Assembly: GCA_965601925.1 (NCBI GenBank)
Contig: OZ271854.1
Span: 2,336,001 to 2,400,000 of the forward strand
Direction: 5' to 3'
Origin: Alkalispirochaeta sp.
Lineage (GTDB): Bacteria; Spirochaetota; Spirochaetia; DSM-27196; Alkalispirochaetaceae
Length of the DNA: 64,000 nucleotides
Shown here in pieces: positions 1-64,000 of the stretch. Position numbers and translations under genes: made by a program. Numbering within the stretch: the stretch's first letter is position 1; every line of letters starts with the position of its first letter. The notes beneath the pieces were generated by a model. The model was not told where the DNA came from and did not search any database. It was given only the letters and a program-made list of their open reading frames with translations.

Positions 1-249
1 TCCTACATGGACGATTGGCATGTCGTTGAGCCGCGTGAGATAGCTGTGCTCGATCGAATCGGCGGAGGCGACGGATTTGTCGGCGGTATGCTGTACGCCC
101 TTTTGCGCGGTTGGGATCCGGAACGGTGGATTCAGTTCGGATGGGCCTCCGGTGCGCTCGCGGCGACGTTCCTCACCGACTACGGCCAGCCGGCCGACGA
201 GGATCAAGTCTGGGCTATCTGGAAGGGCAACGCCCGCGTTCAGCGATAG
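1..249 (+). CDS. PfkB-family sugar kinase (KdgK-like), C-terminal part only
   Basis: PfkB C-terminal signature DRIGGGDGFVGG; gene begins before the window. Confidence 0.8.
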   Translation, partial: SYMDDWHVVEPREIAVLDRIGGGDGFVGGMLYALLRGWDPERWIQFGWASGALAATFLTDYGQPADEDQVWAIWKGNARVQR

Positions 250-399
250 CGAAGCGATCAGCCTCGGCGCGCTCCAGTCCGGTTTGCCGCGCGGAGCGGC
301 GCCGTATCATGTGGCGTGCGGGAGCCGGTAGGATAGCGATACGGGGCCGACTCGCCGAACGGGCGAGTCGACGCGAAACCGCTACACGGCGGGAGTGGT

Positions 400-1296
400 T
401 CAGCGGGCGTTCTTCGCTCTTTTACGACCCTCTTCCACGAGCCAGTCGTTTTTGGCGCGCGCTACGTCGCCGAATCGGGTGAGCTCCGCCTTCGCTTTGA
501 GCGCCATCTTCTCTTCGTAGGTCGCCTCGTCCACGAACGCGACGATTCTCGCGATCGAAGACTCACCGTCCACGAATCTCCATGGAAAACAGCCGATCGT
601 GACGCGTTCGTTGAGCAACAGATCGATATCGCCTCCGAGGCACTCGGCGTGCACGATGCCGTGTGGAAACATCTCGATGTGCATGAGCTGGTACTTGTCG
701 TCGGTGAAGACGTCGGTGAGCCCTTTGCCGTATTTCTTGCGAAAGTGTGCGTCGCATTCCCCCGCCTGTCGCGGCATCCAATCGCGGATTTTCGTATTCA
801 TCGGGTGGTCGGCGCTCCCGCAGTCGACACCGATCCAGCGCAGTTTTTTCTCCTTCGCCCACTCGGCAAACGCGCGATCGGGACCGGGGTGCTTAACCAT
901 GTAGGTTACCTCGTCGGCACTCGGCTGATCCCAGCCGTACCGATGGTAGCCGGTGGAGATGATGAGAATATCACCCTCCTTGACATCGACGCGTTCCTCC
1001 ACCATTTCCGGCGTATAGATATCGTATTCGCCCGCCGCATCGGATAGATCGACGATGACCCCCTCGTGAACCAGGAAGTCCATATCGAGATTCGCGATGT
1101 CCTTACCGGGCGTATAAAAGTGAATCTCGCCGTCGAGATGCGTTCCGACGTGGTTGGAGTGAGTTACGAGCTGACCGTTTGCACCGTTGGGAGCGAGACG
1201 CTTGAAGTATTTGACCTGTAACGGCTCGTAGGTCGGCCATGCGGGCGTGCCGATGCCGAGGGGAATGCTGAGATCAATGATCCTCATGTTGTTCAT
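400..1296 (-). CDS. Cyclase family metal-dependent hydrolase (kynurenine formamidase/isatin hydrolase-like)
   Basis: IIDLS N-terminus, HVGTHLDG (HxGTHxDxP-like) motif, GVDCGSAD and HAECL motifs; AGGAG RBS before ATG at 1296. Confidence 0.85.
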   Translation of the reverse strand: MNNMRIIDLSIPLGIGTPAWPTYEPLQVKYFKRLAPNGANGQLVTHSNHVGTHLDGEIHFYTPGKDIANLDMDFLVHEGVIVDLSDAAGEYDIYTPEMVEERVDVKEGDILIISTGYHRYGWDQPSADEVTYMVKHPGPDRAFAEWAKEKKLRWIGVDCGSADHPMNTKIRDWMPRQAGECDAHFRKKYGKGLTDVFTDDKYQLMHIEMFPHGIVHAECLGGDIDLLLNERVTIGCFPWRFVDGESSIARIVAFVDEATYEEKMALKAKAELTRFGDVARAKNDWLVEEGRKRAKNAR

Positions 1297-1434
1297 CCGA
1301 GTTCTCCTTGTAGCGAGTGTATCAACGTAAATATGCGCGTCATTGTATACCGAAACGGTCTGAACGTGCAGTTTCTCAGGTGCTAAGTTCGGTGCTGAAT
1401 CTCGCCGATATACGAGGGAAGACAGGAGGATACG

Positions 1435-1650
1435 ATGAAACAGTACAGTATTAAGGCGACTACCGGATGTTGTGCTACCCTCGATGTGCTCTGTGAAGTG
1501 CCCGATGGATACTTCGTGCGCGTCACCCACGCCTTCGACGGGTACGAGGAGGTCAAAGAGAGCGTTATGAGTCGAGAGCTTTTTGAGCTATGCCTCAGAA
1601 CGCATTTCATTCGTGAGCGCAATGAGGAGGTCGTCGAGCGGGTGGCGTAG
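1435..1650 (+). CDS. Small hypothetical protein (71 aa)
   Basis: Strong AGGAGGA RBS; divergent from the cyclase gene; resembles small spirochaetal proteins ending in F..CLRT.FI (from memory, unverified). Confidence 0.7.
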   Translation: MKQYSIKATTGCCATLDVLCEVPDGYFVRVTHAFDGYEEVKESVMSRELFELCLRTHFIRERNEEVVERVA

Positions 1651-1783
1651 TAGGCACAGATAGCTACTATAATTATTTGATTTTCATTCTTATTTAAAAA
1701 ATGATTCTATAATATTGCATCATGTTCCACCCTGTGTAAAAAAATCATTAGGATTTTCCAGCGTTTTATCTTATCCTTTCCCC

Positions 1784-2017
1784 ATGAAAGAAATTGCCCG
1801 TCATACGGCAGGCCGGATTTATTTGGTGCTGCTCTTGCTGTCGGTCGTCGGGTTCATCGTCTTCTTGGCGATGGGCGGAACGGATGTCGCCGAGAATGGT
1901 GAGCCGATCGTGCTATTCGGTTGGATGACGATGCCGCTGGTCTCGGGAGTCGCCTTCGTTGCATTCTGGCTCATAACCTACATCGTCTACTACTTCTTCT
2001 TTTGGCCGTACCGATAG
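1784..2017 (+). CDS. Small two-TM membrane protein, likely partner subunit of the SSS transporter
   Basis: Two hydrophobic helices; lies directly upstream of the SSS gene, as DUF997/DUF485-type partners do. Confidence 0.7.
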   Translation: MKEIARHTAGRIYLVLLLLSVVGFIVFLAMGGTDVAENGEPIVLFGWMTMPLVSGVAFVAFWLITYIVYYFFFWPYR

Positions 2018-2025
2018 GAGGGCAC

Positions 2026-3570
2026 ATGGTATTTTCCATCTCGGCATTGAGCCTGTTCGGCATCGTGATCGTTCTTATGGCCGCATACGGCTATCGCATA
2101 TCGGCCAAGACCGCAGAGGACTATATGCTCGGCGGGCGAACGATCGGCGTCGTGGTGATGTTTTTCTTCGTTCTCTTTGCGATTTCTTCCGCATGGACGT
2201 TTTACGGGTTTCCCGGTCTCCTCTATACCCAAGGTCCCGGATACGTGATGTTCATTTGGGGCAGTGTCGCCGGTTTTGCCGGCCTCTACATGTTCTTGGG
2301 ACCACGTTTGTGGGCGTTGGCCAAGATCAATCGATTTCTCAGCCCGGTCGAGGTGCTTGCGGAGCGATACCGGTCGCCGATGCTACGCCTCATTTTGAGC
2401 TTAAGTATTCTCGCCTTTATCGTCCCCTATGTTGGAATCCAGCCCTTGGGAGTCGGCGCCGGATTTGAGGCGCTTACGGGGTTGCCCGCCTTTTGGGGAG
2501 CGTTGTATACGACGGTCATCCTCGTCGTCCTGGTTCTGCTGGGTGGGATGCGCATCGTCGCATGGGTCAACATTTTTCTCGGTGTCGTGTATATGACCGC
2601 CCTGTTGGGGAGTTTGTTGTGGGGCGTGCAAGTGCTCTTTCCCGACGGCGGGTTGACTCAGGCTGTGGCTACCTTGGCCGAGACGCGACCGGCGATGCTC
2701 TCAACCCCGGGACCGACGGGCGACTACACGCCCGTAGTGTTGGGAGGTACCTTCGTCGTCGGTATTCTCGCGTTCAGCTGGCCGCACGTGGCGATCGGTT
2801 GCATGACCGCGCGTGACAAGTCGCTCTTCAAGTGGTTTCCGATGCTGATTTTCATCTTCGGAGGGCTCTTTTTCTACATCATTCCCTTTATCTGGGGGTC
2901 GATCGTCGCTCCTGCCGCTTTACCGCTTCAGGAACTGGAGGCGCTTGCCGTCCAAAACGGCGTGGAACTCCAGACCGAGGCCGATAGAGTCGTACAGACG
3001 ATCATTTCACGGAGCTTACCCGAATGGTTCGGCGTCTTCGTTCTGCTCGGCGTCATTGCCGCTGCGGTAAGCACCGCGGCGGTGCAGCTCATGACCTCGA
3101 GCGTCATCGTAAGTCGTGACGTGATTCAAGGACTCTTTTTGCCCGATGCTCGAGACGAGCAAATCACCCGTTGGGCGCGTTTGGCGGTCGTTGCGATCGT
3201 TGTGCTCAGTCTGATCGTAAGCTTTCTCTACCGCGGCGCTATGGCGCTTTATCTGACCGACGTAAGTGTTCCGGGATTCGCGCAGTGGGCTCCCGCGCTG
3301 GTAGGCGGGCTCTTGTGGAAGCGCGGCACCAAACAGGGGGCGGTGGCCGGTACCCTTGCCGGCGTCATCTACCTCGTAGCGAGTCTTCTCGTCGTCGTCG
3401 GCGGAGAGCGGATTCTGGTAGTCGGCCACCCGGTGATCGCGAGCCTTTTGGTGAATACCCTCGTGTATATCATCGTGAGTTTCGCGACACCTCGTCCGGA
3501 CGAGGAGATCGAGACCGTATTCTTCGACGAGGTCGACGCGTATCTCGCCGCCGAGTCGGGATCGCGCTGA
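2026..3570 (+). CDS. Sodium:solute symporter family protein (PanF/PutP-like)
   Basis: EDYMLGGR, SAWTFYGFPG, AAAVST motifs; about 13 TM segments; GGAGG RBS. Confidence 0.9.
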   Translation: MVFSISALSLFGIVIVLMAAYGYRISAKTAEDYMLGGRTIGVVVMFFFVLFAISSAWTFYGFPGLLYTQGPGYVMFIWGSVAGFAGLYMFLGPRLWALAKINRFLSPVEVLAERYRSPMLRLILSLSILAFIVPYVGIQPLGVGAGFEALTGLPAFWGALYTTVILVVLVLLGGMRIVAWVNIFLGVVYMTALLGSLLWGVQVLFPDGGLTQAVATLAETRPAMLSTPGPTGDYTPVVLGGTFVVGILAFSWPHVAIGCMTARDKSLFKWFPMLIFIFGGLFFYIIPFIWGSIVAPAALPLQELEALAVQNGVELQTEADRVVQTIISRSLPEWFGVFVLLGVIAAAVSTAAVQLMTSSVIVSRDVIQGLFLPDARDEQITRWARLAVVAIVVLSLIVSFLYRGAMALYLTDVSVPGFAQWAPALVGGLLWKRGTKQGAVAGTLAGVIYLVASLLVVVGGERILVVGHPVIASLLVNTLVYIIVSFATPRPDEEIETVFFDEVDAYLAAESGSR

Positions 3571-3584
3571 GACGGAGCGTCGGT

Positions 3585-5135
3585 ATGCCTTTCGGCAGGA
3601 AGAACAAGAAGGCCGGCGTAGCGGCCGAAAGGAGCACGGATCGCCCGTTAGCGAACCGGAATGAGAGGGCGTGGCGTCTCATCTATAATCCCGAGGGCGA
3701 TCCGGCCGATGTAGTCGCCTACGGCGCGGCGGTAGCGGAAGGGCGTATCGCGGGCAAGTATCAACTGAGCAATATCAAGGTTCCCAACACGGTGATCGTG
3801 CAGCGCAGCCGCGTCCCCGGCATCATCGTCGGAGCCGATGTACGCATCGATCGCGCGAACGCGTCACGAGAAGGTATCGAGATCGCGCGCACCCAACGTC
3901 AGGGACGAAACGCCGCCAAAACCGTCGGTACGGTGAGTCTGAGCGAGCTCATGGCGCATTCGTCACGAACTTTCGAGGCGGTCCCGATCGAACCCGACGA
4001 TCCGGCGGTGCTCATTTATACCTCCGGTACGACCGGCAACCCCAAAGGCGTGACACTGACTCACCGCAACTTCCATTTTCAGCTCAATACGATTGTTCGG
4101 TCTCTCGTTTCGTTTACTCAAGACGACCGTGTCATCGGAGTCCTGCCGATGTACCACGTCTTCGGATTGGCCAACTCGCTGGTAGCGGCGATCAATTTCG
4201 GAGCGTGTATCGTTCTCGTTCCCCAGTACAGTCCCGCGGCGCTCCTCGCGGCAATCGCCGATAACAACGCGACGATCATGCCGGCGGTCCCGACGATGTA
4301 CCAGCATCTATTGGCCGTCGCGCGGGCGAGAAAGATCGACATTCCTAAGAGTCTTCGTTTTTGCATATCCGGGGGCGCCGCCCTGCCGGTTACCGTGCTG
4401 CGCAGGTTCATGGACTCATTTGAGACGCAGCTCCTCGAAGGATACGGTCTGACCGAAACGACCTCAAGCGTCTGCGCCAACGGCCAGGGAGGCGTGTTTA
4501 AAGAGGGTAGTATCGGGCCGGCTGCAGACGGGGCCGAGATGAGAATCGTCGACGAGGACGGGAGCGAACTCCCCGACGGCGAGGTCGGTGAGATCGTCAT
4601 TCGTAGCACCACCGTTTTCGCCGGTTACTGGGGCAACCCTCAGGCCACGGACGAAGTGATGAGTGACGACGGATGGTTTCATACCGGCGATTTGGCGTAT
4701 CGCGATGAAGACGGTTTTTTCTTCATAACGGATCGAAAAAAGGACATCATCATTACGCGCGGCTATAACGTGAGCCCCCGAGAGGTCGAGGAGGTTCTCA
4801 TGAGCCATCCTATGATTGCCGACGCTGCGGTGGTCGGATTGCCCGGGCGCAAAGATGACGGCGAGTCTATCGTCGCCTTTGTCGTTACCCACGAGGGCGA
4901 GGTAATGGAAGAGAGCGATGTCGCCGCATTTTGTGACGCCGAGTTGGCACCCTACAAACGTCCGAGAACGATCAATATCGTCACCGCTCTCCCCAAGAGC
5001 GCGACCGGCAAGGTGTTGCGAACGCACCTTCGGGGGGAAGCGGATGATCGACGACTGGTGCAACGCGACGACGCCGAGCCTACCGAGCCCACGCAATCGC
5101 GCCGGGCGGCGGCACCCAATGCGGAGGAGGAGTAG
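3585..5135 (+). CDS. Chimeric protein: LplA-like N-terminal half fused to an acyl-CoA ligase core/C-terminal domain that lacks its own N-terminal subdomain
   Basis: YTSGTTGNPKG P-loop, EGYGLTET, WFHTGD, DRKKD, LPKSATGK; residues ~30-107 (WRLI...PNTVIVQR...IVG...GIEIAR) resemble the LplA N-terminus. Confidence 0.8.
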   Translation: MPFGRKNKKAGVAAERSTDRPLANRNERAWRLIYNPEGDPADVVAYGAAVAEGRIAGKYQLSNIKVPNTVIVQRSRVPGIIVGADVRIDRANASREGIEIARTQRQGRNAAKTVGTVSLSELMAHSSRTFEAVPIEPDDPAVLIYTSGTTGNPKGVTLTHRNFHFQLNTIVRSLVSFTQDDRVIGVLPMYHVFGLANSLVAAINFGACIVLVPQYSPAALLAAIADNNATIMPAVPTMYQHLLAVARARKIDIPKSLRFCISGGAALPVTVLRRFMDSFETQLLEGYGLTETTSSVCANGQGGVFKEGSIGPAADGAEMRIVDEDGSELPDGEVGEIVIRSTTVFAGYWGNPQATDEVMSDDGWFHTGDLAYRDEDGFFFITDRKKDIIITRGYNVSPREVEEVLMSHPMIADAAVVGLPGRKDDGESIVAFVVTHEGEVMEESDVAAFCDAELAPYKRPRTINIVTALPKSATGKVLRTHLRGEADDRRLVQRDDAEPTEPTQSRRAAAPNAEEE

Positions 5136-5141
5136 CGACCG

Positions 5142-6071
5142 ATGGCGCTCTTTAAGAAGACTGTTGATATCGACGTACCGATCGGCCTCGGGCACGCGTT
5201 GGAGGCCGTAGTCGCCGCCAGAAAAAAGGGCGAGGCGATCCGCATGGAGGGGCGCGTCTGGACGTATCAAGAGTTGGATGAGCACTCGAGTCGCGTCGCC
5301 GGCGGTCTCGCGTCTCTCGGGATCGGTCGCGGCGATCGCGTTGCGATGATGCTCCCCAACATTCCGGAGTTCGTGTTTACCTTTTTCGGCGTCCAGAAGC
5401 TGGGAGCAGTAGCGGTGCCGTTCAATACAATGTACAAGGGACGGGAGATCAGCTTCATTCTCAAAGACTCGGGCGCGAAGGCGATCGTGTGTCTTTCGAG
5501 CTTCGCCAATCTCATTAACGAGATCAAGAGCGACTGCCCGGATCTCGAGCACGTCGTTGTGACCGGGCAACGCACCCTCGTATTCGTCGACCCCGACGCC
5601 ACGGTCAACATTCAGATGGTCGTTGAGGCGACGACCTTCGATTCCGCCGATGATGCGTTTCGCACCATGGGGGAGGTTTTGGTCGAGACCTACCACTCCC
5701 TCGGCGTCGAGGACGTCTGGTACAAGCATCAAGGCGCAATCCGTTCGCGCGGTAAAAAACTCGCCGTAATGCTGCTGCGTGAGATCGAAGGGCTTTACAT
5801 CTTCAACATAGTAACGTACCTGCGCCAGATGAGTACCGACTCGCTCTTCAAGGTGATCTACGTACCGCCGGAGATCAAAGAACGCGCTCTGGAACCGATG
5901 ACCAGCATCGAGGAACAGACCGGTACCGCGCCCGGTTTGGACACTTTTCGCGATACGTTATCAGCGGCTCTTGAAAAACGGCTCGCTGTGAACTTGGAAC
6001 CGGGGCAGCTGACTCGCGATGAGATTTTGGCGTATGAGAAAAATCGTGCTTTGGCGGCGCGGAGTGTTTGA
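5142..6071 (+). CDS. Chimeric protein: acyl-CoA ligase N-terminal subdomain fused to an LplA/BPL-like C-terminal half
   Basis: TYQELD, GDRVAMMLPNIPEF, GAVAVPFN, LKDSGAKAIV, then LGV...GKKL...MTSIEEQTG...LEPGQLTRDE; no P-loop; GGAGGAG RBS. Confidence 0.75.
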   Translation: MALFKKTVDIDVPIGLGHALEAVVAARKKGEAIRMEGRVWTYQELDEHSSRVAGGLASLGIGRGDRVAMMLPNIPEFVFTFFGVQKLGAVAVPFNTMYKGREISFILKDSGAKAIVCLSSFANLINEIKSDCPDLEHVVVTGQRTLVFVDPDATVNIQMVVEATTFDSADDAFRTMGEVLVETYHSLGVEDVWYKHQGAIRSRGKKLAVMLLREIEGLYIFNIVTYLRQMSTDSLFKVIYVPPEIKERALEPMTSIEEQTGTAPGLDTFRDTLSAALEKRLAVNLEPGQLTRDEILAYEKNRALAARSV

Positions 6072-6096
6072 CCGATCGCTCGACGGTTAGCACCGT

Positions 6097-6735
6097 CTAT
6101 CGCGCTACGGCCTCGAAGTTGGCAAGGTCCATGGTGTCGTCGGACATTTGCATGGCGTGCATACCGCGTTCGGTAATGCGCGCTACCGTGTCGGGTTCCA
6201 GATAGAGCGAGCTCATGATCGGTACGACGTCACGGCCGCCGTACTCAGGAAAGTAGTCTAAAACTTCGAGATATGTGTCGGCAAACGAGTCGATGTACTC
6301 GCGACGCATCGTCGCTTTCGTTTCGTTGACGTAGAGCGTGCCGGCCGTTACGGCGATCACATCGAACTCGCGCCGTTTGCCCGGAGTGTTCGGATGTCGC
6401 CGGCGGGGGCGCACCATGAGGAGGTCGAGGTCCTCCTCCGCCACGTTGAAGTAACGACCGAGCACGCCCGGGACGTTGGGGGCTACGATGTCCTCCACGA
6501 TGGTCCCTAAACGATTCGCGAGGTCTCCCCACCGGCGATTAAGAGATCTCCTATCGGCGCGCATTTCATCTTTGAAGGTGTGCATCTCTTCCTTAAATGT
6601 GCGCATTTCCTCCTTGAACTCCTTCATCTCGTGAGAGAGGAGCTCGATCGACCGCTCGGTACGCAATTGGGCGTACGCGAGCTCTTTTAACGCCCATTCG
6701 ATCTCGGAGACGCGGGGTTCCAGCGCCGACGACAT
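6097..6735 (-). CDS. Coiled-coil plus PD-(D/E)XK nuclease-fold protein (DUF3782-like)
   Basis: Heptad repeats EMKEFKE/EMRTFKE/EMHTFKD, WGDLANRLGTIVEDIVAP, EFDVIAV...VNETK. Confidence 0.7.
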   Translation of the reverse strand: MSSALEPRVSEIEWALKELAYAQLRTERSIELLSHEMKEFKEEMRTFKEEMHTFKDEMRADRRSLNRRWGDLANRLGTIVEDIVAPNVPGVLGRYFNVAEEDLDLLMVRPRRRHPNTPGKRREFDVIAVTAGTLYVNETKATMRREYIDSFADTYLEVLDYFPEYGGRDVVPIMSSLYLEPDTVARITERGMHAMQMSDDTMDLANFEAVAR

Positions 6736-6834
6736 GTCTTCCCTCCGCCTAGTGGCCACGGTATACAGTGTATAGCACCGCAAAGCGGAACGTCACGCTT
6801 TTTGTGTACCGGCGATACGTGTCGCGTCCGTGTA

Positions 6835-8268
6835 TTACCCGTATGTTTCGACGTAGGCCTCAAAGGCGTCGTGGAAGCACGTTTCCGGCGGCTTTACGAG
6901 ACCTGCGCCGACCATTCCGACACCCGGGTCTTTGTGCGCGATACCGGTATTGATCGCGGGGAGTACGCCCGTTTCCACCACCTTGACGACGTCGATCGCC
7001 GTCGGCGTGCCGCGAAAATCCATCGCCGGAATCTGATACGCATCGTTCTCGGCCATCGTAATCTCATACATCTGACGGGTAACGTTCAACGCATCGGCCG
7101 GCTTGCCGCCTACGAACTTGACGATCGCCGGGGCCGCCGCCATCGCAAAGCCCCCGATACCGCTCGTTTCGGTGATGACTGAGTCTCCGATGTCTCGCGC
7201 TGCGTCGTCTGCGGTGAAACCGGGAAGATAGAGCCCGTCGATCACCGACGCCGGTCCGGTGAACCATCGATCGGGCATCGATGAGATGCGGATACCGAAC
7301 TCCGTTCCGTTACGCGCCATGGTATAGATGAACGAACTCCCATCGATACCGGCCGCCGCGTCGACGGTGCACTTCGCCGCCGGCATCGTCAGGTTGAGAA
7401 AGAAGTGATCGTTCTCGTGCATGAAGCGCAGTACGCGCGCGATCTTCTCCCGCGGCTCCTCAAGCATCACCAAGTACGGCGCCGTCTCCCGAATGAAAAG
7501 ACTCGTGCCGGCGCGATTACGATTGTGTCCCTCATCGCCCATTTGAAGCACTTGGGCGATGAGGTTTTTCATATCTATCGGGCCGTGGGCCCGCAACGCT
7601 GCGCCCAAGATCGGCGCGAGTTCGTCCGCCATCCACCTAAGGCGGTCGATCACCTCTTGTGAGTTGGCTCCGTAGCGCAGCACCTTGCCCAGTCCTTCGT
7701 TGAGTGTGCAGTAGGCACGGTTACCGAACGCGGCGTTCTCCATGATCCATACGGGCATACTGGCGGTCACCACGCCCGCCATGGGGCCGACGGCGCTATG
7801 GTGATGACACGGATCGAACGTTATCTCTCCGGACGCCGCGAGCTTCTCGGCTTCCTCTCGATCGGATGCCAGTCCTTCGTATATCAGACCGCCGATTACC
7901 GCACCGCGCAGCGGACCGGACATGTCGAACCACTCCACCGGCGGCCCGGCGTGGAGGATGAGTTTCTTGTGCATACCGGGAACCACGTCGGCGGCGATGC
8001 CGATATCGACGAGGGTAGGCTTGCCGGCCTGCACGCGTCGTACCGCCTCTGCGTTGGCCTCCTTGCGGTTGAGCGTACCCGACGCTTCGGCCGCCTCGAG
8101 ACGATCGAAGAGCGAGATCAAATGAGCGTTGCCCCCGGCCGGCGGTCGCCAGTCCACCTGAAGCGTTCGTACGTCCAGGGACCGAAGTGTATCCGCAAAT
8201 CCTTCGAGTCCCAGATTGACGACTTTGAGATCTTGTTTGAATAGATCGTTAATGCTCTTGACGTTCAT
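6835..8268 (-). CDS. DUF1116 protein (YahG/YlbE(AllG)-like transcarbamylase subunit)
   Basis: LHAGPP, PCHHHSAVGPMAG, NEGLGKVLRYGA, MGDEGHNRN, DIGDSVITET, INTGIAH; YahG-type N-terminal VNLGL...VDWRPPAGG segment. Confidence 0.9.
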   Translation of the reverse strand: MNVKSINDLFKQDLKVVNLGLEGFADTLRSLDVRTLQVDWRPPAGGNAHLISLFDRLEAAEASGTLNRKEANAEAVRRVQAGKPTLVDIGIAADVVPGMHKKLILHAGPPVEWFDMSGPLRGAVIGGLIYEGLASDREEAEKLAASGEITFDPCHHHSAVGPMAGVVTASMPVWIMENAAFGNRAYCTLNEGLGKVLRYGANSQEVIDRLRWMADELAPILGAALRAHGPIDMKNLIAQVLQMGDEGHNRNRAGTSLFIRETAPYLVMLEEPREKIARVLRFMHENDHFFLNLTMPAAKCTVDAAAGIDGSSFIYTMARNGTEFGIRISSMPDRWFTGPASVIDGLYLPGFTADDAARDIGDSVITETSGIGGFAMAAAPAIVKFVGGKPADALNVTRQMYEITMAENDAYQIPAMDFRGTPTAIDVVKVVETGVLPAINTGIAHKDPGVGMVGAGLVKPPETCFHDAFEAYVETYG

Positions 8269-8279
8269 GGTGTGCTCCT

Positions 8280-9845
8280 TCAGCGCGATCCCAATGCGGC
8301 CATAATCCGCCCCGCGAGCCGTGCCGCTTGATGGTTCGACGGCATGACGACCGCTCCCGCATCTTCCAGCGTACTGCGTTGCGTCGACAGACGTTGGACG
8401 TCTCCCTCGGTGCCGGTTACGCTCGCCACGACGGCCAGATAGCCGCCGCGTTGTGCCGCCGCCTCTTTCATCATCCGGATCGCCGGGGCGAGCGCGCCCG
8501 CGGGGTCGGGATGGCTGCCGTATCCGATAACGCAGTCCAAAATGACGACCGCCACCTCGGTGTCGGCAGCCTCTCGCTCCATGCGTTCGGTGCGTATGGA
8601 CGGATCGATCATCGGGTGCGGCCGTCCGACGGTAAAGATATCTTCGCCCAGATCCACGATCGTGTGTTGTTGCGAGACGTGCGGATCGCGCAGCGCAAAT
8701 TGTCGGTCCGCGGGATCGAAGGAGTGCACGCCGCCCAACGCATCGTTGAGCACGAAGACGGCCTCGTCGGTGAGCGTTCCGCCGGTGAAGTAACCGCGCA
8801 GATACCGTTGGCCCGATGCGATGCTCGCGGTCTCCCGTTCGACAATTGCGTCGATGTGTTCGTCCGAGAGCGCAAAGGGCCGTTCACGATATGATCTCCC
8901 TTTCGCGAGCGCAACGGCCGAGAGGGCGGCCTCTTCCAGGTTGCCGGCGTAGTGGAGTGTGCTGCCGGTCGCCGACGCGTCTCGTTGTAACCCGATGAGG
9001 TGCACGACCGCCGGCTTACCCGTCTTCTCGAGCGAGGCGAGCACCGTGTCGGCCACCGCCGGCGCAGGGGGCTTCGAGATGACGACGATGACCTTCGTCT
9101 CATCGTCCGCGGCAAGCGCCTCGATGGCCATCAGCGTCGTCGATCCGCCGACCTCTTCACTTTTGAGATCACGGCCTCCGGTACCGATCGCCTGCCGTAC
9201 TCCGCCTCCCGCCTTCGCAATCAGACTCGTAACTTCCTGTAATCCGGTGCCGGACGCGCTCACAACGCCGATCGATCCCTCCGGCACTACATTGGCGAAG
9301 CACAGAGGCTTACCGTTAATGATTGCCGTGCCGCAGTCGGGACCCATCATGAGTAAGCCTCGCTCGCGGGCGATTCGCTTGAGTGCGACCTCCTCGTCGA
9401 GCCCGACATTGTCGGAGAACATCATAACGTGACGGCCGGATACGAGCGCCTTGCGCGCCTCACGTGCGGCGTACTGTCCGGGGAGCGATATTACAACCAG
9501 GTTCGCGTCGCTCATCGCCTCGAACGCCGCGGCCGTGCTCGCCGGACGCCATCGCTCTCCTTCGCCCTCGTCGGCTTTTTTGCGGAGGAGCGCGTCGACC
9601 GTCTCTTCGGCGATCGATGCAACGTCCGCGGAGTCCGCATCGACGGCGATGATAAGATCGTTGGCGGTCGCGCCGTCAAGCTCGGTTCCGCCCAGCTTCA
9701 TGTCGTTCAGAAGATCGAGGTTCATCTCGGTTCCCATAGCGACGACCGCCTCCGAGATACCCTCCATCTTTTTTATGTCGGCGCTGATCAACATGAGGAA
9801 CACCGAATCGTAGTATGAGTCCTTGCGTAGGATGATCCGCTTCAT
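8280..9845 (-). CDS. fdrA: FdrA/YahF-like acyl-CoA synthetase-fold protein (AllF-like)
   Basis: YYDSVFLM, MGPDCGTA, ASGTGLQE, GTGGRDL, GRPHPMIDP, GYGSHPDP; GAGG RBS. Confidence 0.9.
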   Translation of the reverse strand: MKRIILRKDSYYDSVFLMLISADIKKMEGISEAVVAMGTEMNLDLLNDMKLGGTELDGATANDLIIAVDADSADVASIAEETVDALLRKKADEGEGERWRPASTAAAFEAMSDANLVVISLPGQYAAREARKALVSGRHVMMFSDNVGLDEEVALKRIARERGLLMMGPDCGTAIINGKPLCFANVVPEGSIGVVSASGTGLQEVTSLIAKAGGGVRQAIGTGGRDLKSEEVGGSTTLMAIEALAADDETKVIVVISKPPAPAVADTVLASLEKTGKPAVVHLIGLQRDASATGSTLHYAGNLEEAALSAVALAKGRSYRERPFALSDEHIDAIVERETASIASGQRYLRGYFTGGTLTDEAVFVLNDALGGVHSFDPADRQFALRDPHVSQQHTIVDLGEDIFTVGRPHPMIDPSIRTERMEREAADTEVAVVILDCVIGYGSHPDPAGALAPAIRMMKEAAAQRGGYLAVVASVTGTEGDVQRLSTQRSTLEDAGAVVMPSNHQAARLAGRIMAALGSR

Positions 9846-9898
9846 CGTGAACCTCTCTTTCCGTGGTACGTAGACGCTATACCCGCCGGCGATTCGTG

Positions 9899-10759
9899 TC
9901 AAACCGACGGCACGGTGTCGTCTCGCGGTCGAACCTGTAGTCCCCATAAGAGCCCCGTCAGAGCGTCGAGTCCGGAGCTGTGGCCGTGCGAACGTGCGAT
10001 TCTAATAGCCTCCGCGACGCGTCCCGTGGCGAGCGCATCTACGATGCGCAGTTGGTAGGTCGGCGGATAGCCGGCCAGCGCGACGCGCAAGAGCGAGGCG
10101 CCGCCGGCGGTAGTCTTGGACAACGCGCGTTCTACCTCGTCGTGGTCTACGAGCCGTGTGCCGAGGAGGATTTCGGCGGCGAGCACACCGCTGACGAAAT
10201 CGTCTCCCGACGGTGTAAACCCGCCGCCCAACCCCACCAGGCGGGCGATCGCACGGGATCGTGGGGTCGACCCGCCGTACAGCGTCGCGACGGCACGGTG
10301 GACGAAGGGGTCGTCGTCGAATCGACGGCTGTGTTCCGAGGACGCGGGATCGATAAGGAGTGCTACGAAGCCGATCGTCCCGTGGTCGATAAGGAGGCGG
10401 TCCCGGGCCGTCGATATCGTGCGTGTCGACGGACGGGTCGTCGGTGAGGGGCGCGGCGGCGTCGGCCCGCGCTCAACGGGGAACGACGTCTCAGCGTTTC
10501 CGACGACGAGCACTCCCTCGGCCGTTAAGAGCACCGGAACGGTCGTCCCTTCGCTCCGCGTCGCCGTCGTAATGACGGGCCACATCGCGTGGGGCACCGC
10601 AATGGATAGTTCGGTCCAATCTCCGCGATCGCGCGTCAATGAGACGAAGTACGCGCCGCGCCGGTCCCGTAGCGCGATATTGACGGCTGCGTCGTGAACA
10701 CTCGCGACGGTTCCCGCGAAGCGTTCGGGGACGAGCTTTCCACGCGTTAGCTGGGCCAT
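9899..10759 (-). CDS. DUF2877 protein (YahE/YlbF(AllH)-like)
   Basis: LVGLGGGFTPSGDDFVSG and GHSSGLDALTG motifs; adjacent to fdrA. Confidence 0.85.
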   Translation of the reverse strand: MAQLTRGKLVPERFAGTVASVHDAAVNIALRDRRGAYFVSLTRDRGDWTELSIAVPHAMWPVITTATRSEGTTVPVLLTAEGVLVVGNAETSFPVERGPTPPRPSPTTRPSTRTISTARDRLLIDHGTIGFVALLIDPASSEHSRRFDDDPFVHRAVATLYGGSTPRSRAIARLVGLGGGFTPSGDDFVSGVLAAEILLGTRLVDHDEVERALSKTTAGGASLLRVALAGYPPTYQLRIVDALATGRVAEAIRIARSHGHSSGLDALTGLLWGLQVRPRDDTVPSV

Positions 10760-10797
10760 GGCGCCTCCGCTTCTCCGTCGGCCGATGCCGGAGAATG

Positions 10798-10825
10798 AAA
10801 AACCTCCGCCGGTTCGGCGGAGGTT
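10798..10825 (-). terminator. Probable intrinsic terminator downstream of the NCS2 permease
   Basis: Perfect stem AACCTCCGCCG/CGGCGGAGGTT with a short T-tract on the minus strand. Confidence 0.6.
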
Positions 10826-10890
10826 CGGCAGGTTGTCGATGAGGGATACGAGTCGCCTCTCGTCGGTACGGGCGGCTCGCTTACTCGCGG

Positions 10891-12114
10891 TCAGGCGCTC
10901 TTGAAGCTCTTGAAGTTGATGAGGATGTTGAGAGCGATTCCGACGATCGCCGACAGGGCGAGGCCGGAGAAGGTCACCTGGCCGAGACTGAACTCGGCTC
11001 CGCCGAGACCGAGCACGAGCATAGCTGCGGATATGATCAGCGGTTGCGGCTTGTTCATGTCGACCTGCGCCTCAACCATGTTGCGGATACCGATCGCCGA
11101 GATCATACCGAAGAGCAGGATCGATATACCGCCGATGACCGAGCCCGGTATGGTGCCGATGAGTGCCGTGAACTTGGGAATCACCGAGAGCACGATCGCG
11201 AAGATCGCGGCGATGCGCATAACGAGCGGATTGTATACTCCGGTCAAGGCGACCGCGCCGGTGTTCTCGCTATAGGTGGTGTTTGCTGGGCCACCGAGAA
11301 GTGCGGAGAGCGACGTCGCGAGACCGTCACCGAGGAGGGTGCGATTGACGCCCGGATCGTCCAGGAAGTCTTTCTTTACGACGTTTCCGATAGCGATCAC
11401 GTCGCCGAAGTGTTCCACCATCGTCACCAACGCGACGGGAACGATCAACGCCATGGCGCCGCCGGCGAACTTGGGAAACATAAACTCGGGGAGTCCTATC
11501 CAACGCGCCTCACCGACGCTCGAAAAGTCGACCGCACCGGCGATGAGGGCGATGACGTACCCGATCACGAGGGCGAATAAGACGGGAAGCATCGAGAGAA
11601 ACTTGAAGCCGATACGCTCGAATCCGACCTTCACGAATACGCCGACCGCGAATGTAATGACGGCGATCGTCCAGTTGCTGCTGGCGCTGCCGACGGCGAC
11701 CGGTGCGAGGCTCATACCGATGAGGATGATGATCGGCCCGGTAACGTGGGGGGGCAGGATTTTGTGCAAGACGTCGTGGGAGACGAAGGTAAAGATGAGC
11801 GATACCACGGCATACACGAGACCCGCGATGAGGATACCTCCGGTCGCGTAGGCAAGGTCGCCGCCGAAGTTTTCGGCTACGGCCAGTATCGGCGGTATGA
11901 ACGCGAACGAGCTGCCCAAAAAGACGGGGACTTTGAATTTCGTCAGTACGTGGAATAACAGCGTTCCCAGCCCCGCAGCGAATAGCGCCACGCCGACGCT
12001 GAGCCCGGTGATTATCGGCACCAGAACGGTAGCACCGAACATCACGAAGGTGTGCTGCAAGCCCAGGATTACCGTCTGTCCGCTAATCCCTTCCTGTTTG
12101 ATCGTGTCGGACAT
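10891..12114 (-). CDS. uraA: NCS2 nucleobase:cation symporter, UraA-like (uracil/pyrimidine permease)
   Basis: GLQHTFVMFGATVLVP, LGSSFAF, EHFGD, NTTYSENTG (UraA-type E-N signature rather than the xanthine-type Q-N). Confidence 0.85.
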   Translation of the reverse strand: MSDTIKQEGISGQTVILGLQHTFVMFGATVLVPIITGLSVGVALFAAGLGTLLFHVLTKFKVPVFLGSSFAFIPPILAVAENFGGDLAYATGGILIAGLVYAVVSLIFTFVSHDVLHKILPPHVTGPIIILIGMSLAPVAVGSASSNWTIAVITFAVGVFVKVGFERIGFKFLSMLPVLFALVIGYVIALIAGAVDFSSVGEARWIGLPEFMFPKFAGGAMALIVPVALVTMVEHFGDVIAIGNVVKKDFLDDPGVNRTLLGDGLATSLSALLGGPANTTYSENTGAVALTGVYNPLVMRIAAIFAIVLSVIPKFTALIGTIPGSVIGGISILLFGMISAIGIRNMVEAQVDMNKPQPLIISAAMLVLGLGGAEFSLGQVTFSGLALSAIVGIALNILINFKSFKSA

Positions 12115-12289
12115 AGAAGCGACTCCTTACCTCTTGGTATGTTGAAGGCCGACGGCCCTCGTGAACGTAGTAATCATTTCAGTGTACATGCCATTTCGTA
12201 TTAATCAAGGGCATTCGGCCCACAGCCGACACCATTGCGGGACCGCTTCCATTCCCGTGCGGCGGCTCGGCGAGCTCAGTTGCACTTTC

Positions 12290-12318
12290 TTGACAACCCC
12301 GAGGAGTGGGCGTACCGT
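12290..12318 (+). promoter_or_regulatory. Putative sigma70 promoter for the decarboxylase operon
   Basis: TTGACA-17 bp-TACCGT. Confidence 0.5.
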
Positions 12319-12353
12319 TCAGATACTCATCACGATAGAGAGAAGGAGAACGT

Positions 12354-13916
12354 TTGGACAGGCGAGAGGCGATCCGACATATGCGCGAGATGCGCGAGCG
12401 TGTGTCGCGCGGCGGCGGCGAAGCGCGTATCGATGCGCAACACGCGAAGGGTAAGTTGAGCGTCCGGGAACGCCTGGATCTTCTCCTCGACGAGTCGAGC
12501 CTCATAGAACACCAAACGTACATGAAAGGGCGATTCACCGCCTTCGGCCTCGACGAGCGACGCTTACCCGGAGACGGCGTCGTAAGCGGAAGCGGTCTCG
12601 TCGACGGCAGGCAGATTTTTTTCTCGTCCCAAGACTTCACCGTCCTGGGAGGTTCGCTGGGGGAGCAACACGCCGAGCGTATCGCCGAGGCGCTGACGCT
12701 CTCTCTCAAGACCGGTACACCCTTCGTGCAGATCAACGATTCCGGGGGCGCGCGCATTCAAGAAGGTGTACTCTCGCTCCACGGCTACGCCAAGATTTTT
12801 CGCGCCAATACACTCGCCTCCGGTGTGGTCCCGCAGATTTCGGTCATTCTCGGACCGTGCGCCGGGGGTGCCGTGTACTCGCCGGGTATCACCGATTTCG
12901 TCTTCATGGTGGACGGCATAAGCAACATGTACATCACCGGCCCCGACGTCATTCGCGCGGTCACCGGCGAGGAGATCACCCACGAGGAGTTGGGGGGCGC
13001 CGCGGCCCACGCGGTCAAAAGCGGGGTAGCACACTTTCGGTACGCTACCGAGGAGGCGTGCATGGTAGGGGTCAGGCGGCTCCTGTCGTACCTTCCGTCC
13101 AATAATCGGGAGGCTCCACCGCGTATCGGGAGCGATGAGACCGGTCGGGACGACCCGGATCGCAGCGTACCGGAGGTGCTCGATATCGTCGCCGACGACG
13201 AACGCACCGGGTACGACGTGCGAGCGCTCATCGGCGTCGTGTTCGATGCGAAGAGTTTTATGGAGGTCCACGCCGAGTACGCCGCCAATGTGGTGGTCGG
13301 CTTCGCTCGACTGGCGGGGCGCACCGTCGGGATATTTGCCAACCAGCCGATGGTGACCGCCGCCGCGCTCGACGTCAACGCGAGCGACAAGGGGTCGCGT
13401 TTCATTCGGTTCTGCGACGCCTTCGGCATTCCGGTCGTTACCCTCGTCGACGTCCCCGGCTTTCTGCCCGGTGTGGCGCAGGAACACGGTGGGATCATCC
13501 GTCACGGCGCCAAGATTCTCTATGCCATCGCCGAGGCGACCGTACCCAAAATAGCCATGGTGATTCGCAAAGCGTACGGCGGCGCGTACATCGCGATGGC
13601 GGCAAAGGGACTGGGGTACGATCGCGTGTTGGCGTGGCCGACGGCGCAGATCGCCGTAATGGGACCCGAGGGCGCCGCCAACGTCGTGTTTCGCAAGGAA
13701 ATAGCGGCGGCCGACGATCCGGCCGAGATGCGGCGCCGCAAAATCGTCGAGTTTACCGAGAGCGTGACCGACCCGTTCGTCGCCGCCGGCTACGGGTACG
13801 TCGACGAGGTAATCGACCCGGTCCATAGTCGCGCGGAGTTGATTCGCTCCCTCGAGATGCTCGCCCGCAAGGACGAAGAGCGTCCGTGGCGTAAACACGG
13901 GAACATACCCCTATAG
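12354..13916 (+). CDS. mmdA: Acyl-CoA carboxyltransferase subunit (methylmalonyl-CoA decarboxylase alpha-like)
   Basis: DSGGARIQEG, GPCAGGAVYSP, DVPGFLPG, RKAYGGAY, KHGNIPL; AAGGAG RBS with TTG start. Confidence 0.88.
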   Translation: MDRREAIRHMREMRERVSRGGGEARIDAQHAKGKLSVRERLDLLLDESSLIEHQTYMKGRFTAFGLDERRLPGDGVVSGSGLVDGRQIFFSSQDFTVLGGSLGEQHAERIAEALTLSLKTGTPFVQINDSGGARIQEGVLSLHGYAKIFRANTLASGVVPQISVILGPCAGGAVYSPGITDFVFMVDGISNMYITGPDVIRAVTGEEITHEELGGAAAHAVKSGVAHFRYATEEACMVGVRRLLSYLPSNNREAPPRIGSDETGRDDPDRSVPEVLDIVADDERTGYDVRALIGVVFDAKSFMEVHAEYAANVVVGFARLAGRTVGIFANQPMVTAAALDVNASDKGSRFIRFCDAFGIPVVTLVDVPGFLPGVAQEHGGIIRHGAKILYAIAEATVPKIAMVIRKAYGGAYIAMAAKGLGYDRVLAWPTAQIAVMGPEGAANVVFRKEIAAADDPAEMRRRKIVEFTESVTDPFVAAGYGYVDEVIDPVHSRAELIRSLEMLARKDEERPWRKHGNIPL

Positions 13917-13923
13917 GGACGCT

Positions 13924-14226
13924 ATGAATACCGAGTCGTTCGGATATGCGGTGCTTTCCGCGCTCGTCGGCATGGCGATCGTGTTTATCTTTCTCGTCGT
14001 CCTGAGCGCGATCATGGTCGTGCTCCGACGGGTGTTTGACGCTCCGGCGAGGAACGAGTCTTCCTCTCGCGGCGAGGCGGCCGCCGTAGACCTGATGCGG
14101 GAGACGCCCTCCTCGGCCGGCGATCCGCCGCAGTGGGTAATCGCAGGCGTCATGGCCTACTTGTCGTCGGAGGAGCAGAACAGCGCGCCGCACGCCGGTG
14201 TATGGACGAAATGGGGAAGGCAATGA
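13924..14226 (+). CDS. OadG/MmdD-type membrane-anchor subunit of a Na+-translocating decarboxylase
   Basis: N-terminal TM GMAIVFIFLVVL, VIAGVMAY, C-terminal W...GR; operon position. Confidence 0.8.
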   Translation: MNTESFGYAVLSALVGMAIVFIFLVVLSAIMVVLRRVFDAPARNESSSRGEAAAVDLMRETPSSAGDPPQWVIAGVMAYLSSEEQNSAPHAGVWTKWGRQ

Positions 14227-14690
14227 AGCGAGAGTTTACGCTCGATATCGACGGTCGACAGGTCACCGTAACGGTCGTGCGCGAAGGTGACACGATTCGC
14301 GTCGAGCGCGACGGAGAGGAGTATCGCGTACGCGTCCTCGCCGAGTCGGTAATCGGGGTGCAGTCGGCCCTCCGAGAACCGACCGGTAACGCCGGGCCCG
14401 CCGCCGAGGGGGTGATCGGCCGCCAACGGCCGGACTCCGTCTCCTCCGAGCACGACGAGGGTGGACGGTGGGAGGTCGCCTCCCCCATGACCGGCGTAGT
14501 CGACCAAATTCTGGTGAGTAAGGGGACGCGCGTCGTCGAGGGCGAGCGTATTGTCGTACTCGAGGCGATGAAGATGTTCATCGACGTCATGGCACCTGCG
14601 ACCGGTCGCGTTACGGAGATCTCCGTAACGCTGGGAGACAGCGTCCGCGAGAAGCAACCGCTACTCGTAATCGACGGTACGGCGGGATAG
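14223..14690 (+). CDS. Biotin carboxyl carrier protein (MmdC-like)
   Basis: SPMTG...VLEAMKM biotinylation motif; ATGA overlap with the upstream gene. Confidence 0.88.
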
Positions 14691-14694
14691 CCCC

Positions 14695-15804
14695 GTGGAG
14701 ATACTCCAGGACTTCATTCGGTCCACCGCCTTTCCGGCCCTGAGTTGGCAGACGGTGGTCATGCTTGCCGTGAGCGTGCTGTTACTCTATCTGGGAATAG
14801 CCCGCAAGTACGAGCCGCTCTTGTTGGTTCCGATCGGATTCGGCGCCCTTCTCGCAAACATTCCCCTCGCCGATATGACCGTCGAGGGCGGCTTACTGTA
14901 CTATTTTTATTTCGGCATCGACGCCGGTATATTCCCGCCTCTGATCTTTCTGGGTGTCGGTGCGATGACCGATTTCGGGCCGCTTCTGGCAAAGCCCAAC
15001 ACCTTTTTACTCGGTGCGGCGGCGCAGTTCGGTATTTTCGGTACGCTCCTCGGCGCGCGTTTGCTGGGTTTCGACTTTGCCGAGGCCGCATCGATCGCGA
15101 TCATCGGGGGCGCGGACGGCCCCACGGCAATCTATCTGACCTCGCGGCTTGCCGACCACCTCTTGGGGCCGATCGCGGTGGCCGCCTACTCCTACATGGC
15201 GCTCGTTCCGGTGATCCAGCCGCCCATTATTCGGCTCCTTACCTCGAAAAAAGAGCGTATGGTCGTCATGAGCGACGTCACACCGGTGTCGCAGCGGGTA
15301 AAGATCGTATTCCCGATCGCCACCACGATCGTGATCGCTCTCTTTGTGCCGGCGGCCACCCCGTTGGTGGGTATGCTCATGCTCGGAAATCTTCTCCGTG
15401 AGGCGGGAGTCGTGGAGCGCCTTTCAAAGACGGCGCAAAACGAGCTCATTAACATCGTGACCATCCTTTTGGGAGTGAGCGTCGGAAGCCAGATGTCCGC
15501 AGCCGAGTTTCTCTCCGTGGAAACGCTCTTGATCATCGGTCTGGGCCTGCTCGCCTTCTCGGTGGGAACCGCGAGCGGAGTTCTTTTGGGTAAGCTCATG
15601 TACGTGCTCTCCGGGGGCACGATTAATCCTATGATCGGCGCCGCCGGCGTCTCCGCGGTACCGATGGCCGCCCGGGTAGTGCAAAAGGTCGGCCAAGAGG
15701 ACAATCCGCGTAACTTTCTTCTCATGAATGCTATGGGCCCGAACGTTGCCGGTGTGATAGGTTCGGCCGTCGCCGCCGGTGTCCTGTTGGCGTTGGCGCG
15801 TTAA
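14695..15804 (+). CDS. mmdB: Na+-translocating decarboxylase beta subunit (MmdB/OadB)
   Basis: [54 protein letters not shown]. Confidence 0.92.
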
Positions 15805-16175
15805 GCGCCGTTTACCGCACCGATACCGACGTAGCTCACGGCCGCAACCGGACATCCGGCGGACCCGTTGTACCGCCCGTAGACTCGATTCGCTCCCATG
15901 GACATCAAGGTCAACGCCCCGCGCCCTCGATGCCCCGCGGGGCGTTTTGGTAGGCGGTGCTCGAAGATGGAGCCTGTGGTGCATGGGCAACTCATCGCGC
16001 GTCGTTTGCCGTCCGTGAATATCCCACGATATTATTCAACATACTCCACGTGCGTCGCGCTGGGGTCGATCGGACGTTTGTATGCCGACGGACCGATACC
16101 GACGCCGAGTGATACCAGTAGGAGACGCGTCCGGATCGCCCGACGAGCGTCGCCGGATGGAGCAGAGGAGATCGC

Positions 16176-18560
16176 ATGAATGATGCACGCCGTCGACAGT
16201 CGAACCTCGGAGTGAGCGTCGAGCGTAAGGACGCGGCGGACAAGACAACCGGACGTACTCGATACACCGACGACTTCTCGATACCCGGGATGCTCTACGC
16301 CGCCATAGTCAATAGCCGCACCGCTCACGGTCTCGTTACCGCGATCGACGATGCGGAGGCGCGATCCATGCCGGGAGTGCGCGGCGTCTTTTCGGGAAAG
16401 GATTTTCCGGTGAGGGTCGGGCTCTACCTCGGCGACAAGCCGGCTCTTGCGGTGGATCGCGTACGGTACTTCGGCGAGCCGGTAGTGGCCGTGGTGGCCG
16501 ATGACGAGCGTACGGCCGCCGCCGCCGCCGCGACCGTTCGTGTGGAATACGAGGAGCTTCCGTTGGTCCGTAGCCCGCGGGAGGCCATCGCCGCCGACGC
16601 GCCCGTGATCCACCCCGCGATGCACGAGTACGTACACATCCCGGCGATTCTCCCCGAGCCCGGGACCAACATCGCCCACCATACGAGGATGCGCAAGGGC
16701 GATCCCGATACAGCCTTCGCCGAGGCGGACGTAACGATTCAAGGTCGTTACACATTTCCGCCGAAGGACCACGCCGCGATGGAACCGCGCGTCTCCGTCG
16801 CCGAAGTCAGAAGCGACGGACAGGTTGTGATTCGTACCTCGACGCAGAGTCCGTACGGCGTGCGTGGGATCATGAGTCGCGTCTTCGGCATTCCACCCGG
16901 GAAACTTACCATTCAGGTCGCCGAAATCGGCGGAGGGTTCGGCGGTAAAGCGGGGATTCAGCTGGAGCCCCTGGCGTATCTGCTCTCGCGAGAGCTCGGA
17001 GGGCGGCCGGTGCGCGTGGCAAACACCCGGGAGCAGGATATCGTCGGCTCCCCGGGGGGGCCGGGATTGGACGCCGTCGTCAAACTCGCTGCGCTGGCCG
17101 ACGGCACGATCACCGCGGCCGACATCGAGTTTCTCTTCGATTCGGGAGGGTACGCCGACTACGCCGTCAACGTGAGTCGCGCTGCGGGCTACGCCTCCAC
17201 GGGGCCGTACAACATTCCCAACCTGAAGACCGATAGCTATTGCGTGTATACCAATCACCCCTTCGCCACCGCCTACCGCGGTTTCGGACACATAGAGATG
17301 AGTTACGCGATCGAGCGATCGATGGAGCTTTTGGCGGACAAGCTGGGCATGGACGCGGTGGCGCTGCGACGCAAGAATGCGATTCAGCGGGGCGATCGGA
17401 CCCCGGCGCAGGACGCTCTCGACGCCAACACCGGCGATCTCAGGGAGTGCCTGGATCGTGTCGTCGGATATCTCGACTGGGACGCGGGGCAACGAGAAGA
17501 GATAAGCGAGCACCGGATACGCGCCAAAGGCATATCGTGCTACTGGAAAGCGCCGGCGATTCCGACGTTCACCGATGCCGGGGCGATTGTGAGCTTCAAT
17601 GAGGACGGATCGGTCAATATCGTGACCGGAGCCGTTGAGATGGGACAAGGTATCTATACCGGGTTGGCCCAGATTGTCGCGGAACGTCTTCGCATGCGCC
17701 CCGATGACGTGCACGTCGTACAGGAGGTCATGACCGACCGTGCGACCCACGACTGGACGAGCGCCGCGAGTCGCACGCTCTTCATGGTGGGACGCGCCGC
17801 GATCAACGCGGTAGACGATGCGGTCGCGCAGATCAAGCGCGTCGCCTCGGCGCCGTTGCGCTGTCCCGAAGAGGATCTCGACGTTGCGGACGGGCGTGTC
17901 TACCTTCGAGACGATCCCGAGCAAGGGCTTGCGCTCTCAGAGGTCGTGTTGGGATACGTCTATCCCAACGGGAACGCCGTCGGGGGTCCCGTCATCGGGC
18001 GCGGTAAGTACATTGCACGGCATCTGAGTCACATCGATCCCGAAACCGGCAAGGGTCGGCCGGGACTGGAGTGGACGCTCGGCGCTATGGGCGTCGAGGT
18101 GGAGGTCGATCTCAGAGACGGCAGTTTTCGCGTACTCAAGGGTGTCTGCTCGATGGATGTCGGCAGAGTCATAAATCCCGCGTTAGCGAGGGGGCAACTC
18201 GTCGGCGCCATGGCGATGGGGATCGGCTACACTACACGCGAGGCATTCGAGTTCGACTCCCACGGGCGTGTGCTCAACTACAAGCTGAGGGACTATAAGC
18301 TATTGCGCTACGGCGAACACCCCGAGTACATCGTCGATTTTGTCGAGACGCCCCAGGGAGACGGTCCCTTCGGCGCTCGAGGGCTCGGAGAGCAGGGCAT
18401 CATCGGCGTACCGGGCGCCCTCGCGGCGGCCTTCTCGCGGGCCGTCGGCGTACCGTTAAACCGCCTGCCGATCACTCCGGAGTATCTGTGGCGGAGCGCG
18501 AGAGAGGGAGGTCCCGTCTTGGGCGATGTGCATGCCGCCGTGGCGGAGGAGCGGGAATGA
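16176..18560 (+). CDS. Xanthine dehydrogenase family molybdopterin-binding subunit (cluster 1)
   Basis: STQSPY, GGGFGGK, AYRGFG, EMGQG, GARGLGEQ. Confidence 0.92.
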   Translation: MNDARRRQSNLGVSVERKDAADKTTGRTRYTDDFSIPGMLYAAIVNSRTAHGLVTAIDDAEARSMPGVRGVFSGKDFPVRVGLYLGDKPALAVDRVRYFGEPVVAVVADDERTAAAAAATVRVEYEELPLVRSPREAIAADAPVIHPAMHEYVHIPAILPEPGTNIAHHTRMRKGDPDTAFAEADVTIQGRYTFPPKDHAAMEPRVSVAEVRSDGQVVIRTSTQSPYGVRGIMSRVFGIPPGKLTIQVAEIGGGFGGKAGIQLEPLAYLLSRELGGRPVRVANTREQDIVGSPGGPGLDAVVKLAALADGTITAADIEFLFDSGGYADYAVNVSRAAGYASTGPYNIPNLKTDSYCVYTNHPFATAYRGFGHIEMSYAIERSMELLADKLGMDAVALRRKNAIQRGDRTPAQDALDANTGDLRECLDRVVGYLDWDAGQREEISEHRIRAKGISCYWKAPAIPTFTDAGAIVSFNEDGSVNIVTGAVEMGQGIYTGLAQIVAERLRMRPDDVHVVQEVMTDRATHDWTSAASRTLFMVGRAAINAVDDAVAQIKRVASAPLRCPEEDLDVADGRVYLRDDPEQGLALSEVVLGYVYPNGNAVGGPVIGRGKYIARHLSHIDPETGKGRPGLEWTLGAMGVEVEVDLRDGSFRVLKGVCSMDVGRVINPALARGQLVGAMAMGIGYTTREAFEFDSHGRVLNYKLRDYKLLRYGEHPEYIVDFVETPQGDGPFGARGLGEQGIIGVPGALAAAFSRAVGVPLNRLPITPEYLWRSAREGGPVLGDVHAAVAEERE

Positions 18561-19564
18561 TTCCGTTTGAGTTCGATTTCGTTCGCGCCGAGTCGGTGGA
18601 GGAAGCGGCCGCGGCGTGGCGTGACGCCGAACGAGCCGGTAAATCGGCCGCCTACTTCGGCGGCGGCACCGAGTTGGTAACCTTGGCTCGCGACGCCAAG
18701 CGTCGATTTGACGTGGCGGTCGATTACAAAGCCGTTCACGAGGCGCGCCGAGCGGCGCGTGAGTCCGATTCGTACGTGCTGGGTTCAGCGCTCCGGTTGA
18801 GCGACCTCACCGACCGAGCCGGCGCGGGACTGGTCGGGTACTGCTGTAGAGGCGTTGCGGATCGCACGGCGCGTAACTCGATCACGCTCGGCGGCAATAT
18901 CTGCGGGCAGCTCGCCTACCGCGAGGCGGTGCTTCCCTTTCTCCTGCTCGACGGGAGCGTGGAGGTCGCCTCGACCGACGGCCGGCGTTGGGAGTATCTC
19001 CGTGACCTCTTTGATAAACGGCTGCGTCTCGATGCCGGTGAACTTGCCGTGGCGTGGGCGATCCCTGCCGATACACTCGCCGGACTCGGCCTTCTCGACG
19101 TCGGTGATCCGAGTGGCGGAGGGGGGAATGTGCAGACCGAGCGTGCCGATCTCGGCTACGGTGCCGTCGCCGCGGTCGGATCGGGAGGGCGAGGAGCGTG
19201 GTACTATTGCCGGCGAACCCGCGAATCCCGGCTCGATTATCCCCTCGCCACCGTTGCCGTGGCGTCGATCGACGGCGTCGTGCGCGTAGCCGTGGCCGGT
19301 GCGTGGGGATACCCAGCGCGGGCTCTCCGCGTCGAGGAGGTACTCAACGCTGAGTCGGTTGTAGCGGATGCGTTGGCGGCGGCCGGTTCCGGCTCGTCCG
19401 TCGAAATCGACGGCCCGTCGCTTCGTCGCGTCGTCGGTCGCGCTCTCGACGCCGAGGAACGACCGTTCAAACAAGATCAACGCGGCAGCCGCGAGTATCG
19501 TCGCGAGATGACCATTCGAGCCGTCACCGACGGAATCGTCGCTCTGTCCGGAGGGAGCCTATGA
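18557..19564 (+). CDS. Xanthine dehydrogenase family FAD-binding subunit (cluster 1)
   Basis: MIPFEFDF, FGGGTE, RNSITLGGNI, DQRGSREYR; ATGA overlap. Confidence 0.85.
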   Translation: MIPFEFDFVRAESVEEAAAAWRDAERAGKSAAYFGGGTELVTLARDAKRRFDVAVDYKAVHEARRAARESDSYVLGSALRLSDLTDRAGAGLVGYCCRGVADRTARNSITLGGNICGQLAYREAVLPFLLLDGSVEVASTDGRRWEYLRDLFDKRLRLDAGELAVAWAIPADTLAGLGLLDVGDPSGGGGNVQTERADLGYGAVAAVGSGGRGAWYYCRRTRESRLDYPLATVAVASIDGVVRVAVAGAWGYPARALRVEEVLNAESVVADALAAAGSGSSVEIDGPSLRRVVGRALDAEERPFKQDQRGSREYRREMTIRAVTDGIVALSGGSL

Positions 19565-20046
19565 AGGAGTATGCGGGAAAGGTGAAGCTCTCGCTCCGCG
19601 TTAACGGCGAGGTGCGGACCGTATGGGTCTCTCCCGCCGATACGCTCTTGTGGACGCTTCGCAACCCCTTGGGGCTGACGGGGACGAAGCTGGGGTGCGA
19701 GAACGGCGACTGCGGAGCGTGTACCGTCCACGTCGATGGAGTACCCGTCAAGTCGTGCTATACGCTCGTCGTCGACGTCGACGAACGGGAGATCACTACG
19801 ATCGAAGGACTGCGCGACAGCCCCGTGCAGGAGGGTTTTCGCGTCGAGTACGGCTTTCAGTGCGGATATTGCACCTCGGGATTCATCATGAACGGCCATG
19901 CACTGCTCGATGCGCACCCCGACGCGGACGCCCCAACGCGCGTAGAATGGTTGCAATCGAACATCTGTCGCTGCACGGGTTACGAGGGTATCGAACGTGC
20001 CCTCGATCACGCCGGACGAGCGATTGCCGAGAACGACGGTGAATAG
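19561..20046 (+). CDS. Xanthine dehydrogenase family 2x[2Fe-2S] subunit (cluster 1)
   Basis: GTKLGCENGDCGACTV, QCGYCT, NICRCTGY. Confidence 0.93.
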   Translation: MKEYAGKVKLSLRVNGEVRTVWVSPADTLLWTLRNPLGLTGTKLGCENGDCGACTVHVDGVPVKSCYTLVVDVDEREITTIEGLRDSPVQEGFRVEYGFQCGYCTSGFIMNGHALLDAHPDADAPTRVEWLQSNICRCTGYEGIERALDHAGRAIAENDGE

Positions 20047-20136
20047 CGCCGTCGGAGCGTCGCTGCGAGGAGTCCGGACGGCATCCGGGACGGTCCTCGA
20101 CGACGTACGACGCGCGGCTGCGCGATGTAGCGTCAC

Positions 20137-20739
20137 ATGGCGACGAGACGGATGACGAAAGCCGAACAGGCGACACAGACGCGCGCCCTGGTCATCGGCG
20201 CCGCGAGGGCGTTGTTTGCGGAGCGAGGATACGACGGTGTCGGCTTGGATGACATCGTCGCGGCACTTCCGGTGACGAAGGGGGCGATTTACCACCACTT
20301 CGGCGATAAACACGGCCTCTTTCGTGCGGTTGTGGAGGACGCCCAAAGGGAGCTGGTCGAGATCGTCTCTACGGCCGGCGAGGCGACGGTCGATCCGTGG
20401 GCCGCCCTGGAGGCGGCGTGCGACGCCTTCTTCGAGGCCTTGGCACACCCCGGGCTCATGCGCATCGTATGCGCCGAGGCCGGACTGTTTCTCGCATATC
20501 ACGAGTTAAGTGCCATCGACGACGCCTACGGTATGAAGGTCCTCCACCGCTTTCTCGATCCGGCCTTTGCCGGCGGGCTCATATCCGCCGACCTCGATTC
20601 CGAGGCGATCGCGAGGCTTCTGAGCGGCGCAATCTATTACGGCGCCGAATGGGCCGCCGGAGGAGACCGGCCGGCCGAGCGACTCGAGCGGGTACGCCAC
20701 GACTTCCGGCTCATGTTGCGGTCTCTCAGACAAACATAA
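20137..20739 (+). CDS. TetR/AcrR family transcriptional regulator
   Basis: ALFAERGY...TKGAIYHHFGDK HTH. Confidence 0.9.
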   Translation: MATRRMTKAEQATQTRALVIGAARALFAERGYDGVGLDDIVAALPVTKGAIYHHFGDKHGLFRAVVEDAQRELVEIVSTAGEATVDPWAALEAACDAFFEALAHPGLMRIVCAEAGLFLAYHELSAIDDAYGMKVLHRFLDPAFAGGLISADLDSEAIARLLSGAIYYGAEWAAGGDRPAERLERVRHDFRLMLRSLRQT

Positions 20740-20741
20740 CA

Positions 20742-20825
20742 GGCAATTTCAAAAATCGAAGATTTTTGGAAATGCCAGGACCTTTAGAAATCATAATTAT
20801 ATACTTTGTATGTAATTATGATTTC
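20742..20825. repeat. Two adjacent AT-rich imperfect palindromes
   Basis: GGCAATTTCAAAAATC-GAA-GATTTTTGGAAATGCC (20742-20776) and GAAATCATAATTATATAC-TTT-GTATGTAATTATGATTTC (20787-20825). Confidence 0.85.
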
Positions 20826-20831
20826 GACCCA

Positions 20832-21214
20832 GACGCGTACCGCAGCGGCATGGTGCCGGTGCGAGGAACGCGTGCTCTGCCCCCGGACGCGTACCGCAGC
20901 GGCATGGTGCCGGTGCGAGGAACGCGTGCTCTGCCCCCGGACGCGTACCGCAGCGGCATGGTGCCGGTGCGAGGAACGCGTGCTCTGCCCCCGGACGCGT
21001 ACCGCAGCGGCATGGTGCCGGTGCGAGGAACGCGTGCTCTGCCCCCGGACGCGTACCGCAGCGGCATGGCGCCGGTGCGAGGAACGCGTGCTCTGCCCCC
21101 GGACGCGTACCGCAGCGGCATGGCGCCGGTGCGAGGAACGCGTGCTCTGCCCCCGGACGCGTACCGCAGCGGCATGGCGCCGGTGCGAGGAACGCGTGCT
21201 CTGCCCCCGGACGC
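20832..21214. repeat. Tandem array of 7 x 54-bp units
   Basis: Unit GACGCGTACCGCAGCGGCATGG(T/C)GCCGGTGCGAGGAACGCGTGCTCTGCCCCCG starting at 20832, 20886, 20940, 20994, 21048, 21102, 21156. Confidence 0.97.
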
Positions 21215-21298
21215 ATCTGGATGCGTTCCTCAGGGCTTCGCCCCTCCGGTACGCATCCGCGCCGAGCAACAGCCGAAGGCTGTGACCAGCCCCAATAT

Positions 21299-21335
21299 TG
21301 AGGCTCTTGTAAAATGTAATTTTGAAAGAGCCTCA
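21299..21335. repeat. AT-rich imperfect palindrome closing the repeat locus
   Basis: TGAGGCTCTT-GT-AAAAT-GTA-ATTTT-GA-AAGAGCCTCA. Confidence 0.8.
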
Positions 21336-21447
21336 TAAGGTCGAAGTGCGACCTCGAGAGTGGTATCGCGACGATATCGCTTTACCATAGTCTTTTTGTA
21401 CGTTATTTTAAGATACGTAATTTACGTATGTATCTTGAGGGAGAGAG

Positions 21448-22143
21448 ATGATCGAATCAATGCTTATCGTCGGAGGGAGCCGCGGAGTGGGAGCGGCCGT
21501 AGCCGAGTACTTCGTTTCGCGGGTGACGACACTTTACACAGTCTCTCGTACGCCCTCGTCGACGGGCGAGTGGATCGCGGCCGATCTCGCGACGCAGAGC
21601 GGTATCGACACCGTCGTAGATCGTGTGGCGGAGTTACCGCTCGACGCACTGGTCTTTGCCGGCGGCACGTGGGAGACCGACGCTTTTACCGATGAGTACG
21701 ACTTTCTGCACGGTCCGGCCGACGATATCGATCGAGTTATCGCGGTCAATCTCGTTGCACCGATCAAGCTCGTCCGTGGTCTGCTGCCGGCTCTCAGGCG
21801 CGCCCGAAATCCGCGGGCACTCCTGGTCGGCGCCCTTTCGGGCCTCGATAACAACGCCACGCGGGAAGTGGCCAACACCGCTTCGAAGGCGGGCCTTCGC
21901 GGAGCCGCGCAAGCGATGCACCGCGAGCTCGCCGGGCACGGCCTCGCCGTTACCGTAGTCAATCCCGGTAATCTCGCGACGGGCGAGGTGGCGGCGGACA
22001 TCGCGGAGGGGCGTTTCGAGCCGCAGATGCCGATACCGCTGACCGATTTTCTTGCCGTTCTGGAGTGTGCCCTCTCCTTGTCGCCGGCTACCGTCGCGAC
22101 CGAGATCAACCTGGCTCAGATGGACGGGGGGCGCGACGTATGA
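21448..22143 (+). CDS. SDR family oxidoreductase with atypical active site
   Basis: GGSRGVG Rossmann motif, VNL, VNPG; the YxxxK motif appears as NTASK. Confidence 0.85.
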   Translation: MIESMLIVGGSRGVGAAVAEYFVSRVTTLYTVSRTPSSTGEWIAADLATQSGIDTVVDRVAELPLDALVFAGGTWETDAFTDEYDFLHGPADDIDRVIAVNLVAPIKLVRGLLPALRRARNPRALLVGALSGLDNNATREVANTASKAGLRGAAQAMHRELAGHGLAVTVVNPGNLATGEVAADIAEGRFEPQMPIPLTDFLAVLECALSLSPATVATEINLAQMDGGRDV

Positions 22144-23594
22144 ATGGGACGGAGCTCGGCGATGCGCGCGCTACTCTCATACCGCTGGTACGGTTGGCGT
22201 TCCCGATAGCGCTTCAGGTGCTCATGCAAACGCTCCTGAACCTGATTGATACCGTTATGGTGGGACAGTTGGGGGAGGTGCAGATCGCCTCGATCGCGTT
22301 GGGTAATCAGATTTACTTCCTACTGATTCTCTTTCTCTTTGGGGTCGGTAGCGGCTCGGCCGTGTTCGCATCGCAGTACTGGGGCGCGGGGGACGTTGGT
22401 GGGGTTCGTCGTTCCATGGGACTCGCTCTCATCATCGGCGTGGCGGGAGCGGCGGTTTTCACTGCCGGTGCCGTCTTTTTCCCCTCGTCGGTCCTATCGG
22501 TGTTCACGACCGATACCTCGGTAGTCGGCGAAGGAACGGGGTATCTACGCGTCGTCGGCCCGAGTTATCTCTTCACCGCCGTCACCCTGGGCTACACGCA
22601 CGGCTTGCGGAGTGTCGGACAGACGCGCCTCCCGATGTACGCCACCGCGTTCTCCATCGCCCTCAATGTTGTGGGAAACTACGTGCTGATCTTCGGTGTG
22701 TGGGGATTTCCCGCCCTCGGCGTTACCGGCGCCGCCCTCGCTACGGCCGTCGCCCGCGCCGTGGAGATGGCGATCATCCTGACGGTCGTCTATCGTCGTC
22801 GAGGACCGGTCGCTGCCTCTTTGCGCCAGCTCACGGCTTGGAACCGATCGTTTCTTGCCGTATTCGTTCGTCGTGCCAGTCCCGTCGTGGCGAACGAGAT
22901 TCTATGGTCCACCGGATTCACGATGTATACGGTGGTCTTTGCCCGCATGGGAACGGAGTTTCTCGCGGCGTATAATATCGCCGATACTGTATCGCGGTTA
23001 ATGTTGGTGTTCTTCATCGGTACCGCTCAGGCGAGCCAAATCACCATCGGTAACGCCGTCGGGGCAGGTGCGATGGACGAGGCGCGGAATATCGGGCGAA
23101 CGTTGATGCGGGTCGTACCGATCGTGTCGGCTCTTGTCGGTATGGTAGTCTTTTTTGTCGTAGCGCCGTTAGTACCGGCCGCCTTTGCAGTTCGCTCCGA
23201 GGTGCGAGTGCTGATTCGACAGTTCTTGCGACTCTTTGCAGCCCTGCTCGTCGCGAAGGTAATAAATATCCATCTGATCGTCGGCATCCTCCGGGGAGGG
23301 GCCGATACGCGGTTTGCTCTTATGATCGATATTCTTCCCTTGTGGCTCATCGGAGTCCCTGCAGCGATGCTCGCGGGGCTCGTTCTGGGACTCCCGGCGC
23401 CGGCTGTCTATCTCGCCTTGCAGCTCGAAGAGGTCGTGCGGCTGACCCTGGGTGTCGTTCGCGTCCGGTCCGGGGCGTGGGTCCACGATCTTACCGGGGG
23501 CGCGACGCGACGACCCGCCGAGGTCGATGTGGCGGCCTCCCCGTGTCCCGAAGGACTGCACCCCTACGACACAACCCCGGGCTGCCCCGACTGA
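22140..23594 (+). CDS. MATE family efflux transporter
   Basis: LAFPI, DTVMVGQLG, QYWGA, NYVLIFG, GAALAT, GILRGGADT. Confidence 0.92.
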   Translation: MNGTELGDARATLIPLVRLAFPIALQVLMQTLLNLIDTVMVGQLGEVQIASIALGNQIYFLLILFLFGVGSGSAVFASQYWGAGDVGGVRRSMGLALIIGVAGAAVFTAGAVFFPSSVLSVFTTDTSVVGEGTGYLRVVGPSYLFTAVTLGYTHGLRSVGQTRLPMYATAFSIALNVVGNYVLIFGVWGFPALGVTGAALATAVARAVEMAIILTVVYRRRGPVAASLRQLTAWNRSFLAVFVRRASPVVANEILWSTGFTMYTVVFARMGTEFLAAYNIADTVSRLMLVFFIGTAQASQITIGNAVGAGAMDEARNIGRTLMRVVPIVSALVGMVVFFVVAPLVPAAFAVRSEVRVLIRQFLRLFAALLVAKVINIHLIVGILRGGADTRFALMIDILPLWLIGVPAAMLAGLVLGLPAPAVYLALQLEEVVRLTLGVVRVRSGAWVHDLTGGATRRPAEVDVAASPCPEGLHPYDTTPGCPD

Positions 23595-24012
23595 ATGGAA
23601 CGACGATCCATGTAGCGACGTGGGGACGGTCGTAGTCTTATCGGTTGCTCGCCTATGCAATCGTCGCCGTGGCTGCGAACGCGAGGGATCGCCGCGGCTG
23701 GTCGGAAGCTTCGCTTCCTACTCGCCCATGCATCCGGGATACCCCGCAGGGATGCACGGAGATGTAGGGCGATCGGCAGTGAGCCCGTTCACATCCCCGC
23801 TTGCTCGACGACAATAGTCGTCGAGTGCGTCCCGAGGAGTACAAGCGAAGAGCCCGGTCTCCCCCAACAAACCACCTGAGGACGAGACACCCCTGCGCTG
23901 TTGCATCGGGAACGGGAGACGGTGGCGGGCGCGACTCCAAGCCGCCCCGGCTTGCTGAGTGACCGACACCGCCTCCCGGGCTCCACTGATGAGAACCGGG
24001 GAGACGCGCCCG

Positions 24013-24660
24013 TCACAGATAACCATACACGCCCCAAAAAAAGGAGGCGGCTCCGCCTAACACAAACAGATGCCAGATCGCGTGGTGGTACCGAAGGCGC
24101 TTCATGGCGTATACGATGGTGCCGAGGCTGTAGAATATGCCACCTGCCAGAAGTAGGAAAAAGAACGGACGCGGCACGGTCGCGAGGACGGTGTCGAGCC
24201 TGACGGCGGCGAGCCACCCCATGCCCAGAAAGAAGACGATCTGCCACCTGCGAAAACGGTCCCAAAGGAGCACCTTGAGGGTCATTCCGACGATCGCCAA
24301 CGCCCAGACCGCCGCCAACGTCCCGTGGGCCCACGGCGTTCCGATCGCACCCATGACCGGTGTGTAGGTGCCGGCGATCAACAGGAAGATCGACATGTGA
24401 TCGAACAGGCGAAAGAGGCGTTTCCATCGCGAGCCTGCGGGACTCAGGTGATACGCGGTCGATACCGAAAACAGAAGCACCATCGACGTCCCGAAGACGA
24501 TTCGGGATAGAAGATGAAAGCCGCCGGGACTCCGCGCCGCAAGCAGTACCGTACCCACGACCGCGCCCACGGCGCCGACCGCGTGCGTCAACCCATTGGC
24601 GAGTTCTTCCCCCGGACTATCGTTGGAGTGGAGCGATATACGCGTCTCAAGCCAGCTCAT
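24013..24660 (-). CDS. Hemolysin III/PAQR family membrane protein
   Basis: EELANGLTH, STAYH, DHMSIFLLIAGTYTP, HAIWHLFVL. Confidence 0.92.
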   Translation of the reverse strand: MSWLETRISLHSNDSPGEELANGLTHAVGAVGAVVGTVLLAARSPGGFHLLSRIVFGTSMVLLFSVSTAYHLSPAGSRWKRLFRLFDHMSIFLLIAGTYTPVMGAIGTPWAHGTLAAVWALAIVGMTLKVLLWDRFRRWQIVFFLGMGWLAAVRLDTVLATVPRPFFFLLLAGGIFYSLGTIVYAMKRLRYHHAIWHLFVLGGAASFFWGVYGYL

Positions 24661-24772
24661 AGCGCGATGGTATCAGAGCGACGCACCTTTGCCGATGCGG
24701 GCGGCGCGGCCTCGAGTGGAGCGATATGCGCGCCTCAAGCCGGCTCACGGTGCGATAGTATCGGAGCAACAC
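24626..24772. repeat. Diverged direct duplication with 88-bp period spanning the hemolysin III start
   Basis: 24626-24684 vs 24714-24772: 49 of 59 positions identical. Confidence 0.8.
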
Positions 24773-24797
24773 GGCCTTGCCGACGGCGCGCGCACGG

Positions 24798-25766
24798 TCA
24801 GTACGCGACGATGTGCGTCCCGGCGTTGCCTTCCACCGCTTCCAGGAGATTCTCCTCGTTGGTGATGATGACTCGATTGCCCGGGTCGGCCTGCACGAAC
24901 TCGATCGCCGCCATCATTTTGGGGCCCATCGAGCCCGGCGGGAACTGCCCGTCCTGATAGTAGTGCCGTGCCTGGGCGAGGGTAATGCGGTCCAGCGGTT
25001 TTTCGTCGCTCTTGCCGAAGTTGATCGTAACCTTCGGGACGCCGGTAATGACGATGAGGGTACGCGCGTGAACGGCGATTGCCAGTTTCATACTGGCAAG
25101 ATCCTTGTCTATGACGCAGTCGACACCCTGTATTGTCCCGTTTTCGTCGTACGCAACGGGAATGCCGCCGCCGCCGCCGGTGATCAGCATGTAGTGTTCC
25201 TTGAGAAGGTTGCGGATCGCATCCTTTTCCACGATATCGATCGGATAGGGCGAGGCGACGAATCGACGCCATCCGCGCCCGGCATCCTCTTTCACCAACC
25301 ATCCCCGCTCCTCGATGAGCTTTTGCGCCTGCTCCTCAGTGTAGAAGGGACCGATCGGCTTGGTCGGGTTATCCATCGCAGGATCGCGGCGGTCGACGAT
25401 GATCTGCGCGGGAATCGTCACCACGTTGCGCCACATCCCCTGGGCGATCATCTCGTTTTGCAGACACTGCTCGATCATGTATCCCATCGAACCGCAGGTC
25501 ATCGAGTCGAGCACACCGAGGGGCACCTCGGGCACCTCATCTTTGGCAAGCTCGTTTTGAAGGAGGAGATTGCCCACCTGCGGGCCGTTACCGTGGGTAA
25601 CGATGAAGTTGTAGCTCCGCTTCATCAACTCGACGACGGGTCGCACCGTACGACGCACGTTCTCGAACTGCTCGGCGACGGTGCCGCGCTGGCCCTTTGC
25701 GATAATCGAATTGCCGCCCAGGGCGATGACGGCAAGGCTTGCGTTGTGTTCCGTTTGTCGATTCAT
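24798..25766 (-). CDS. arcC: Carbamate kinase
   Basis: ALGGNS, THGNGPQVG, PTKPIGPFY, GGGGIPV, VIDKD, GSMGPK. Confidence 0.95.
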   Translation of the reverse strand: MNRQTEHNASLAVIALGGNSIIAKGQRGTVAEQFENVRRTVRPVVELMKRSYNFIVTHGNGPQVGNLLLQNELAKDEVPEVPLGVLDSMTCGSMGYMIEQCLQNEMIAQGMWRNVVTIPAQIIVDRRDPAMDNPTKPIGPFYTEEQAQKLIEERGWLVKEDAGRGWRRFVASPYPIDIVEKDAIRNLLKEHYMLITGGGGGIPVAYDENGTIQGVDCVIDKDLASMKLAIAVHARTLIVITGVPKVTINFGKSDEKPLDRITLAQARHYYQDGQFPPGSMGPKMMAAIEFVQADPGNRVIITNEENLLEAVEGNAGTHIVAY

Positions 25767-25839
25767 GGTGCGTCAAGTGTAGCACCGCGCCGATCAACGT
25801 GCCAGAGAAAACGCTTCGCCGGTGAGCACGCCCGCCCCG

Positions 25840-26742
25840 CTACCACATCACGACCGGACGACCGTCCACGTGGGCGATCGTCAACGGGACATCGAAGAGG
25901 AGTCCCAGCAGATCTTCCCGCATGACCTCGGAGGTCGGTCCGTGAGCCAGACACCCGCCGTCGTGGAGCAGAATCAACCGATCCGCGCAAATAGAGGCAA
26001 ATTCCGGGTCGTGGGTGGAGAAGATCGTCGTAACCCCGTCGTCCCGGAGAGAATGGAGAAGATCGACCAAGCGACGCTTGTTGAAGATATCCAGGTGCGA
26101 GGTCGGTTCGTCCATGAGGAGAAGACGCGGTTGTTGTGCCAGGCAACGGGCGAGCATCACCAGTTGCTTTTCACCGCCGCTCATCTCGGTAACGGGAGTA
26201 TGTGCGCGGCCGGCCATTCCGACGCGGTCGAGCGCCTCAAAGGCGATATCGCGGTCGGTCGTCCCGGGAGCCTCAAGCGGGGAGAGGTAGGGCGCGCGGG
26301 CGAGGAGCACGTAGTCAATCAGCCGATATTCAAACGCAATATGCTCGTCTTGCGGAAGGAGCGATACGGTGCGGCCCATACCGCGACGACCGAGGGAGGC
26401 GATTCTCTCGCCGAAGAGGGTGATATGTCCCCGGCGCGGTCTGAGCCATCCCAGTATCAGGCTCAACAGCGTCGTTTTTCCCACCCCGTTCGGCCCGAGT
26501 ATCGCATTGATGCCTCCGGACGGAACGGCGAGCGTGACGTCGCGTAGAATCTCTCTCGCATCGGAGACCGCGCGCGGCTTGTCCGGTGTTGCGGCATAGG
26601 AGAATCCGACGCCGTCGATTGCGACCGCCGGGTCATGCGTCGTTATGCCGGGTCGAGTCATCGAGCCACCCCTCCCGTGGTGAGTCATCGAGCCACCCCT
26701 CCCGTGGTGAGTCATCGAGCCACCCCTCCCGTGGTGAGTCAT
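25840..26742 (-). CDS. Iron-siderophore/cobalamin-type ABC transporter ATP-binding protein (start ambiguous: 26742, 26715, 26688 or 26661)
   Basis: GPNGVGKT, MSGGEKQ, LLMDEPTSHLD, STHD. Confidence 0.9.
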   Translation of the reverse strand: MTHHGRGGSMTHHGRGGSMTHHGRGGSMTRPGITTHDPAVAIDGVGFSYAATPDKPRAVSDAREILRDVTLAVPSGGINAILGPNGVGKTTLLSLILGWLRPRRGHITLFGERIASLGRRGMGRTVSLLPQDEHIAFEYRLIDYVLLARAPYLSPLEAPGTTDRDIAFEALDRVGMAGRAHTPVTEMSGGEKQLVMLARCLAQQPRLLLMDEPTSHLDIFNKRRLVDLLHSLRDDGVTTIFSTHDPEFASICADRLILLHDGGCLAHGPTSEVMREDLLGLLFDVPLTIAHVDGRPVVMW

Positions 26743-26752
26743 CGAGCCACCC
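26655..26752. repeat. 27-bp tandem repeat (3 units + 17 bp) at the permease/ATPase junction
   Basis: GAGTCATCGAGCCACCCCTCCCGTGGT at 26655, 26682, 26709, partial at 26736. Confidence 0.95.
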
Positions 26753-27707
26753 GTATGTTGTGCGTCATCATGAGCGCGACAAACGCCGGCGCGCCTAAAA
26801 GAGCGGTAATGACGCCGAGCGGTATCTCCCCCGCGATGACGGTGCGGGCGGCGCCGTCGGCGAGGAGCACGAATGTCGCTCCCAGGAGTGCCGCGGCGGG
26901 GAGCGACGCCGCGGCGTCGGCCCGAAAGAGTCGGCGCGCGGCGTGGGGTACGATGAGCCCGACCCACCCTACGATACCGGCTACGGAAATCACCGACGCC
27001 ACCGCCACCGTCGCCGCAACGAGTATTGCGGCGCGCTCGCGTCCGGGAGCCGCTCCCAGAGAGAACGAGACCCGGTCCTCCAAGGAGAGGAGGTTTACGC
27101 GCCATCTGGCAAGGTACAGCACTACCAGCGATATCGCCACGGGTGGGAACACCCTTGCCAACTCCGGCCATCCGACGTTCCATAGGCCGCCGAGCAACCA
27201 GAAGGTGATTGCCGGCAGTTGCTCCAACGGGTCGGCGACGAACTTTATGAGTCCGACTCCGGCCGAGAGTATCGCCGAGACCGCGATGCCGGACAGCACC
27301 AAGCGGAGTATCCACCCGCCGAAGCGCAATCGACGCGCGATCGTATAGGCGCATCCCAGTCCGATGAGGGCGCCCGCAGCCGCGGCCCCTTGTACCGCCC
27401 ACGGACGCGCTCCGACGATGACGATCATGAGTGAGGCCCCGAACGCGGCTCCTTGAGAGACACCGATGAGTCCCGGCTCCACAAGCGGGTTGGCAAAGAG
27501 CATTTGCATGACTACGCCGGCAACGGCCAAAGCCGATCCCAAAAAGATAGCGGCAAGTGCCCGCGGTAGGCGTAGTTCTAGGACGAGACGCAGCGCCAAC
27601 GGATCGTCGAACAGGATCGACGGTGAGATAAAGCCGGTATTCGGGTATCGTCCCGCGAGAAGCACACTCAACAGCGCGACGGGAAGGGCCGCCGTCAGAA
27701 CGACCAT
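26739..27707 (-). CDS. FecCD/BtuC family ABC permease
   Basis: LRLPR, NPLVEPGLIGVSQGA, GWVGLIVPH, EIPLGVITALLGAP. Confidence 0.92.
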   Translation of the reverse strand: MVVLTAALPVALLSVLLAGRYPNTGFISPSILFDDPLALRLVLELRLPRALAAIFLGSALAVAGVVMQMLFANPLVEPGLIGVSQGAAFGASLMIVIVGARPWAVQGAAAAGALIGLGCAYTIARRLRFGGWILRLVLSGIAVSAILSAGVGLIKFVADPLEQLPAITFWLLGGLWNVGWPELARVFPPVAISLVVLYLARWRVNLLSLEDRVSFSLGAAPGRERAAILVAATVAVASVISVAGIVGWVGLIVPHAARRLFRADAAASLPAAALLGATFVLLADGAARTVIAGEIPLGVITALLGAPAFVALMMTHNIRVAR

Positions 27708-27739
27708 CTTCCAACGCCCGCCGGCGGGTTCTCCGGCGG

Positions 27740-28891
27740 TCAGTCGATATCTCCGGTAAGGATGGGCGAAATCGTCTCGGCGTATGCCGCCTCATTCATC
27801 CCGTACACCACGCGAAAAAACTCCTCGGCTCGGTCGGTGATATCGATATCGCCGAAGAGCTCCGGCTGGAGACGCGTCGCGAGCCACTGCAGACCGAGAA
27901 TCCACCGTGTGTCCGGCTGATCCCAACTGTAGTAGTCGACCGGAAAGGCGTGAAACCGGTCGCTTTGCACCGCCGCAAGCGCCTGCCAACGCGGTTGCTC
28001 CGAGAGACGGTCGCGCACTTCCGGGCCCGAACCGTCGTACGCGATCAGCACGATCTCCTCGGGGTTCCATGCGGCGATCTCTTCGAAGCCGACGGTAATC
28101 CAGCCGCGGCCGGAGACGGCCTCGGGCCAGACGGGTGCACCGCCGGCACTTTCTACGAGCTGTGTTTGTATCCAACCGGCCGGTGGTACCTGAAAGGAGA
28201 CGTCGCCGTCGGTCGAGCGGTAGTACACCAAGAGCGTCCGCGGTCGTCGGTCCGCCGAAAGAGTTGCGGTGCGCTCTTCAATCTCCGCGGCGCGTCGGCG
28301 GTACCAATCCGCAAGAGAGGCTGCGCGAACCTCCTCGTCGAATACTTCCCCGAGGGTGAGAATGTCGCGTTGGTACTGTTCCGGCGTCTCCAACTCTATG
28401 TACAGGACCGGAATGTCCAGCCGCTCGAGTCCCATGCCCAATGTCTCGCGCATAAAGGTCTTGAGAACGACCAGATCGGGAGAAAGGGCGGCGATCTGTT
28501 CGGGGCCGACGTTGCGCTCCAAGACGGCCTTCTCGTCGTAGTCCCGGTCGATTGCGCGAAGGAAGTTACCGCGCCCCTGGTTGATCCTACCGATGCCGAC
28601 CAGCCGCTCCGGCGCCTCCTCGAAGGCGTATATGACGTCGGCGATCATCAACACCGCCCGTCCGGCGAGAACCACTCTCCGAGGATCGGTACTCACCGAG
28701 ACCTCACGACCCAACGCATCGGTTACCACACGCCGCTCGACGACCGCCGCATCGGCGCTCGCACGCTCGTCCTCTTCCGACGCGCCTGAGCCGAAGACCG
28801 GCACCGACAACCCGAGCATCACGGTGCACAGAAGAAGGAAACCCGTTCGCGCAGCCGGCGCGACGGAGTCCACGCAAGATACTTCTTTCAT
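27740..28891 (-). CDS. Periplasmic binding protein, Fe-siderophore/B12 (class III) type; start uncertain
   Basis: Signal peptide VFGSG, VTDALGREV, EQIAALSPDLV, EEIAAWNPE, SWDQP. Confidence 0.85.
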   Translation of the reverse strand: MKEVSCVDSVAPAARTGFLLLCTVMLGLSVPVFGSGASEEDERASADAAVVERRVVTDALGREVSVSTDPRRVVLAGRAVLMIADVIYAFEEAPERLVGIGRINQGRGNFLRAIDRDYDEKAVLERNVGPEQIAALSPDLVVLKTFMRETLGMGLERLDIPVLYIELETPEQYQRDILTLGEVFDEEVRAASLADWYRRRAAEIEERTATLSADRRPRTLLVYYRSTDGDVSFQVPPAGWIQTQLVESAGGAPVWPEAVSGRGWITVGFEEIAAWNPEEIVLIAYDGSGPEVRDRLSEQPRWQALAAVQSDRFHAFPVDYYSWDQPDTRWILGLQWLATRLQPELFGDIDITDRAEEFFRVVYGMNEAAYAETISPILTGDID

Positions 28892-29006
28892 AGCGGTGGT
28901 CATTGTGAAAGGCGCTTTCGAGCTGGTCAAGAGCGACGGTGCCCTTCCCGCGATCAAGCGCCGTGGCCGGACGTCGTAACGTCCGCGAAGCTCGATTACG
29001 CAGGCT

Positions 29007-30104
29007 TCAGATCGCGAACGCGTCCGGTTCAAGTCGACGCGCCGTCTCCTCGACGTTGCCGACAAATTGAGACAGCCAGGTCATGCCCAGGACAAATGCA
29101 ATGACCTCGAGCCCGACGAAATTGATGCGACCAAGGAGCGTCAGAACCGATGCCGCCACCAAAATCGCGGTAAAGATCCATGATTCGACGAAGAACTCGT
29201 ACGAGAACCCGGGCACCAACCACCGGACGCCGACCATCAACAAGCCCAGCACCCCTGCGGCGGAGTACGTCCCGACAGCGTGCATAAAGCGGGTAAACGG
29301 AGTGAGGTTGGCCCGAAAGGCACCGACAAGTGCAAGTGCCACGGCCAACACGACGAAACCGACGCGTAACGGCCGAACGCTACGCGTGTTGGCGACGCCG
29401 TGACGCACGACGATCTCGTAGTCGCTCATCGCGTACCCCAGCCAAACGAGAAACATGATCCCCACAAAAATGAGCGTCGAGTTAAAGATTACGCTGACGT
29501 TGGACTCCATTTCACCCATGTAGCTAAACGAGACTTGCCACCACAGCGGGTCGTCGATGTTGGTCATAGTGAGATATAGGCCACCGCCCATGATTACCAG
29601 AATGAGCTTCAACAGGCGCGTACTGTCGACGTATATCGTCTGGCTCACGATCCAGCCGGCACATACGCCGGTTCCCATCCCCGCCAGTAGAGCGCTTTGC
29701 AGCGTGTTGAGCGCCAGAAACTGAAACGCCGCTTCAATGATCGTCAGCAGCAGCACCGCGATCGCGGCAGCGAAGAGCATGTATGCGATCGCGATCGGCA
29801 CAACCGTTATCGCCCAGCGTCTTTGGCGTTCCGGACCAACTCGCTCGTTCCACGCTTTCACACCCACGATGAAGCCGAATCCGGCGGCGAACAATGAGAT
29901 GGGAAACATACCGAGAAACGCGAGAACTCCGAACGACCGCACATCTTCCAGGAGCGGAATTGGGTTACGGCCGATGTTGAACACGATGACCGAGACGCCC
30001 ACGAGGACCCCGACCGTCAATGCGACGCGTGTCGATACTCGCTCCGCGTAACCTTTGAGTGAAGACTTCGATTCAACCTTACCCGAGGCTTCGATTTTGC
30101 TCAT
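29007..30104 (-). CDS. Multi-pass membrane protein (DUF998-like)
   Basis: About 10 TM helices; DPLWWQVSFSYMG...FNSTLI. Confidence 0.6.
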   Translation of the reverse strand: MSKIEASGKVESKSSLKGYAERVSTRVALTVGVLVGVSVIVFNIGRNPIPLLEDVRSFGVLAFLGMFPISLFAAGFGFIVGVKAWNERVGPERQRRWAITVVPIAIAYMLFAAAIAVLLLTIIEAAFQFLALNTLQSALLAGMGTGVCAGWIVSQTIYVDSTRLLKLILVIMGGGLYLTMTNIDDPLWWQVSFSYMGEMESNVSVIFNSTLIFVGIMFLVWLGYAMSDYEIVVRHGVANTRSVRPLRVGFVVLAVALALVGAFRANLTPFTRFMHAVGTYSAAGVLGLLMVGVRWLVPGFSYEFFVESWIFTAILVAASVLTLLGRINFVGLEVIAFVLGMTWLSQFVGNVEETARRLEPDAFAI

Positions 30105-30224
30105 TGCGACGCTCCCAGTTCTGCGTAATTTTGATCCATATGGTACCCTTTGAAACCGTTCGTCAAGAGCGCGGCAACGACACGGGCGCAGGGAGTAGAG
30201 GCGGTGCTTGCGGAGGGGGTAACG

Positions 30225-30665
30225 ATGACTGTGAGAAAACTTTGGCCGGCGGTGCTGCTCGCATTAGCGGTCAACGGGTTTGCCGAAACGACGTGCGATC
30301 CGGCAACTGAAGAAGCCGCCGGCGACGCCGACGGCTGTCCGGTTCTATCCAGTTCCGACTGGAACGCATGGATCGATCACACGCCCGGTACCGGCGAACC
30401 CACGCTCAATGTCACCGGTGTTGTGGAGCTCCCTACACCCGGTTTCACGTTTGTGTGGCGAGAGGGTCCGTTGGATCGCCGCAGTCCGCCCACGCAGCGT
30501 TTGGTGCTCGTGCCCGAGTCGCCGACCGGGCTCGTCGCCCAAGTTTTGACGACCGAGACCGTCCAGTACCGGGCACATGCGCTCGCGACGGACTATCGTT
30601 CGATCCACATCGTGTGTGGTTCGCACACGCTGGCGATCATCGACGAGGTTGCAGCGGTTTACTAA
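30225..30665 (+). CDS. Hypothetical secreted protein
   Basis: GGAGG RBS, signal peptide, WNAWIDHTPG...LNVTGVVELPTPG. Confidence 0.6.
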   Translation: MTVRKLWPAVLLALAVNGFAETTCDPATEEAAGDADGCPVLSSSDWNAWIDHTPGTGEPTLNVTGVVELPTPGFTFVWREGPLDRRSPPTQRLVLVPESPTGLVAQVLTTETVQYRAHALATDYRSIHIVCGSHTLAIIDEVAAVY

Positions 30666-30776
30666 CGGGCCGATTGCTCAAACGCGCCGATTCGGCGGTC
30701 GAGTCTGTTTCGGCGCGCCATTTGCGATGACGGGAATCGCGCCGTGTGCGTCGATTGGATACGTTTCTCGATCGCA

Positions 30777-32027
30777 TCACCACACGATCCCGAGGTTGAC
30801 GCCGGCCATAACGGTATTTCCGTCGGGCTCGAAGAAGAGCATCACGGGGATATCGAGCTTTGCCGGACCGATGTTGAATCCGATTCCCGATGTGAGGCGC
30901 GGTCGAAGTAATCGTGGACTCGCCGTATTGGTGATGTTGAACGCTACTGAACCGGGGACGATAACCACCGCATCATCAAACGCCGGATCGGGGTCCGCAT
31001 CCAACCCAACATCGGTACCGAACTCGAGTCGGGACCGCCCAAACACTAAATCGACGCCGGCACCCAGGTTGATATCGAGTAACCAGAAGATACGGAGCCC
31101 GGTGGTGACCTCAAAGGGAATCGAATAGGTGCGCGATTCGACGACCGCCGTGATCGTCGGCGAAACGACCAAGTCCAAGAACGAATCGTCGGCGCTACGA
31201 CCGAGCGCGGCAAGCGCGGCCGGACTGAATCCCAAATCGCCGTAGGTGATCGGCTGGGAAAAGTCCTCATCTTGGATCGTGACGGTGAGGTCGGTTCGAC
31301 TACGCTGAAACAGCAGACCCGTAGCCAGCGTCAGGCCGCGCCACCGAAGGACGCCGAGCGGTGCTTGGCGCGATGCGAGTAGTTGGTAGTTGAGATTCAT
31401 ACCGACGCTGAGTGAGCTATAGGCGATACCGGTCGAAACGGTCCCTTGTGCGATATCGGCAAGACCGACTTTGGCGTCGACGCGTGTCTTTGGGATCCAC
31501 CGGCTGAGATTGAAGCCGATCGAAGCGACAATCGGTTGAATCGACGCTCCCACGTAAATGTCGCCTTCGGTCTCGAGATCGGCAACTGCGGTTTGGAATG
31601 CCAGAGGATCGAGCCCGGGGACCGAAACGCCGACTCCGGCGCCCACGACCACGGCGAGTATCCGGTAGTCGCTAAACGCGCGTTGTGTCCCCAGATGCGC
31701 CGCCGCCGCACCGGCGTGCGCCGCGGCGGTTGCGAGTTCCGGCAGCGACGCAAAGCGTTGTATGTCCTCGTCGCTATTAAGTTGCGTTTCAAGTTCGGCA
31801 ATGGTCGACATCGTGTTGTCCACATCGAGTAGGCTATCGAGGACCGGCTGAAGTGGGATCAAGGACCCCAGGAGCCGGACTTCGGGCGCGTCGATCGTAA
31901 TCTCGAACGGTTGGGCCGACACACCTCCGTTCATCGACAGCGCGAGGGCCAGCGCGGTACACGCCACGATACATCGTCTGTGCCTGCGCGGCGGTATACC
32001 TGTGGGCGCAAGTGTGGTTAAAAACAT
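30777..32027 (-). CDS. Hypothetical exported protein, probable outer-membrane beta-barrel
   Basis: Signal-like N-terminus, many amphipathic beta-strands, C-terminal VNLGIVW. Confidence 0.6.
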   Translation of the reverse strand: MFLTTLAPTGIPPRRHRRCIVACTALALALSMNGGVSAQPFEITIDAPEVRLLGSLIPLQPVLDSLLDVDNTMSTIAELETQLNSDEDIQRFASLPELATAAAHAGAAAAHLGTQRAFSDYRILAVVVGAGVGVSVPGLDPLAFQTAVADLETEGDIYVGASIQPIVASIGFNLSRWIPKTRVDAKVGLADIAQGTVSTGIAYSSLSVGMNLNYQLLASRQAPLGVLRWRGLTLATGLLFQRSRTDLTVTIQDEDFSQPITYGDLGFSPAALAALGRSADDSFLDLVVSPTITAVVESRTYSIPFEVTTGLRIFWLLDINLGAGVDLVFGRSRLEFGTDVGLDADPDPAFDDAVVIVPGSVAFNITNTASPRLLRPRLTSGIGFNIGPAKLDIPVMLFFEPDGNTVMAGVNLGIVW

Positions 32028-32495
32028 ACCCTACGGTCTCGGGAGCGAACGAAGCTTAGGCGTGAATCTGTGGGAAAAAACGCGGCAAAGATTGGGTCCA
32101 TTGCCGCCCTCTAAACGGATTCGCTCTGATTCGGCATTCTATCATATCGAATCGATGTTGATAGTGAAGGCATACCTTGCAAAGCAGCAACGCGATGTAA
32201 CGATATACTCGGCGTCGTTCAGCACCGATACGGTCGTCGACGCATTTACTCACGGAGAAGCCATACGAAGATTGCGAAAGCCGTCGAGTACACGGCGTCT
32301 ACGCTCCCCGTTCCTCGTCCGGGAGCGTTTGTGACGTTCCTTTCGGTAGGCGAACACTCGTAGAAGAGACAGATCTCTCGGTTGCGAGGAGGAGGGCGGG
32401 CAGTTCTCTCCTCGATCCGACGGTCCGTCGCGGTGCGGCTCCGAGCCGTGCCGTCGACTCCGGGCCGTATGCACGATCATGCGGCAACGGCTTTC

Positions 32496-32524
32496 TTGAC
32501 AACATTCGCGGTCGGGCGGACAAT
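32496..32524 (+). promoter_or_regulatory. Putative sigma70 promoter for Xdh cluster 2
   Basis: TTGACA-17 bp-GACAAT. Confidence 0.55.
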
Positions 32525-32629
32525 GAACACCGTCAAAATCTCATGAACAATATCCGGCGTCGCCGCGTAACTCGCAGCGTCTACTCACCGTGGACGTCTC
32601 GCCGCGGCGTCAGCCGATAGAGGTGGTGC

Positions 32630-33481
32630 GTGATGCTACACGAGTTTTCGTATCATCGTCCCGATTCGCTCGACGACGCGTTGACCCTTCTTTCGACATA
32701 TGGAGCGGACGCGGCGACGTTTTCCGGCGGGACCGATCTATTTGTAAATGTTCGCGCGGGGTTGATGAAACCGCAACACGTCGTCGATCTCAAGGGAGTA
32801 ACGGCTCTCCACGAGCTGTCGTGGAGTGCGTCGGACGGACTCTCGATCGGGGCGTGCGTAACGGTCAACGAGTTGGTGGATCACCCCGTGGTGCGCGACC
32901 GGTTTGCGATATTGAGTATCGCCGGCAGCGAGCTTGCGACCTTTCAACTGCGAAATCGAGCGACGGTTGTCGGTAACATCGTCACCGCGAGTCCGTGCGG
33001 CGACATGGCCGGTCCGCTTTTGGTGCTCGGAGGAGAGGTCGTCCTTGCGAGCTCCGCCGGCGAGCGCTCGGTGCCGCTGGGCGAGTTCATCACCGGTGTG
33101 AAAAAGACGATTATCCGTCCCGACGAGATCGTGGTGCGTATCGTAGTGCCCAATCGCTGGGCCGGAGCCGCCGGTGGATACGAGAAGCTCAAACGTATCA
33201 AAGGCCACGATCTCGGCGTGGTAAGTGTAACGCTTATCAAGCACGAAGAGGGTGTACGGGTCGCGATAGGCTCTGCGGCACCCACGCCGGTGCTCCTCGC
33301 CGACATGAGCGCCGACGTCGATTGGGAGACGGTACAGGCCAAGGCGAAGGGCCTTATCGACCCGATCGACGATGTTCGCGCGACGGCCGAGTATCGCGCG
33401 TTCATGGTGAATGTGTTTATCAAACGGCTTATGACTTCGATCCCGGCCGGCGGATCGGAGCTCAAGGAGGCTCTGGCGTGA
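32630..33481 (+). CDS. Xanthine dehydrogenase family FAD-binding subunit (cluster 2)
   Basis: SGGTDL, RNRATVVGNI..ASPCGD, PIDDVRATAEYR. Confidence 0.92.
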   Translation: MMLHEFSYHRPDSLDDALTLLSTYGADAATFSGGTDLFVNVRAGLMKPQHVVDLKGVTALHELSWSASDGLSIGACVTVNELVDHPVVRDRFAILSIAGSELATFQLRNRATVVGNIVTASPCGDMAGPLLVLGGEVVLASSAGERSVPLGEFITGVKKTIIRPDEIVVRIVVPNRWAGAAGGYEKLKRIKGHDLGVVSVTLIKHEEGVRVAIGSAAPTPVLLADMSADVDWETVQAKAKGLIDPIDDVRATAEYRAFMVNVFIKRLMTSIPAGGSELKEALA

Positions 33482-33999
33482 CGCGAATTCGATGCACAGT
33501 GAACGGTCAGGAGTACGAACGGGTCGTGTCGGATCACAAGACCTTACTCCTTTTTTTGCGCGGTGATCTGGGGCTAACCGGTACCAAGGGCGGGTGCGGA
33601 GCCGGCGAATGCGGCGCCTGCACCGTTATCGTGAACGGCAAGGCGGTCAACTCGTGTCTCATTCTTGCCGCGGAAATCGACGGTGCGGTAATCGAGACGA
33701 TCGAGGGCGAGGCGCGCGGTGGCGAACTCACCATCGTACAGGAGGCTTTCGACCGCCATCATGCCGTCCAGTGCGGATTTTGTACCTCCGGCATGATTAT
33801 GACCGTCAAGGATCTCCTTCGCCGCACGCCGCACCCGACGCGGGAAGAGGTCATCGAGGGAATCGAGGGCAACTTTTGTCGCTGTACCGGTTACGAACAG
33901 ATCATCGAGGCGGTTCTGGACGCCGCCGGTAAGGGTGCCGCCGACCGCGTCAAAACAGGCGATACGGTGGATTCCGCGAAGGAGAACGGCCATGCTTGA
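33478..33999 (+). CDS. Xanthine dehydrogenase family 2x[2Fe-2S] subunit (cluster 2)
   Basis: GTKGGCGAGECGACTV, QCGFCT, NFCRCTGY; GTG start overlapping the upstream stop. Confidence 0.93.
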   Translation: MTRIRCTVNGQEYERVVSDHKTLLLFLRGDLGLTGTKGGCGAGECGACTVIVNGKAVNSCLILAAEIDGAVIETIEGEARGGELTIVQEAFDRHHAVQCGFCTSGMIMTVKDLLRRTPHPTREEVIEGIEGNFCRCTGYEQIIEAVLDAAGKGAADRVKTGDTVDSAKENGHA

Positions 34000-36433
34000 A
34001 ACGACAGCCGCCAAAGAATTAACGCGTGTCGGTCGTCACACCCGGCGGATCGACGCGATTGAGAAGGTTACCGGACAGGCGACCTACGTAAGCGATATGA
34101 CGCTTCCCGGCATGCTCTACGCGCGAGTCAAGACGAGCCCGCACGCCAGGGCGCGCATCGTATCGATCGATACCGCCGCCGCCGCCGCGCTGCCGGGTGT
34201 CCGAGCGATCGTGACCGGTAAGGATCTCGACTATAAGCTCGGGCTGTACGTCGTGGACAAGGACATTCTGGCGCGTCACGAGGTGCGACATTTCGGCGAG
34301 GCCGTCGCGGCGGTGGCCGCCGACACGCTGGAAATCGCACAACGCGCCGTCGACGCGATCGTAGTGGAGTATGAGGAGCTGACGCCCGTCCTGCACCCGA
34401 AGGAGGCCGTCGAGGAAGGGGCGCCGCTCGTTCATCCCGATCTGGGGAGTTACTCCTACATGGAGGCGGCATTTACTCCCAAACCGGGCACCAACATCGC
34501 CAACCATACCAAGCTGCGCAAGGGCGATGTCGAGAAGGGATTTGACGAGAGCGAGTGGATCGTCGAACGTGAGTACACCAACCCCTCGGTACAGCACGTA
34601 CCCATGGAGACGCACGTGGCGATCGTCCGATGGGGGCAAGACGATCGGGTGGAAATCTGGTCGAGCGCCCAGTCACCCTTTACGCTGCGCAACCTCTTTT
34701 GCGTGGCATTCTCGTTGCCCCATCGCAACGTTCGGGTACAGGTGCCCTACGTCGGAGGAGGATTCGGCGGCAAGGCGGGTATCGGGATTGAGCCGCTGGT
34801 TGCGGTGTTGAGCAGAACCGCGGGCGGGCGACCGGTGAAACTTACCGCGACGCGCGAGGAAGAGTTTAGCCTGTTACCGTGTCGGAGTCAGCTCACCTAT
34901 CGCATCAAGACCGGCGTCTCCCGCGAGGGCAAGATCGTCGCGCAGCAGATGACCATGTGGTGGGATTCCGGGGCGTATGCGGACTACGCCGTCAACGTCA
35001 CGCGCGCTTCCGGGTATAGCGCCGGAGGGCCGTACGAGATTCCCAACGCACAGGTCGACGCCTACACCGTCTACACCAACAAGCCCTTCGGTACCGCCTA
35101 TCGCGGATTCGGACACGTCGAGTTCTTTTGGGGATTGGAGCGCCACATGGATCTGGTCGCGCAGGCGATCGGCATGGACGCGTTCGAGTTTCGGCTCAAG
35201 AACACGCTGCAGCCCGGGGCGAAGACGCTCACCGGCGAGACGATTACCGAGCACACCGGAGATATCGACGCGTGTCTCAAAAAGGCCGCCGATATGGTCG
35301 GATACGGCGCGATTACTCCCGAAGAAGAGCGCGCCGCGGCCCGCGGGGGCAAAAAAATCGGTAAAGCGGTGGTAGGACTCCACAAGGCGCCGGCGATGCC
35401 GCCGTTTACCGCAACGACTGTGATACTCAAGATGAACGAGGACGGAACCGTCACCGCCAACTTGAGTCTTGTCGACTATGGGCAGGGAACCTATACGGCG
35501 GTCGCGCAGATCATCGCCGAGCGACTCCGCATGAGCGTCGACAAGGTAAAAGTCGCATTCGAGTGCGATACCGATCGCGATCCCTACGATTGGCAGACCG
35601 TCGCCTCCAAGGGGTTGTTGTTGAGCGGTAACGCGGCGATTTTGGCCGCCGACGATCTGGTCGACAAGGGGTACGGCGACGCGGCGCAGATACTGCGGGC
35701 CAATCGGCGCGATCTCGACCACGACGGCGGCGGTATCTTCGTGCGCCATCACCCGGAGCATCGCGTGGAGTGGCGTCAACTTGCCGTCGGCTACGCCTAT
35801 CCCAACGGGAACGCAGTCGGCGGACCGTTGGTGGGTGTCGGACGCTACATCGCCCAGGGGCTGACGCACCTCAATAAGGAGACCGGCGAGGGACTCCCGG
35901 CGATCGATTGGACCTACGGCGCCCACGGTATGATCGTGGCGGTCGACGCCGAGACGGGCGAGTACGACGTGCTGAAGGTTGCCTCGGTCTTTGACGCCGG
36001 GCGTGTGATCAACCCGGACGCCTTTCGCGGCCAGGCGATCGGCGGCATGATCCAGGGACTCGGCACCGCAACCGTCGAGGGGTACATCTACGACAAGAAG
36101 GGGCATCTCCTCAATCCGAGCTTCACGGATAACAAGATTCCGACGTCCAAGGATATTCCGATCGAGATAGAGACCTTCGGTGTCGAGACGCCGCAGGTAG
36201 ACGGTCCGTTCGGCGCGCGCGGTATCGCCGAGCACAGCATGATCTCGGTGGCCGCCGCGTTGGGAAATGCGATCCAGCGCGCCACCGGTGCGGAGATTAC
36301 CCATATGCCGTTGCGCTTCGAGGATGTATGGCGAGCGCTCAACCGCAAGGAGCCGATCGACAACTGGATTACGAAGAGCCCTTTCGGGAGTTGCCGTTCG
36401 GCGCCGGAGTTGCAAAAGCACGACTGCGACTGA
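33992..36433 (+). CDS. Xanthine dehydrogenase family molybdopterin-binding subunit (cluster 2)
   Basis: SAQSPF, GGGFGGK, AYRGFG, DYGQG, GARGIAEH; AAGGAG RBS. Confidence 0.92.
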   Translation: MLETTAAKELTRVGRHTRRIDAIEKVTGQATYVSDMTLPGMLYARVKTSPHARARIVSIDTAAAAALPGVRAIVTGKDLDYKLGLYVVDKDILARHEVRHFGEAVAAVAADTLEIAQRAVDAIVVEYEELTPVLHPKEAVEEGAPLVHPDLGSYSYMEAAFTPKPGTNIANHTKLRKGDVEKGFDESEWIVEREYTNPSVQHVPMETHVAIVRWGQDDRVEIWSSAQSPFTLRNLFCVAFSLPHRNVRVQVPYVGGGFGGKAGIGIEPLVAVLSRTAGGRPVKLTATREEEFSLLPCRSQLTYRIKTGVSREGKIVAQQMTMWWDSGAYADYAVNVTRASGYSAGGPYEIPNAQVDAYTVYTNKPFGTAYRGFGHVEFFWGLERHMDLVAQAIGMDAFEFRLKNTLQPGAKTLTGETITEHTGDIDACLKKAADMVGYGAITPEEERAAARGGKKIGKAVVGLHKAPAMPPFTATTVILKMNEDGTVTANLSLVDYGQGTYTAVAQIIAERLRMSVDKVKVAFECDTDRDPYDWQTVASKGLLLSGNAAILAADDLVDKGYGDAAQILRANRRDLDHDGGGIFVRHHPEHRVEWRQLAVGYAYPNGNAVGGPLVGVGRYIAQGLTHLNKETGEGLPAIDWTYGAHGMIVAVDAETGEYDVLKVASVFDAGRVINPDAFRGQAIGGMIQGLGTATVEGYIYDKKGHLLNPSFTDNKIPTSKDIPIEIETFGVETPQVDGPFGARGIAEHSMISVAAALGNAIQRATGAEITHMPLRFEDVWRALNRKEPIDNWITKSPFGSCRSAPELQKHDCD

Positions 36434-36466
36434 CTCGCTACGGCGTGTGCCGCCCTCGGAGGTAGC

Positions 36467-37717
36467 ATGACGATCACCAATGCGCGACTGCGCCGCCGTG
36501 ACGGTTTGTGGACGATTCGCCTCGATGGCGATCGTATCGAGGCGGTCGTGCCGTATGGAGACGGACAACCCCGACGGAGCCTCGTCGCAACCGACGGCGA
36601 GGAGACCTCACCGCCCGAAGATGCGGTAATCGATGCCGGCGGCGCAATTGTGACCGAGGGTTTCGTGAACGGCCATTTGCATCTCTGCAAGGTCTATACG
36701 CTTCCGCTCGTCGGGGATACGGCGCTCGACGAGTACCATGGACGCGATATGGGCGGCGCGGTACGCGCGATCGAGCTCGCGCGGGGCGTCAAGAAACAGT
36801 ATCGCCGCGACCGACTCGTTCCAGGGATTCGCCGAGCCGTGGAACGCGCCGTCGTCTACGGTACGAGCCATGTTCGCGCCTTTGCCGATACGGATACCGC
36901 GGCCGAGCTGGAGGGTGTGCGTGCGGTGATGCAGGTTCGCGATGAGTTCCGCGACCGTATCGACATGCACGTAGTCGCCTTTCCGCAAGATGGACTTGTG
37001 CGCGATCCCGGAGCCGATCGTCTGGTGCGTCGAGCCATGGAAGAGGGCGCCGACGTGGTGGGCGGCATTCCGTGGATCGAGTATACCGATCGTGCCGCGC
37101 AACGACACATCGACACGATGTTGGATTTGGCCGTTGAACTGAGTGCTCCCGTGTCGATGCTCGTCGACGACGCCGGCGACGCGAGCTTACGGACGTTGGA
37201 GATGCTCGCCGTCGCCGCGCTGGAGCGTGGGTTACGGCATCGTGTCGTTGCGCATCACGCTCGCGCCATGGCCATGTACCCGGAACCGACACGGCGACGT
37301 CTATTCGGGATTCTAAAGGAGGCAGGTATCGGCGTGGTGAGCGACCCTCATACCGGACCACTGCACGCCGATATCGAGGGCCTGCGTGCCGCCGGTATAC
37401 CCGTCGGACTCGGACAGGACGACATGAACGATGCGTACTATCCCTTCGGGAGGAACAATATGCTCGAGGTGGCATTTCTCGCGGCGCATCTCCTTTGGAA
37501 GACGGGTGCCGATCAACTCGATGAGTTGTGCGATATGATCGGCACGGAGGCGGCGCGCGTCGTAGGTCTTGAAGATCACGGGGTTTTCGACGGCGCGCGT
37601 GCCAATCTGGTGGTGCATCGCGCCGGCACGGTAACCGAGCTTCTCGCCGAACACGCTGTGCCACGGGCGGTTATCTACAACGGTCGTGTTGTGGCCGAGG
37701 AGGGATATCTCGTATGA
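36467..37717 (+). CDS. Amidohydrolase, cytosine/creatinine deaminase-like
   Basis: HLHLCK, VAFPQDG, VVGGIP, GQDD, YPFGRNNML. Confidence 0.85.
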   Translation: MTITNARLRRRDGLWTIRLDGDRIEAVVPYGDGQPRRSLVATDGEETSPPEDAVIDAGGAIVTEGFVNGHLHLCKVYTLPLVGDTALDEYHGRDMGGAVRAIELARGVKKQYRRDRLVPGIRRAVERAVVYGTSHVRAFADTDTAAELEGVRAVMQVRDEFRDRIDMHVVAFPQDGLVRDPGADRLVRRAMEEGADVVGGIPWIEYTDRAAQRHIDTMLDLAVELSAPVSMLVDDAGDASLRTLEMLAVAALERGLRHRVVAHHARAMAMYPEPTRRRLFGILKEAGIGVVSDPHTGPLHADIEGLRAAGIPVGLGQDDMNDAYYPFGRNNMLEVAFLAAHLLWKTGADQLDELCDMIGTEAARVVGLEDHGVFDGARANLVVHRAGTVTELLAEHAVPRAVIYNGRVVAEEGYLV

Positions 37718-38121
37718 ACTTTCCGGGTATTAAGCCGGGGATGACCATCACCATTCGTCGATCGATCGTCGAGGCGCATACGTTCGACAATCATCTTCCC
37801 GACGAGGTCGAGAAGCTCCTCTCCACACCCTCCCTCGTCTCGTTTATGATCGAGGCGTCGGTCCGTATGCTTACTCCCTATCTACCGGACGGTTTCGTCT
37901 CCGTCGGCAAGAGCTCGGAGGTTATGCACGATCATCCGACGGTCGTCGGTTCCACCGTACATATCACCGTGCGGGTGACCGAGTTCGACGGATATCACGT
38001 CACGATCCTTATGGAAGCGGCCGATGAGATCGGCGTCTGCGGGCGAGGTAAGCACGTCCGTTCGATCGTGAATGAGCGTTGGTTGCGTCTCAAGGTTGCT
38101 CGGCGCATAGCCGCGCTGTAG
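37714..38121 (+). CDS. Hotdog-fold thioesterase, FlK-like
   Basis: LSTP, SVG...H..PT.VG, G.G.H.R.IV. Confidence 0.8.
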   Translation: MNFPGIKPGMTITIRRSIVEAHTFDNHLPDEVEKLLSTPSLVSFMIEASVRMLTPYLPDGFVSVGKSSEVMHDHPTVVGSTVHITVRVTEFDGYHVTILMEAADEIGVCGRGKHVRSIVNERWLRLKVARRIAAL

Positions 38122-38133
38122 CGTGTCCCGCGC

Positions 38134-38778
38134 GTGAAACACGTCTCTTCCGGCGATCGCGCCGTAGGGGTCGAGTGCGTGATACCGGCCGGAGGCGCGG
38201 CGCGGCGCATGGGAACCCCGAAACAGACCCTTGAGCTTGTCGCCGGCACCAGCCTTATCGTTCGCGCGGTGGAGAATGCTCTGTCGGTGTGCCGGCGATG
38301 CATCGTCGTTACCGGTGCAGCTCACGACGAGGTCGCCGCGCACGTTCGCGCCCTCCCCGAGGTGACGGTCGTGCACAACCGCGACTACGAGCGTGGAATG
38401 CTCTCCTCTATCATAGTTGGTGCCGCCGAGGTCGCGACGTCGACCTTTTTCGTCGCTCCGGCCGATATGCCGTTTCTTGCCTCCGACATCTATGTGACGC
38501 TCGTTGCGGCGCGGGACTCCCTCGGAGGGGCGCAGTATGACGACGGATGGGCGCTCTTTCCGGAGATGGGCGGGCGCACGGGGCACCCCGTATTGATCTC
38601 CTCGGCGGTTATACCCCGGTTGGTACGCGACGGTGTACGCTTCTCATCGATGAAACACTTTCTGTCTCGATACCCGGTTCGCACCGTACCGGTCGCCGAT
38701 GATGGGATATTCGTCGATATCGACACCCCGGAGGCTCTCGCCGTTGCGAGAGTGAGGGTGCGTGGGGAACGCGACTGA
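38134..38778 (+). CDS. Molybdenum cofactor cytidylyltransferase (MocA-like NTP transferase)
   Basis: AGGAARRMGTPKQ, GMLSSI, ADMP, GHPVLI, DIDTPE; in the Xdh operon. Confidence 0.85.
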   Translation: MKHVSSGDRAVGVECVIPAGGAARRMGTPKQTLELVAGTSLIVRAVENALSVCRRCIVVTGAAHDEVAAHVRALPEVTVVHNRDYERGMLSSIIVGAAEVATSTFFVAPADMPFLASDIYVTLVAARDSLGGAQYDDGWALFPEMGGRTGHPVLISSAVIPRLVRDGVRFSSMKHFLSRYPVRTVPVADDGIFVDIDTPEALAVARVRVRGERD

Positions 38779-38889
38779 CGATCCTCGGCCGCGTGTGGAA
38801 GGGAAGCCGACGATCGCGAGCGATCGACGAAACATTGCATGTAGCCGCACGATGCACACGCGCCCGACGGCGGCGCGACGACACGACGG

Positions 38890-39339
38890 TTAGGGTAACA
38901 GACCCATCGGAAAGCGTACTCGCAGGATCTCCTGAAAGAGAAGATAGAATGCGCCGACCGAGATAAGGGCGACAATAATCGCGCGCACCGTGCCGGTGTG
39001 GGCTCGAAACGTGATGACACCCATGAGCGTTACGCCGACGAGGCTCGCAATCAGGAGCCCGAGGAGGGGAATCAGTGCCGTCCACAGTACCAGCGCCGCC
39101 ATCAGCGTGCCGGAGCGCACGTGCCGCTCCCCGGCGTCGCCCTTCGCCATGGCGATAGCGGGACCGCGTCCGGCGATCGTGAGAACGGCAAGGCATAATG
39201 CGAGAACAAACACGAAGCCTGAGATTACTCGGGGAAAGAGACGGCTTAAAGGGCCGAAGGCGTCGGCGGTGACAAACCAATATGCACCGACGATCGTCAG
39301 CACCACGGCGGAGGTAAGGTTGCGCGCTTTCTCGTTCAC
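38890..39339 (-). CDS. tctB: Tripartite tricarboxylate transporter TctB
   Basis: 4-5 TM, FPR, F...L.V.FP.G; follows tctA. Confidence 0.8.
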   Translation of the reverse strand: MNEKARNLTSAVVLTIVGAYWFVTADAFGPLSRLFPRVISGFVFVLALCLAVLTIAGRGPAIAMAKGDAGERHVRSGTLMAALVLWTALIPLLGLLIASLVGVTLMGVITFRAHTGTVRAIIVALISVGAFYLLFQEILRVRFPMGLLP

Positions 39340-40898
39340 GTTTCTCCTCCTTTGCGAGCCGACGGCACCTCTCGGCCGTCCTCTTCGTGATCATCCGCCT
39401 TGGTCGATCGACTCCTCCGATTGAGCATCATCGGGAGCACGATCGACCCCACCGTGAATGCGATCAGGACCACCGAGATCGGCCTTCCGAAAAAGATTGC
39501 CGCTACGGATCCCTGCGCGCGCCCCATCAGTAGCGACTGGGTAAGGCCTTGCTCCGCTATCGGTCCCAAAATCAGGCCCAGGACGATCGGGCCGGGCATG
39601 AATCCCGCCTTGCGCAGCGCATGGGCGGCCACCCCGGTAGCGACCATCACATATATATCCGCCACATTGTTGTAGATCGAATACGAACCTACCATGGAGA
39701 GGAAAATGATAAGCGGCGCCATCGTCTGCACGCGTACACGCTGCATGAGTTTGGCAACTGCCTTTCCGAGGACGATACCCAACGGCAGCATCGCCAGATT
39801 GGCAAGAACCAGGGAGAAGAGAAACGCGTAGGTGACGGTGCCGTGGGACGTGAAGAGCTCTGCGCCGGGGCGCATGCCCTGGAGGAGGAGCGCGCCGAAC
39901 AGTACCGCCGCCGGCGGTGCGCCGGGCACGCCGAGGGTCAACATCGGAATCAACGCTCCGGCGACCGAAGCGTTGTTGGCACTTTCCGAGGCCGCAACGC
40001 CCTCCATCGCTCCTTTTCCGAACTTCTCGCGGTTGCCGCTCGTGCGAATCGCCTCGTTGTAACTCACAAGCCCGGCGATGTTGCCGCCGGCACCGGGAAT
40101 GATGCCGATAAGCGTCCCGATGACCGATGAACGTATCATGAGCCACGGCTTGCGTACGAGGGCGAAAAAGACGCGATTCACCATCCTGTGTTGCCGTTTG
40201 TACGGTACGACGGTGCCCGAATCGCGGCTCTCCTCGACCATACGTAACACTTCGGGAATACAGAAAAAACCGATCAGCGCCGGGATCAGGGATATCCCGT
40301 TCTGCAGCGCTACGGTGCCGAAGTTATATCGTACGGCGCCCTCAATCGGTGCGATGCCGATCGTCGAAATGATCAAACCGATGCCACCGCCGATGAGGCC
40401 CTTGAGTGTCGATCGCGGCGACACGGCGGCGATGATGGTGAGCCCGAAGGCCGCGAGCCAAAAATACTCCGGGGGGCCGAAGCGCAAACTGGCCCGCGCG
40501 AGAGGCGGCGACAGAAAAATAAGAAACGCCACGCCCACCAGTCCGCCGAAGACCGAAGCGAGGGTGGCGGTGACGATCGCGCGATACGCCTCGCCCCGCT
40601 GAGCCATGGGAAATCCGTCGAATGTCGTTGCGATGGCCGACGGGGTGCCGGGCGTGTTGATAAGAATCGCCGAAAACGAACCGCCGTAAATCGCGCCCGA
40701 GTAGATCGCTCCGAGGAGTACAAGGCCGTGTATCGGCGTCATGCCGAAGGTAAACGGGACGAGCAGCGCGATCGCCATCGTGGCCGTAAGACCGGGCAGG
40801 GCGCCGACGATGATACCGGCGCCCACTCCGGCGGTAACGAGAAGGAGGCTGACCGGATTGAGAACGCCGGTCAGCGCGCTTACGAGTGTCTCGGTCAT
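39336..40898 (-). CDS. tctA: Tripartite tricarboxylate transporter TctA
   Basis: GALPGLTATM, YGGSFSAILINTPGT, ESANNA, LTLGVPG. Confidence 0.93.
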   Translation of the reverse strand: MTETLVSALTGVLNPVSLLLVTAGVGAGIIVGALPGLTATMAIALLVPFTFGMTPIHGLVLLGAIYSGAIYGGSFSAILINTPGTPSAIATTFDGFPMAQRGEAYRAIVTATLASVFGGLVGVAFLIFLSPPLARASLRFGPPEYFWLAAFGLTIIAAVSPRSTLKGLIGGGIGLIISTIGIAPIEGAVRYNFGTVALQNGISLIPALIGFFCIPEVLRMVEESRDSGTVVPYKRQHRMVNRVFFALVRKPWLMIRSSVIGTLIGIIPGAGGNIAGLVSYNEAIRTSGNREKFGKGAMEGVAASESANNASVAGALIPMLTLGVPGAPPAAVLFGALLLQGMRPGAELFTSHGTVTYAFLFSLVLANLAMLPLGIVLGKAVAKLMQRVRVQTMAPLIIFLSMVGSYSIYNNVADIYVMVATGVAAHALRKAGFMPGPIVLGLILGPIAEQGLTQSLLMGRAQGSVAAIFFGRPISVVLIAFTVGSIVLPMMLNRRSRSTKADDHEEDGREVPSARKGGET

Positions 40899-40909
40899 TC
40901 GCGTAGGGA

Positions 40910-41896
40910 CTATATCTCGCCGAGTTCGCGCAGGACCGTTTCGATTTCGCTCCTTCGGCGGTTGATGTACTCGGCAAACTCGGCCTCGGCTATGCGGTGG
41001 ATGACGAATCCGAGCGACTCCATTTCCGCGACGAACTCCGCGTTGGCGCTCGTGGCGTCAAAAGCGGCCGAGAGTGCCGCGACGACCTCGTCGGGAGTCT
41101 CCTGGGGGACCGCAACGCCGCGGTCGATGCCTGCGGTCATCTCGATGCCCAACTCGATGAACGTCGGTACCTCCGGCAGTGCCGAGAAGCGCTCGTCCGT
41201 TCCGATGGCAAGGACGCGCATCGCCTCGTCGTGGGCGAGAAGGTCGGTAGAGTTGGCCATGATCGCTTGCGTATGCCCGCCCAGGAAGTTGGCCACCGAG
41301 GGAGCGGCACCGGTCGCGGGAATATAGGTGAACGACGCCCCGGTGAGGTATTGCAACTGGAGCAGTGCAAGGTGGTGTCCCGAGTGCGTTCCGGATCCGC
41401 TTACCGTGACCTCTCCCGGGTTTTGCACGGCATAGTCTATCAGTTCATCGAGCGTATCGAAGGGGCCGTTCGGCGCCACCGCGATACCGATCGGCGTCGA
41501 CTGGAAGAGATACACCGGCTTGAGATCGGCGGTAGCGTATCCCGCGTCCTCTCGAACCAAGGGCTGGATGATGATATGGGGAATGTTGTTACCGGTGATC
41601 GTATATCCGTCCGGCTGGGATCGAGAGAGGTTGGACCACGCCAACGCACCGCCGGCGCCCGGCTGGTGACGGATCACGACATCCACGCCAAGGGCCTCTT
41701 CGAGATAGGGCTTCTGGTACTGGGCGGTAACATCGGACTGGCCGCCGGGATTGAAGGGTATAACGTAGGAGATCGCGCGCGTCGGGAAGACGGCCTCCTC
41801 AGATTGACCGGACGCAAAGACGCCTGCCGTGACGGCGGCGACGAGCGCTGCGACGACGATATGCAGACGCAATCGAATACAGGTAGTACGTGCCAT
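40910..41896 (-). CDS. tctC: Tripartite tricarboxylate transporter substrate-binding protein TctC/Bug
   Basis: Signal VFASG, PFNPGGQSD, PGAGG, PDGYT, VPTFIELG; GGAGG RBS. Confidence 0.9.
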   Translation of the reverse strand: MARTTCIRLRLHIVVAALVAAVTAGVFASGQSEEAVFPTRAISYVIPFNPGGQSDVTAQYQKPYLEEALGVDVVIRHQPGAGGALAWSNLSRSQPDGYTITGNNIPHIIIQPLVREDAGYATADLKPVYLFQSTPIGIAVAPNGPFDTLDELIDYAVQNPGEVTVSGSGTHSGHHLALLQLQYLTGASFTYIPATGAAPSVANFLGGHTQAIMANSTDLLAHDEAMRVLAIGTDERFSALPEVPTFIELGIEMTAGIDRGVAVPQETPDEVVAALSAAFDATSANAEFVAEMESLGFVIHRIAEAEFAEYINRRRSEIETVLRELGEI

Positions 41897-41933
41897 TGGG
41901 AACCTCCTCGTGTGGTGCGCCGGAGAACGTTGC

Positions 41934-42920
41934 TCAGCGCCGGGCAAAAATCTGCGGATTGACGACGTACCGCGGCCGTTTTCCGCTCAGTACGCGAACC
42001 AGCTCATCCATTCCTTGAATCGTATTCTGACGATGGCTCTCTTCGGAGTACCACGCGATATGGGGAGTGACCACCGCATTGGGCAGGTTGAGGAGCGCCT
42101 CGTCACCCCGCGGCGGCTCGACTTCGAGCACATCGATGCCGGCGCCTCCGATTTGGCCCTTCTGAAGGGCCTTCTCCAGTGCCGCTTGGTCTACGATCGG
42201 GCCGCGCGCCGTATTGATGAGGACGGCGTGGGATTGCATACGGCCCAACATCGGCCCATCGATCAGATGCCACGTCTCGTCGGTGAGCGGGCTGTGGATC
42301 GTGAGATAGTCCGCACTCTCGACCATCGGTTCAAGCTCGTAAGAGCGCTCGACGCCGCATAGTGCAAAGATATCGTCGTCGACGTACGGATCGTAAGCGA
42401 CCGGTTTCATGCCCAACGCAAGGGCCATGCGCGCGCTATGCCGCCCAATCCGGCCCAGCCCGATAACGGCAAATCGGCGATCCCGGAGAGATAGCACGGG
42501 TCGCGCCTGTTTATAGTCCCATCCACCGCCCTTCACATGGGGTATCAACTCATGAATCTTGCGTCCCACCGTGAGCGCCAGGGTCAACGCGTGTTGCGCT
42601 ACCTCTTCGCTGCAGTAGAGCGGACAGTTGGATACGGGGATTCGGCGAGCGGTCGCCGCCTTTACGTCGACGACGTCGAATCCGACGGACAACGTCATGA
42701 TGAACCGGCACGAACGCGCGGCGTCGATCATCTCGGAGGTTACCGGATGTCCGATCAATACCAGCGCCGCCGCATCGGCAATCTCCTTCAGTATCTCTTC
42801 ATCGGACATACCCACGGTCGATACGACCGTTCCGTCGACCTCCGCGACGCGGTGTGTGAAATAGTCGAGGTCGGGAAACTTCATGAAAAGCCGTTTCCCG
42901 AGAAGTACCACCTTGTTCAT
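41934..42920 (-). CDS. D-isomer-specific 2-hydroxyacid dehydrogenase (CtBP/hydroxypyruvate reductase-like)
   Basis: VGFDVVD, GLGRIG, INTARGPIVD, DVLEVEP, TPHIAWYS. Confidence 0.92.
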   Translation of the reverse strand: MNKVVLLGKRLFMKFPDLDYFTHRVAEVDGTVVSTVGMSDEEILKEIADAAALVLIGHPVTSEMIDAARSCRFIMTLSVGFDVVDVKAATARRIPVSNCPLYCSEEVAQHALTLALTVGRKIHELIPHVKGGGWDYKQARPVLSLRDRRFAVIGLGRIGRHSARMALALGMKPVAYDPYVDDDIFALCGVERSYELEPMVESADYLTIHSPLTDETWHLIDGPMLGRMQSHAVLINTARGPIVDQAALEKALQKGQIGGAGIDVLEVEPPRGDEALLNLPNAVVTPHIAWYSEESHRQNTIQGMDELVRVLSGKRPRYVVNPQIFARR

Positions 42921-43118
42921 CGCAACTACCTCCGGTACGCCATTCTCTTTAAAGAGATTATTGTCATTTCACAATGATGCAACTCCTCGCCTAACCAATT
43001 TTTCACGTCCCATCGACGAGAAGCGAAGGAATTGCGACTACGGGCGGCAGAAATTCATTCAATGGCATAAATAGACAAATGAATATGTGTACGATAGGGT
43101 TCACTTTCTTCGACAATG

Positions 43119-43149
43119 AAAAAGCGGCAGCCGTGACGACTGCCGCTTT
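43119..43149 (-). terminator. Intrinsic terminator downstream of hsp20
   Basis: Stem AAAGCGGCAG/CTGCCGCTTT with T-tract on the minus strand. Confidence 0.7.
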
Positions 43150-43240
43150 CGTTCTCATACGTGTTTCCGTGAATGTGCTCATCCCGATTCGCCTACGCGA
43201 ATCGGGAGTGCCGTGGTCCGGTAGGACTCGGCGTCTTCGA

Positions 43241-43693
43241 TTAGCCGCGCTTGATTTCGATCTGTCGCGGTCGGGACTCCGGCTTCTTGGAGAGCTGAAC
43301 CGTGAGCACACCGTTCTTGTAGTGGGCGTCGATCATCGCCGGATCGGCATCCTTGGGCATCGCAAAACTGCGATAGAATGCCCGAGTCTGACGCTCCCGC
43401 AGGATATAGTCGGCCCCAACGGCGCCCTTTTTCGGTTTCTCGGACGTCTCTTTCTCGTGCCGTGCCGATATGATCAACAGATCGTTCTCGACGCGAACGT
43501 CGATCTGATCTTCGGTCATTCCGGGAAGGTCGGCCTCGATAAGATATGCATCTTCCTCCGAGCGGATATCGACGGCCGGGCTGCGGTCGTTCCAGCTCGG
43601 CATATTGCCGAACACCGAATCAAAAAGCCGATCGAAGTCGTTCAAAACGCTCACTCCATTTCGCGGGCGACGTACCGTAAGATAATTCATCAT
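43241..43693 (-). CDS. Hsp20/alpha-crystallin small heat shock protein
   Basis: PAVDI.E, ADLPG, F.RSF.MP, AHYKNGVLTV; AGGAGG RBS. Confidence 0.93.
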   Translation of the reverse strand: MMNYLTVRRPRNGVSVLNDFDRLFDSVFGNMPSWNDRSPAVDIRSEEDAYLIEADLPGMTEDQIDVRVENDLLIISARHEKETSEKPKKGAVGADYILRERQTRAFYRSFAMPKDADPAMIDAHYKNGVLTVQLSKKPESRPRQIEIKRG

Positions 43694-43800
43694 AAACCTC
43701 CTGTAGGTGACGCGGTCTTTGGTTTTCCGGCCGGAGATGAGGCCCGTACCGGCGCCTTCCGTGTCTCCGCCTCTCCGCATCATCTTCTGTATAGAAATAA

Positions 43801-43816
43801 GCATAACGCGTGCCAA
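43801..43816 (-). promoter_or_regulatory. Sigma54-type (-24/-12) promoter upstream of hsp20
   Basis: Minus strand TTGGCACGCGTTATGC: GG-N10-GC. Confidence 0.65.
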
Positions 43817-44044
43817 GTTGTGCTGAAAGATATAAAAAATATGTAATTATTTATCTTGAAAAGAGATATGAGTTTGTAAGGCAGTCTCGTCTCGCTCGCC
43901 GTGACCACGTGCAGACCCTAAAGTTCGCCTGTGGTGGGCAATAACGAAACAGTAGCAAAAAGACGCGATATAGATGTGTCTTTTTGACACAGTTAAGCCG
44001 ATTGCGGGCGGCGAGTGTGCATCGTCGTGATACGCCGACCGGCG

Positions 44045-45646
44045 TCACGCGCCACGGAAGGCGTGGAAATCGAGTCCGATCGGTGGATTCTCGTCTCCCG
44101 ACGGCGCACCGGCGAGGTCGGGACGAGGCGAGGTATTGTAATGCCAGCGATAGTCGAAAAGGTTGAGCGGGTCCTCGATGGGAAGCGCGTTGATCGTAAG
44201 GGCGTGAAATCGGGCGAGCCCTCGTTGTTGCAGTTCGTACATCGTCCTCAGATGCGCCGGTCCGATTTTCGGAAACCGAATATCGCTCACCATCAGCACA
44301 TCGGCGACCTCGTTCTCGTCCCGGGGGAGGTGTCCGAGTGCCGTTCCCAATGTGGGCGAGATATCCGAGCCTCCACCCATGGGCGCCGACAAGAACGCCT
44401 GTAGCTCTCGGAGCACACTTTCGTCTACGCGCGACGGCGCCTCGCCGACGACGGTGTCGGCCGAATGGTAAGCTGCCGAGTCGCCGTGAGCCCCGGGGAC
44501 GTGAACCTCTTTCAGCCCGTGCTGGATCGCCAAGAGTCTGAGATCGCGGCGATTTTTGATCGCTTCGCGCACGAGACCGAGACTGATCGCCCGCGCCACA
44601 CGCTCCGGGGGACCCTGCATCGACCCGCTGGTATCCAGACAGACAATTAACGGGCCGGGCCGAACGGGGGCCGGGAGTTGCACGCGCTCCCAACGCTCCT
44701 CTTCGGTCGTTTTCGTGCGCGTTCTCCGGTGTTCCAGCGACATGATGTCCCGTTCTGCGAGCTTTCGCGCAAAGAGATCTTCCGTTTCGGGCCACGCGAG
44801 AAGCGCCAGTTCGCTGCCAAGCGCCGATCGTAGGTCGCCGCGGCCGTTAACGCCGAGAACGTCTCCTATGCCGATGTCGACCTTAGTCGGTACCGTTTCG
44901 ATAGTGCGCACCGTTCGCCACACCGTGCGCGGTTCGTCCTGCGCCGCTCCTCGCGCTATCATTTGGCTGAGGGCCGCAAGTCCGGGAGCGCTCTCCAACA
45001 CCACACGGGCGCGGTCGAATACCGACCAATCCGGAGTGCTCCACGAATCGTCGAAGAGGTCCCAACTGCATGAGCGGAGGAAGCTGCGTCGGCACGCCTC
45101 CTGCGCCGCGGCGAGTCGTGGAATGACCTCGTTGAGATGGTCGGCCAGCGGTGTCGCCACAAGACGGAGCGCGCGCTCTCGGCCGCGTTCGCGGCGCATT
45201 TCGTTGAGGGTACGAACGGCCTCTTCAAGCTCATGTGCGATTGCGCTCCGCCCCGCGTCGCCTCGAGCCGAGCGACGGCGCGCTCCAATACGTGCCCATC
45301 TCGACTCCTGTTCCGGCCACTGCGTGCGGGCGGAGGCGAGCCGGACATCAAACGGTACGTCCCCGCTCCATTTCGCGGAGTCACCGGTCTCCGTGGAACG
45401 ATCGAGCTCGGCCCACAGCTCGGCGAACCATTGCGAAAGGGCCGAGGCGATTTGATCCGCCAGATCGGTATCGACCAGGGCTATGGTGCGTTTGCGAATC
45501 AGAGAGTAGAGATGCACGAGGCTCCGTGACAGGGGACGCGGAAGATCGCGGGCGCTGGCGACACCCGGCCGACCGTCGGCTCTCTGCGATGTAAAGAACT
45601 GAAAGAGTTCGCGATAGACGATCGAGCGAATCTGCCCCGTTTGCAC
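44045..45646 (-). CDS. ViaA-like VWA domain protein
   Basis: GPLIVCLDTSGSMQG MIDAS, GGSD, ADVLMVSD; follows the MoxR ATPase. Confidence 0.85.
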   Translation of the reverse strand: MQTGQIRSIVYRELFQFFTSQRADGRPGVASARDLPRPLSRSLVHLYSLIRKRTIALVDTDLADQIASALSQWFAELWAELDRSTETGDSAKWSGDVPFDVRLASARTQWPEQESRWARIGARRRSARGDAGRSAIAHELEEAVRTLNEMRRERGRERALRLVATPLADHLNEVIPRLAAAQEACRRSFLRSCSWDLFDDSWSTPDWSVFDRARVVLESAPGLAALSQMIARGAAQDEPRTVWRTVRTIETVPTKVDIGIGDVLGVNGRGDLRSALGSELALLAWPETEDLFARKLAERDIMSLEHRRTRTKTTEEERWERVQLPAPVRPGPLIVCLDTSGSMQGPPERVARAISLGLVREAIKNRRDLRLLAIQHGLKEVHVPGAHGDSAAYHSADTVVGEAPSRVDESVLRELQAFLSAPMGGGSDISPTLGTALGHLPRDENEVADVLMVSDIRFPKIGPAHLRTMYELQQRGLARFHALTINALPIEDPLNLFDYRWHYNTSPRPDLAGAPSGDENPPIGLDFHAFRGA

Positions 45647-45656
45647 GGCGTGCCGC

Positions 45657-47192
45657 CTACTCCAACCCGGCGATCAGCTCGACGATATCTGCGTCCAGGA
45701 GGGAAAACGCCCGTTCAGCCTCCTGCATGCCCGTTTCCAGGATTTCCCCGTAGCTGTGGTGAACGAAGAGATGACGCATCGCCTCGTCCGTATCCTGCCT
45801 GCGAACCTCGGCGATGCGTCGGAGTACATCGGCGATCTCGCCGCGGAGTTCCTCAAGTCGCTTGTGTACCGCCGTGCGATCGGCGATATCGATCGTGATC
45901 TTTTCCTCGACGGTACGGCGTACCGTTTGCGTCTCGAGGTGGAACGGTTGGCCGTCGACCTCCAACGAGTACGGCGATACGCGGCGCACCGGGAATCGTT
46001 CCGAGTACGCATAATCGTCGTCGTCGCCGTAGAAAAAGAGATCCGTCTCCTGATTCTCGTCGGCGGACAGGTTTTGAAAGTCGCCGATCCATATCAGCGA
46101 TAGGTGGTCCTCGACGAAGTCCTCGATGCGGTAGTACTCGCCGCGGTACTCGACCGCCTCTTCCCGATCTTCTTCACGCACGGTCATGCCGATACGCCGC
46201 AACTCGTCCTCGATCGCCGACAGTCGTCTGCGTACCGATTCGGGATCGAAGCGGCCCGCGGAGCTATAGCGCTTGAGTGCCTCCTGTACGATCGTCTCGA
46301 TAACCGGTATCTCTTCCTCTCGCGACCAGAGGCAGTGCCTAAGGACTGCACAATCGATTGCGTAGACCTCGTGTCGGTCGTTGAGGAGGGCGCTCGTGCG
46401 CAGCAGGCGAGCGGCCTGCTTCCACCGTCGGTCGCTTACTTCGATCTCGCTCCCGTCGCCCGTCTCGGCCACCATGCTGTTGTGCCGCGCGATGCGCTCG
46501 CGGATGTCGAGGATGAGAGCGGCAACCTCGTGCGGTACGGCAACGTTGTCACGTTTGTCGCCCCATTCGTCGAGTTCGTCGGCGGTGATCTTGTCGTCGA
46601 CCGGCACGGGGTCGGCGTAGAGATCGTTCGTCGAGGTAATGAGCTCGATGAAGGCTTCGCTCTCCCGCACGGGAGAGACGGGCAGGCGCATGAGAAAGCG
46701 GTCCCACAAGACGCGCACGCCCGCACCGTCGGGAGCGAGGTTCCCGGCGGCACCGATAACGCTTCTCAGGGGCAGCAGAAGCTCTTCGCTCCCGTTTCGG
46801 AAGCGGCGCTCGTTGATCGCCGTCAAAAGGGTATTGAGGATCGGGCTCGAGGCGTTCCACACCTCGTCGAGAAATACGATTTCGGCGCTCGGTAGGAATC
46901 CGTCGACCACCCGTTCGAACTTGTCCGCGTCCTTGAGGCGGCTGATCGACACCGGTCCGAAGAGCTCCTCCGGAGTCGTAAAGCGCCCCAATAGATACTC
47001 AAAGTAGCGCGCCTCACGAAAGACGCAGGCGATACGCCGCGCAAGCAGACTCTTGGCCGTGCCGGGGGGACCGTAGAGAAACGTATTCTCCCCCGCCAAC
47101 GCGGACAGGAGAGTGAGCCGCAGCACTTCCTCTTTCTCGTGGAGATCCTTGCCGACGGCCTCTATGAGCCGGCGAATACGCTCTGCGAACAT
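45657..47192 (-). CDS. RavA-like MoxR AAA+ ATPase
   Basis: GPPGTAKS, FTTPEELFGP, FLDEVW, ILNTLL, SDRRW. Confidence 0.9.
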   Translation of the reverse strand: MFAERIRRLIEAVGKDLHEKEEVLRLTLLSALAGENTFLYGPPGTAKSLLARRIACVFREARYFEYLLGRFTTPEELFGPVSISRLKDADKFERVVDGFLPSAEIVFLDEVWNASSPILNTLLTAINERRFRNGSEELLLPLRSVIGAAGNLAPDGAGVRVLWDRFLMRLPVSPVRESEAFIELITSTNDLYADPVPVDDKITADELDEWGDKRDNVAVPHEVAALILDIRERIARHNSMVAETGDGSEIEVSDRRWKQAARLLRTSALLNDRHEVYAIDCAVLRHCLWSREEEIPVIETIVQEALKRYSSAGRFDPESVRRRLSAIEDELRRIGMTVREEDREEAVEYRGEYYRIEDFVEDHLSLIWIGDFQNLSADENQETDLFFYGDDDDYAYSERFPVRRVSPYSLEVDGQPFHLETQTVRRTVEEKITIDIADRTAVHKRLEELRGEIADVLRRIAEVRRQDTDEAMRHLFVHHSYGEILETGMQEAERAFSLLDADIVELIAGLE

Positions 47193-47286
47193 AGAGATTA
47201 CTGTTGCCGTTCCGTCGCCGGCTGTCAAGCAAAGCGGCACAATCGATAGTCTCTTTGCCCGCGATAGGGTAGCATGACCGGCGATT

Positions 47287-47877
47287 ATGCACAGTACACG
47301 CGACGAATCGCACCTCCTGTGGACCGAGTTGTCCCGATCAAACCTTGTTGAGAGTCCCGTATTCTCGCTTGTGCGGACTCATAGACGTTCCGCCGACGGA
47401 CGGAACGCCGACTACTACCTTCTCGATGCGCCCGACTGGGCCAATGTGATCGCCCTCACCTCCGACGAGGCGGGGCGCCCGTGCTTTGTGATGGTGCGGC
47501 AGTTTCGTCATGGGAGTATGACCGTCGGGCTCGAGTTTCCCGGCGGTGTGATCGACGAGGGTGAGCGGCCCGAGGACGCCGTACGGCGGGAGTTGCGCGA
47601 AGAGACTGCGTACGTCGCCGGCTCGATCGTACTCCTCGGAAGCGTCAACCCCAATCCCGCCCTTATGGGGAATCGGTGCTTCACCTTTCTTGCCGAGGAT
47701 TGTCGGCCCGAGGCGAGCGGCCAGGACTTGGATGCCAACGAAATCATCGACGTGGAGTTGGTGCCGGTGGATGAGTTTCTCGCCGGCGCGCACGACCATG
47801 AGTTTGATCACGCGATGATGCACGTCGCCCTGCGGTTTTATCTACGGGCGACGGATCGGCGACGTCGGCGGTCCTGA
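47287..47877 (+). CDS. NUDIX hydrolase (ADP-ribose pyrophosphatase-like)
   Basis: Nudix box GVIDEGERPEDAVRRELREET, RQFRH, NPA. Confidence 0.9.
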   Translation: MHSTRDESHLLWTELSRSNLVESPVFSLVRTHRRSADGRNADYYLLDAPDWANVIALTSDEAGRPCFVMVRQFRHGSMTVGLEFPGGVIDEGERPEDAVRRELREETAYVAGSIVLLGSVNPNPALMGNRCFTFLAEDCRPEASGQDLDANEIIDVELVPVDEFLAGAHDHEFDHAMMHVALRFYLRATDRRRRRS

Positions 47878-47889
47878 CGCGGTCGGTAT

Positions 47890-47917
47890 AAAAAAAGCCT
47901 TCCCCGTGGGGAAGGCT
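47890..47917 (-). terminator. Intrinsic terminator of tRNA-Cys
   Basis: Stem AGCCTTCCC/GGGAAGGCT followed by a T-run on the minus strand. Confidence 0.85.
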
Positions 47918-47926
47918 CACCGATCG

Positions 47927-47998
47927 AGGCGCCGGCCGGATTCGAACCGGCGAATGAAGGCTTTGCAGGCCTCTCCCTTACCACTTGGGTACGGCGCC
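47927..47998 (-). tRNA. tRNA-Cys (GCA), CCA not encoded
   Basis: GGCGCCGTACCCAAGTGGTAAGGGAGAGGCCTGCAAAGCCTTCATTCGCCGGTTCGAATCCGGCCGGCGCCT folds as a cloverleaf; U discriminator. Confidence 0.96.
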
Positions 47999-48132
47999 GT
48001 GCAGGGACAGAGAATAGTCAATCGCATACGGCTTTGTAAAGCCCCGTGTCGGGCCGGCATATCCGGCTGCCGAAGCCGAACGATCGGCCGTCCCGTCCAA
48101 ATGTGCAAACGATATCGCGTGCACGTCGAGAC

Positions 48133-49953
48133 CTACGTCGTATCCACCAGCTCCTCGAATCGGTCGACGAGTCCGGCGATACGCTTCATGGCGCTGCGCC
48201 AGAACACCTTCGACTCGATGTCGCATCCGGCGGAGCGCGTTACCGCTACGGCGTCCCGGCGTCCCGTTTCACGCAGAATAGTCCGATATCGTGCCGAGAA
48301 TCCGTCCGGCTCACGTTCGTACCGGTCGTACAGGCCGAGCCCGAAGAGTTGACCGAAGGCGTAGGGAAAATTGTAAAACGCTAAGTCCTGTCGATAGTAG
48401 TGACCTTTGACGGCCCACATGTAGGGGTGTAGCTCGTCGACGTTCAGGCCGTCGCCGTAGGTGCCCTTTTGCGCATCGGTCATCATTTCACACAGCTGCC
48501 GAACCGGTAACTCTCCGGTCGAACGGCGCTCCATAAGGGCGCGTTCGAAATCAAAACGAGAGAGAATGTCGACGATGACCTGTCCCGCGCCCTGCAGAAA
48601 CTGCTCTATGATATACAGCTCCTCCACCCCTTCGCTTCGAGCCACCGCGTTGTAGAAGAACAGCGTCTCGGAAAATATGCTTGCGGTCTCGGCGAGCGTC
48701 ATGGGGTAGTGTCGCTGCGCCGCCGGCAAGTCTCGCATTTCGTGAGAGTGCCAGGCGTGCCCCAGTTCGTGGGCCAAGGTAACCACCTCGTCGTAGGAGC
48801 CGTCGAAGTTGGAGAGGATGCGACTTTCTCCGGCAAGGGGGAAGTCGATGCAGTAGGCTCCGCCGACCTTCCCGGCCCGCGGCTCGGCGTCTATCCACGC
48901 CGAGGCGGCGGCGTCGGCAACGAACTGCGCCTGTTCGGAGTCGAACGACGCGAGTTGTTCCCCGATGAACTCGATCGCCGCCTCAAAGCTCCACGTGGTG
49001 GTGAACTCTCCCACCGGGGCGAATAGGTCGTAGAACGACAGGCGTTCAAGACCCAAAGCGCGCGCCTTCGCGTGGAAGTAGCGACGAAAGGTGGGCAGCG
49101 ACTCACGCATCGTACCGATCAGGGCGTTCAACGCGTCGTTGCTGAGCCGACTCTGATGCGTCGAACGCTGCAATGTGCTCTCCCATCCGCGCCGCGTGTT
49201 GAGTGTGTGGCTGAAGCCCTTCACTCCGTTGATCGCGAATGCGAGCGGTATCTCCACCCGTTTCCACGCCGCGAGCTCTTTCTCCCACGCCGTACGTCGC
49301 ACTGAGCGGTCCGCATCGAGTGCCAGGGACCGGAGTTGCACGACGGTCTTCGTCTCCCCCGTCGTCTCGTTCCACACTTCCTCCAACTCGGAGGATATCG
49401 TCTCCTGGAGTCTCGACCACGCATCGCCGCCGGACCGACTCAAGTCCGCGGCGACCCCTTCCTCGGCGATTCCCATCTGTCGCGTCTGGAGAAAGAGCGC
49501 CTCCTCGAGGATCCATCGGTAGTCGGACAACTCCTTCGTACCGCCGATAAGGTCTTCCACCGACGTGCCGACGGTCGCCAGCGCATTTCGGAACTCGGCC
49601 GCGAGCTCGGCGAGGGGAACACCGAGCTCACCGACGCGGTTGAGCGCCGCGGTCGCCTTTTCATCGCCGGTGTCTACCGAGTAGGCTGAGTAGCAGTAGC
49701 TCTCGAGGGTCTCAAACAGATCGTCGGCGCGGTTTAGACCCGAGAGGGTCTCTTGTAACCAACCGACCGCGTCGGTACGCCGTCGCGACACCCCTTCAAT
49801 GAGGGCGCGAGTCTGCGCAATGGTCTCCTTGAGGTCCGTGATGTCGGCTTCGAACTCCGTGCTGTCGAGGGACGGGTATATCGACGCAAGACTCCACCGC
49901 GGCGCGTCTATAGCCGTTTCGGCCGAGTCGGAGCCGTCGGACCGATCGCTCAT
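48133..49953 (-). CDS. pepF: M3B family oligoendopeptidase F
   Basis: WSLASIY, GKVGGAYC, TLAHELGHAWH, AETAS, FYNFPYAFG. Confidence 0.92.
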   Translation of the reverse strand: MSDRSDGSDSAETAIDAPRWSLASIYPSLDSTEFEADITDLKETIAQTRALIEGVSRRRTDAVGWLQETLSGLNRADDLFETLESYCYSAYSVDTGDEKATAALNRVGELGVPLAELAAEFRNALATVGTSVEDLIGGTKELSDYRWILEEALFLQTRQMGIAEEGVAADLSRSGGDAWSRLQETISSELEEVWNETTGETKTVVQLRSLALDADRSVRRTAWEKELAAWKRVEIPLAFAINGVKGFSHTLNTRRGWESTLQRSTHQSRLSNDALNALIGTMRESLPTFRRYFHAKARALGLERLSFYDLFAPVGEFTTTWSFEAAIEFIGEQLASFDSEQAQFVADAAASAWIDAEPRAGKVGGAYCIDFPLAGESRILSNFDGSYDEVVTLAHELGHAWHSHEMRDLPAAQRHYPMTLAETASIFSETLFFYNAVARSEGVEELYIIEQFLQGAGQVIVDILSRFDFERALMERRSTGELPVRQLCEMMTDAQKGTYGDGLNVDELHPYMWAVKGHYYRQDLAFYNFPYAFGQLFGLGLYDRYEREPDGFSARYRTILRETGRRDAVAVTRSAGCDIESKVFWRSAMKRIAGLVDRFEELVDTT

Positions 49954-50405
49954 AGAACGGTCCATTCCGCATTCGGATCGTCCCACTCTACCAGCGCCGA
50001 CTCGTCGAAGAAGAGACCGATTTCGCGCGCCGCGCTCTCGGGCGAGTCGGACGCGTGAATGATGTTCTTGGGTGTCACGGCGGCAAAGTCACCGCGGATC
50101 GTACCGGGCGTTGCGTCCTCGACTTTGGTCGCTCCGGCGAGAAGCCGCACGCGACCGATCGCCTCTTCCCCCGCCACGACCATGGCCACGACCGGTCCGG
50201 ACGTGATGTAGTCGATCAGGCCGGAATAGAACGGCTTACCGAGGTGCTCCGCGTAGTGCTTCTCGGCGAGCTCCTTGGTGATGCGGAGCATGCGCAATCC
50301 CACCAGCTGCAGCCCCTTGTCTTCGATACGCCGTATCACTTCGCCGACCAATCGGCGTTGTAACACACCGGGTTTTAACATTACGTAGGTCTTCTCGTAC
50401 GCCAT
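49950..50405 (-). CDS. ndk: Nucleoside diphosphate kinase
   Basis: TYVMLKP, HYAEH.GKPFY, PGTIRGDF, NIIHASDS. Confidence 0.96.
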   Translation of the reverse strand: MAYEKTYVMLKPGVLQRRLVGEVIRRIEDKGLQLVGLRMLRITKELAEKHYAEHLGKPFYSGLIDYITSGPVVAMVVAGEEAIGRVRLLAGATKVEDATPGTIRGDFAAVTPKNIIHASDSPESAAREIGLFFDESALVEWDDPNAEWTVL

Positions 50406-50461
50406 GTGCCGCATTATGGCGCCACCGGGACGAGTTTGCAACGTCCCGATAACGTCCCGTG

Positions 50462-50944
50462 CTATTGCGCGCCCACGAACTCATCGGCCCAATCGAAGGT
50501 CGCCGAGTCCTCGTACCACTCCGGCCAGTGGGAGCACCAGTCCGGCACCGCCGCCCGTCGGACGCGGTCCACGGCCGGGTGGTAGGGCTTGATATCAAGC
50601 AGCGGCGACCCGTCGTCGGCGTCGATAAACGGCACGGTAACGACGCCCTCCGTCTCGTCGACGGCCATCACGGCGCATGGGGTCAAAGCGATGGGGTTGG
50701 GCCGCGCCGGAGAGCGCGTGGCGAAGACGCCGACGGTCGCCGGCGAACGCTTGTACGGCTGTCGACAGCGCGTAAGCGAGCGATACTCCGGTGTGTCCAA
50801 CGTGTGGCACCAAAAGAGCACTTGTATGAAGCCGAACCCCTTGAGTTCGGTTAACGCCGGGCGGTACGCCCGGTCTACGCGAATGGCATAGTGACCCTCC
50901 GCAACGGTGATCGTTCCGATCCGTTTGAGTTCGAATGTGTCCAT
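50462..50944 (-). CDS. TsaA/TrmO-like SAM-binding protein (UPF0066)
   Basis: GVFATRSPARPNPIALT, DGSPLLDIKPY; GGAGG RBS. Confidence 0.85.
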   Translation of the reverse strand: MDTFELKRIGTITVAEGHYAIRVDRAYRPALTELKGFGFIQVLFWCHTLDTPEYRSLTRCRQPYKRSPATVGVFATRSPARPNPIALTPCAVMAVDETEGVVTVPFIDADDGSPLLDIKPYHPAVDRVRRAAVPDWCSHWPEWYEDSATFDWADEFVGAQ

Positions 50945-51088
50945 GTGTTCCTCCCTGCTTCTCGTTTGTCGGGGTAGTGGTGCTCCCCTTTGCCGTTCGA
51001 TCCGAGTATGAACGAGCGGTCTCGATCGTGCTCTTCTTCCGTTGCGTATCGATGTGCCGATATTGCTCTTCGGAGCTATAATGGCGGC

Positions 51089-52063
51089 ATGGCCTCCGCC
51101 GACCGAGATTACACCGCACGCTTCAACCGCGTCGTCGACTATATCGAGGGGCACTTGGCGTCGGCGCTCTCGTTGGACGAACTGGCGCGGGTGGCGAACT
51201 TCTCTAAGTACCACTTCCATCGCCTCTTCCAACTCCACCACGGCGAGACGCTGTTTCAGTTCATACGCCGTCTGCGTCTGGAGCGCGCCGCCGCGCTCCT
51301 TACCGCCAAGCCGACTCTCCCGGTAACGCAGGTCGCCCTGGAGTGTGGATTCGACAATCCGTCGGCCTTCTCCCGCAGTTTCAAAGAGCGCTTCGGCGTA
51401 TCGGCGACCTCATGGCGCTCCGGCGGCGCGACGCCGAGCGCGGAGGAGTGTCGTGCCTCCTTCGGCATCGATCCGACGCTCGATGTCGAGGTGCTGTGGG
51501 AGCAGTTTCCCATTCGACGAGGATTCAGAGACGGTGGGCCGTATTGGGAGGCCGACACGGCTCATGGTGTGGTGCGGCGGGTGCGGATCGAGACGCTTCC
51601 CGATATTGAGGTCGCCTATGTGCGTCATACCGGACGCTACGCAGCCGACTTCCAGCTGTTCGAAGCGCTCTTTCACGCCCTCTTTGCGTGGGCGGCTCCA
51701 CGGGGGCTGGTGCGGTTTCCCCTCGATGCTTACTGCGTCTACCACGACTCCAATACGATTACCGACGACGACAAGCTGCGCGTCAGCGTCTGCCTGCCGG
51801 TACCTCCGGACACCGCGGTCTCCGGCGAGATCGGGAGATTTACGATCTCCGGCGGTGCGTACGCGGTCGTTTCGACGGAACTGGGGCCCACGGAGTACGG
51901 CGAGGCGTGGAGATGGACGTTCGGACGGTGGCTGCCCCAAAGCGGCTACGAGATCGACGACAGGCGCCGCTTTGAGCGGTATCACTCCGAGCATGAACAC
52001 GACACGGTGACACGAGAGCGCCAGCCGGTCGATATTTGCGTACCCGTGGTGCCGTCCGGTTAG
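51089..52063 (+). CDS. AraC family regulator with GyrI-like ligand-binding domain
   Basis: FSKYHFHRLF, CGFDNPSAFSRSFK, VAYVRHTG, WLPQSGYE. Confidence 0.92.
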   Translation: MASADRDYTARFNRVVDYIEGHLASALSLDELARVANFSKYHFHRLFQLHHGETLFQFIRRLRLERAAALLTAKPTLPVTQVALECGFDNPSAFSRSFKERFGVSATSWRSGGATPSAEECRASFGIDPTLDVEVLWEQFPIRRGFRDGGPYWEADTAHGVVRRVRIETLPDIEVAYVRHTGRYAADFQLFEALFHALFAWAAPRGLVRFPLDAYCVYHDSNTITDDDKLRVSVCLPVPPDTAVSGEIGRFTISGGAYAVVSTELGPTEYGEAWRWTFGRWLPQSGYEIDDRRRFERYHSEHEHDTVTRERQPVDICVPVVPSG

Positions 52064-52129
52064 CCGCCGGCCGGGGAGCGAGCCGACGGCTCGATGGTCC
52101 GTCGCGCGTCTTGCCGCCCCCTTCGCGTC

Positions 52130-52780
52130 CTACTTCAGCTCCGCCCCTCGCGGTAACGGCCATGGAGAGCGGCCGGGATAGCGATACACGCAATCGCACA
52201 CGGCGTCACCGTCACCGAGCGTTTGCGTGCGAGTAAAGCCGATACCGAGGTAGTGGTTAATCAAATAGTCAATTCTACAGACGGCGGGAAAGAGCGCTCG
52301 TACGCGAAACCGTTCCGAGATTTTGAGTATCGCACACTCGTGAATATCGAATCTCCAGTGGTTCGTGGCCATTCGACGGTAGTTGAACTTCCAGTCCGCC
52401 GGGTGCGTCGCCCCGATGGAGCGTTTGGGTCCCACGACTTGGTGATGCAACGCGGTGAGTCGGCCCAACAGGCGGAGAAACGGACGCGGGAGACCGCTGA
52501 AGAATTTCTCATTGATAAGCCAGATTAACTCGATCCTTGCATCGGTGCTCAGGCGCTTCTCTTCAAGAATCAAGAACCACGAGACATAACAAAGTATGAA
52601 ATAATAGTTTATCTCAAATACACTTCGTCCGATGGCGGGTGCGCTCTCTAGTATCGTCATGAGCCGAGTACGGCTACGCTTTCGCACGTCTTCGTAAAAA
52701 TCCTTCCCGTAGTGCCGGATGAGGGTCCGTTTCGCGCGGCTGAGTACTATATCGTTAAGCGTCGTACAGATGCGCTTCAT
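52130..52780 (-). CDS. L-2-amino-thiazoline-4-carboxylate hydrolase-like protein
   Basis: HPADW, FDIHEC, CRIDY, TRTQTLGDGDAVCD. Confidence 0.75.
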   Translation of the reverse strand: MKRICTTLNDIVLSRAKRTLIRHYGKDFYEDVRKRSRTRLMTILESAPAIGRSVFEINYYFILCYVSWFLILEEKRLSTDARIELIWLINEKFFSGLPRPFLRLLGRLTALHHQVVGPKRSIGATHPADWKFNYRRMATNHWRFDIHECAILKISERFRVRALFPAVCRIDYLINHYLGIGFTRTQTLGDGDAVCDCVYRYPGRSPWPLPRGAELK

Positions 52781-52793
52781 CCTTGCGGCCTCC

Positions 52794-53489
52794 TTACCTA
52801 CGGTTCCACGTCGGCGGCACCATCTCGATGCCGATGCGCATCGGCTCTCCACGTCGCTCTCGAGCGACGTCCAGCTCGAAGAACTCGATCTCTACTCCCT
52901 TGCGTCGTAGCGCCCTGCGCAACGCACCAGTAAACCACGCCTCTCCCGCGACCCATCGTCGCTCCATCTCGGCGTTAAAGGTCTCGCCGTCGATCGTCGT
53001 GATATCGAGGCGCGACGTGTAGTCGAAGGTGTCGTTGATGTCCAGCTTCGTGCACACACCGCAGAAGGGCGAGCCGGAGATACCGACGACCCCCATGATG
53101 GTAAACCCCAAGGTGTGGTACTCCCGGATTTCACGTGCGACGTTCCGCGCCAGCGCGACCGAGCGGCGGCGCATCATCCTCTTTACCAATGGGAACAGCA
53201 CCTTGATAAAGACGAAAGAGGGCTTATTGCGCGCGTCGAAGCCCGCGAGCAAGCGTTGGCGCAGGACGCCCGCCGCAACCTGCCCGGGACATCTCATTTG
53301 TACGATTCCGATTCGCGCCCGTTGGAGTTCCGCGACGACGTCGTCCATTCCCGCCGGTCTGAAGGCGCCGCCCCAGTACCGCGTGTTTTCGTTGAGTATG
53401 CAGTGGGAGACGAAGATCACCTGCTCTGCGCGTTCGTCGCGTAGTTGATCAATCATGCGCTCCATCTTTTCCCGTGTACGACCGTTCAT
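52794..53489 (-). CDS. DUF523/TudS-related putative Fe-S protein
   Basis: SHCILNEN, QMRCP, GSPFCG three-Cys pattern. Confidence 0.7.
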   Translation of the reverse strand: MNGRTREKMERMIDQLRDERAEQVIFVSHCILNENTRYWGGAFRPAGMDDVVAELQRARIGIVQMRCPGQVAAGVLRQRLLAGFDARNKPSFVFIKVLFPLVKRMMRRRSVALARNVAREIREYHTLGFTIMGVVGISGSPFCGVCTKLDINDTFDYTSRLDITTIDGETFNAEMERRWVAGEAWFTGALRRALRRKGVEIEFFELDVARERRGEPMRIGIEMVPPTWNRR

Positions 53490-53535
53490 TGATCCCCCGT
53501 GGGAGACTGTGTGGTCTCCCGTGCCGCAGTGAGTC

Positions 53536-54033
53536 TCATTCGATCGCAGTCACCGCCCGTTCGGCGTCGCTCATCGCGACCCACGGGACGAAGTCGCGGC
53601 CGTGATCGCCGAAAAAGACGATACGAATGGGGAACGCTACAACGCCTCCCTCTACGACGGCAAAATCCAAGTTCGACACGGGGTACACCGTTGGTGTCGC
53701 CGACATGAGGCGGTAGTAGCGGATCTCTTCTATTCGATATCGCCCGGCCGAAAGATTCTCCGTGAGCAGATTGCTCCGATTGGGCGAGACGATGAGACGA
53801 TGGAGCGTTCCGCGCTCGCCGCGGAGGACGATTTGAATCGTGTCGTAACGTGCTGAGCTCCACCGATCCGGCAGCTCTACCGCCACAGCGACACGGCCCG
53901 TGGAGACGCCGGTGTCCGCACTCTCGCGATTACCGCTCCCGTGGGCCGGCGCCGGCGTCGATGCGAGGGCCATGAGCGTCATCGCACACACTAATAGGTT
54001 CCTTCTGATCATTCTTTTTCTCGCGTTCTTCAT
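53536..54033 (-). CDS. Hypothetical exported protein
   Basis: Signal peptide ending AHGSG; GGAGG RBS; overlaps the ATPase stop. Confidence 0.6.
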   Translation of the reverse strand: MKNARKRMIRRNLLVCAMTLMALASTPAPAHGSGNRESADTGVSTGRVAVAVELPDRWSSARYDTIQIVLRGERGTLHRLIVSPNRSNLLTENLSAGRYRIEEIRYYRLMSATPTVYPVSNLDFAVVEGGVVAFPIRIVFFGDHGRDFVPWVAMSDAERAVTAIE

Positions 54034-55973
54034 CTTTCTCTTCCTCCCATGGATGTATCCGCGCCGACTTCACGGTCGTTGCGACGCAGCAGGCGTAGTC
54101 CATTGAGCACGACGACGATCGTGCTTCCCTCGTGGCTAAGTACCCCTATCGGGAGCGGCACGCCGACGGTGAAGGTGAGGACTACGAGGGTCACGACCAC
54201 TCCCATCGCGATCGCCACGTTTTGCAGAACGATGCGCCGAGCCCTCTTGGCTATCGCGATCGCTCGCACCAGCGCCGACAAGTCGTCGGACATGAGCACC
54301 ACGTCGGCGGTCTCCAGTGCGACGTCGGTACCGGCGGCGCCCATCGCAATACCGACCCGTGCCGACGCCAGCGCCGGAGCGTCGTTAATGCCGTCTCCCA
54401 CCATTGCAACCGGGCCGTGGTCGCGTTGTATCGAATCGATCTCGGTAAGCTTGTCCTCCGGGAGGAGCTCGGCGTGGACGGCGTCGATGCCGATGGTTTC
54501 GGCCATCCGCTGCGCTACCGTTCCGTTGTCGCCGGTGAGCATCGCAACATGATCGATACCCGATAAGCGCAAGTCGCGAACGGTTCTTTCCGCATCGGGG
54601 CGCGGGGCGTCGGCGACGGTCATGGTACCGAGCCACCCCTCGTCTCGGCGCACGACGAGGGTCGTACCGCCCTCCAGCGCGTTCCGTCGCTCCACCTCGC
54701 GGCGAAGATGACTCGGAACATCGCCGTAGGTTTCGTCGAAGAGTCGTGGAGAGCCGACGACGATCCGGCTCGAACCGAGTCGCGCCTCGACCCCTTTGGC
54801 CGTAATCTGACGAAAGGTGTCGGGGTGTAGCGGTGCGAGACCGCGCGCCCCGGCGTAGGCGACGATCGCCCGCCCGATCGGATGCGTGCTGAGGAGTTCC
54901 GCCGTCGCCGCCGCCTCCACCACGTCGGTCTCGGACCACCCGTCGGCGGGATCCACGCGCACGACCTCCAACGTACCGGTACTGAGGGTGCCCGTCTTGT
55001 CGAAGGCGACGGCCCTGATGGTCCCGAGAGCCTCGATGAAGACGCCGCCTTTGAAGAGCACGCCGTGACGGGCGGCGCCGGCGATCGCAGAGAGGAGCGC
55101 CGCCGGGACGCTGATGACCAAGGCGCACGGTGAAGCGACGGTCATAAGCACCATGGCGCGGTAGAAGACCTGCGGAAAGGGGCGCGCTCCCGCCGCGGTC
55201 GCCGCGACAATGTATACCGCGACCGCCAGCATCACCGCGGCGGCGTACCGACCCTCCCACCGCTCCAGAAGGCTCTGAAACTGCGCCTTTTTCTCCCGCG
55301 CGTCGCTCACCATCGCGATAATGCGCGCCAAGGTGCTCTCGGACGACGCCTTGGCGACGCGTACCTCCACCACGCCGGACTGAACGAGCGTGCCTGCGAC
55401 GACGTTACTGCCGGCCGACTTGGTGCAAGGAAGAGATTCGCCGGTGACGGCCGCCTCGTCAAAATCGCTCGATCCCGAGACGATGGTGCCGTCCAGCGCG
55501 ACGCGGTCCCCCGGTCTGAATACCACCACTTCACCGGGAGCGACGCTCTCGATCGGTCGCTTCTGCGTTTCCTCGCCCTTTTTTACCTCCACCGTGTCGG
55601 GGCGCAGCGCCATGAGCGAGGAGATCGCACCCTGGGTTCGACCCATGGCGTACTCCTGCAGTACGTTGCTCAAGGAAAAGAGAAAGAGCAGGGTAGCCCC
55701 CTCGCTCCACGCGTCGAGATACGCCGCGCCGGCGGCGGCGGAGACCATCAGGAGGTCGACTTCGATGCGCCGCCCTATAAGGGCGTTCCAAATTGCGCCG
55801 AGGGCGTCGTATGAGCCGAAGAGATAGGTCGCTGCGTGAACGGCGAGCACCACCGCCCGATCGGCGGCGCTTCGTTCCAGAACGGCTCCGGCGATGAGAC
55901 CTACGAGGGTTAACGATACAAACGCCGCCTTGCGTGCGAATCCCGACGGCATGACCGCTCGTTTCAGTTTCAT
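54030..55973 (-). CDS. Heavy-metal P1B-4-type ATPase (Co/Zn/Fe)
   Basis: TGES, SPC, DKTGT, HP, GDGINDAP, HEGST; no N-terminal metal-binding domain. Confidence 0.92.
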   Translation of the reverse strand: MKLKRAVMPSGFARKAAFVSLTLVGLIAGAVLERSAADRAVVLAVHAATYLFGSYDALGAIWNALIGRRIEVDLLMVSAAAGAAYLDAWSEGATLLFLFSLSNVLQEYAMGRTQGAISSLMALRPDTVEVKKGEETQKRPIESVAPGEVVVFRPGDRVALDGTIVSGSSDFDEAAVTGESLPCTKSAGSNVVAGTLVQSGVVEVRVAKASSESTLARIIAMVSDAREKKAQFQSLLERWEGRYAAAVMLAVAVYIVAATAAGARPFPQVFYRAMVLMTVASPCALVISVPAALLSAIAGAARHGVLFKGGVFIEALGTIRAVAFDKTGTLSTGTLEVVRVDPADGWSETDVVEAAATAELLSTHPIGRAIVAYAGARGLAPLHPDTFRQITAKGVEARLGSSRIVVGSPRLFDETYGDVPSHLRREVERRNALEGGTTLVVRRDEGWLGTMTVADAPRPDAERTVRDLRLSGIDHVAMLTGDNGTVAQRMAETIGIDAVHAELLPEDKLTEIDSIQRDHGPVAMVGDGINDAPALASARVGIAMGAAGTDVALETADVVLMSDDLSALVRAIAIAKRARRIVLQNVAIAMGVVVTLVVLTFTVGVPLPIGVLSHEGSTIVVVLNGLRLLRRNDREVGADTSMGGRER

Positions 55974-55992
55974 GATTGCTCCTTGTATTATA

Positions 55993-56048
55993 GTAGTTTT
56001 AATGCAAACTACGTAGTTCATATTAGTACTAATATTCTGGGATGTCAA
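55993..56048. promoter_or_regulatory. AT-rich divergent promoter region with palindromes
   Basis: AACTACGTAGTT (56007-56018), ATATTAGTACTAATAT (56020-56035), TTGACA on the minus strand (56043-56048). Confidence 0.6.
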
Positions 56049-56109
56049 TTGTTTCGTCGCTCCGGAGGGAACGCTGACAGACCGGCGCTACATGGGGCAC
56101 AATGGTGGG

Positions 56110-56889
56110 ATGGACGGTGTCGCCGAGCTGATCGGCATCGGATTTAGCGAGTACGAGGCGAAGGTGTACGTTGCGCTTCTCGGCCGATATCCCGAGACGG
56201 GCTACCAGATCGGGAAGGCCGCGGGCGTGCCGCGCTCAATGGTATACGAGGCGTTGGGGCGCCTGGAGCGTCGTGGAGCGGTGCTCAGCACCAAAGAGGA
56301 GAAAGCGACCTATTATCGCCCCGTCGCGCCGGACCAGTTTCTCCGGCGAATGCACAATGAAACCGAGCGGGCGATCGACGTATTGCGGGGGACGCTCAAC
56401 ACGCTCTACGTGCCCGTTGCCGACGACCGTTTGTGGAGTTTCGGCGGTAGAAAGGAGGCCGAGGCGTACGCCGTCGACCTCGTCGCTCACGCCGATCGTG
56501 AGATCATGGCGATCCTCGGCGATCGCGATGTGGAGTCTCTCACCGATTCCCTCACCGCCGCCGACGAGCGCGGCGTCGCGGTGAACGTCGTGCTGACCGG
56601 CTCGGCCCCTTTCGCCGTCGGAACGGTGATCCGTCACCCCCAACGCGAGACGGAGCTGCACCACTTTCAGGAGACGATGTTGGTCGTCCGCGACGGTCGG
56701 GAACTCCTCATGGCAAACGGCGTCAAGCGGTGTACCGCTACGATCACCAACAATCGACAGATGGTCTCCTTGGCTCACCAATTTGTCTGGATGGAGCTCT
56801 TTGCACAGCGGATCTTTCGCACCCTTGGCGACGATCTTCTCCAACGCCTCTCGGCGGAGGATCGTGCGATCCTCCAAGAGCGGTCGTAA
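56110..56889 (+). CDS. TrmB family transcriptional regulator
   Basis: GFSEYEAKVYVALL, GYQIGKAAGVPRSMVYEAL. Confidence 0.9.
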   Translation: MDGVAELIGIGFSEYEAKVYVALLGRYPETGYQIGKAAGVPRSMVYEALGRLERRGAVLSTKEEKATYYRPVAPDQFLRRMHNETERAIDVLRGTLNTLYVPVADDRLWSFGGRKEAEAYAVDLVAHADREIMAILGDRDVESLTDSLTAADERGVAVNVVLTGSAPFAVGTVIRHPQRETELHHFQETMLVVRDGRELLMANGVKRCTATITNNRQMVSLAHQFVWMELFAQRIFRTLGDDLLQRLSAEDRAILQERS

Positions 56890-56909
56890 ATATGGATTCG
56901 CGAAACTCC

Positions 56910-57662
56910 CTATTCGCCTACCGACCACCACGTACGGGCGCGAGCGACATCTCTGCCGTCGACGGACAGGCGGTGTACGTACGAGATGCGATCGGCTGCT
57001 CGGTCGGTGGGGCAGGATTCGGAGATGACTCTCTGACCATACGTTGTCTCGTACAAAAAGCTGATATCGAACGTTTGGACCGCCCCGGATCGCAGTAGGT
57101 CGAGGGGGATCGATTCCAGAACCCACTCGACGTAGATTGTGTTGTTTGCATGGTTGTTGACGTCGATGTCGGCGTAGCGAACGTCGAGTTCCCGTCGGGC
57201 ACTCCACTTCTCACGCGGTGGACTCTTCTCGATGACATGCTCGATCGTTCCCGCTTCGACGTGGCCCTCGTAGCTCCGTATGACGGCGGCGTCTCTCGCA
57301 AGGCGACGCGTCTGCGGGTTGATGAGTAGCCAGTAACTCAAACCTGACGCGACCCGACGGTGAAGGCCGTCCATCAGGATGAACTCACGACGGGCGTACA
57401 GCCTATGCATACCGGTGGGATACGTTCTCACGGTAATTTCCTCGTCTATGTCGGGCGATGGGGCGGCGGATACGGTGAGAAAGAGGTGCGCCATGATCCA
57501 CGCTACGCCGCGATCCTGTAGATCTGCATTGTGAATCTGCATCTTATGTGCATGTCTGACCGCGCCGTCCTGGAAGTACTGAGCGATCGCACTGAGCTTC
57601 AACCGCCCCCGAGGATCGAGGTCGACGATGCGAACACGTTGGATATCCGTCCATACACTCAT
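56910..57662 (-). CDS. Acyl-ACP thioesterase (FatA/FatB-like)
   Basis: YFQD, VRTYP, REF, VRYADIDVNNHANNTIY. Confidence 0.88.
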   Translation of the reverse strand: MSVWTDIQRVRIVDLDPRGRLKLSAIAQYFQDGAVRHAHKMQIHNADLQDRGVAWIMAHLFLTVSAAPSPDIDEEITVRTYPTGMHRLYARREFILMDGLHRRVASGLSYWLLINPQTRRLARDAAVIRSYEGHVEAGTIEHVIEKSPPREKWSARRELDVRYADIDVNNHANNTIYVEWVLESIPLDLLRSGAVQTFDISFLYETTYGQRVISESCPTDRAADRISYVHRLSVDGRDVARARTWWSVGE

Positions 57663-57725
57663 GGTTCCCTCCTCGAACGGTTGGTTCGAAAATACAAGAA
57701 CTATCGAACTATCGAGTAAAAAAAA

Positions 57726-58022
57726 TCACTCGAGTAGCGCGTGGATCTGCTTGACGGCATCGACGTTCACGCGGCACACGAAGGTCTGCCCTTCTCGCTC
57801 GCTGGTTACGAGACCGGCGTTGACCAGTTCACGCATGTGGTGCGACACCGTGGATCGACTCACGTCGAGATGCTCGCACGCCATAGAGAACGCTCTACGG
57901 ATACCGGCTGTGCACGTAGCGTCTCCTCGGGCCTTACACGAATCGTAGATGAAGAGAAAGAGCTTCAATCGCTGTTCATTCGCGAGCGCCTTGAACATTT
58001 GCGCCATGTTCGATAGTTCCAT
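57726..58022 (-). CDS. ArsR/SmtB family regulator
   Basis: FKALANEQRL, STVSHHMRELVNAGLV...REG; several Cys. Confidence 0.9.
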   Translation of the reverse strand: MELSNMAQMFKALANEQRLKLFLFIYDSCKARGDATCTAGIRRAFSMACEHLDVSRSTVSHHMRELVNAGLVTSEREGQTFVCRVNVDAVKQIHALLE

Positions 58023-58221
58023 ACCTTTCGAACAGTGTACGATACCTTTTCACATAAATCAAAGCATTTGCCGCCTTTTTGGAAGTAGTACGCCCCATGG
58101 GCGCCGTGACTCGCCGATACGAGTCACGGCTCATCGCGTCGGCCGACTCCGGGACCGAACTGCCCGCCGTGGCGCGTTTTTGCGACACGGGTGGGGTATC
58201 CGTGCTGGGTCTCGGTCGGGC

Positions 58222-58461
58222 CTACACCATTCCGGCCTCCGCACACAGCCGTTTGAGGATGTCCAAGAGGCTCTTAAGACTCCTGAGATTTATACGCCCC
58301 CCGTCCATCATGATTCCCACGGCCATGCCCGGGATTCCCGCTCGTTTCATTCGATCCTCCAGATACGCCTCCAATTCCGGAGGTCGGTCCAGATGGACAC
58401 AGCCTACGAGCAACACCACGGTGGAACCGATGCAAAGACGGGCAATCAGACGATCCATCAT
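58222..58461 (-). pseudogene. Probable truncated serine hydrolase (beta-lactamase-like) lipoprotein remnant
   Basis: GGAGG RBS, lipobox LVGC, LEAYLEDRMKRAGIPGMAVGIMMDG; ends before any SxxK. Confidence 0.5.
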
Positions 58462-58731
58462 CTCACCTCCCTCGGTATCGCAGTCCCACTTAGGCGAGTG
58501 TGTCGCCAACCAAATGCGCCGCCGCCGTCAAAAAGGCGGAGAACGTTCGGCGAAGCGGTGGCTCTACCGGAGGATCCATCACCCCATCGATTAAGTGAAG
58601 CTGCAGTTCTCTTGTGTTGTCCTCGGTTCGGCGCAAGGTCGCTCCATTCGATTTCCGTTACGGGACGATATTCGGCTACTTCGGCCCGATCTTGTGGTGC
58701 GGAATACTGTTTGCCTCCATTCGGCGGTCCC

Positions 58732-60162
58732 TCAAAAAAAGTATCTCACATTCCACGAGATGCCGTGACCGACCGGGGAGAGCCACGCCTCGTTGCGCCT
58801 CCCATCGTCAAGGCTGAACTGTCCGCTGTAGCGGAGATCGGTGGTCAAGGTGCCCTCGTAGTTCAGGTTGAGCGATGCCGTCGGCGTCACGAAGAGGACG
58901 CGTGAGTCGGGAGAGAATACGAGATTCACGTCGAAGGTCGCGTCGGCGTCGTACCACGGAATGGTGAGGTTCACAAGCCAATAGTGCCGCGCGAAGTACG
59001 ACGGGGTGTACAGCGCGTAGTATTCACCGGTGATACCTCCCGAGTCTTCCAGAGTGTCCAGAGCCTCGGCGTAGTCCTCTCGCCGATCCTGGTCCCACCC
59101 CTCCCCGTTGTAGAAGTATTCCGCGGCGAGTACAGGGCCCGACGGAAAGTAGTACTCCGCGCCCAGGAGACCCGACGGTATCGGCCCATCCCGCATAACC
59201 GTGGCGGCGCCCGTCGCCTCCGGGGCGTTGCGTCGTGAGCGGGATCGGACGACCCCTTCGCCGTAAAACCCGACTCCCCTCACATCTACATAGGTCGCCG
59301 CAGCGACTGCGTTGGGATACGTATCCGCCGGGTCGGACGCTCTCTCCGCGCCGCCGTAAAGACCGGCGACCTTCAATTCCACCGCCGGCGCGATGAGTGT
59401 TATTTCGGCGCCCGCCAACAGTTCGTCGTAGTCCCAGCCGCGTCCGTCGCTCGGCAGCGCCCCGTAGACCTCGGCGAGGAGCCACGCCGCGTGAGTGTAT
59501 TGTACCGTGAGACCGTCCACTCCGCGCAGAGATGCATCGGCGTCGGTCGGGTCCTTCGGTGGGTTGGCGAGATCGACGGGATTCCAACCATACCCGTACC
59601 CGGTGAGATAGCTCTGGCGACCGAGGGTAACGCGTAGGTTCGCATTGGGTGTCCACGCCGCCGATGCTCTGAGGAGGTCGACGGTGTAGATGTACGCATC
59701 AGAGGTAAATGTGAGGTCCGCCACCGCTTGTTCCAAAAGACCTGCCTGCGGATCGGCCACACCGGATGCTGCGGCGGTGAGTGAAGAGACGCCGGACAAC
59801 AGCTCGGCTATAGGATACCGTTTGAGCTGCAGCCACACGTCGAGAGCCCCCGTTTCGCCGGTGTCGGTGAGCTTCAGGTTAATCTCGTTACCAAACGTCA
59901 CATCGCGGAACTCCAGGACGTTACTCGGGTTGAGCGGCGATTCGTAGTCGTCGTACCGTGGAATGTTGAGGCCGACTTCGGGCTTCAGCTCGCCGCTGAA
60001 GGCCGCCTCGCCGACGGCCGTACCGGAAGACAAGACGAACATGATGATCGCCGCAGCGCATACTCCCATACGCAGGATCGCCGGCGATTGGGCGACGTTT
60101 CGTGGGAAGACGCATCCCGTCGGCGACGCCACACGCCTCGATCGTCTCATGTATAATCCCAT
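58732..60162 (-). CDS. Probable outer-membrane beta-barrel protein
   Basis: Signal peptide, LGRQ..GYGYGWNPVD, GVDG, EYFYNG, C-terminal VRYFF. Confidence 0.7.
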   Translation of the reverse strand: MGLYMRRSRRVASPTGCVFPRNVAQSPAILRMGVCAAAIIMFVLSSGTAVGEAAFSGELKPEVGLNIPRYDDYESPLNPSNVLEFRDVTFGNEINLKLTDTGETGALDVWLQLKRYPIAELLSGVSSLTAAASGVADPQAGLLEQAVADLTFTSDAYIYTVDLLRASAAWTPNANLRVTLGRQSYLTGYGYGWNPVDLANPPKDPTDADASLRGVDGLTVQYTHAAWLLAEVYGALPSDGRGWDYDELLAGAEITLIAPAVELKVAGLYGGAERASDPADTYPNAVAAATYVDVRGVGFYGEGVVRSRSRRNAPEATGAATVMRDGPIPSGLLGAEYYFPSGPVLAAEYFYNGEGWDQDRREDYAEALDTLEDSGGITGEYYALYTPSYFARHYWLVNLTIPWYDADATFDVNLVFSPDSRVLFVTPTASLNLNYEGTLTTDLRYSGQFSLDDGRRNEAWLSPVGHGISWNVRYFF

Positions 60163-60176
60163 GTGCGGCTCCCCGC

Positions 60177-60947
60177 CTATCTGATCGTGTCGAGGTAGGC
60201 CGTATTGAAAAAACGCTCCTCGACCCGCTCAGAGTTGAACTCCAGGTACTCGGTGACGATGACGCTCACCGAATCTCTCGCCAGGCTCCGCATCGTGATG
60301 TGGAAGGGATACTCGATATCTGCAACGACGCGAAAGTCCTCCAGCTCCATAACCTTGATCGCCGCGCCGTCCTCAAAGTACTCGATGCGTCGGTAGCGAT
60401 GTTCGGCCTCGGTTATCCAGACCGTGAGCCGTTCGTAGGCGTCGCGTTCGCCGTCCCGCGGCGTGAGCATTAAGCGGTGACATCGGACACCGTCGATGCG
60501 CTCCATACCGTCGTAGGTCGCCCGGTAGCGGTCGGAGAAGCTGCGGCTCCCCTCGCCCATGTCGGCATAGGAGAAGTCGCTTCCTGCGGCGGAGTTTTTT
60601 TTCGCCGAGGAGCTCAATTTGCGGACGCGTCCGGTCGAGGCGAAGCGCACCCACAGGTCGTCGCCCACCATCAGATAGGCCGTCCCGGACACCCGGGGGG
60701 GCGAGAGAAAGATCGACAGCGACCGCGAAACGCCCTCTCGCGACTCCAACTCGTAGCCTTCAATGACTTGCGGAGCCTGATCGCGGCCGGAGCGGGTGAC
60801 GTGGAGTGTGCTCCTGGAGTAGACGCCGTCGAGGCGGAAGATGCGATCCGCGTCGGTGAGGATAGCCGTTGCGTCCTGGGACGTTACGGTCGACACCGCC
60901 GCGACCGACGCGAGTACGATGAGTATCAGGATGGTTCTTGTCTTCAT
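60177..60947 (-). CDS. Outer-membrane lipoprotein-sorting protein (LolA-like fold)
   Basis: Signal peptide, FLSPPRVSGTAYL, GSDFSYAD, FFNTAYL. Confidence 0.8.
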   Translation of the reverse strand: MKTRTILILIVLASVAAVSTVTSQDATAILTDADRIFRLDGVYSRSTLHVTRSGRDQAPQVIEGYELESREGVSRSLSIFLSPPRVSGTAYLMVGDDLWVRFASTGRVRKLSSSAKKNSAAGSDFSYADMGEGSRSFSDRYRATYDGMERIDGVRCHRLMLTPRDGERDAYERLTVWITEAEHRYRRIEYFEDGAAIKVMELEDFRVVADIEYPFHITMRSLARDSVSVIVTEYLEFNSERVEERFFNTAYLDTIR

Positions 60948-60948
60948 G

Positions 60949-63708
60949 TTAACGATCTTCCTTTCCGAACAGTCGGGGTGACAGATTCCACTTCCAGCGT
61001 TCCGACGCGATGACGAGGAACGCCGGGTGAAACAGAACTGCGTAGATGAATGCCAGCGCCATCGCCACCGTGAGCACGATTCCCGTACTGCGCATCGCAC
61101 GCATGATCGACGGAATAAAGGAGGCGAACCCGATCATGGTCGTTGCGGTGGTAAGGGCGACCGCCGAACCGGTGCGCGAGAGCGCGGTGGCCATATTCCC
61201 TCGCCCCTCGAGTAGATAGCGATGGTTGATATGTACCGAGTTGTCGACGCCGATTCCCACCAGAAGCGGGATGGCGATGATGTTTATGAAGTCGAATTTG
61301 ATATCGAATATCGCCATCACCCCGTAGAGAGAGACAAATGAGAAAAACAACGGTACGAATGTCAGCCCTACGAGGCGCAGGTTGCGAAAGTCGAGGAGTA
61401 GTATGGCACCTACGGCGACGAGGGCCGCGATCATCGCCCTCACACCGTCGCGTCGCGCGATGGCGGTCAGTTGGTCCGCCGCCAGGATCATCCCGGTACC
61501 GCGATCGGTGACCGTCGACACCTGAGCCGTAAACACGGAGCGGTAGCGACCTTCCCACGGGTTGCGGCGCGGCGAGATCGTCGTCAAGGTGGACTCGCCG
61601 TCGCGAGATAGGAATGTGTCTCGCGTCATCGGCGGCAAGTCGGCCAGGGTCACCTCATCGGTGCCGGCCATTTCGTATAGCCGCCCTGCAAGGCGCCTCG
61701 AGAAGGCGTCGCGGTAGGCGACGAGTGAGTCCGTATGGAACTCCCCCGACTCGAGCGTTTCCAAGAGGCGATCAAAGACCGACGGTGCGACTTTGGTCCC
61801 TGCGGCGTCGAGACCGGTGGCGCGATTGAGTGCAAAGGCGGCACGATCGGTTCCGCCGAGGACGGCTAAATCGCCCATCTCGATCAAGTTGGCCTCGAGG
61901 CGGTAGAGCTCATCAATGAGGAGGTCCAGATCGGGCTCCACACGCGGTTGCCACCCTGCGACATTGTCCCGAATATCCCGTAAGTATGCCCGACGTTCCG
62001 CCTGTGCGGCCTCCGTGGGCCACCAGTCGGTAATCGCGTCCACCATCTTCACCGACTCCAAGTCTTCCAGCTCATCTACGATGCGTGGGAGCTCCGAACG
62101 CCCCTCCGAGATGACGTAGAGTACATCCGGCGCCGCGCCGAACTCATCGACCATCGTATCCTGAAGCGCTATCGATTCGAGCCCTTCGGCCTCCATCTCC
62201 ATAAGATTGTCCTCCAGCTCCACCCGCGGCGCTTGGGACCCGAGCGCGACTCCCAACGTGAGGAGGGCCAGAACCGTCGCACCGGGGCGGCGCGCTACGG
62301 TACGGGCGATGCCGCCGGCGAACTCCGATCGGGTGGGTGACGCTTTGGCGACGACGGGGTCGGTTGCCCCGGTACGTTCCAGGCGCTTTTGGCGCCGCCC
62401 CAAGAGGGCCGGCACCACCATCAGCATCGCCGCCAACTCGCAGAGAATCCCGACCCCGGCGACGATGGCCAACTCGCGAACCATCTCGCTCTCCGCGAGA
62501 AGGAGCGCAAAGAAGGCTGCGGCGGTGGTGAAGGCACCGGTCACGATGCCCTTCCCGCTCTTGGCGAAGCTCGCGGTGAGAGCGGTGAGGAACTGTCGAC
62601 CGCGGACGCGCTCCTGTACAAAGCCGGTCATGAGATGCACGGCGTAGTCGACACCCAGCCCTACGAGGGCTACCAGGTACATCGCGGTCATGATATTGAG
62701 GCGCCGCATCGTGAAACCGGTGATCCCCGTCGTCCAGACGATACCGAGGAGGAGGGGGACGCCGACGATGATCGGGGTCGACCGAATGCGAAACACCGCG
62801 ATCATCAGTGTCAGAATCAGAATAACGGCGATAGACATCGAGAGGGCGAACCCTTGCTCGGACGTAACCATTTCGTCGCGTCCGACCACGGTGAAGCCGG
62901 TGAGTCCCGCCTCGACGCCGTGTGCGGCGGCGATCTCTTTGACACGCGCATCGATTCGGTTCGTCTCCGAAACGAGGGGGCCGAGGTCGTTTATGGTATA
63001 GGTCGGGTTGAGGAACACGAGCCCCATGTCCTCCGAGCGGCTCAGGAAATAGGTCTCACCGATAAGATATTCGTCCAACGTCGCCTCGATCGCCTCACCA
63101 TCGATCCCGTCGCCCTCTACCGCGTGCGCAAGGCCGTCAAGGATGCCTTCCACCCCACCGACCCACGCGACCAGCTGCGCTTCGTCGTCTTCCAATGCGT
63201 CTCCGTCGCCCGAGTATTCCCGCTCAAGGTCGTCGTTTAGGGCGGATAGGAACGGGAGTATATCGGGGTCGGCGTGGATTCTTTGGAGGCGTTCCAGGTC
63301 TTTCGGCTCTACAAGGAGGAGGCCGTAGTCTCGGACAAACTGCCGGTCGACCTTGTTGTACACCCCCTCCACCGCGGATGAGAACTCCTCGGAGGCGAAG
63401 ACGGTGGCCATCTCGTCGATAACCCGCTTTACCGTTTCGGTGGCGTGTTCCCCTCCGACCGCACGGCCGTCGACGACGACGACGATGGTGGAGGCGAATG
63501 GATACTCCGCCGTGATACGCTTGAGGTCCTGCACCTGAGGAGAACTCTGCGGCATGATGGAGAAGAAGGTCATATCCAGTTTCAAAAGTGATACGCCGAC
63601 GAGCATGATCAGCGTGATCGTCAGCGCGGCGAGGAGAACACGCTCCGGATGGAGGCCCGCCCACGCCGCCCAGCGTGAGAGCGCACCGCGCTCACGATAC
63701 TCATTCAT
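60949..63708 (-). CDS. MMPL/RND family transporter
   Basis: Two TM repeats with GLGVDYAVH and GIGVDNSVH; large periplasmic domains. Confidence 0.9.
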   Translation of the reverse strand: MNEYRERGALSRWAAWAGLHPERVLLAALTITLIMLVGVSLLKLDMTFFSIMPQSSPQVQDLKRITAEYPFASTIVVVVDGRAVGGEHATETVKRVIDEMATVFASEEFSSAVEGVYNKVDRQFVRDYGLLLVEPKDLERLQRIHADPDILPFLSALNDDLEREYSGDGDALEDDEAQLVAWVGGVEGILDGLAHAVEGDGIDGEAIEATLDEYLIGETYFLSRSEDMGLVFLNPTYTINDLGPLVSETNRIDARVKEIAAAHGVEAGLTGFTVVGRDEMVTSEQGFALSMSIAVILILTLMIAVFRIRSTPIIVGVPLLLGIVWTTGITGFTMRRLNIMTAMYLVALVGLGVDYAVHLMTGFVQERVRGRQFLTALTASFAKSGKGIVTGAFTTAAAFFALLLAESEMVRELAIVAGVGILCELAAMLMVVPALLGRRQKRLERTGATDPVVAKASPTRSEFAGGIARTVARRPGATVLALLTLGVALGSQAPRVELEDNLMEMEAEGLESIALQDTMVDEFGAAPDVLYVISEGRSELPRIVDELEDLESVKMVDAITDWWPTEAAQAERRAYLRDIRDNVAGWQPRVEPDLDLLIDELYRLEANLIEMGDLAVLGGTDRAAFALNRATGLDAAGTKVAPSVFDRLLETLESGEFHTDSLVAYRDAFSRRLAGRLYEMAGTDEVTLADLPPMTRDTFLSRDGESTLTTISPRRNPWEGRYRSVFTAQVSTVTDRGTGMILAADQLTAIARRDGVRAMIAALVAVGAILLLDFRNLRLVGLTFVPLFFSFVSLYGVMAIFDIKFDFINIIAIPLLVGIGVDNSVHINHRYLLEGRGNMATALSRTGSAVALTTATTMIGFASFIPSIMRAMRSTGIVLTVAMALAFIYAVLFHPAFLVIASERWKWNLSPRLFGKEDR

Positions 63709-64000
63709 AGTACCTCCTTCGTCTCAGCGCGATCCACCGCAGCGATTCGCGCCCAAATCGCATTGCACACCCGGGGGCCTAAAACGGCGTATTCCTTGCG
63801 ATCGTTGAGGGCTCCCAACAACAGCGCGCCTTCATAGAAGGCCGTTATTTCATAGGCGACCGCCTCTATATCCACATCACCACGGATCTCTCCCTGCGCC
63901 GCCGCCGCTTCCATCGCATCGACGAGATTCTCCCGGAAGGCGGTGTAGATCTCGTCGACTCGTTCGTGAAGCTCGGGAAATTTCTTGAGGGACGCCAAAA
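63705..64000 (-). CDS. TetR family regulator, C-terminal part (gene begins beyond the window)
   Basis: GEIRGDVD.E..A......EG TetR C-terminal pattern; ATGA overlap with the MMPL gene. Confidence 0.7.
   Translation of the reverse strand, partial: LASLKKFPELHERVDEIYTAFRENLVDAMEAAAAQGEIRGDVDIEAVAYEITAFYEGALLLGALNDRKEYAVLGPRVCNAIWARIAAVDRAETKEVL

Follow-up and report, generated by a model that had tools for sequence, protein, structure and literature searches.

Two neighbouring genes, A and B, in the 64,000-nucleotide stretch of DNA analysed here (the window) each encode part of an ANL ligase fused to half of a lipoate-ligase (LplA) fold, in crossed order. They are the last two genes of a four-gene cassette, after a small membrane protein and a symporter, and we consider it somewhat more probable than its opposite that the four genes form an uptake-and-CoA-activation cassette in which the ligase is clamped by a dead LplA fold. 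The features of the locus are:

1784-2017, + strand: small two-helix membrane protein (77 aa), cassette gene 1
2026-3570, + strand: sodium:solute symporter (514 aa) of an uncharacterised subfamily, Pfam SSF
3585-5135, + strand: gene A (516 aa), LplA N-half fused to ANL catalytic C-part
3672-3908, + strand: A residues 30-108, N-half of the LplA catalytic domain
3921-5054, + strand: A residues 113-490, ANL motifs a3-a10
5010-5012, + strand: catalytic Lys476 of A, within ANL motifs a3-a10
5123-5132, + strand: Shine-Dalgarno-like GGAGGAGGAG for gene B, within the final codons of A
5142-6071, + strand: gene B (309 aa), ANL N-subdomain fused to LplA C-half
5187-5567, + strand: B residues 16-142, ANL N-terminal subdomain, motifs a1-a2
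5568-6056, + strand: B residues 143-305, C-half of the LplA catalytic domain
5757-5759, + strand: Lys206 of B, retained LplA catalytic lysine

An ANL ligase split over two genes

Both reading frames are uninterrupted, and an earlier note on this DNA was right to place a ribosome-binding site at their junction: GGAGGAGGAG directly precedes the stop codon of A and the ATG of B. The spacing from A stop to B start lies between -14 and +10 bases in 44/53 loci (start assignments are rough). Database labels describe the two proteins merely as acyl-CoA synthetase or AMP-binding protein.

The Pfam AMP-binding model was matched over positions 151-384 by residues 111-349 of A and over positions 5-126 by residues 24-139 of B. 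Since these spans do not overlap, the ANL parts of A and B complement each other, and the N-terminal ANL domain is complete only when both proteins are taken together, in agreement with the proposal that A holds the motifs from the P-loop on and B the missing N-subdomain. The ANL part of B stops after a2 and A picks up before a3. Motif a3 (the P-loop) is retained in 53/54 A proteins and a5 in 54/54, while Lys476 (the a10 lysine) and the a7/a8 core occur in all 53 full-length A rows; judged by sequence, the ligase retains its ANL catalytic motifs intact. Against NCBIfam, both halves scored best with long-chain-fatty-acid--CoA ligase PRK06187 (391 bits for A and 109 bits for B, each below the cut-off of 476, the sum of the halves being a rough guide only). 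All adenylation motifs of FadD-type ligases (PRK06187; PDB 8r2q, 3r44), the best sequence family, are found across A and B, but in two genes, in reversed order and each fused to half an LplA fold.

The LplA halves and their unsplit parent

Each of the two LplA halves aligns from end to end with a single subfamily of unsplit, mostly archaeal LplAB proteins. Profile-profile comparison with the unsplit LplA relatives gave a probability of 97.5% (E 8e-12) for the N-half of A and of 99.9% for the C-half of B. BLAST of the A half against these relatives yielded 41.6% identity over 77 aa and 53.5 bits, the maximum in 200 shuffles being 23.5 bits. Among 48,161 PDB chains the top 8 matches to the model of the A half were all of the LplA/LipB family, at low Z (2.9-3.7); the B model matched 2ars with a Z of 11.6 and an rmsd of 3.4 over 145 aligned residues. 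Pfam LplA-B_cat (positions 68-199) was matched by B 147-277 below the cut-off (E 3e-4), and by a second gene copy in the same genome above it. The A half had no Pfam match, and PDB sequence searches with profiles of either half retrieved nothing relevant; the link to LplA was found via the unsplit intermediates. Together with the Pfam spans, these matches bear out the order LplA-N/ACS-C, ACS-N/LplA-C that the earlier note had read from the sequence, the leftover of A being the LplA N-half up to RRxxGGG and that of B the C-half with the catalytic Lys region. The relatives of the unsplit subfamily are named Freyarchaeota/Jordarchaeia, Sulfolobus and Bathyarchaeota (a quick tree was used, in which row L109 is a long branch and probably badly cut); this archaeal-type LplAB origin had been missed before.

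Complementarity of the A and B halves for the LplA fold, suspected from the outset, is supported by modelling. The modelled pairing of the two halves scored 0.89 against 0.01 for the best control, a mark that 116/157 solved complexes and 2/215 mismatched pairs reached, although halves of a split fold can pass through likeness to solved LplA. Contact agreement between runs was at least 89% and partner pLDDT at least 79. As each protein carries part of the ANL ligase and half of the LplA fold, A and B probably must fold together, and from the split of both folds we infer that the heterodimer is obligate.

What the LplA fold has lost and kept

The cut in the LplA fold is the lipoate-binding loop, whose motif is RRxxGGG (10.1101/2022.01.03.474776). 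At the position of RRxGxGGG in the parent, the N-half of A ends with RxGR, which is invariant, and the RRxxGGG loop is present in 0/54 split forms. The conserved Asp of the (N/G)D motif, which binds metal in LplA, is invariant in 23/23 unsplit relatives, whereas Ala, Ser, Val or Thr takes its position in 43/44 split forms. Both glycines that follow the catalytic Lys have mostly given way to Thr and Leu/Ile/Val; the K-x-x-G glycine, present in 20/23 unsplit relatives, is Thr, Asn, Ser or Val in 40/44 split forms and retained in some deep-branching ones. The parent's C-terminal LplB domain is missing as well: an LplB-like tail was absent from the genome apart from ordinary lplA, and from 59 pair loci in a search that recovered both positive controls. 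Neither half has a conserved Cys of the kind that marks LipB, LipM and LipL (best column, 14/44). The earlier note had rightly called the LplA part degenerate. Of the three roles it offered, a scaffold is the best supported and an acyl or lipoyl transferase the weakest.

Lys206 of B (Lys133 of E. coli) is kept in 44/44 aligned spirochaete sequences, an observation that speaks against a mere clamp, and is Arg in the TA06 relative P0210. An invariant lysine would favour a two-step lipoyl or octanoyl ligase, in which the ANL part would make lipoyl- or octanoyl-AMP (or -CoA) in place of the lost LplB-dependent step and the LplA fold would transfer the acyl group to a lipoyl-domain lysine, with lipoate or octanoate imported by the symporter. 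The ANL halves enter precisely at the lipoate-binding loop, which may place the ligase at the entrance to the former site. In the literature on lipoate ligases the C-terminal domain is described as required for lipoyl-AMP synthesis, and vertebrate LIPT1 as a transfer-only 'half ligase', likewise an LplA fold unable to make lipoyl-AMP itself (PMC7253636). LIPT1 is, however, one chain, an amidotransferase aligning with LplA over the N-terminal 75% (PMC7253636), whereas in the A/B pair the lipoate-binding loop is the cut site. With loop, Asp and pocket glycines gone, no catalytic Cys and the change to Arg in P0210, such a two-step ligase is unlikely.

Many new invariant residues lie outside the old LplA catalytic motifs, and Arg105 and Arg108 of A and Arg144 and Arg201 of B are invariant. 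These arginines and Lys206 could form an allosteric site for a nucleotide or the phosphate of CoA that tunes the ligase; the corresponding lysine is in contact with AMP in LplA and with the 3'-phosphate of CoA in LipB (10.1101/2022.01.03.474776), and the Lys-to-Arg change in P0210 preserves the charge. The same residues may be purely structural, and we regard such regulation as doubtful at best.

Conservation of the gene pair

All four segments stand in the same order in 54/57 distinct loci, single-contig genomes included, which answers the call for a search of other genomes. For the two LplA halves dN/dS was 0.051 and 0.068, and the ANL parts gave 0.049 and 0.036; all four segments are under purifying selection, and the LplA halves are constrained as strongly as the ligase, more than a passive clamp might need. 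The order and the selection together argue that there is no misassembly. That ordinary lplA and fadD genes were misassembled, or are a decaying accident, is almost certainly wrong: a decayed pair does occur in genome G052, but a diverged second copy of the pair is found in the genome from which the window comes, dN/dS is below 0.07 throughout and independent genomes already refute the idea. Contigs of one sample, which may be the source of the DNA itself, cross the stretch without differences. The earlier note had named misassembly reads, a missing LplA match and a missing interface as fatal to its proposal; none of the three arose, and LplA matches and a modelled interface of the LplA halves were obtained.

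The gene pair is widespread among free-living spirochaetes, the arrangement being kept across most families of one order and in one family of another class; further relatives are labelled Thermodesulfobacteriota and TA06. All 102 matches to the N-half of A were proteins of 450-536 aa with an AMP-binding domain, and no fused A/B form scored among proteins of 542-2000 aa (weak evidence). One fused record of 812 aa (P0330, one contig) was rejected as a real fusion: its junction resembles an out-of-frame reading of the 5' end of B and the unfused forms of its cluster are on 106 and 80 contigs, so an indel error is probable. A search of plasmids gave no match.

The symporter, the small protein and the neighbourhood

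The earlier note had overlooked that the pair is accompanied by a symporter and a small membrane protein. The symporter (60-91% identical) is immediately upstream of A in 51/57 loci. The small protein, found in 47/57 distinct loci (four symporter loci without it are cut off by a contig edge), has no Pfam family and is probably a companion subunit of the symporter. Symporter and B occur together in 41/61 genomes; four symporter-only cases stop at contig edges, with A adjoining in three of the four, and the single B-only case is decayed. The best NCBIfam match of the symporter was panF (116 bits, cut-off 328), and it stayed under the equivalog cut-offs for ActP (37/750), MctP (66/625) and PutP (103/515 bits) as well; among solved structures none was close enough to name the substrate. 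Its best named relative is a vitamin transporter, a point against the reading favoured here.

Two intact copies lack the symporter and adjoin acyl-CoA genes, in favour of CoA activation: one is beside a thiolase, FadJ-like and FadE-like cluster and one beside a 3-oxoacid CoA-transferase. The existence of such copies weighs against docking of the ligase to the symporter. A FadB/J-like gene was found in 17/41 intact-pair genomes and 8/20 others, and no general link between cassette and beta-oxidation was found in this comparison; on these counts, long-chain beta-oxidation is not the general sink. Promoter and terminator counts around the cassette were near chance, and neither a riboswitch nor any other Rfam element could be linked to it in 12 loci or the window.

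The source genome has ordinary lplA, lipB and lipA. The gene lipA is present in 38/41 pair genomes against 12/20 others, a difference that would favour a two-step lipoyl ligase and is confounded by completeness and kinship. Set against that ligase, an LplA/LipB-family gene above the Pfam cut-off is already in 60/61 genomes of the order, and the neighbourhood clusters of 57 loci contain no recurrent lipoyl-domain, GcvH or lipA gene. Replacement of lipoate or fatty-acid synthesis by the cassette was considered and rejected on the same lipA count and on fabF, present in 61/61 genomes.

The neighbourhood also bears on a possible carrier-protein ligase, in which the dead LplA fold would retain its acceptor-docking surface and offer the ANL site an acyl-carrier protein, or a domain of the lipoyl/biotinyl type, for direct acylation. 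In its favour, lipoate ligases recognise their acceptors via broad surfaces and not short motifs (10.64898/2026.10.01.755906), many new invariants are outside the old catalytic motifs, and beta-oxidation does not track the cassette. Yet many of these invariants (EGRxxGKY, RDE..YxK) belong to the interface modelled between A and B, the cassette has no recurring carrier gene, carrier or NRPS genes do not recur near the pair either, and the two copies without symporter adjoin CoA-dependent genes. Direct acylation of a carrier is therefore improbable.

Discussion

In the uptake-and-activation cassette that we favour, the symporter (assigned by family) and its small companion would import a carboxylic acid using Na+. 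A and B would be co-produced and assemble into a single heterodimer in which the ANL ligase and the LplA fold are both restored; the complementarity is seen in the sequences and the interface of the LplA halves in a model, from which the full complex is extrapolated. The ANL site, with its motifs in place, would make acyl-AMP and then, with CoA as the presumed acceptor, acyl-CoA, trapping the imported acid. The LplA fold, stripped of its catalytic features, would act as a clamp that holds the split ligase, and probably also as a docking surface, with the symporter as obvious partner. As substrate, a fatty-acid-like acid of short or medium chain length is most likely, with octanoate or lipoate as possibilities. 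The pair could have arisen in a single step: a fadD-like gene that had been opened at the a2-a3 loop, as if from a small circle, would have inserted into an archaeal-type lplAB at the lipoate-binding loop, with loss of the LplB tail.

A cassette of similar purpose, carboxylate uptake and activation, is the E. coli acetate operon acs-yjcH-actP, which likewise groups a CoA ligase of the ANL type with a permease and a small protein (PMC6498577). Acs is one ordinary chain (PMC6498577), whereas the cassette ligase is split and FadD-like rather than Acs-like, and its symporter is far below the ActP cut-off. Interrupted NRPS adenylation domains of the a2-a3 families 3, 4 and 7 also carry a foreign domain between a2 and a3, but as described there the insert is a whole active methyltransferase in one chain (PMC8341866); in the A/B pair the LplA insert is degenerate and cut in two, with its halves divided crosswise between two chains, and the ligase resembles acyl-CoA ligases rather than an NRPS module. 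For the LplA halves, the ancestral group is a fused, mostly archaeal LplAB subfamily, Lpl(AB). The bipartite archaeal LplAB ligases described are split between domains, LplA plus LplB (PMC10332631), whereas the split here is inside the catalytic domain, LplB is absent and the catalytic motifs are lost. Our literature search found no paper on this crossed ANL/LplA architecture, in line with the earlier note; the two-gene architecture appears to be new, and the chemistry may well be ordinary.

It is possible, though we doubt it, that both adenylating folds are still used, the ANL part activating imported lipoate, octanoate or another acid and the remodelled LplA fold passing the acyl group to a protein lysine or docking the acceptor. 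If true, this would be a new protein acylation or lipoate salvage route with its own sodium symporter.

In the split or interrupted enzymes known so far, one protein is cut or a whole domain lies within another. In the A/B pair the cuts fall inside a domain of each of two unrelated enzymes, and the pieces are cross-joined between two genes. The LplA half has a close unsplit parent, which makes it possible to follow, one residue at a time, how the genes were rearranged and how catalytic residues were subsequently lost. The pair is a natural test case for the origin and fixation of an obligate heteromer and for the reasons why a dead enzyme fold is retained. It also points to two positions that tolerate a split, and to a symporter subfamily that is highly conserved and uncharacterised.

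Architecture of the gene pair

The adjacent genes A and B each hold a piece of an ANL acyl-CoA ligase and a piece of a lipoate-ligase (LplA) fold, in crossed order.

Open reading frames of the pair in the window
3585-5135, + strand: A, 516 aa
5142-6071, + strand: B, 309 aa

Both frames are open and spaced by 6 bases, and a Shine-Dalgarno-like run lies within the last codons of A, in agreement with the earlier note, which had described intact genes with a ribosome-binding site at the junction. Pfam AMP-binding was divided over the pair (positions 5-126 on B 24-139, positions 151-384 on A 111-349), and B 147-277 weakly matched positions 68-199 of LplA-B_cat. The first 107 residues of A matched no Pfam family and a profile of this N-half gave no relevant match in a PDB sequence search, so that its LplA identity needed a separate test.

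A profile of the B C-half, built from 44 sequences, was searched against 1.84 billion and found 63 representatives. These included unsplit proteins of ~365 aa, matched from residue 81 onward, which were identified as LplA plus LplB (NCBIfam and PDB sequence search) and whose named members are archaeal (Freyarchaeota/Jordarchaeia, Sulfolobus, Bathyarchaeota). A profile of the unsplit relatives matched the A N-half at 97.5% (E 8e-12) and the B C-half at 99.9%. In the closest unsplit protein (locus L138), residues 5-73 align to A 30-102 (41.6% identity) and residues 82-245 to B 147-305 (29.3%); the 8 residues in between are the RRLGVGGG loop. The A N-half scored 53.5 bits against this protein, with shuffled controls reaching 23.5. 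The genome's own ordinary LplA did not significantly match either half.

Eight LplA/LipB-family chains topped the 48,161 compared with the model of the A N-half alone, with Z-scores (2.9-3.7) that are weak by themselves. The B model matched ANL enzymes and LplA/LipB/biotin-ligase chains (2ars: Z 11.6, rmsd 3.4, 145 aligned). Co-folding of the two LplA halves gave a score of 0.89, a mark that solved complexes met in 116 of 157 cases and mismatched pairs in 2 of 215; the best control scored 0.01. At least 89% of the contacts agreed between runs, and the partner pLDDT was at least 79. Since resemblance to solved LplA can be enough for the halves of a split fold to pass, the predicted co-fold shows compatibility rather than binding. 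The adjoining matches to the L138 protein and the co-fold uphold the proposal that the leftover pieces are complementary LplA halves; the Pfam division and the profile matches do so for the order LplA-N/ACS-C, ACS-N/LplA-C.

In a quick tree of the LplA C-half (67 rows), the 18 split forms grouped together (SH-aLRT 99) amid mostly archaeal relatives, separated with branch support of 99 from 12 of 13 ordinary spirochaete LplA rows; the thirteenth is a long branch, probably badly cut. The unsplit parent LplAB subfamily has a Sulfolobus-type member at loci L141 and L146 (around 7821-8966), set in a cluster for fatty-acid oxidation with genes for acyl-CoA dehydrogenase, thiolases, hydratases and an ANL ligase. 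The usual HGT motif is missing from this subfamily, whose own role may be a different one. Two diverged paralogues of it (L133 and L137) share one metagenome contig.

Conservation and genomic context

The pair, for which the earlier note had proposed a search in other genomes, was indeed found there: 61 loci were examined, 57 of them distinct, and in 54 of the 57 all four segments are present with A ahead of B, one of these having a shortened A. Of the remaining three, one has a scaffold gap, one stops at a contig end and one is a pair with both genes decayed; at L074:7642-9212, A and B decay together, in a genome where no symporter was found. A single fused record was seen (P0330, 812 aa spanning A and B, on one contig); it probably reflects an indel error, its junction resembling the beginning of B in a shifted frame. 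A near full-length B match was present in 42 of 61 related genomes, and the B C-half in 12 of 401 drawn across the phylum. Record titles of relatives name Spirochaetota; outside it, cluster membership places a TA06 member in one B-type cluster, and in an Atlas cluster of 53 Thermodesulfobacteriota are commonest, by cluster labels that give the phylum for 14.

The pair forms the end of a conserved four-gene cassette. In 51 of 57 loci the gene directly upstream of A encodes a sodium:solute symporter, preceded in 47 by that of a 77-aa membrane protein; of the six loci without symporter, two are contig ends and two are second copies, and the others are the scaffold gap and the decayed pair. Symporter and B occurred together in 41 of 61 genomes and were both missing from 15; four had only the symporter, all ending at contig edges (A visible in three), and one, with the decayed pair, only B. 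These genomes include kin and are not independent, so no statistic is given. Beyond close relatives no other recurring neighbour was seen, and no recurring one resembles a lipoyl carrier, as judged from clusters and sequence starts. A carrier-protein ligase, with the LplA fold serving a carrier, is unlikely. The two intact copies without symporter adjoin acyl-CoA genes.

Pair copies without symporter
G000:C1:1096463-1098925 (L052:8461-10925), - strand: diverged second copy in the window's genome, with segment identities of about 44-67%; a 3-oxoacid CoA-transferase gene pair adjoins it in divergent orientation
L025:4064-12292: copy followed directly by thiolase and FadJ-like genes, and with a FadE-like gene close by

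No Shine-Dalgarno sequence precedes the first cassette gene (window 1750-1786) and several relatives have a -10-like hexamer a short way ahead of the ATG; by sequence, that subgroup may have a leaderless transcript. Convergent on the cassette are AllH-, FdrA/AllF- and AllG-like oxamate carbamoyltransferase genes (6835-10759, - strand), common to close relatives only. Between them and the pair lies a 228-aa coiled-coil protein (6097-6783, - strand; weak DUF3782 and nuclease-related matches), not seen at this place in related loci with allG retained. A Cyclase (kynurenine formamidase-like) gene (400-1530, - strand) is divergent from the cassette. Elsewhere, L078:1023-1182 is an M-box magnesium riboswitch unrelated to the cassette, and L054:9700-10800 has short regular repeats in translations that resemble a CRISPR array.

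Catalytic residues and proposed function

The ANL ligase looks active from its residues: motif a3 is kept in 53 of 54 and a5 in 54 of 54, and every one of the 53 full-length rows has the catalytic Lys476 of A. The LplA fold looks catalytically dead yet strongly conserved, and its degeneracy, already remarked on in the earlier note, was borne out. The split forms are cut at the RRxxGGG loop, described as lipoate-binding in the accessible text of 10.1101/2022.01.03.474776, which is replaced by an invariant RxGR. The parent's YQD segment is shortened. An Asp shared by all 23 of 23 unsplit relatives has given way to Ala, Ser, Val or Thr in 43 of 44 split forms. KITGFG of the parent became mostly KLATIL, deep-branching forms retaining the first Gly. 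The LplA halves have no conserved Cys, and the split system lacks an LplB domain, on which the formation of lipoyl-AMP depends (PMC7253636, accessible part). Against a dead fold counts Lys206 of B, the catalytic lysine of LplA, which 44 of 44 retain, although the TA06 relative has Arg. This lysine would suit a two-step lipoyl/octanoyl ligase, which we regard as unlikely. The genome has its own lplA, lipB and lipA, and carrying the cassette is no sign that lipA or fabF has been lost.

Every segment showed dN far below dS across 13 close pairs (pooled dN/dS over unsaturated pairs: A-LplA 0.051, A-ANL 0.049, B-ANL 0.036, B-LplA 0.068). That the LplA fold is an allosteric site is a further reading, and an unlikely one.

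On balance it is probable that the symporter would import a carboxylic acid, which an A-B heterodimer would turn into acyl-CoA, with the dead LplA fold acting as a clamp and probably also as a docking surface. The acs-yjcH-actP operon, as presented in the accessible part of PMC6498577, is a model for such uptake and activation by a cassette. FadB/J-like genes occur in 17 of 41 genomes with the pair and 8 of 20 others, so that beta-oxidation is not a general sink.

The ANL break falls between a2 and a3, a site that takes inserts in NRPS adenylation domains; according to the main text of PMC8341866, where 'lipoate' and 'split' are absent, those consist of one chain and contain an intact methyltransferase, whereas A-B has two chains and a split LplA insert. 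Bipartite lipoate ligases known so far divide between LplA and LplB (PMC10332631, main text, where 'acyl-CoA' and 'Spirochaet' are absent), in contrast to the cut within LplA at the RRxxGGG loop. The accessible part of a survey of adenylate-forming enzymes (10.1101/856955) has no 'lipoate' or 'LplA'. A literature search found no description of the architecture; subscription papers mostly, and supplements wholly, lay outside its scope, and absence from print is unproven. The segment order (LplA-N, ANL-C, ANL-N, LplA-C) and the natural N-termini of both genes fit a single event in which a fadD-like gene, once circularised, would have inserted into lplAB. The architecture lies outside the kinds found so far, and its chemistry is probably familiar.

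Follow-up and report, generated by a model that had tools for sequence, protein, structure and literature searches.

The 64-kb window, by which we mean the whole stretch of Alkalispirochaeta DNA analysed here, belongs to a genome that is a single contig and 96.7% complete. A Pfam/NCBIfam profile search found every gene named in the first-pass annotation of this DNA and confirmed all of its gene families (Table 1). The span 6835..38778, which had been treated as one unit, holds up in gene content but not as a single operon; it falls into several transcription units, whose blocks are separated by unrelated genes (TetR/SDR/MATE, ABC transporter, Lsa36-like). Two steps missing from the window, a CoA-transferase and an amidase, are encoded 2.5-5 kb to its left. 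Because the grouping recurs outside this order and even in other phyla, with its genes rearranged, the clustering of these genes exceeds chance.

Table 1. Genes and promoter-like sites of the locus, with the evidence for each assignment
Feature	Position	Strand	Evidence and remarks
Malonamidase-E2-like amidase	G000 C1:2331182-2332645, left of window	-	best PDB match malonamidase E2
Family-III CoA-transferase	G000 C1:2332648-2333838, left of window	-	nearest is YfdE
Cyclase-family (KynB fold) metallo-hydrolase	400..1296	-	PF04199; predicted barbiturate ring opener
AllG/DUF1116 subunit	6835..8268	-	PF06545, E 6e-101; 477 aa, YahG-type length
FdrA/AllF subunit, CoA-binding and CoA-ligase domains	8280..9845	-	NF004760, 519 bits (cut-off 433)
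AllH/DUF2877 subunit	9899..10759	-	PF11392
NCS2 permease, UraA/RutG (pyrimidine) clade	10891..12114	-	tree, residue table, PDB match
Sigma-70-type promoter-like site before mmdA	12285..12318	+	CTTGACA in 11/11 aligned intergenic regions
MmdA, (methyl)malonyl-CoA carboxyltransferase	12354..13916	+	TIGR01117, 743 bits (below cut-off 998.8)
Membrane anchor (delta/gamma) subunit	13924..14226	+	PF04277
Biotin carrier subunit	14223..14690	+	PF00364; EAMKM motif
Na+-translocating carboxybiotin decarboxylase beta subunit	14695..15804	+	TIGR01109, 507 bits (cut-off 190.6)
Mo-hydroxylase (Xdh) set 1: Mo, FAD, FeS subunits	16176..20046	+	Pfam/NCBIfam; GGGFGGKA motif
Carbamate kinase	24798..25766	-	TIGR00746, above cut-off
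Promoter-like site before xdh set 2	32491..32524	+	near-identical to pre-mmdA site
Mo-hydroxylase (Xdh) set 2: FAD, FeS, Mo subunits	32630..36433	+	Pfam/NCBIfam; predicted uracil dehydrogenase
CodA/AtzC-like deaminase, accessory	36467..37717	+	residue table; altered active site
FlK-type hot-dog thioesterase	37714..38121	+	PF22636
MocA-like molybdenum-cofactor nucleotidyltransferase	38134..38778	+	PF12804; TIGR03310 below cut-off

The FdrA, DUF1116 and DUF2877 subunits lie together in one operon, as in AllFGH, and the DUF2877 gene is the sole copy found in the genome. So is the carbamate kinase, 14 kb from the trio, among intact copies; a fragmented second one lies at 3.50 Mb. The YgeW urate route may also draw on this kinase, a point against the uracil reading proposed below. 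The three subunit families and the kinase resemble E. coli oxamate carbamoyltransferase AllFGH with AllK at 41-46% identity (PMC11326118); FdrA/AllF is 44% identical to YahF and 41% to E. coli FdrA, and AllG 48% to YahG and 46% to YlbE. Unlike the E. coli enzyme, whose activity is proven on oxalurate only (PMC11326118) and whose amide product is a dead end, the trio here has a YahEFG-type gene order and domain boundary, falls in a separate clade and has a product predicted to be used further. Nor is there the upstream supply of AllFGH, an allantoin pathway in which AllD gives oxalurate: AllD (Ldh_2) has no match anywhere in the genome, with controls matched in 5/14. The order allH-fdrA-allG is that of YahEFG, as is the shifted boundary, by which the AllG N-terminus corresponds to the FdrA C-terminus (residues 10-57 match NF004760). 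Nevertheless, the 27-row cyclase-linked clade does not include YahG (FastTree, 95% local support) and the E. coli yah region contains no cyclase, Xdh or malonate genes; the idea that this locus would point to a function for the YahEFG-type paralogues is supported neither by orthology nor by common neighbours.

The AtzD-linked AllFGH clusters of Bacillota and the biuH-allFGHK clusters of nitrifiers (PMC12625717) similarly combine a ring-opening or ureide hydrolase with the trio and carbamate kinase, but cyclase, cluster-type Xdh and genes for handling malonate are missing from them. These clusters show that the trio serves contexts besides allantoin. At least two trio genes occur in 8 of 10 AtzD loci. 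The AtzD-family barbiturase profile PF09663 itself matches in 10 of 401 Bacillota, with no match in this genome and none in the control genomes either.

Which substrate would enter such a pathway? The best PDB match of the permease is UraA (E 9e-79, versus 2e-17 for UapA). It falls in the UraA/RutG clade, apart from XanQ/UacT (tree of 47 rows, 100% SH-aLRT), and retains S72, F73, E241 and E290 of UraA; this Glu290-type protein would supply the pyrimidine uptake that is a trait of the oxidative pyrimidine pathway. Three departures from UraA (H245 to Asp, G289 to Ser and Y342 to Phe) count against uracil. In four loci the permease is instead a near relative of E. coli UraA, which points to repeated recruitment of pyrimidine permeases. 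Both Xdh sets belong to one clade, distinct in the tree from the purine-cluster enzymes, and lack the Glu after GGGFGGK that urate-cluster Xdhs of the same genome have. Judged by this placement, they are probably not the purine-only oxidases that would have told against the first-pass annotation. Linkage to the trio is most widespread for the set 2 form. The supposed cytosine-deaminase-like enzyme is of the CodA-like family (29% identical to E. coli CodA) but has Leu for the third metal His of CodA and Asp for its catalytic Glu, both of which are kept in five relatives. The FlK-type thioesterase adjoins mmdA in other genomes (L052, L063, L090, L214, L221).

The PDB relatives of the cyclase, kynurenine formamidases, are weak (E 1e-8). 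It is present in 50 of 60 allG loci; close homologues sometimes stand alone despite long flanks (L162, L178, L197), which counts against the uracil reading. The match of the amidase to malonamidase E2 spans its full length at E 1.5e-43; the next family reaches 1.6e-36 with a partial match. Alignment and a motif table show the amidase-signature triad with an Arg at the third position beyond the nucleophilic Ser, and the two enzymes have a GTQT.GS..R motif in common. Among 40 trio-linked amidase rows, which include repeat fetches of the same sequences, 38 carry this motif and the other two are incomplete sequences; the remaining amidases of this genome lack it. Arg158 of malonamidase E2 takes part in malonamate binding. 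The motif would mark a carboxylate-bearing amide, a class that also includes oxamate, which counts against the uracil reading. Relative to the Bradyrhizobium malonamidase E2 (PDB 1OCK), the amidase here is only about one-third identical and is placed in nucleobase catabolism. The best match of the CoA-transferase is YfdE (E 4e-100), which acts on small dicarboxylates, and its nearest characterised relative uses oxalate (acetyl-CoA:oxalate CoA-transferase; NF008511, 380 bits, below cut-off).

Na+-pumping (methyl)malonyl-CoA decarboxylase occurs in Veillonella, Propionigenium and malonate fermenters. As in those systems, all four subunits, including the pump beta subunit and the biotin carrier, are encoded in one operon, here 12354..15804 and divergent from the permease/trio side; the best PDB matches of MmdA are propionyl-CoA carboxylase beta and methylmalonyl-CoA carboxyltransferases. 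Unlike those systems, neither methylmalonyl-CoA mutase nor epimerase was found in this genome (control matched for each) and Mmd is therefore without its usual feed, the predicted one being malonyl-CoA from a nucleobase. Searches of the genome for oxalyl-CoA decarboxylase, urease and PreA, a reductive pyrimidine enzyme, found none, again with each control matched. The promoter-like site before mmdA is conserved in relatives; its 13-mer CTTTCTTGACAAC occurs twice in the genome, before mmdA and before xdh set 2 only, a resemblance noticed post hoc.

We compared 62 genomes of the order, which are related to each other and not independent samples: 35 have a cyclase orthologue (cluster genomes) and 27 do not. 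The cluster Xdh clade is present in 35/35 versus 1/27, the malonamidase-type amidase in 27/35 versus 1/27, the family-III CoA-transferase in 21/35 versus 1/27 and the deaminase in 17/35 versus 1/27. Cluster-type MmdA, defined by at least 66% identity, occurs in 24/35 versus 0/27; the control family Ldh_2 (AllD) is found in 26/35 versus 19/27. Within this order the linkage of mmd holds: in 14 of the 24, mmdA lies within ~12 kb of allG or the cyclase on the same contig. Distant phyla have an Mmd of the mutase/epimerase type that is not linked to the cluster, which counts against the uracil reading; the Na+ pump is a spirochaete-type ending rather than a component of the cluster at large.

What might these genes do together? 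We propose, at a probability of roughly 65%, an anaerobic, energy-conserving variant of oxidative pyrimidine degradation that runs from uracil to malonyl-CoA and a Na+ pump. Gene families, linkage, co-occurrence, clades and residues were computed here; from them we infer all substrates and the step order. Uracil would be imported by the UraA-clade permease and oxidised to barbiturate by the Mo-hydroxylase, and the cyclase-family hydrolase would open the ring to ureidomalonate. The trio would cleave ureidomalonate with phosphate into carbamoyl phosphate, the urea half of the ring, from which carbamate kinase would make ATP, and malonamate. The amidase would convert malonamate to malonate and ammonia, the CoA-transferase would form malonyl-CoA with acetyl-CoA as donor, and MmdADCB would return acetyl-CoA by decarboxylating it, so that the three-carbon half of the ring drives the Na+ pump. 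The predicted net reaction is uracil + 4 H2O -> acetate + 2 CO2 + 2 NH3 + 2[H], with a gain of one ATP and a Na+ gradient. In outline this route had been suggested before; it survived every comparative test run and gained the putative malonamidase-like amidase and dicarboxylate CoA-transferase.

The oxidative pathway of aerobic actinobacteria (PMC3758960) uses a uracil/thymine dehydrogenase, an AtzD-family barbiturase and ureidomalonase. Oxidation to barbiturate, here by the predicted Mo-hydroxylase, opening to ureidomalonate and malonate as carbon product would be common to both. Ureidomalonate is hydrolysed there to urea, whereas here a KynB-fold hydrolase would replace the barbiturase, the trio would act by phosphate cleavage, and an anaerobic host would gain ATP and a Na+ gradient. 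We did not find a uracil route of this form in the literature.

Is uracil the main substrate? It is unlikely, though conceivable, that the same chemistry chiefly serves thymine (with 5-methylbarbiturate and methylmalonyl-CoA as intermediates and propionyl-CoA as product), a cytosine-type base via the altered deaminase, or imported barbiturate, with the two Xdh sets and a second allG/cyclase cluster splitting substrates. The two Xdh sets of one clade, the propionyl/methylmalonyl-CoA family of MmdA, the confinement of the deaminase to cluster genomes and the enrichment of mutase there (19/35 versus 2/27) all fit, as does a paralogous cluster spanning the contig ends with two cyclases, a BMP-type ABC transporter, a second malonamidase-type amidase and allG. 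The retained Phe73, which reportedly excludes thymine in UraA, and the missing epimerase and mutase argue against thymine, and a normal codBA operon elsewhere in the genome against a cytosine-type base. Of the two bases first suggested, uracil has the better support.

Given the mutase counts, Mmd in many relatives may also serve succinate decarboxylation. That it is here a co-located general decarboxylase (for succinate/propionate, or malonate of other origin) beside a pyrimidine pathway whose product it does not take is, to us, improbable. Its transcription away from the trio, its lack of linkage in other phyla and the common mutase of relatives favour this. The restriction of cluster-type mmdA to cluster genomes, 10/24 of them without a mutase match, speaks against it, as do mmdA genes that run in the same direction as the trio in L052, L063, L064 and L090 (divergent in others), the promoter-like resemblance to xdh set 2 and the absence of Mmd from every thiolase-type locus.

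We give equally little credence to a purine-derived C2 route, from parabanate/oxalurate to oxamate and carbamoyl phosphate and on through oxalate to oxalyl-CoA, with Mmd an unrelated neighbour. The proven oxalurate activity, the oxalate-using CoA-transferase relative, a more distant NCS2 permease in three loci of relatives (L079, L098 and one more alike; that of L079 scores best with the xanthine-permease model) and a block ~95 kb away (uricase, OHCU-decarboxylase, allantoinase-like, AllC-like and AllE-like genes) would suit it, but purine routes have separate clusters elsewhere in the genome, AllD and oxalyl-CoA decarboxylase are missing, the AllD family does not follow the cluster, and the permease and Xdh residues point elsewhere. 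Decarboxylation of oxalyl-CoA by a biotin carboxyltransferase is, to our knowledge, chemically impossible. As first noted, no allantoinase or AllD was found among the 65 window ORFs scanned; for the genome this fails as regards allantoinase, given the allantoinase-like gene of that block.

How far might the uracil route extend? In other genomes, a GNAT-fold protein seems to take the place of the amidase, and a thiolase/DUF35 pair without the nucleophilic Cys that of the pump, which fits a malonyl intermediate. Of the 8 cluster genomes that lack the amidase, 6 have the GNAT; no genome has both. Among 140 loci, 42 have the thiolase, 38 the CoA-transferase/amidase and none both; nor does the Cys-less pair share a locus with Mmd. 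Carboxyltransferases of 51-57% identity still present in 2/5 thiolase-type genomes count against the replacement. A thiolase-like protein with weak malonyl-CoA decarboxylation is mentioned in PMC12329534. We put at even odds a widespread anaerobic uracil fermentation, so far undescribed, which alkaliphilic spirochaetes end with a primary Na+ pump. It would bring four new enzyme assignments: the KynB-fold protein as barbiturase, the AllFGH-type trio as ureidomalonate phosphorylase, the GNAT as the enzyme transferring malonyl from malonamate to CoA and the Cys-less thiolase/DUF35 pair as malonyl-CoA decarboxylase. One nucleobase would then feed both substrate-level and decarboxylation phosphorylation. 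Descriptions so far present the oxidative pathway as rare, with a few aerobes as its known hosts, and AllFGH as acting on oxalurate and leaving a dead-end product. Should the proposal be true, anaerobes of several phyla could draw energy from uracil, acyl-urea phosphorylase would be the general function of AllFGH-type trios, and families of unknown function (the cyclase clade, Xdh clade, GNAT and Cys-less thiolase) would be assigned reactions that can be tested. Barbiturate, malonamate and carbamoyl phosphate keep the key assays simple.

Two haloarchaeal plasmids carry a 50%-identical cyclase with Xdh, NCS2 permeases, a CaiB CoA-transferase, a Cys-less thiolase/OB pair and a CocE/NonD hydrolase; their Xdh lies outside the cluster Xdh clade, which counts against the uracil reading. 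One of these clusters adjoins urease accessory genes; the arrangement, which parallels the known ending in malonate and urea, speaks for that reading.

How might this cluster conserve energy? We favour, at a probability of about two in three, a reading in which uracil is converted to malonyl-CoA and thence to acetyl-CoA and CO2, with one ATP and Na+ export as the yield. Uracil would pass through barbiturate and ureidomalonate to carbamoyl phosphate and malonamate, and malonamate through malonate to malonyl-CoA; acetate would be released via a CoA-transferase loop or the FlK thioesterase. The cluster works like the oxidative pyrimidine pathway, although the known barbiturase is not established for it, and like AllFGH-AllK; it falls outside the allantoin system. 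Open-licence literature (PubMed Central papers, bioRxiv) yielded no description of the route.

All of the genes from which the first-pass annotation had proposed an oxidative pyrimidine route were recovered by ORF calling and family scans. The same analyses resolve the candidate region into several units rather than a single operon, with about 11 kb of unrelated genes between its blocks. A 5.5 kb insertion parts the cyclase from allG, which it directly follows in most relatives. Among named taxa the nearest relatives belong to Alkalispirochaeta and other Spirochaetaceae, and AllG occurs in 16 of 16 same-genus genomes, not counting the source genome (one contig, 96.7% complete). Promoter-like sites 5' of mmdA and of Xdh set 2 are near-identical, a likeness spotted post hoc that hints at possible co-regulation. 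Rfam searches of the window and flanks returned only tRNAs and no riboswitch.

Features of the window and of contig C1 of the source genome
Feature	Position	Strand	Remarks
Cyclase	window 400-1296	-	
SSS symporter, then split acyl-CoA ligase	window 1921-6071	+	Ligase in two genes, order swapped: the gene for the C-terminal half precedes that for the N-terminal half, which carries a fused lipoate-ligase-like domain; arrangement kept in loci L041-L045
228-aa coiled-coil protein	window 6097-6783	-	Inserted after allG; nuclease-like motif by eye; zero matches in Pfam and NCBIfam
Candidate region of the first-pass annotation	window 6835-38778		
uraA-allH-fdrA-allG		-	
Promoter-like site, allH/fdrA junction	window 9874-9907	-	TTGACA, 17 bp, TAGCGT; perhaps an internal promoter for fdrA-allG
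mmdADCB, then Xdh set 1	Xdh set 1: window 16176-20046	+	
Carbamate kinase			Isolated gene
Xdh set 2, deaminase, thioesterase, MocA	Xdh set 2: window 32630-36433		One block
CodA-like deaminase	window 36467-37717		Metal His to Leu, catalytic Glu to Asp; altered subfamily beside trio and BMP ABC transporter in loci L079, L084, L191
TctA/TctC transporter, 2-hydroxyacid dehydrogenase	window 39336-42920	-	Convergent on Xdh set 2 operon; this adjacency retained in loci L217, L218
tRNA gene	window 47927-47998	-	Rfam
Urate block, YgeW/YgfK/SsnA	C1:1022500-1044000		Anaerobic
Uricase/allantoin block	C1:2233600-2245300		O2-dependent
Second carbamate kinase gene	C1:3500665-3501046		Fragmented; beside putative ornithine-fermentation cluster
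Paralogous cluster (L101, L102)	C1:5051300-5053413 and C1:1-8742		Spans contig ends

What is the substrate? In a quick IQ-TREE run the permease clusters with E. coli UraA and RutG (47 rows, 100% SH-aLRT), apart from XanQ/UacT; the Xdh and AllG trees were made with FastTree, and deep joins carry long-branch warnings. The uracil-binding residues of UraA reportedly include S72, F73, E241 and E290 (PMC5539350). The permease retains these four, with His245 replaced by Asp, Gly289 by Ser and Tyr342 by Phe. Other loci carry different members of the UraA/RutG clade, four of them with a permease sister to UraA itself, while L079 and L098 have a more distant NCS2 type. That some other pyrimidine is the main substrate is an alternative we consider unlikely.

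Both Mo subunits of the window and all 43 cluster-linked Mo subunits elsewhere form one FastTree clade (46 rows, 100% local support, one Bacillus plasmid protein inside), to which neither E. coli XdhA/XdhD nor the purine-cluster enzymes of the source genome itself belong. After GGGFGGK the cluster Mo subunits have Ala and the urate-cluster Xdhs of that genome have Glu, which we take to be the purine-binding Glu802 position. Plasmid Xdh matches, only 35-38% identical, are uninformative. Purines have loci of their own elsewhere in the genome: homologues of YgeW, YgeY, YgfK and SsnA (50-65% identity), of a purine pathway described in PMC12507026, lie at 1.02-1.03 Mb, and a uricase block at 2.23-2.24 Mb. 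Whole-genome searches with positive controls found no AllD, oxalyl-CoA decarboxylase, urease, PreA, mutase or epimerase. We hold a route through oxalurate and oxamate to be improbable.

Two further genes, for a family-III CoA-transferase and an amidase, sit just beyond the left edge of the window. Among 60 genome loci of relatives, the cyclase is followed by the CoA-transferase in 22 and the amidase in 16; in locus L093 a nitrilase-family amidase follows it. Among proteins of solved structure, malonamidase E2 is the amidase's best relative (full-length match, E 1.5e-43), and the two share a GTQT.GS..R motif whose Arg aligns with MAE2 Arg158, presumably the residue that binds the malonamate carboxylate. 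The CoA-transferase is closest to YfdE and scores under every NCBIfam cut-off. Malonamidase E2 is reported to convert malonamate to malonate and ammonia (PMC8393822), and AllFGH-type cleavage to leave an amide product (PMC11326118); amidase and CoA-transferase would together bridge from that amide to the acyl-CoA required by Mmd.

We examined 62 genomes of the order, 35 with a cyclase orthologue and 27 without, using identity cut-offs (cyclase at least 74%, MmdA at least 66%) chosen after the hits were viewed. The anticipated association with xdh was borne out, the Xdh clade being present in 35/35 cyclase genomes versus 1/27 others. The amidase (27/35 versus 1/27), CoA-transferase (21/35 versus 1/27) and altered deaminase (17/35 versus 1/27) are likewise concentrated in cyclase genomes, the single exception each time being the same fragmented genome, G064; Ldh_2, a control family without link to the cyclase, gave 26/35 versus 19/27. 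Because the genomes are related, these counts are not independent events. The proposed mmd linkage held within the order, where MmdA of at least 66% identity occurs in 24/35 versus 0/27 (any match, 28/35 versus 2/27), and failed at L215 and L216, loci outside this group whose Mmd is unlinked and of the mutase/epimerase type. In 14 of the 24 genomes the cluster-type mmdA shares a contig with allG or the cyclase at a distance of no more than ~12 kb; in the others it is on a different contig of a fragmented assembly. Five of six MmdA of 53-59% identity adjoin a mutase. As a counterpoint, a mutase also co-occurs with the cluster (19/35 versus 2/27), although 10 of the 24 genomes with cluster-type mmdA have none. 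The Mmd ending is not general to the cluster, and that Mmd is a bystander would suit the loci outside the group and fits poorly with the counts inside it; we give it little credence.

Other endings appear to replace the favoured one. A GNAT-fold protein occurs in six of the 62 genomes, all of which have the cluster and lack the amidase, and its predicted model (pLDDT 86) matches generic GNATs (best Z 13.5; ESM Atlas also searched). A role as malonyl-CoA decarboxylase was dropped because no decarboxylase was among the matches listed and the protein's distribution mirrors the amidase rather than Mmd. A thiolase/DUF35 pair without the nucleophilic Cys (ENGPASG versus EAACASG in PDB relatives) never accompanies CoA-transferase/amidase or Mmd in the 60 genome loci and the best 80 of 578 metagenome loci, many on short contigs and some the same organism repeated. 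Two of 42 thiolase loci (L178, L179) are unrelated matches at 28-29%, and G031 and G039, the two order genomes with the pair in the loci examined, have no MmdA match. Eight of those best 80 metagenome loci include carbamate kinase within the cluster. A thiolase-like protein is described as decarboxylating malonyl-CoA weakly (PMC12329534). Malonyl-CoA, we infer, is formed by the GNAT and decarboxylated by the thiolase pair.

Two of three haloarchaeal plasmid regions carry a related cyclase together with an Xdh, NCS2 permeases, a CaiB transferase, a Cys-less thiolase and a CocE/NonD hydrolase, one of the two beside urease accessory genes. Across 29 kb these two regions hold no trio gene, and their Xdh falls outside the cluster Mo-subunit clade. 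The arrangement is compatible with the aerobic oxidative pyrimidine pathway, which reportedly ends in malonate and urea (PMC3758960).

The trio is reused across several contexts, which does not prove its substrate here. In nitrifiers it is reported joined to biuret hydrolase (PMC12625717), and among 401 Bacillota, 8 of 10 AtzD loci pair AtzD-family hydrolases with trio genes. These ring-opening hydrolases stand in operons with AllFGH-type genes (L204-L209, L211, L212). Four of the operons also contain carbamate kinase and some have allG twice, which makes them candidates for a cyanuric acid/biuret route that yields ATP in Bacillota. None of the ten loci has an intact cluster-type Xdh beside it, so an isofunction of cyclase and AtzD barbiturase via a shared Xdh is unsupported. 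Some cyclase homologues stand alone, and that of Rhodococcus ruber (40%) was set aside as belonging to a different context, with a Rieske oxygenase and a distant DUF1116. The window trio has the gene order and domain boundary of YahEFG. YahG lies outside the clade of cyclase-linked AllG, and the partner genes are missing around yahEFG; therefore the window locus assigns YahEFG no function, contrary to the first-pass suggestion.

The paralogous cluster has an allG that is 55% identical to the one in the window, along with fdrA, another amidase of the malonamidase type, a BMP-type ABC transporter and two divergent cyclases, with no second allH. Its substrate may be a nucleoside or a substituted pyrimidine. 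Two-cyclase versions of the cluster occur in several relatives.
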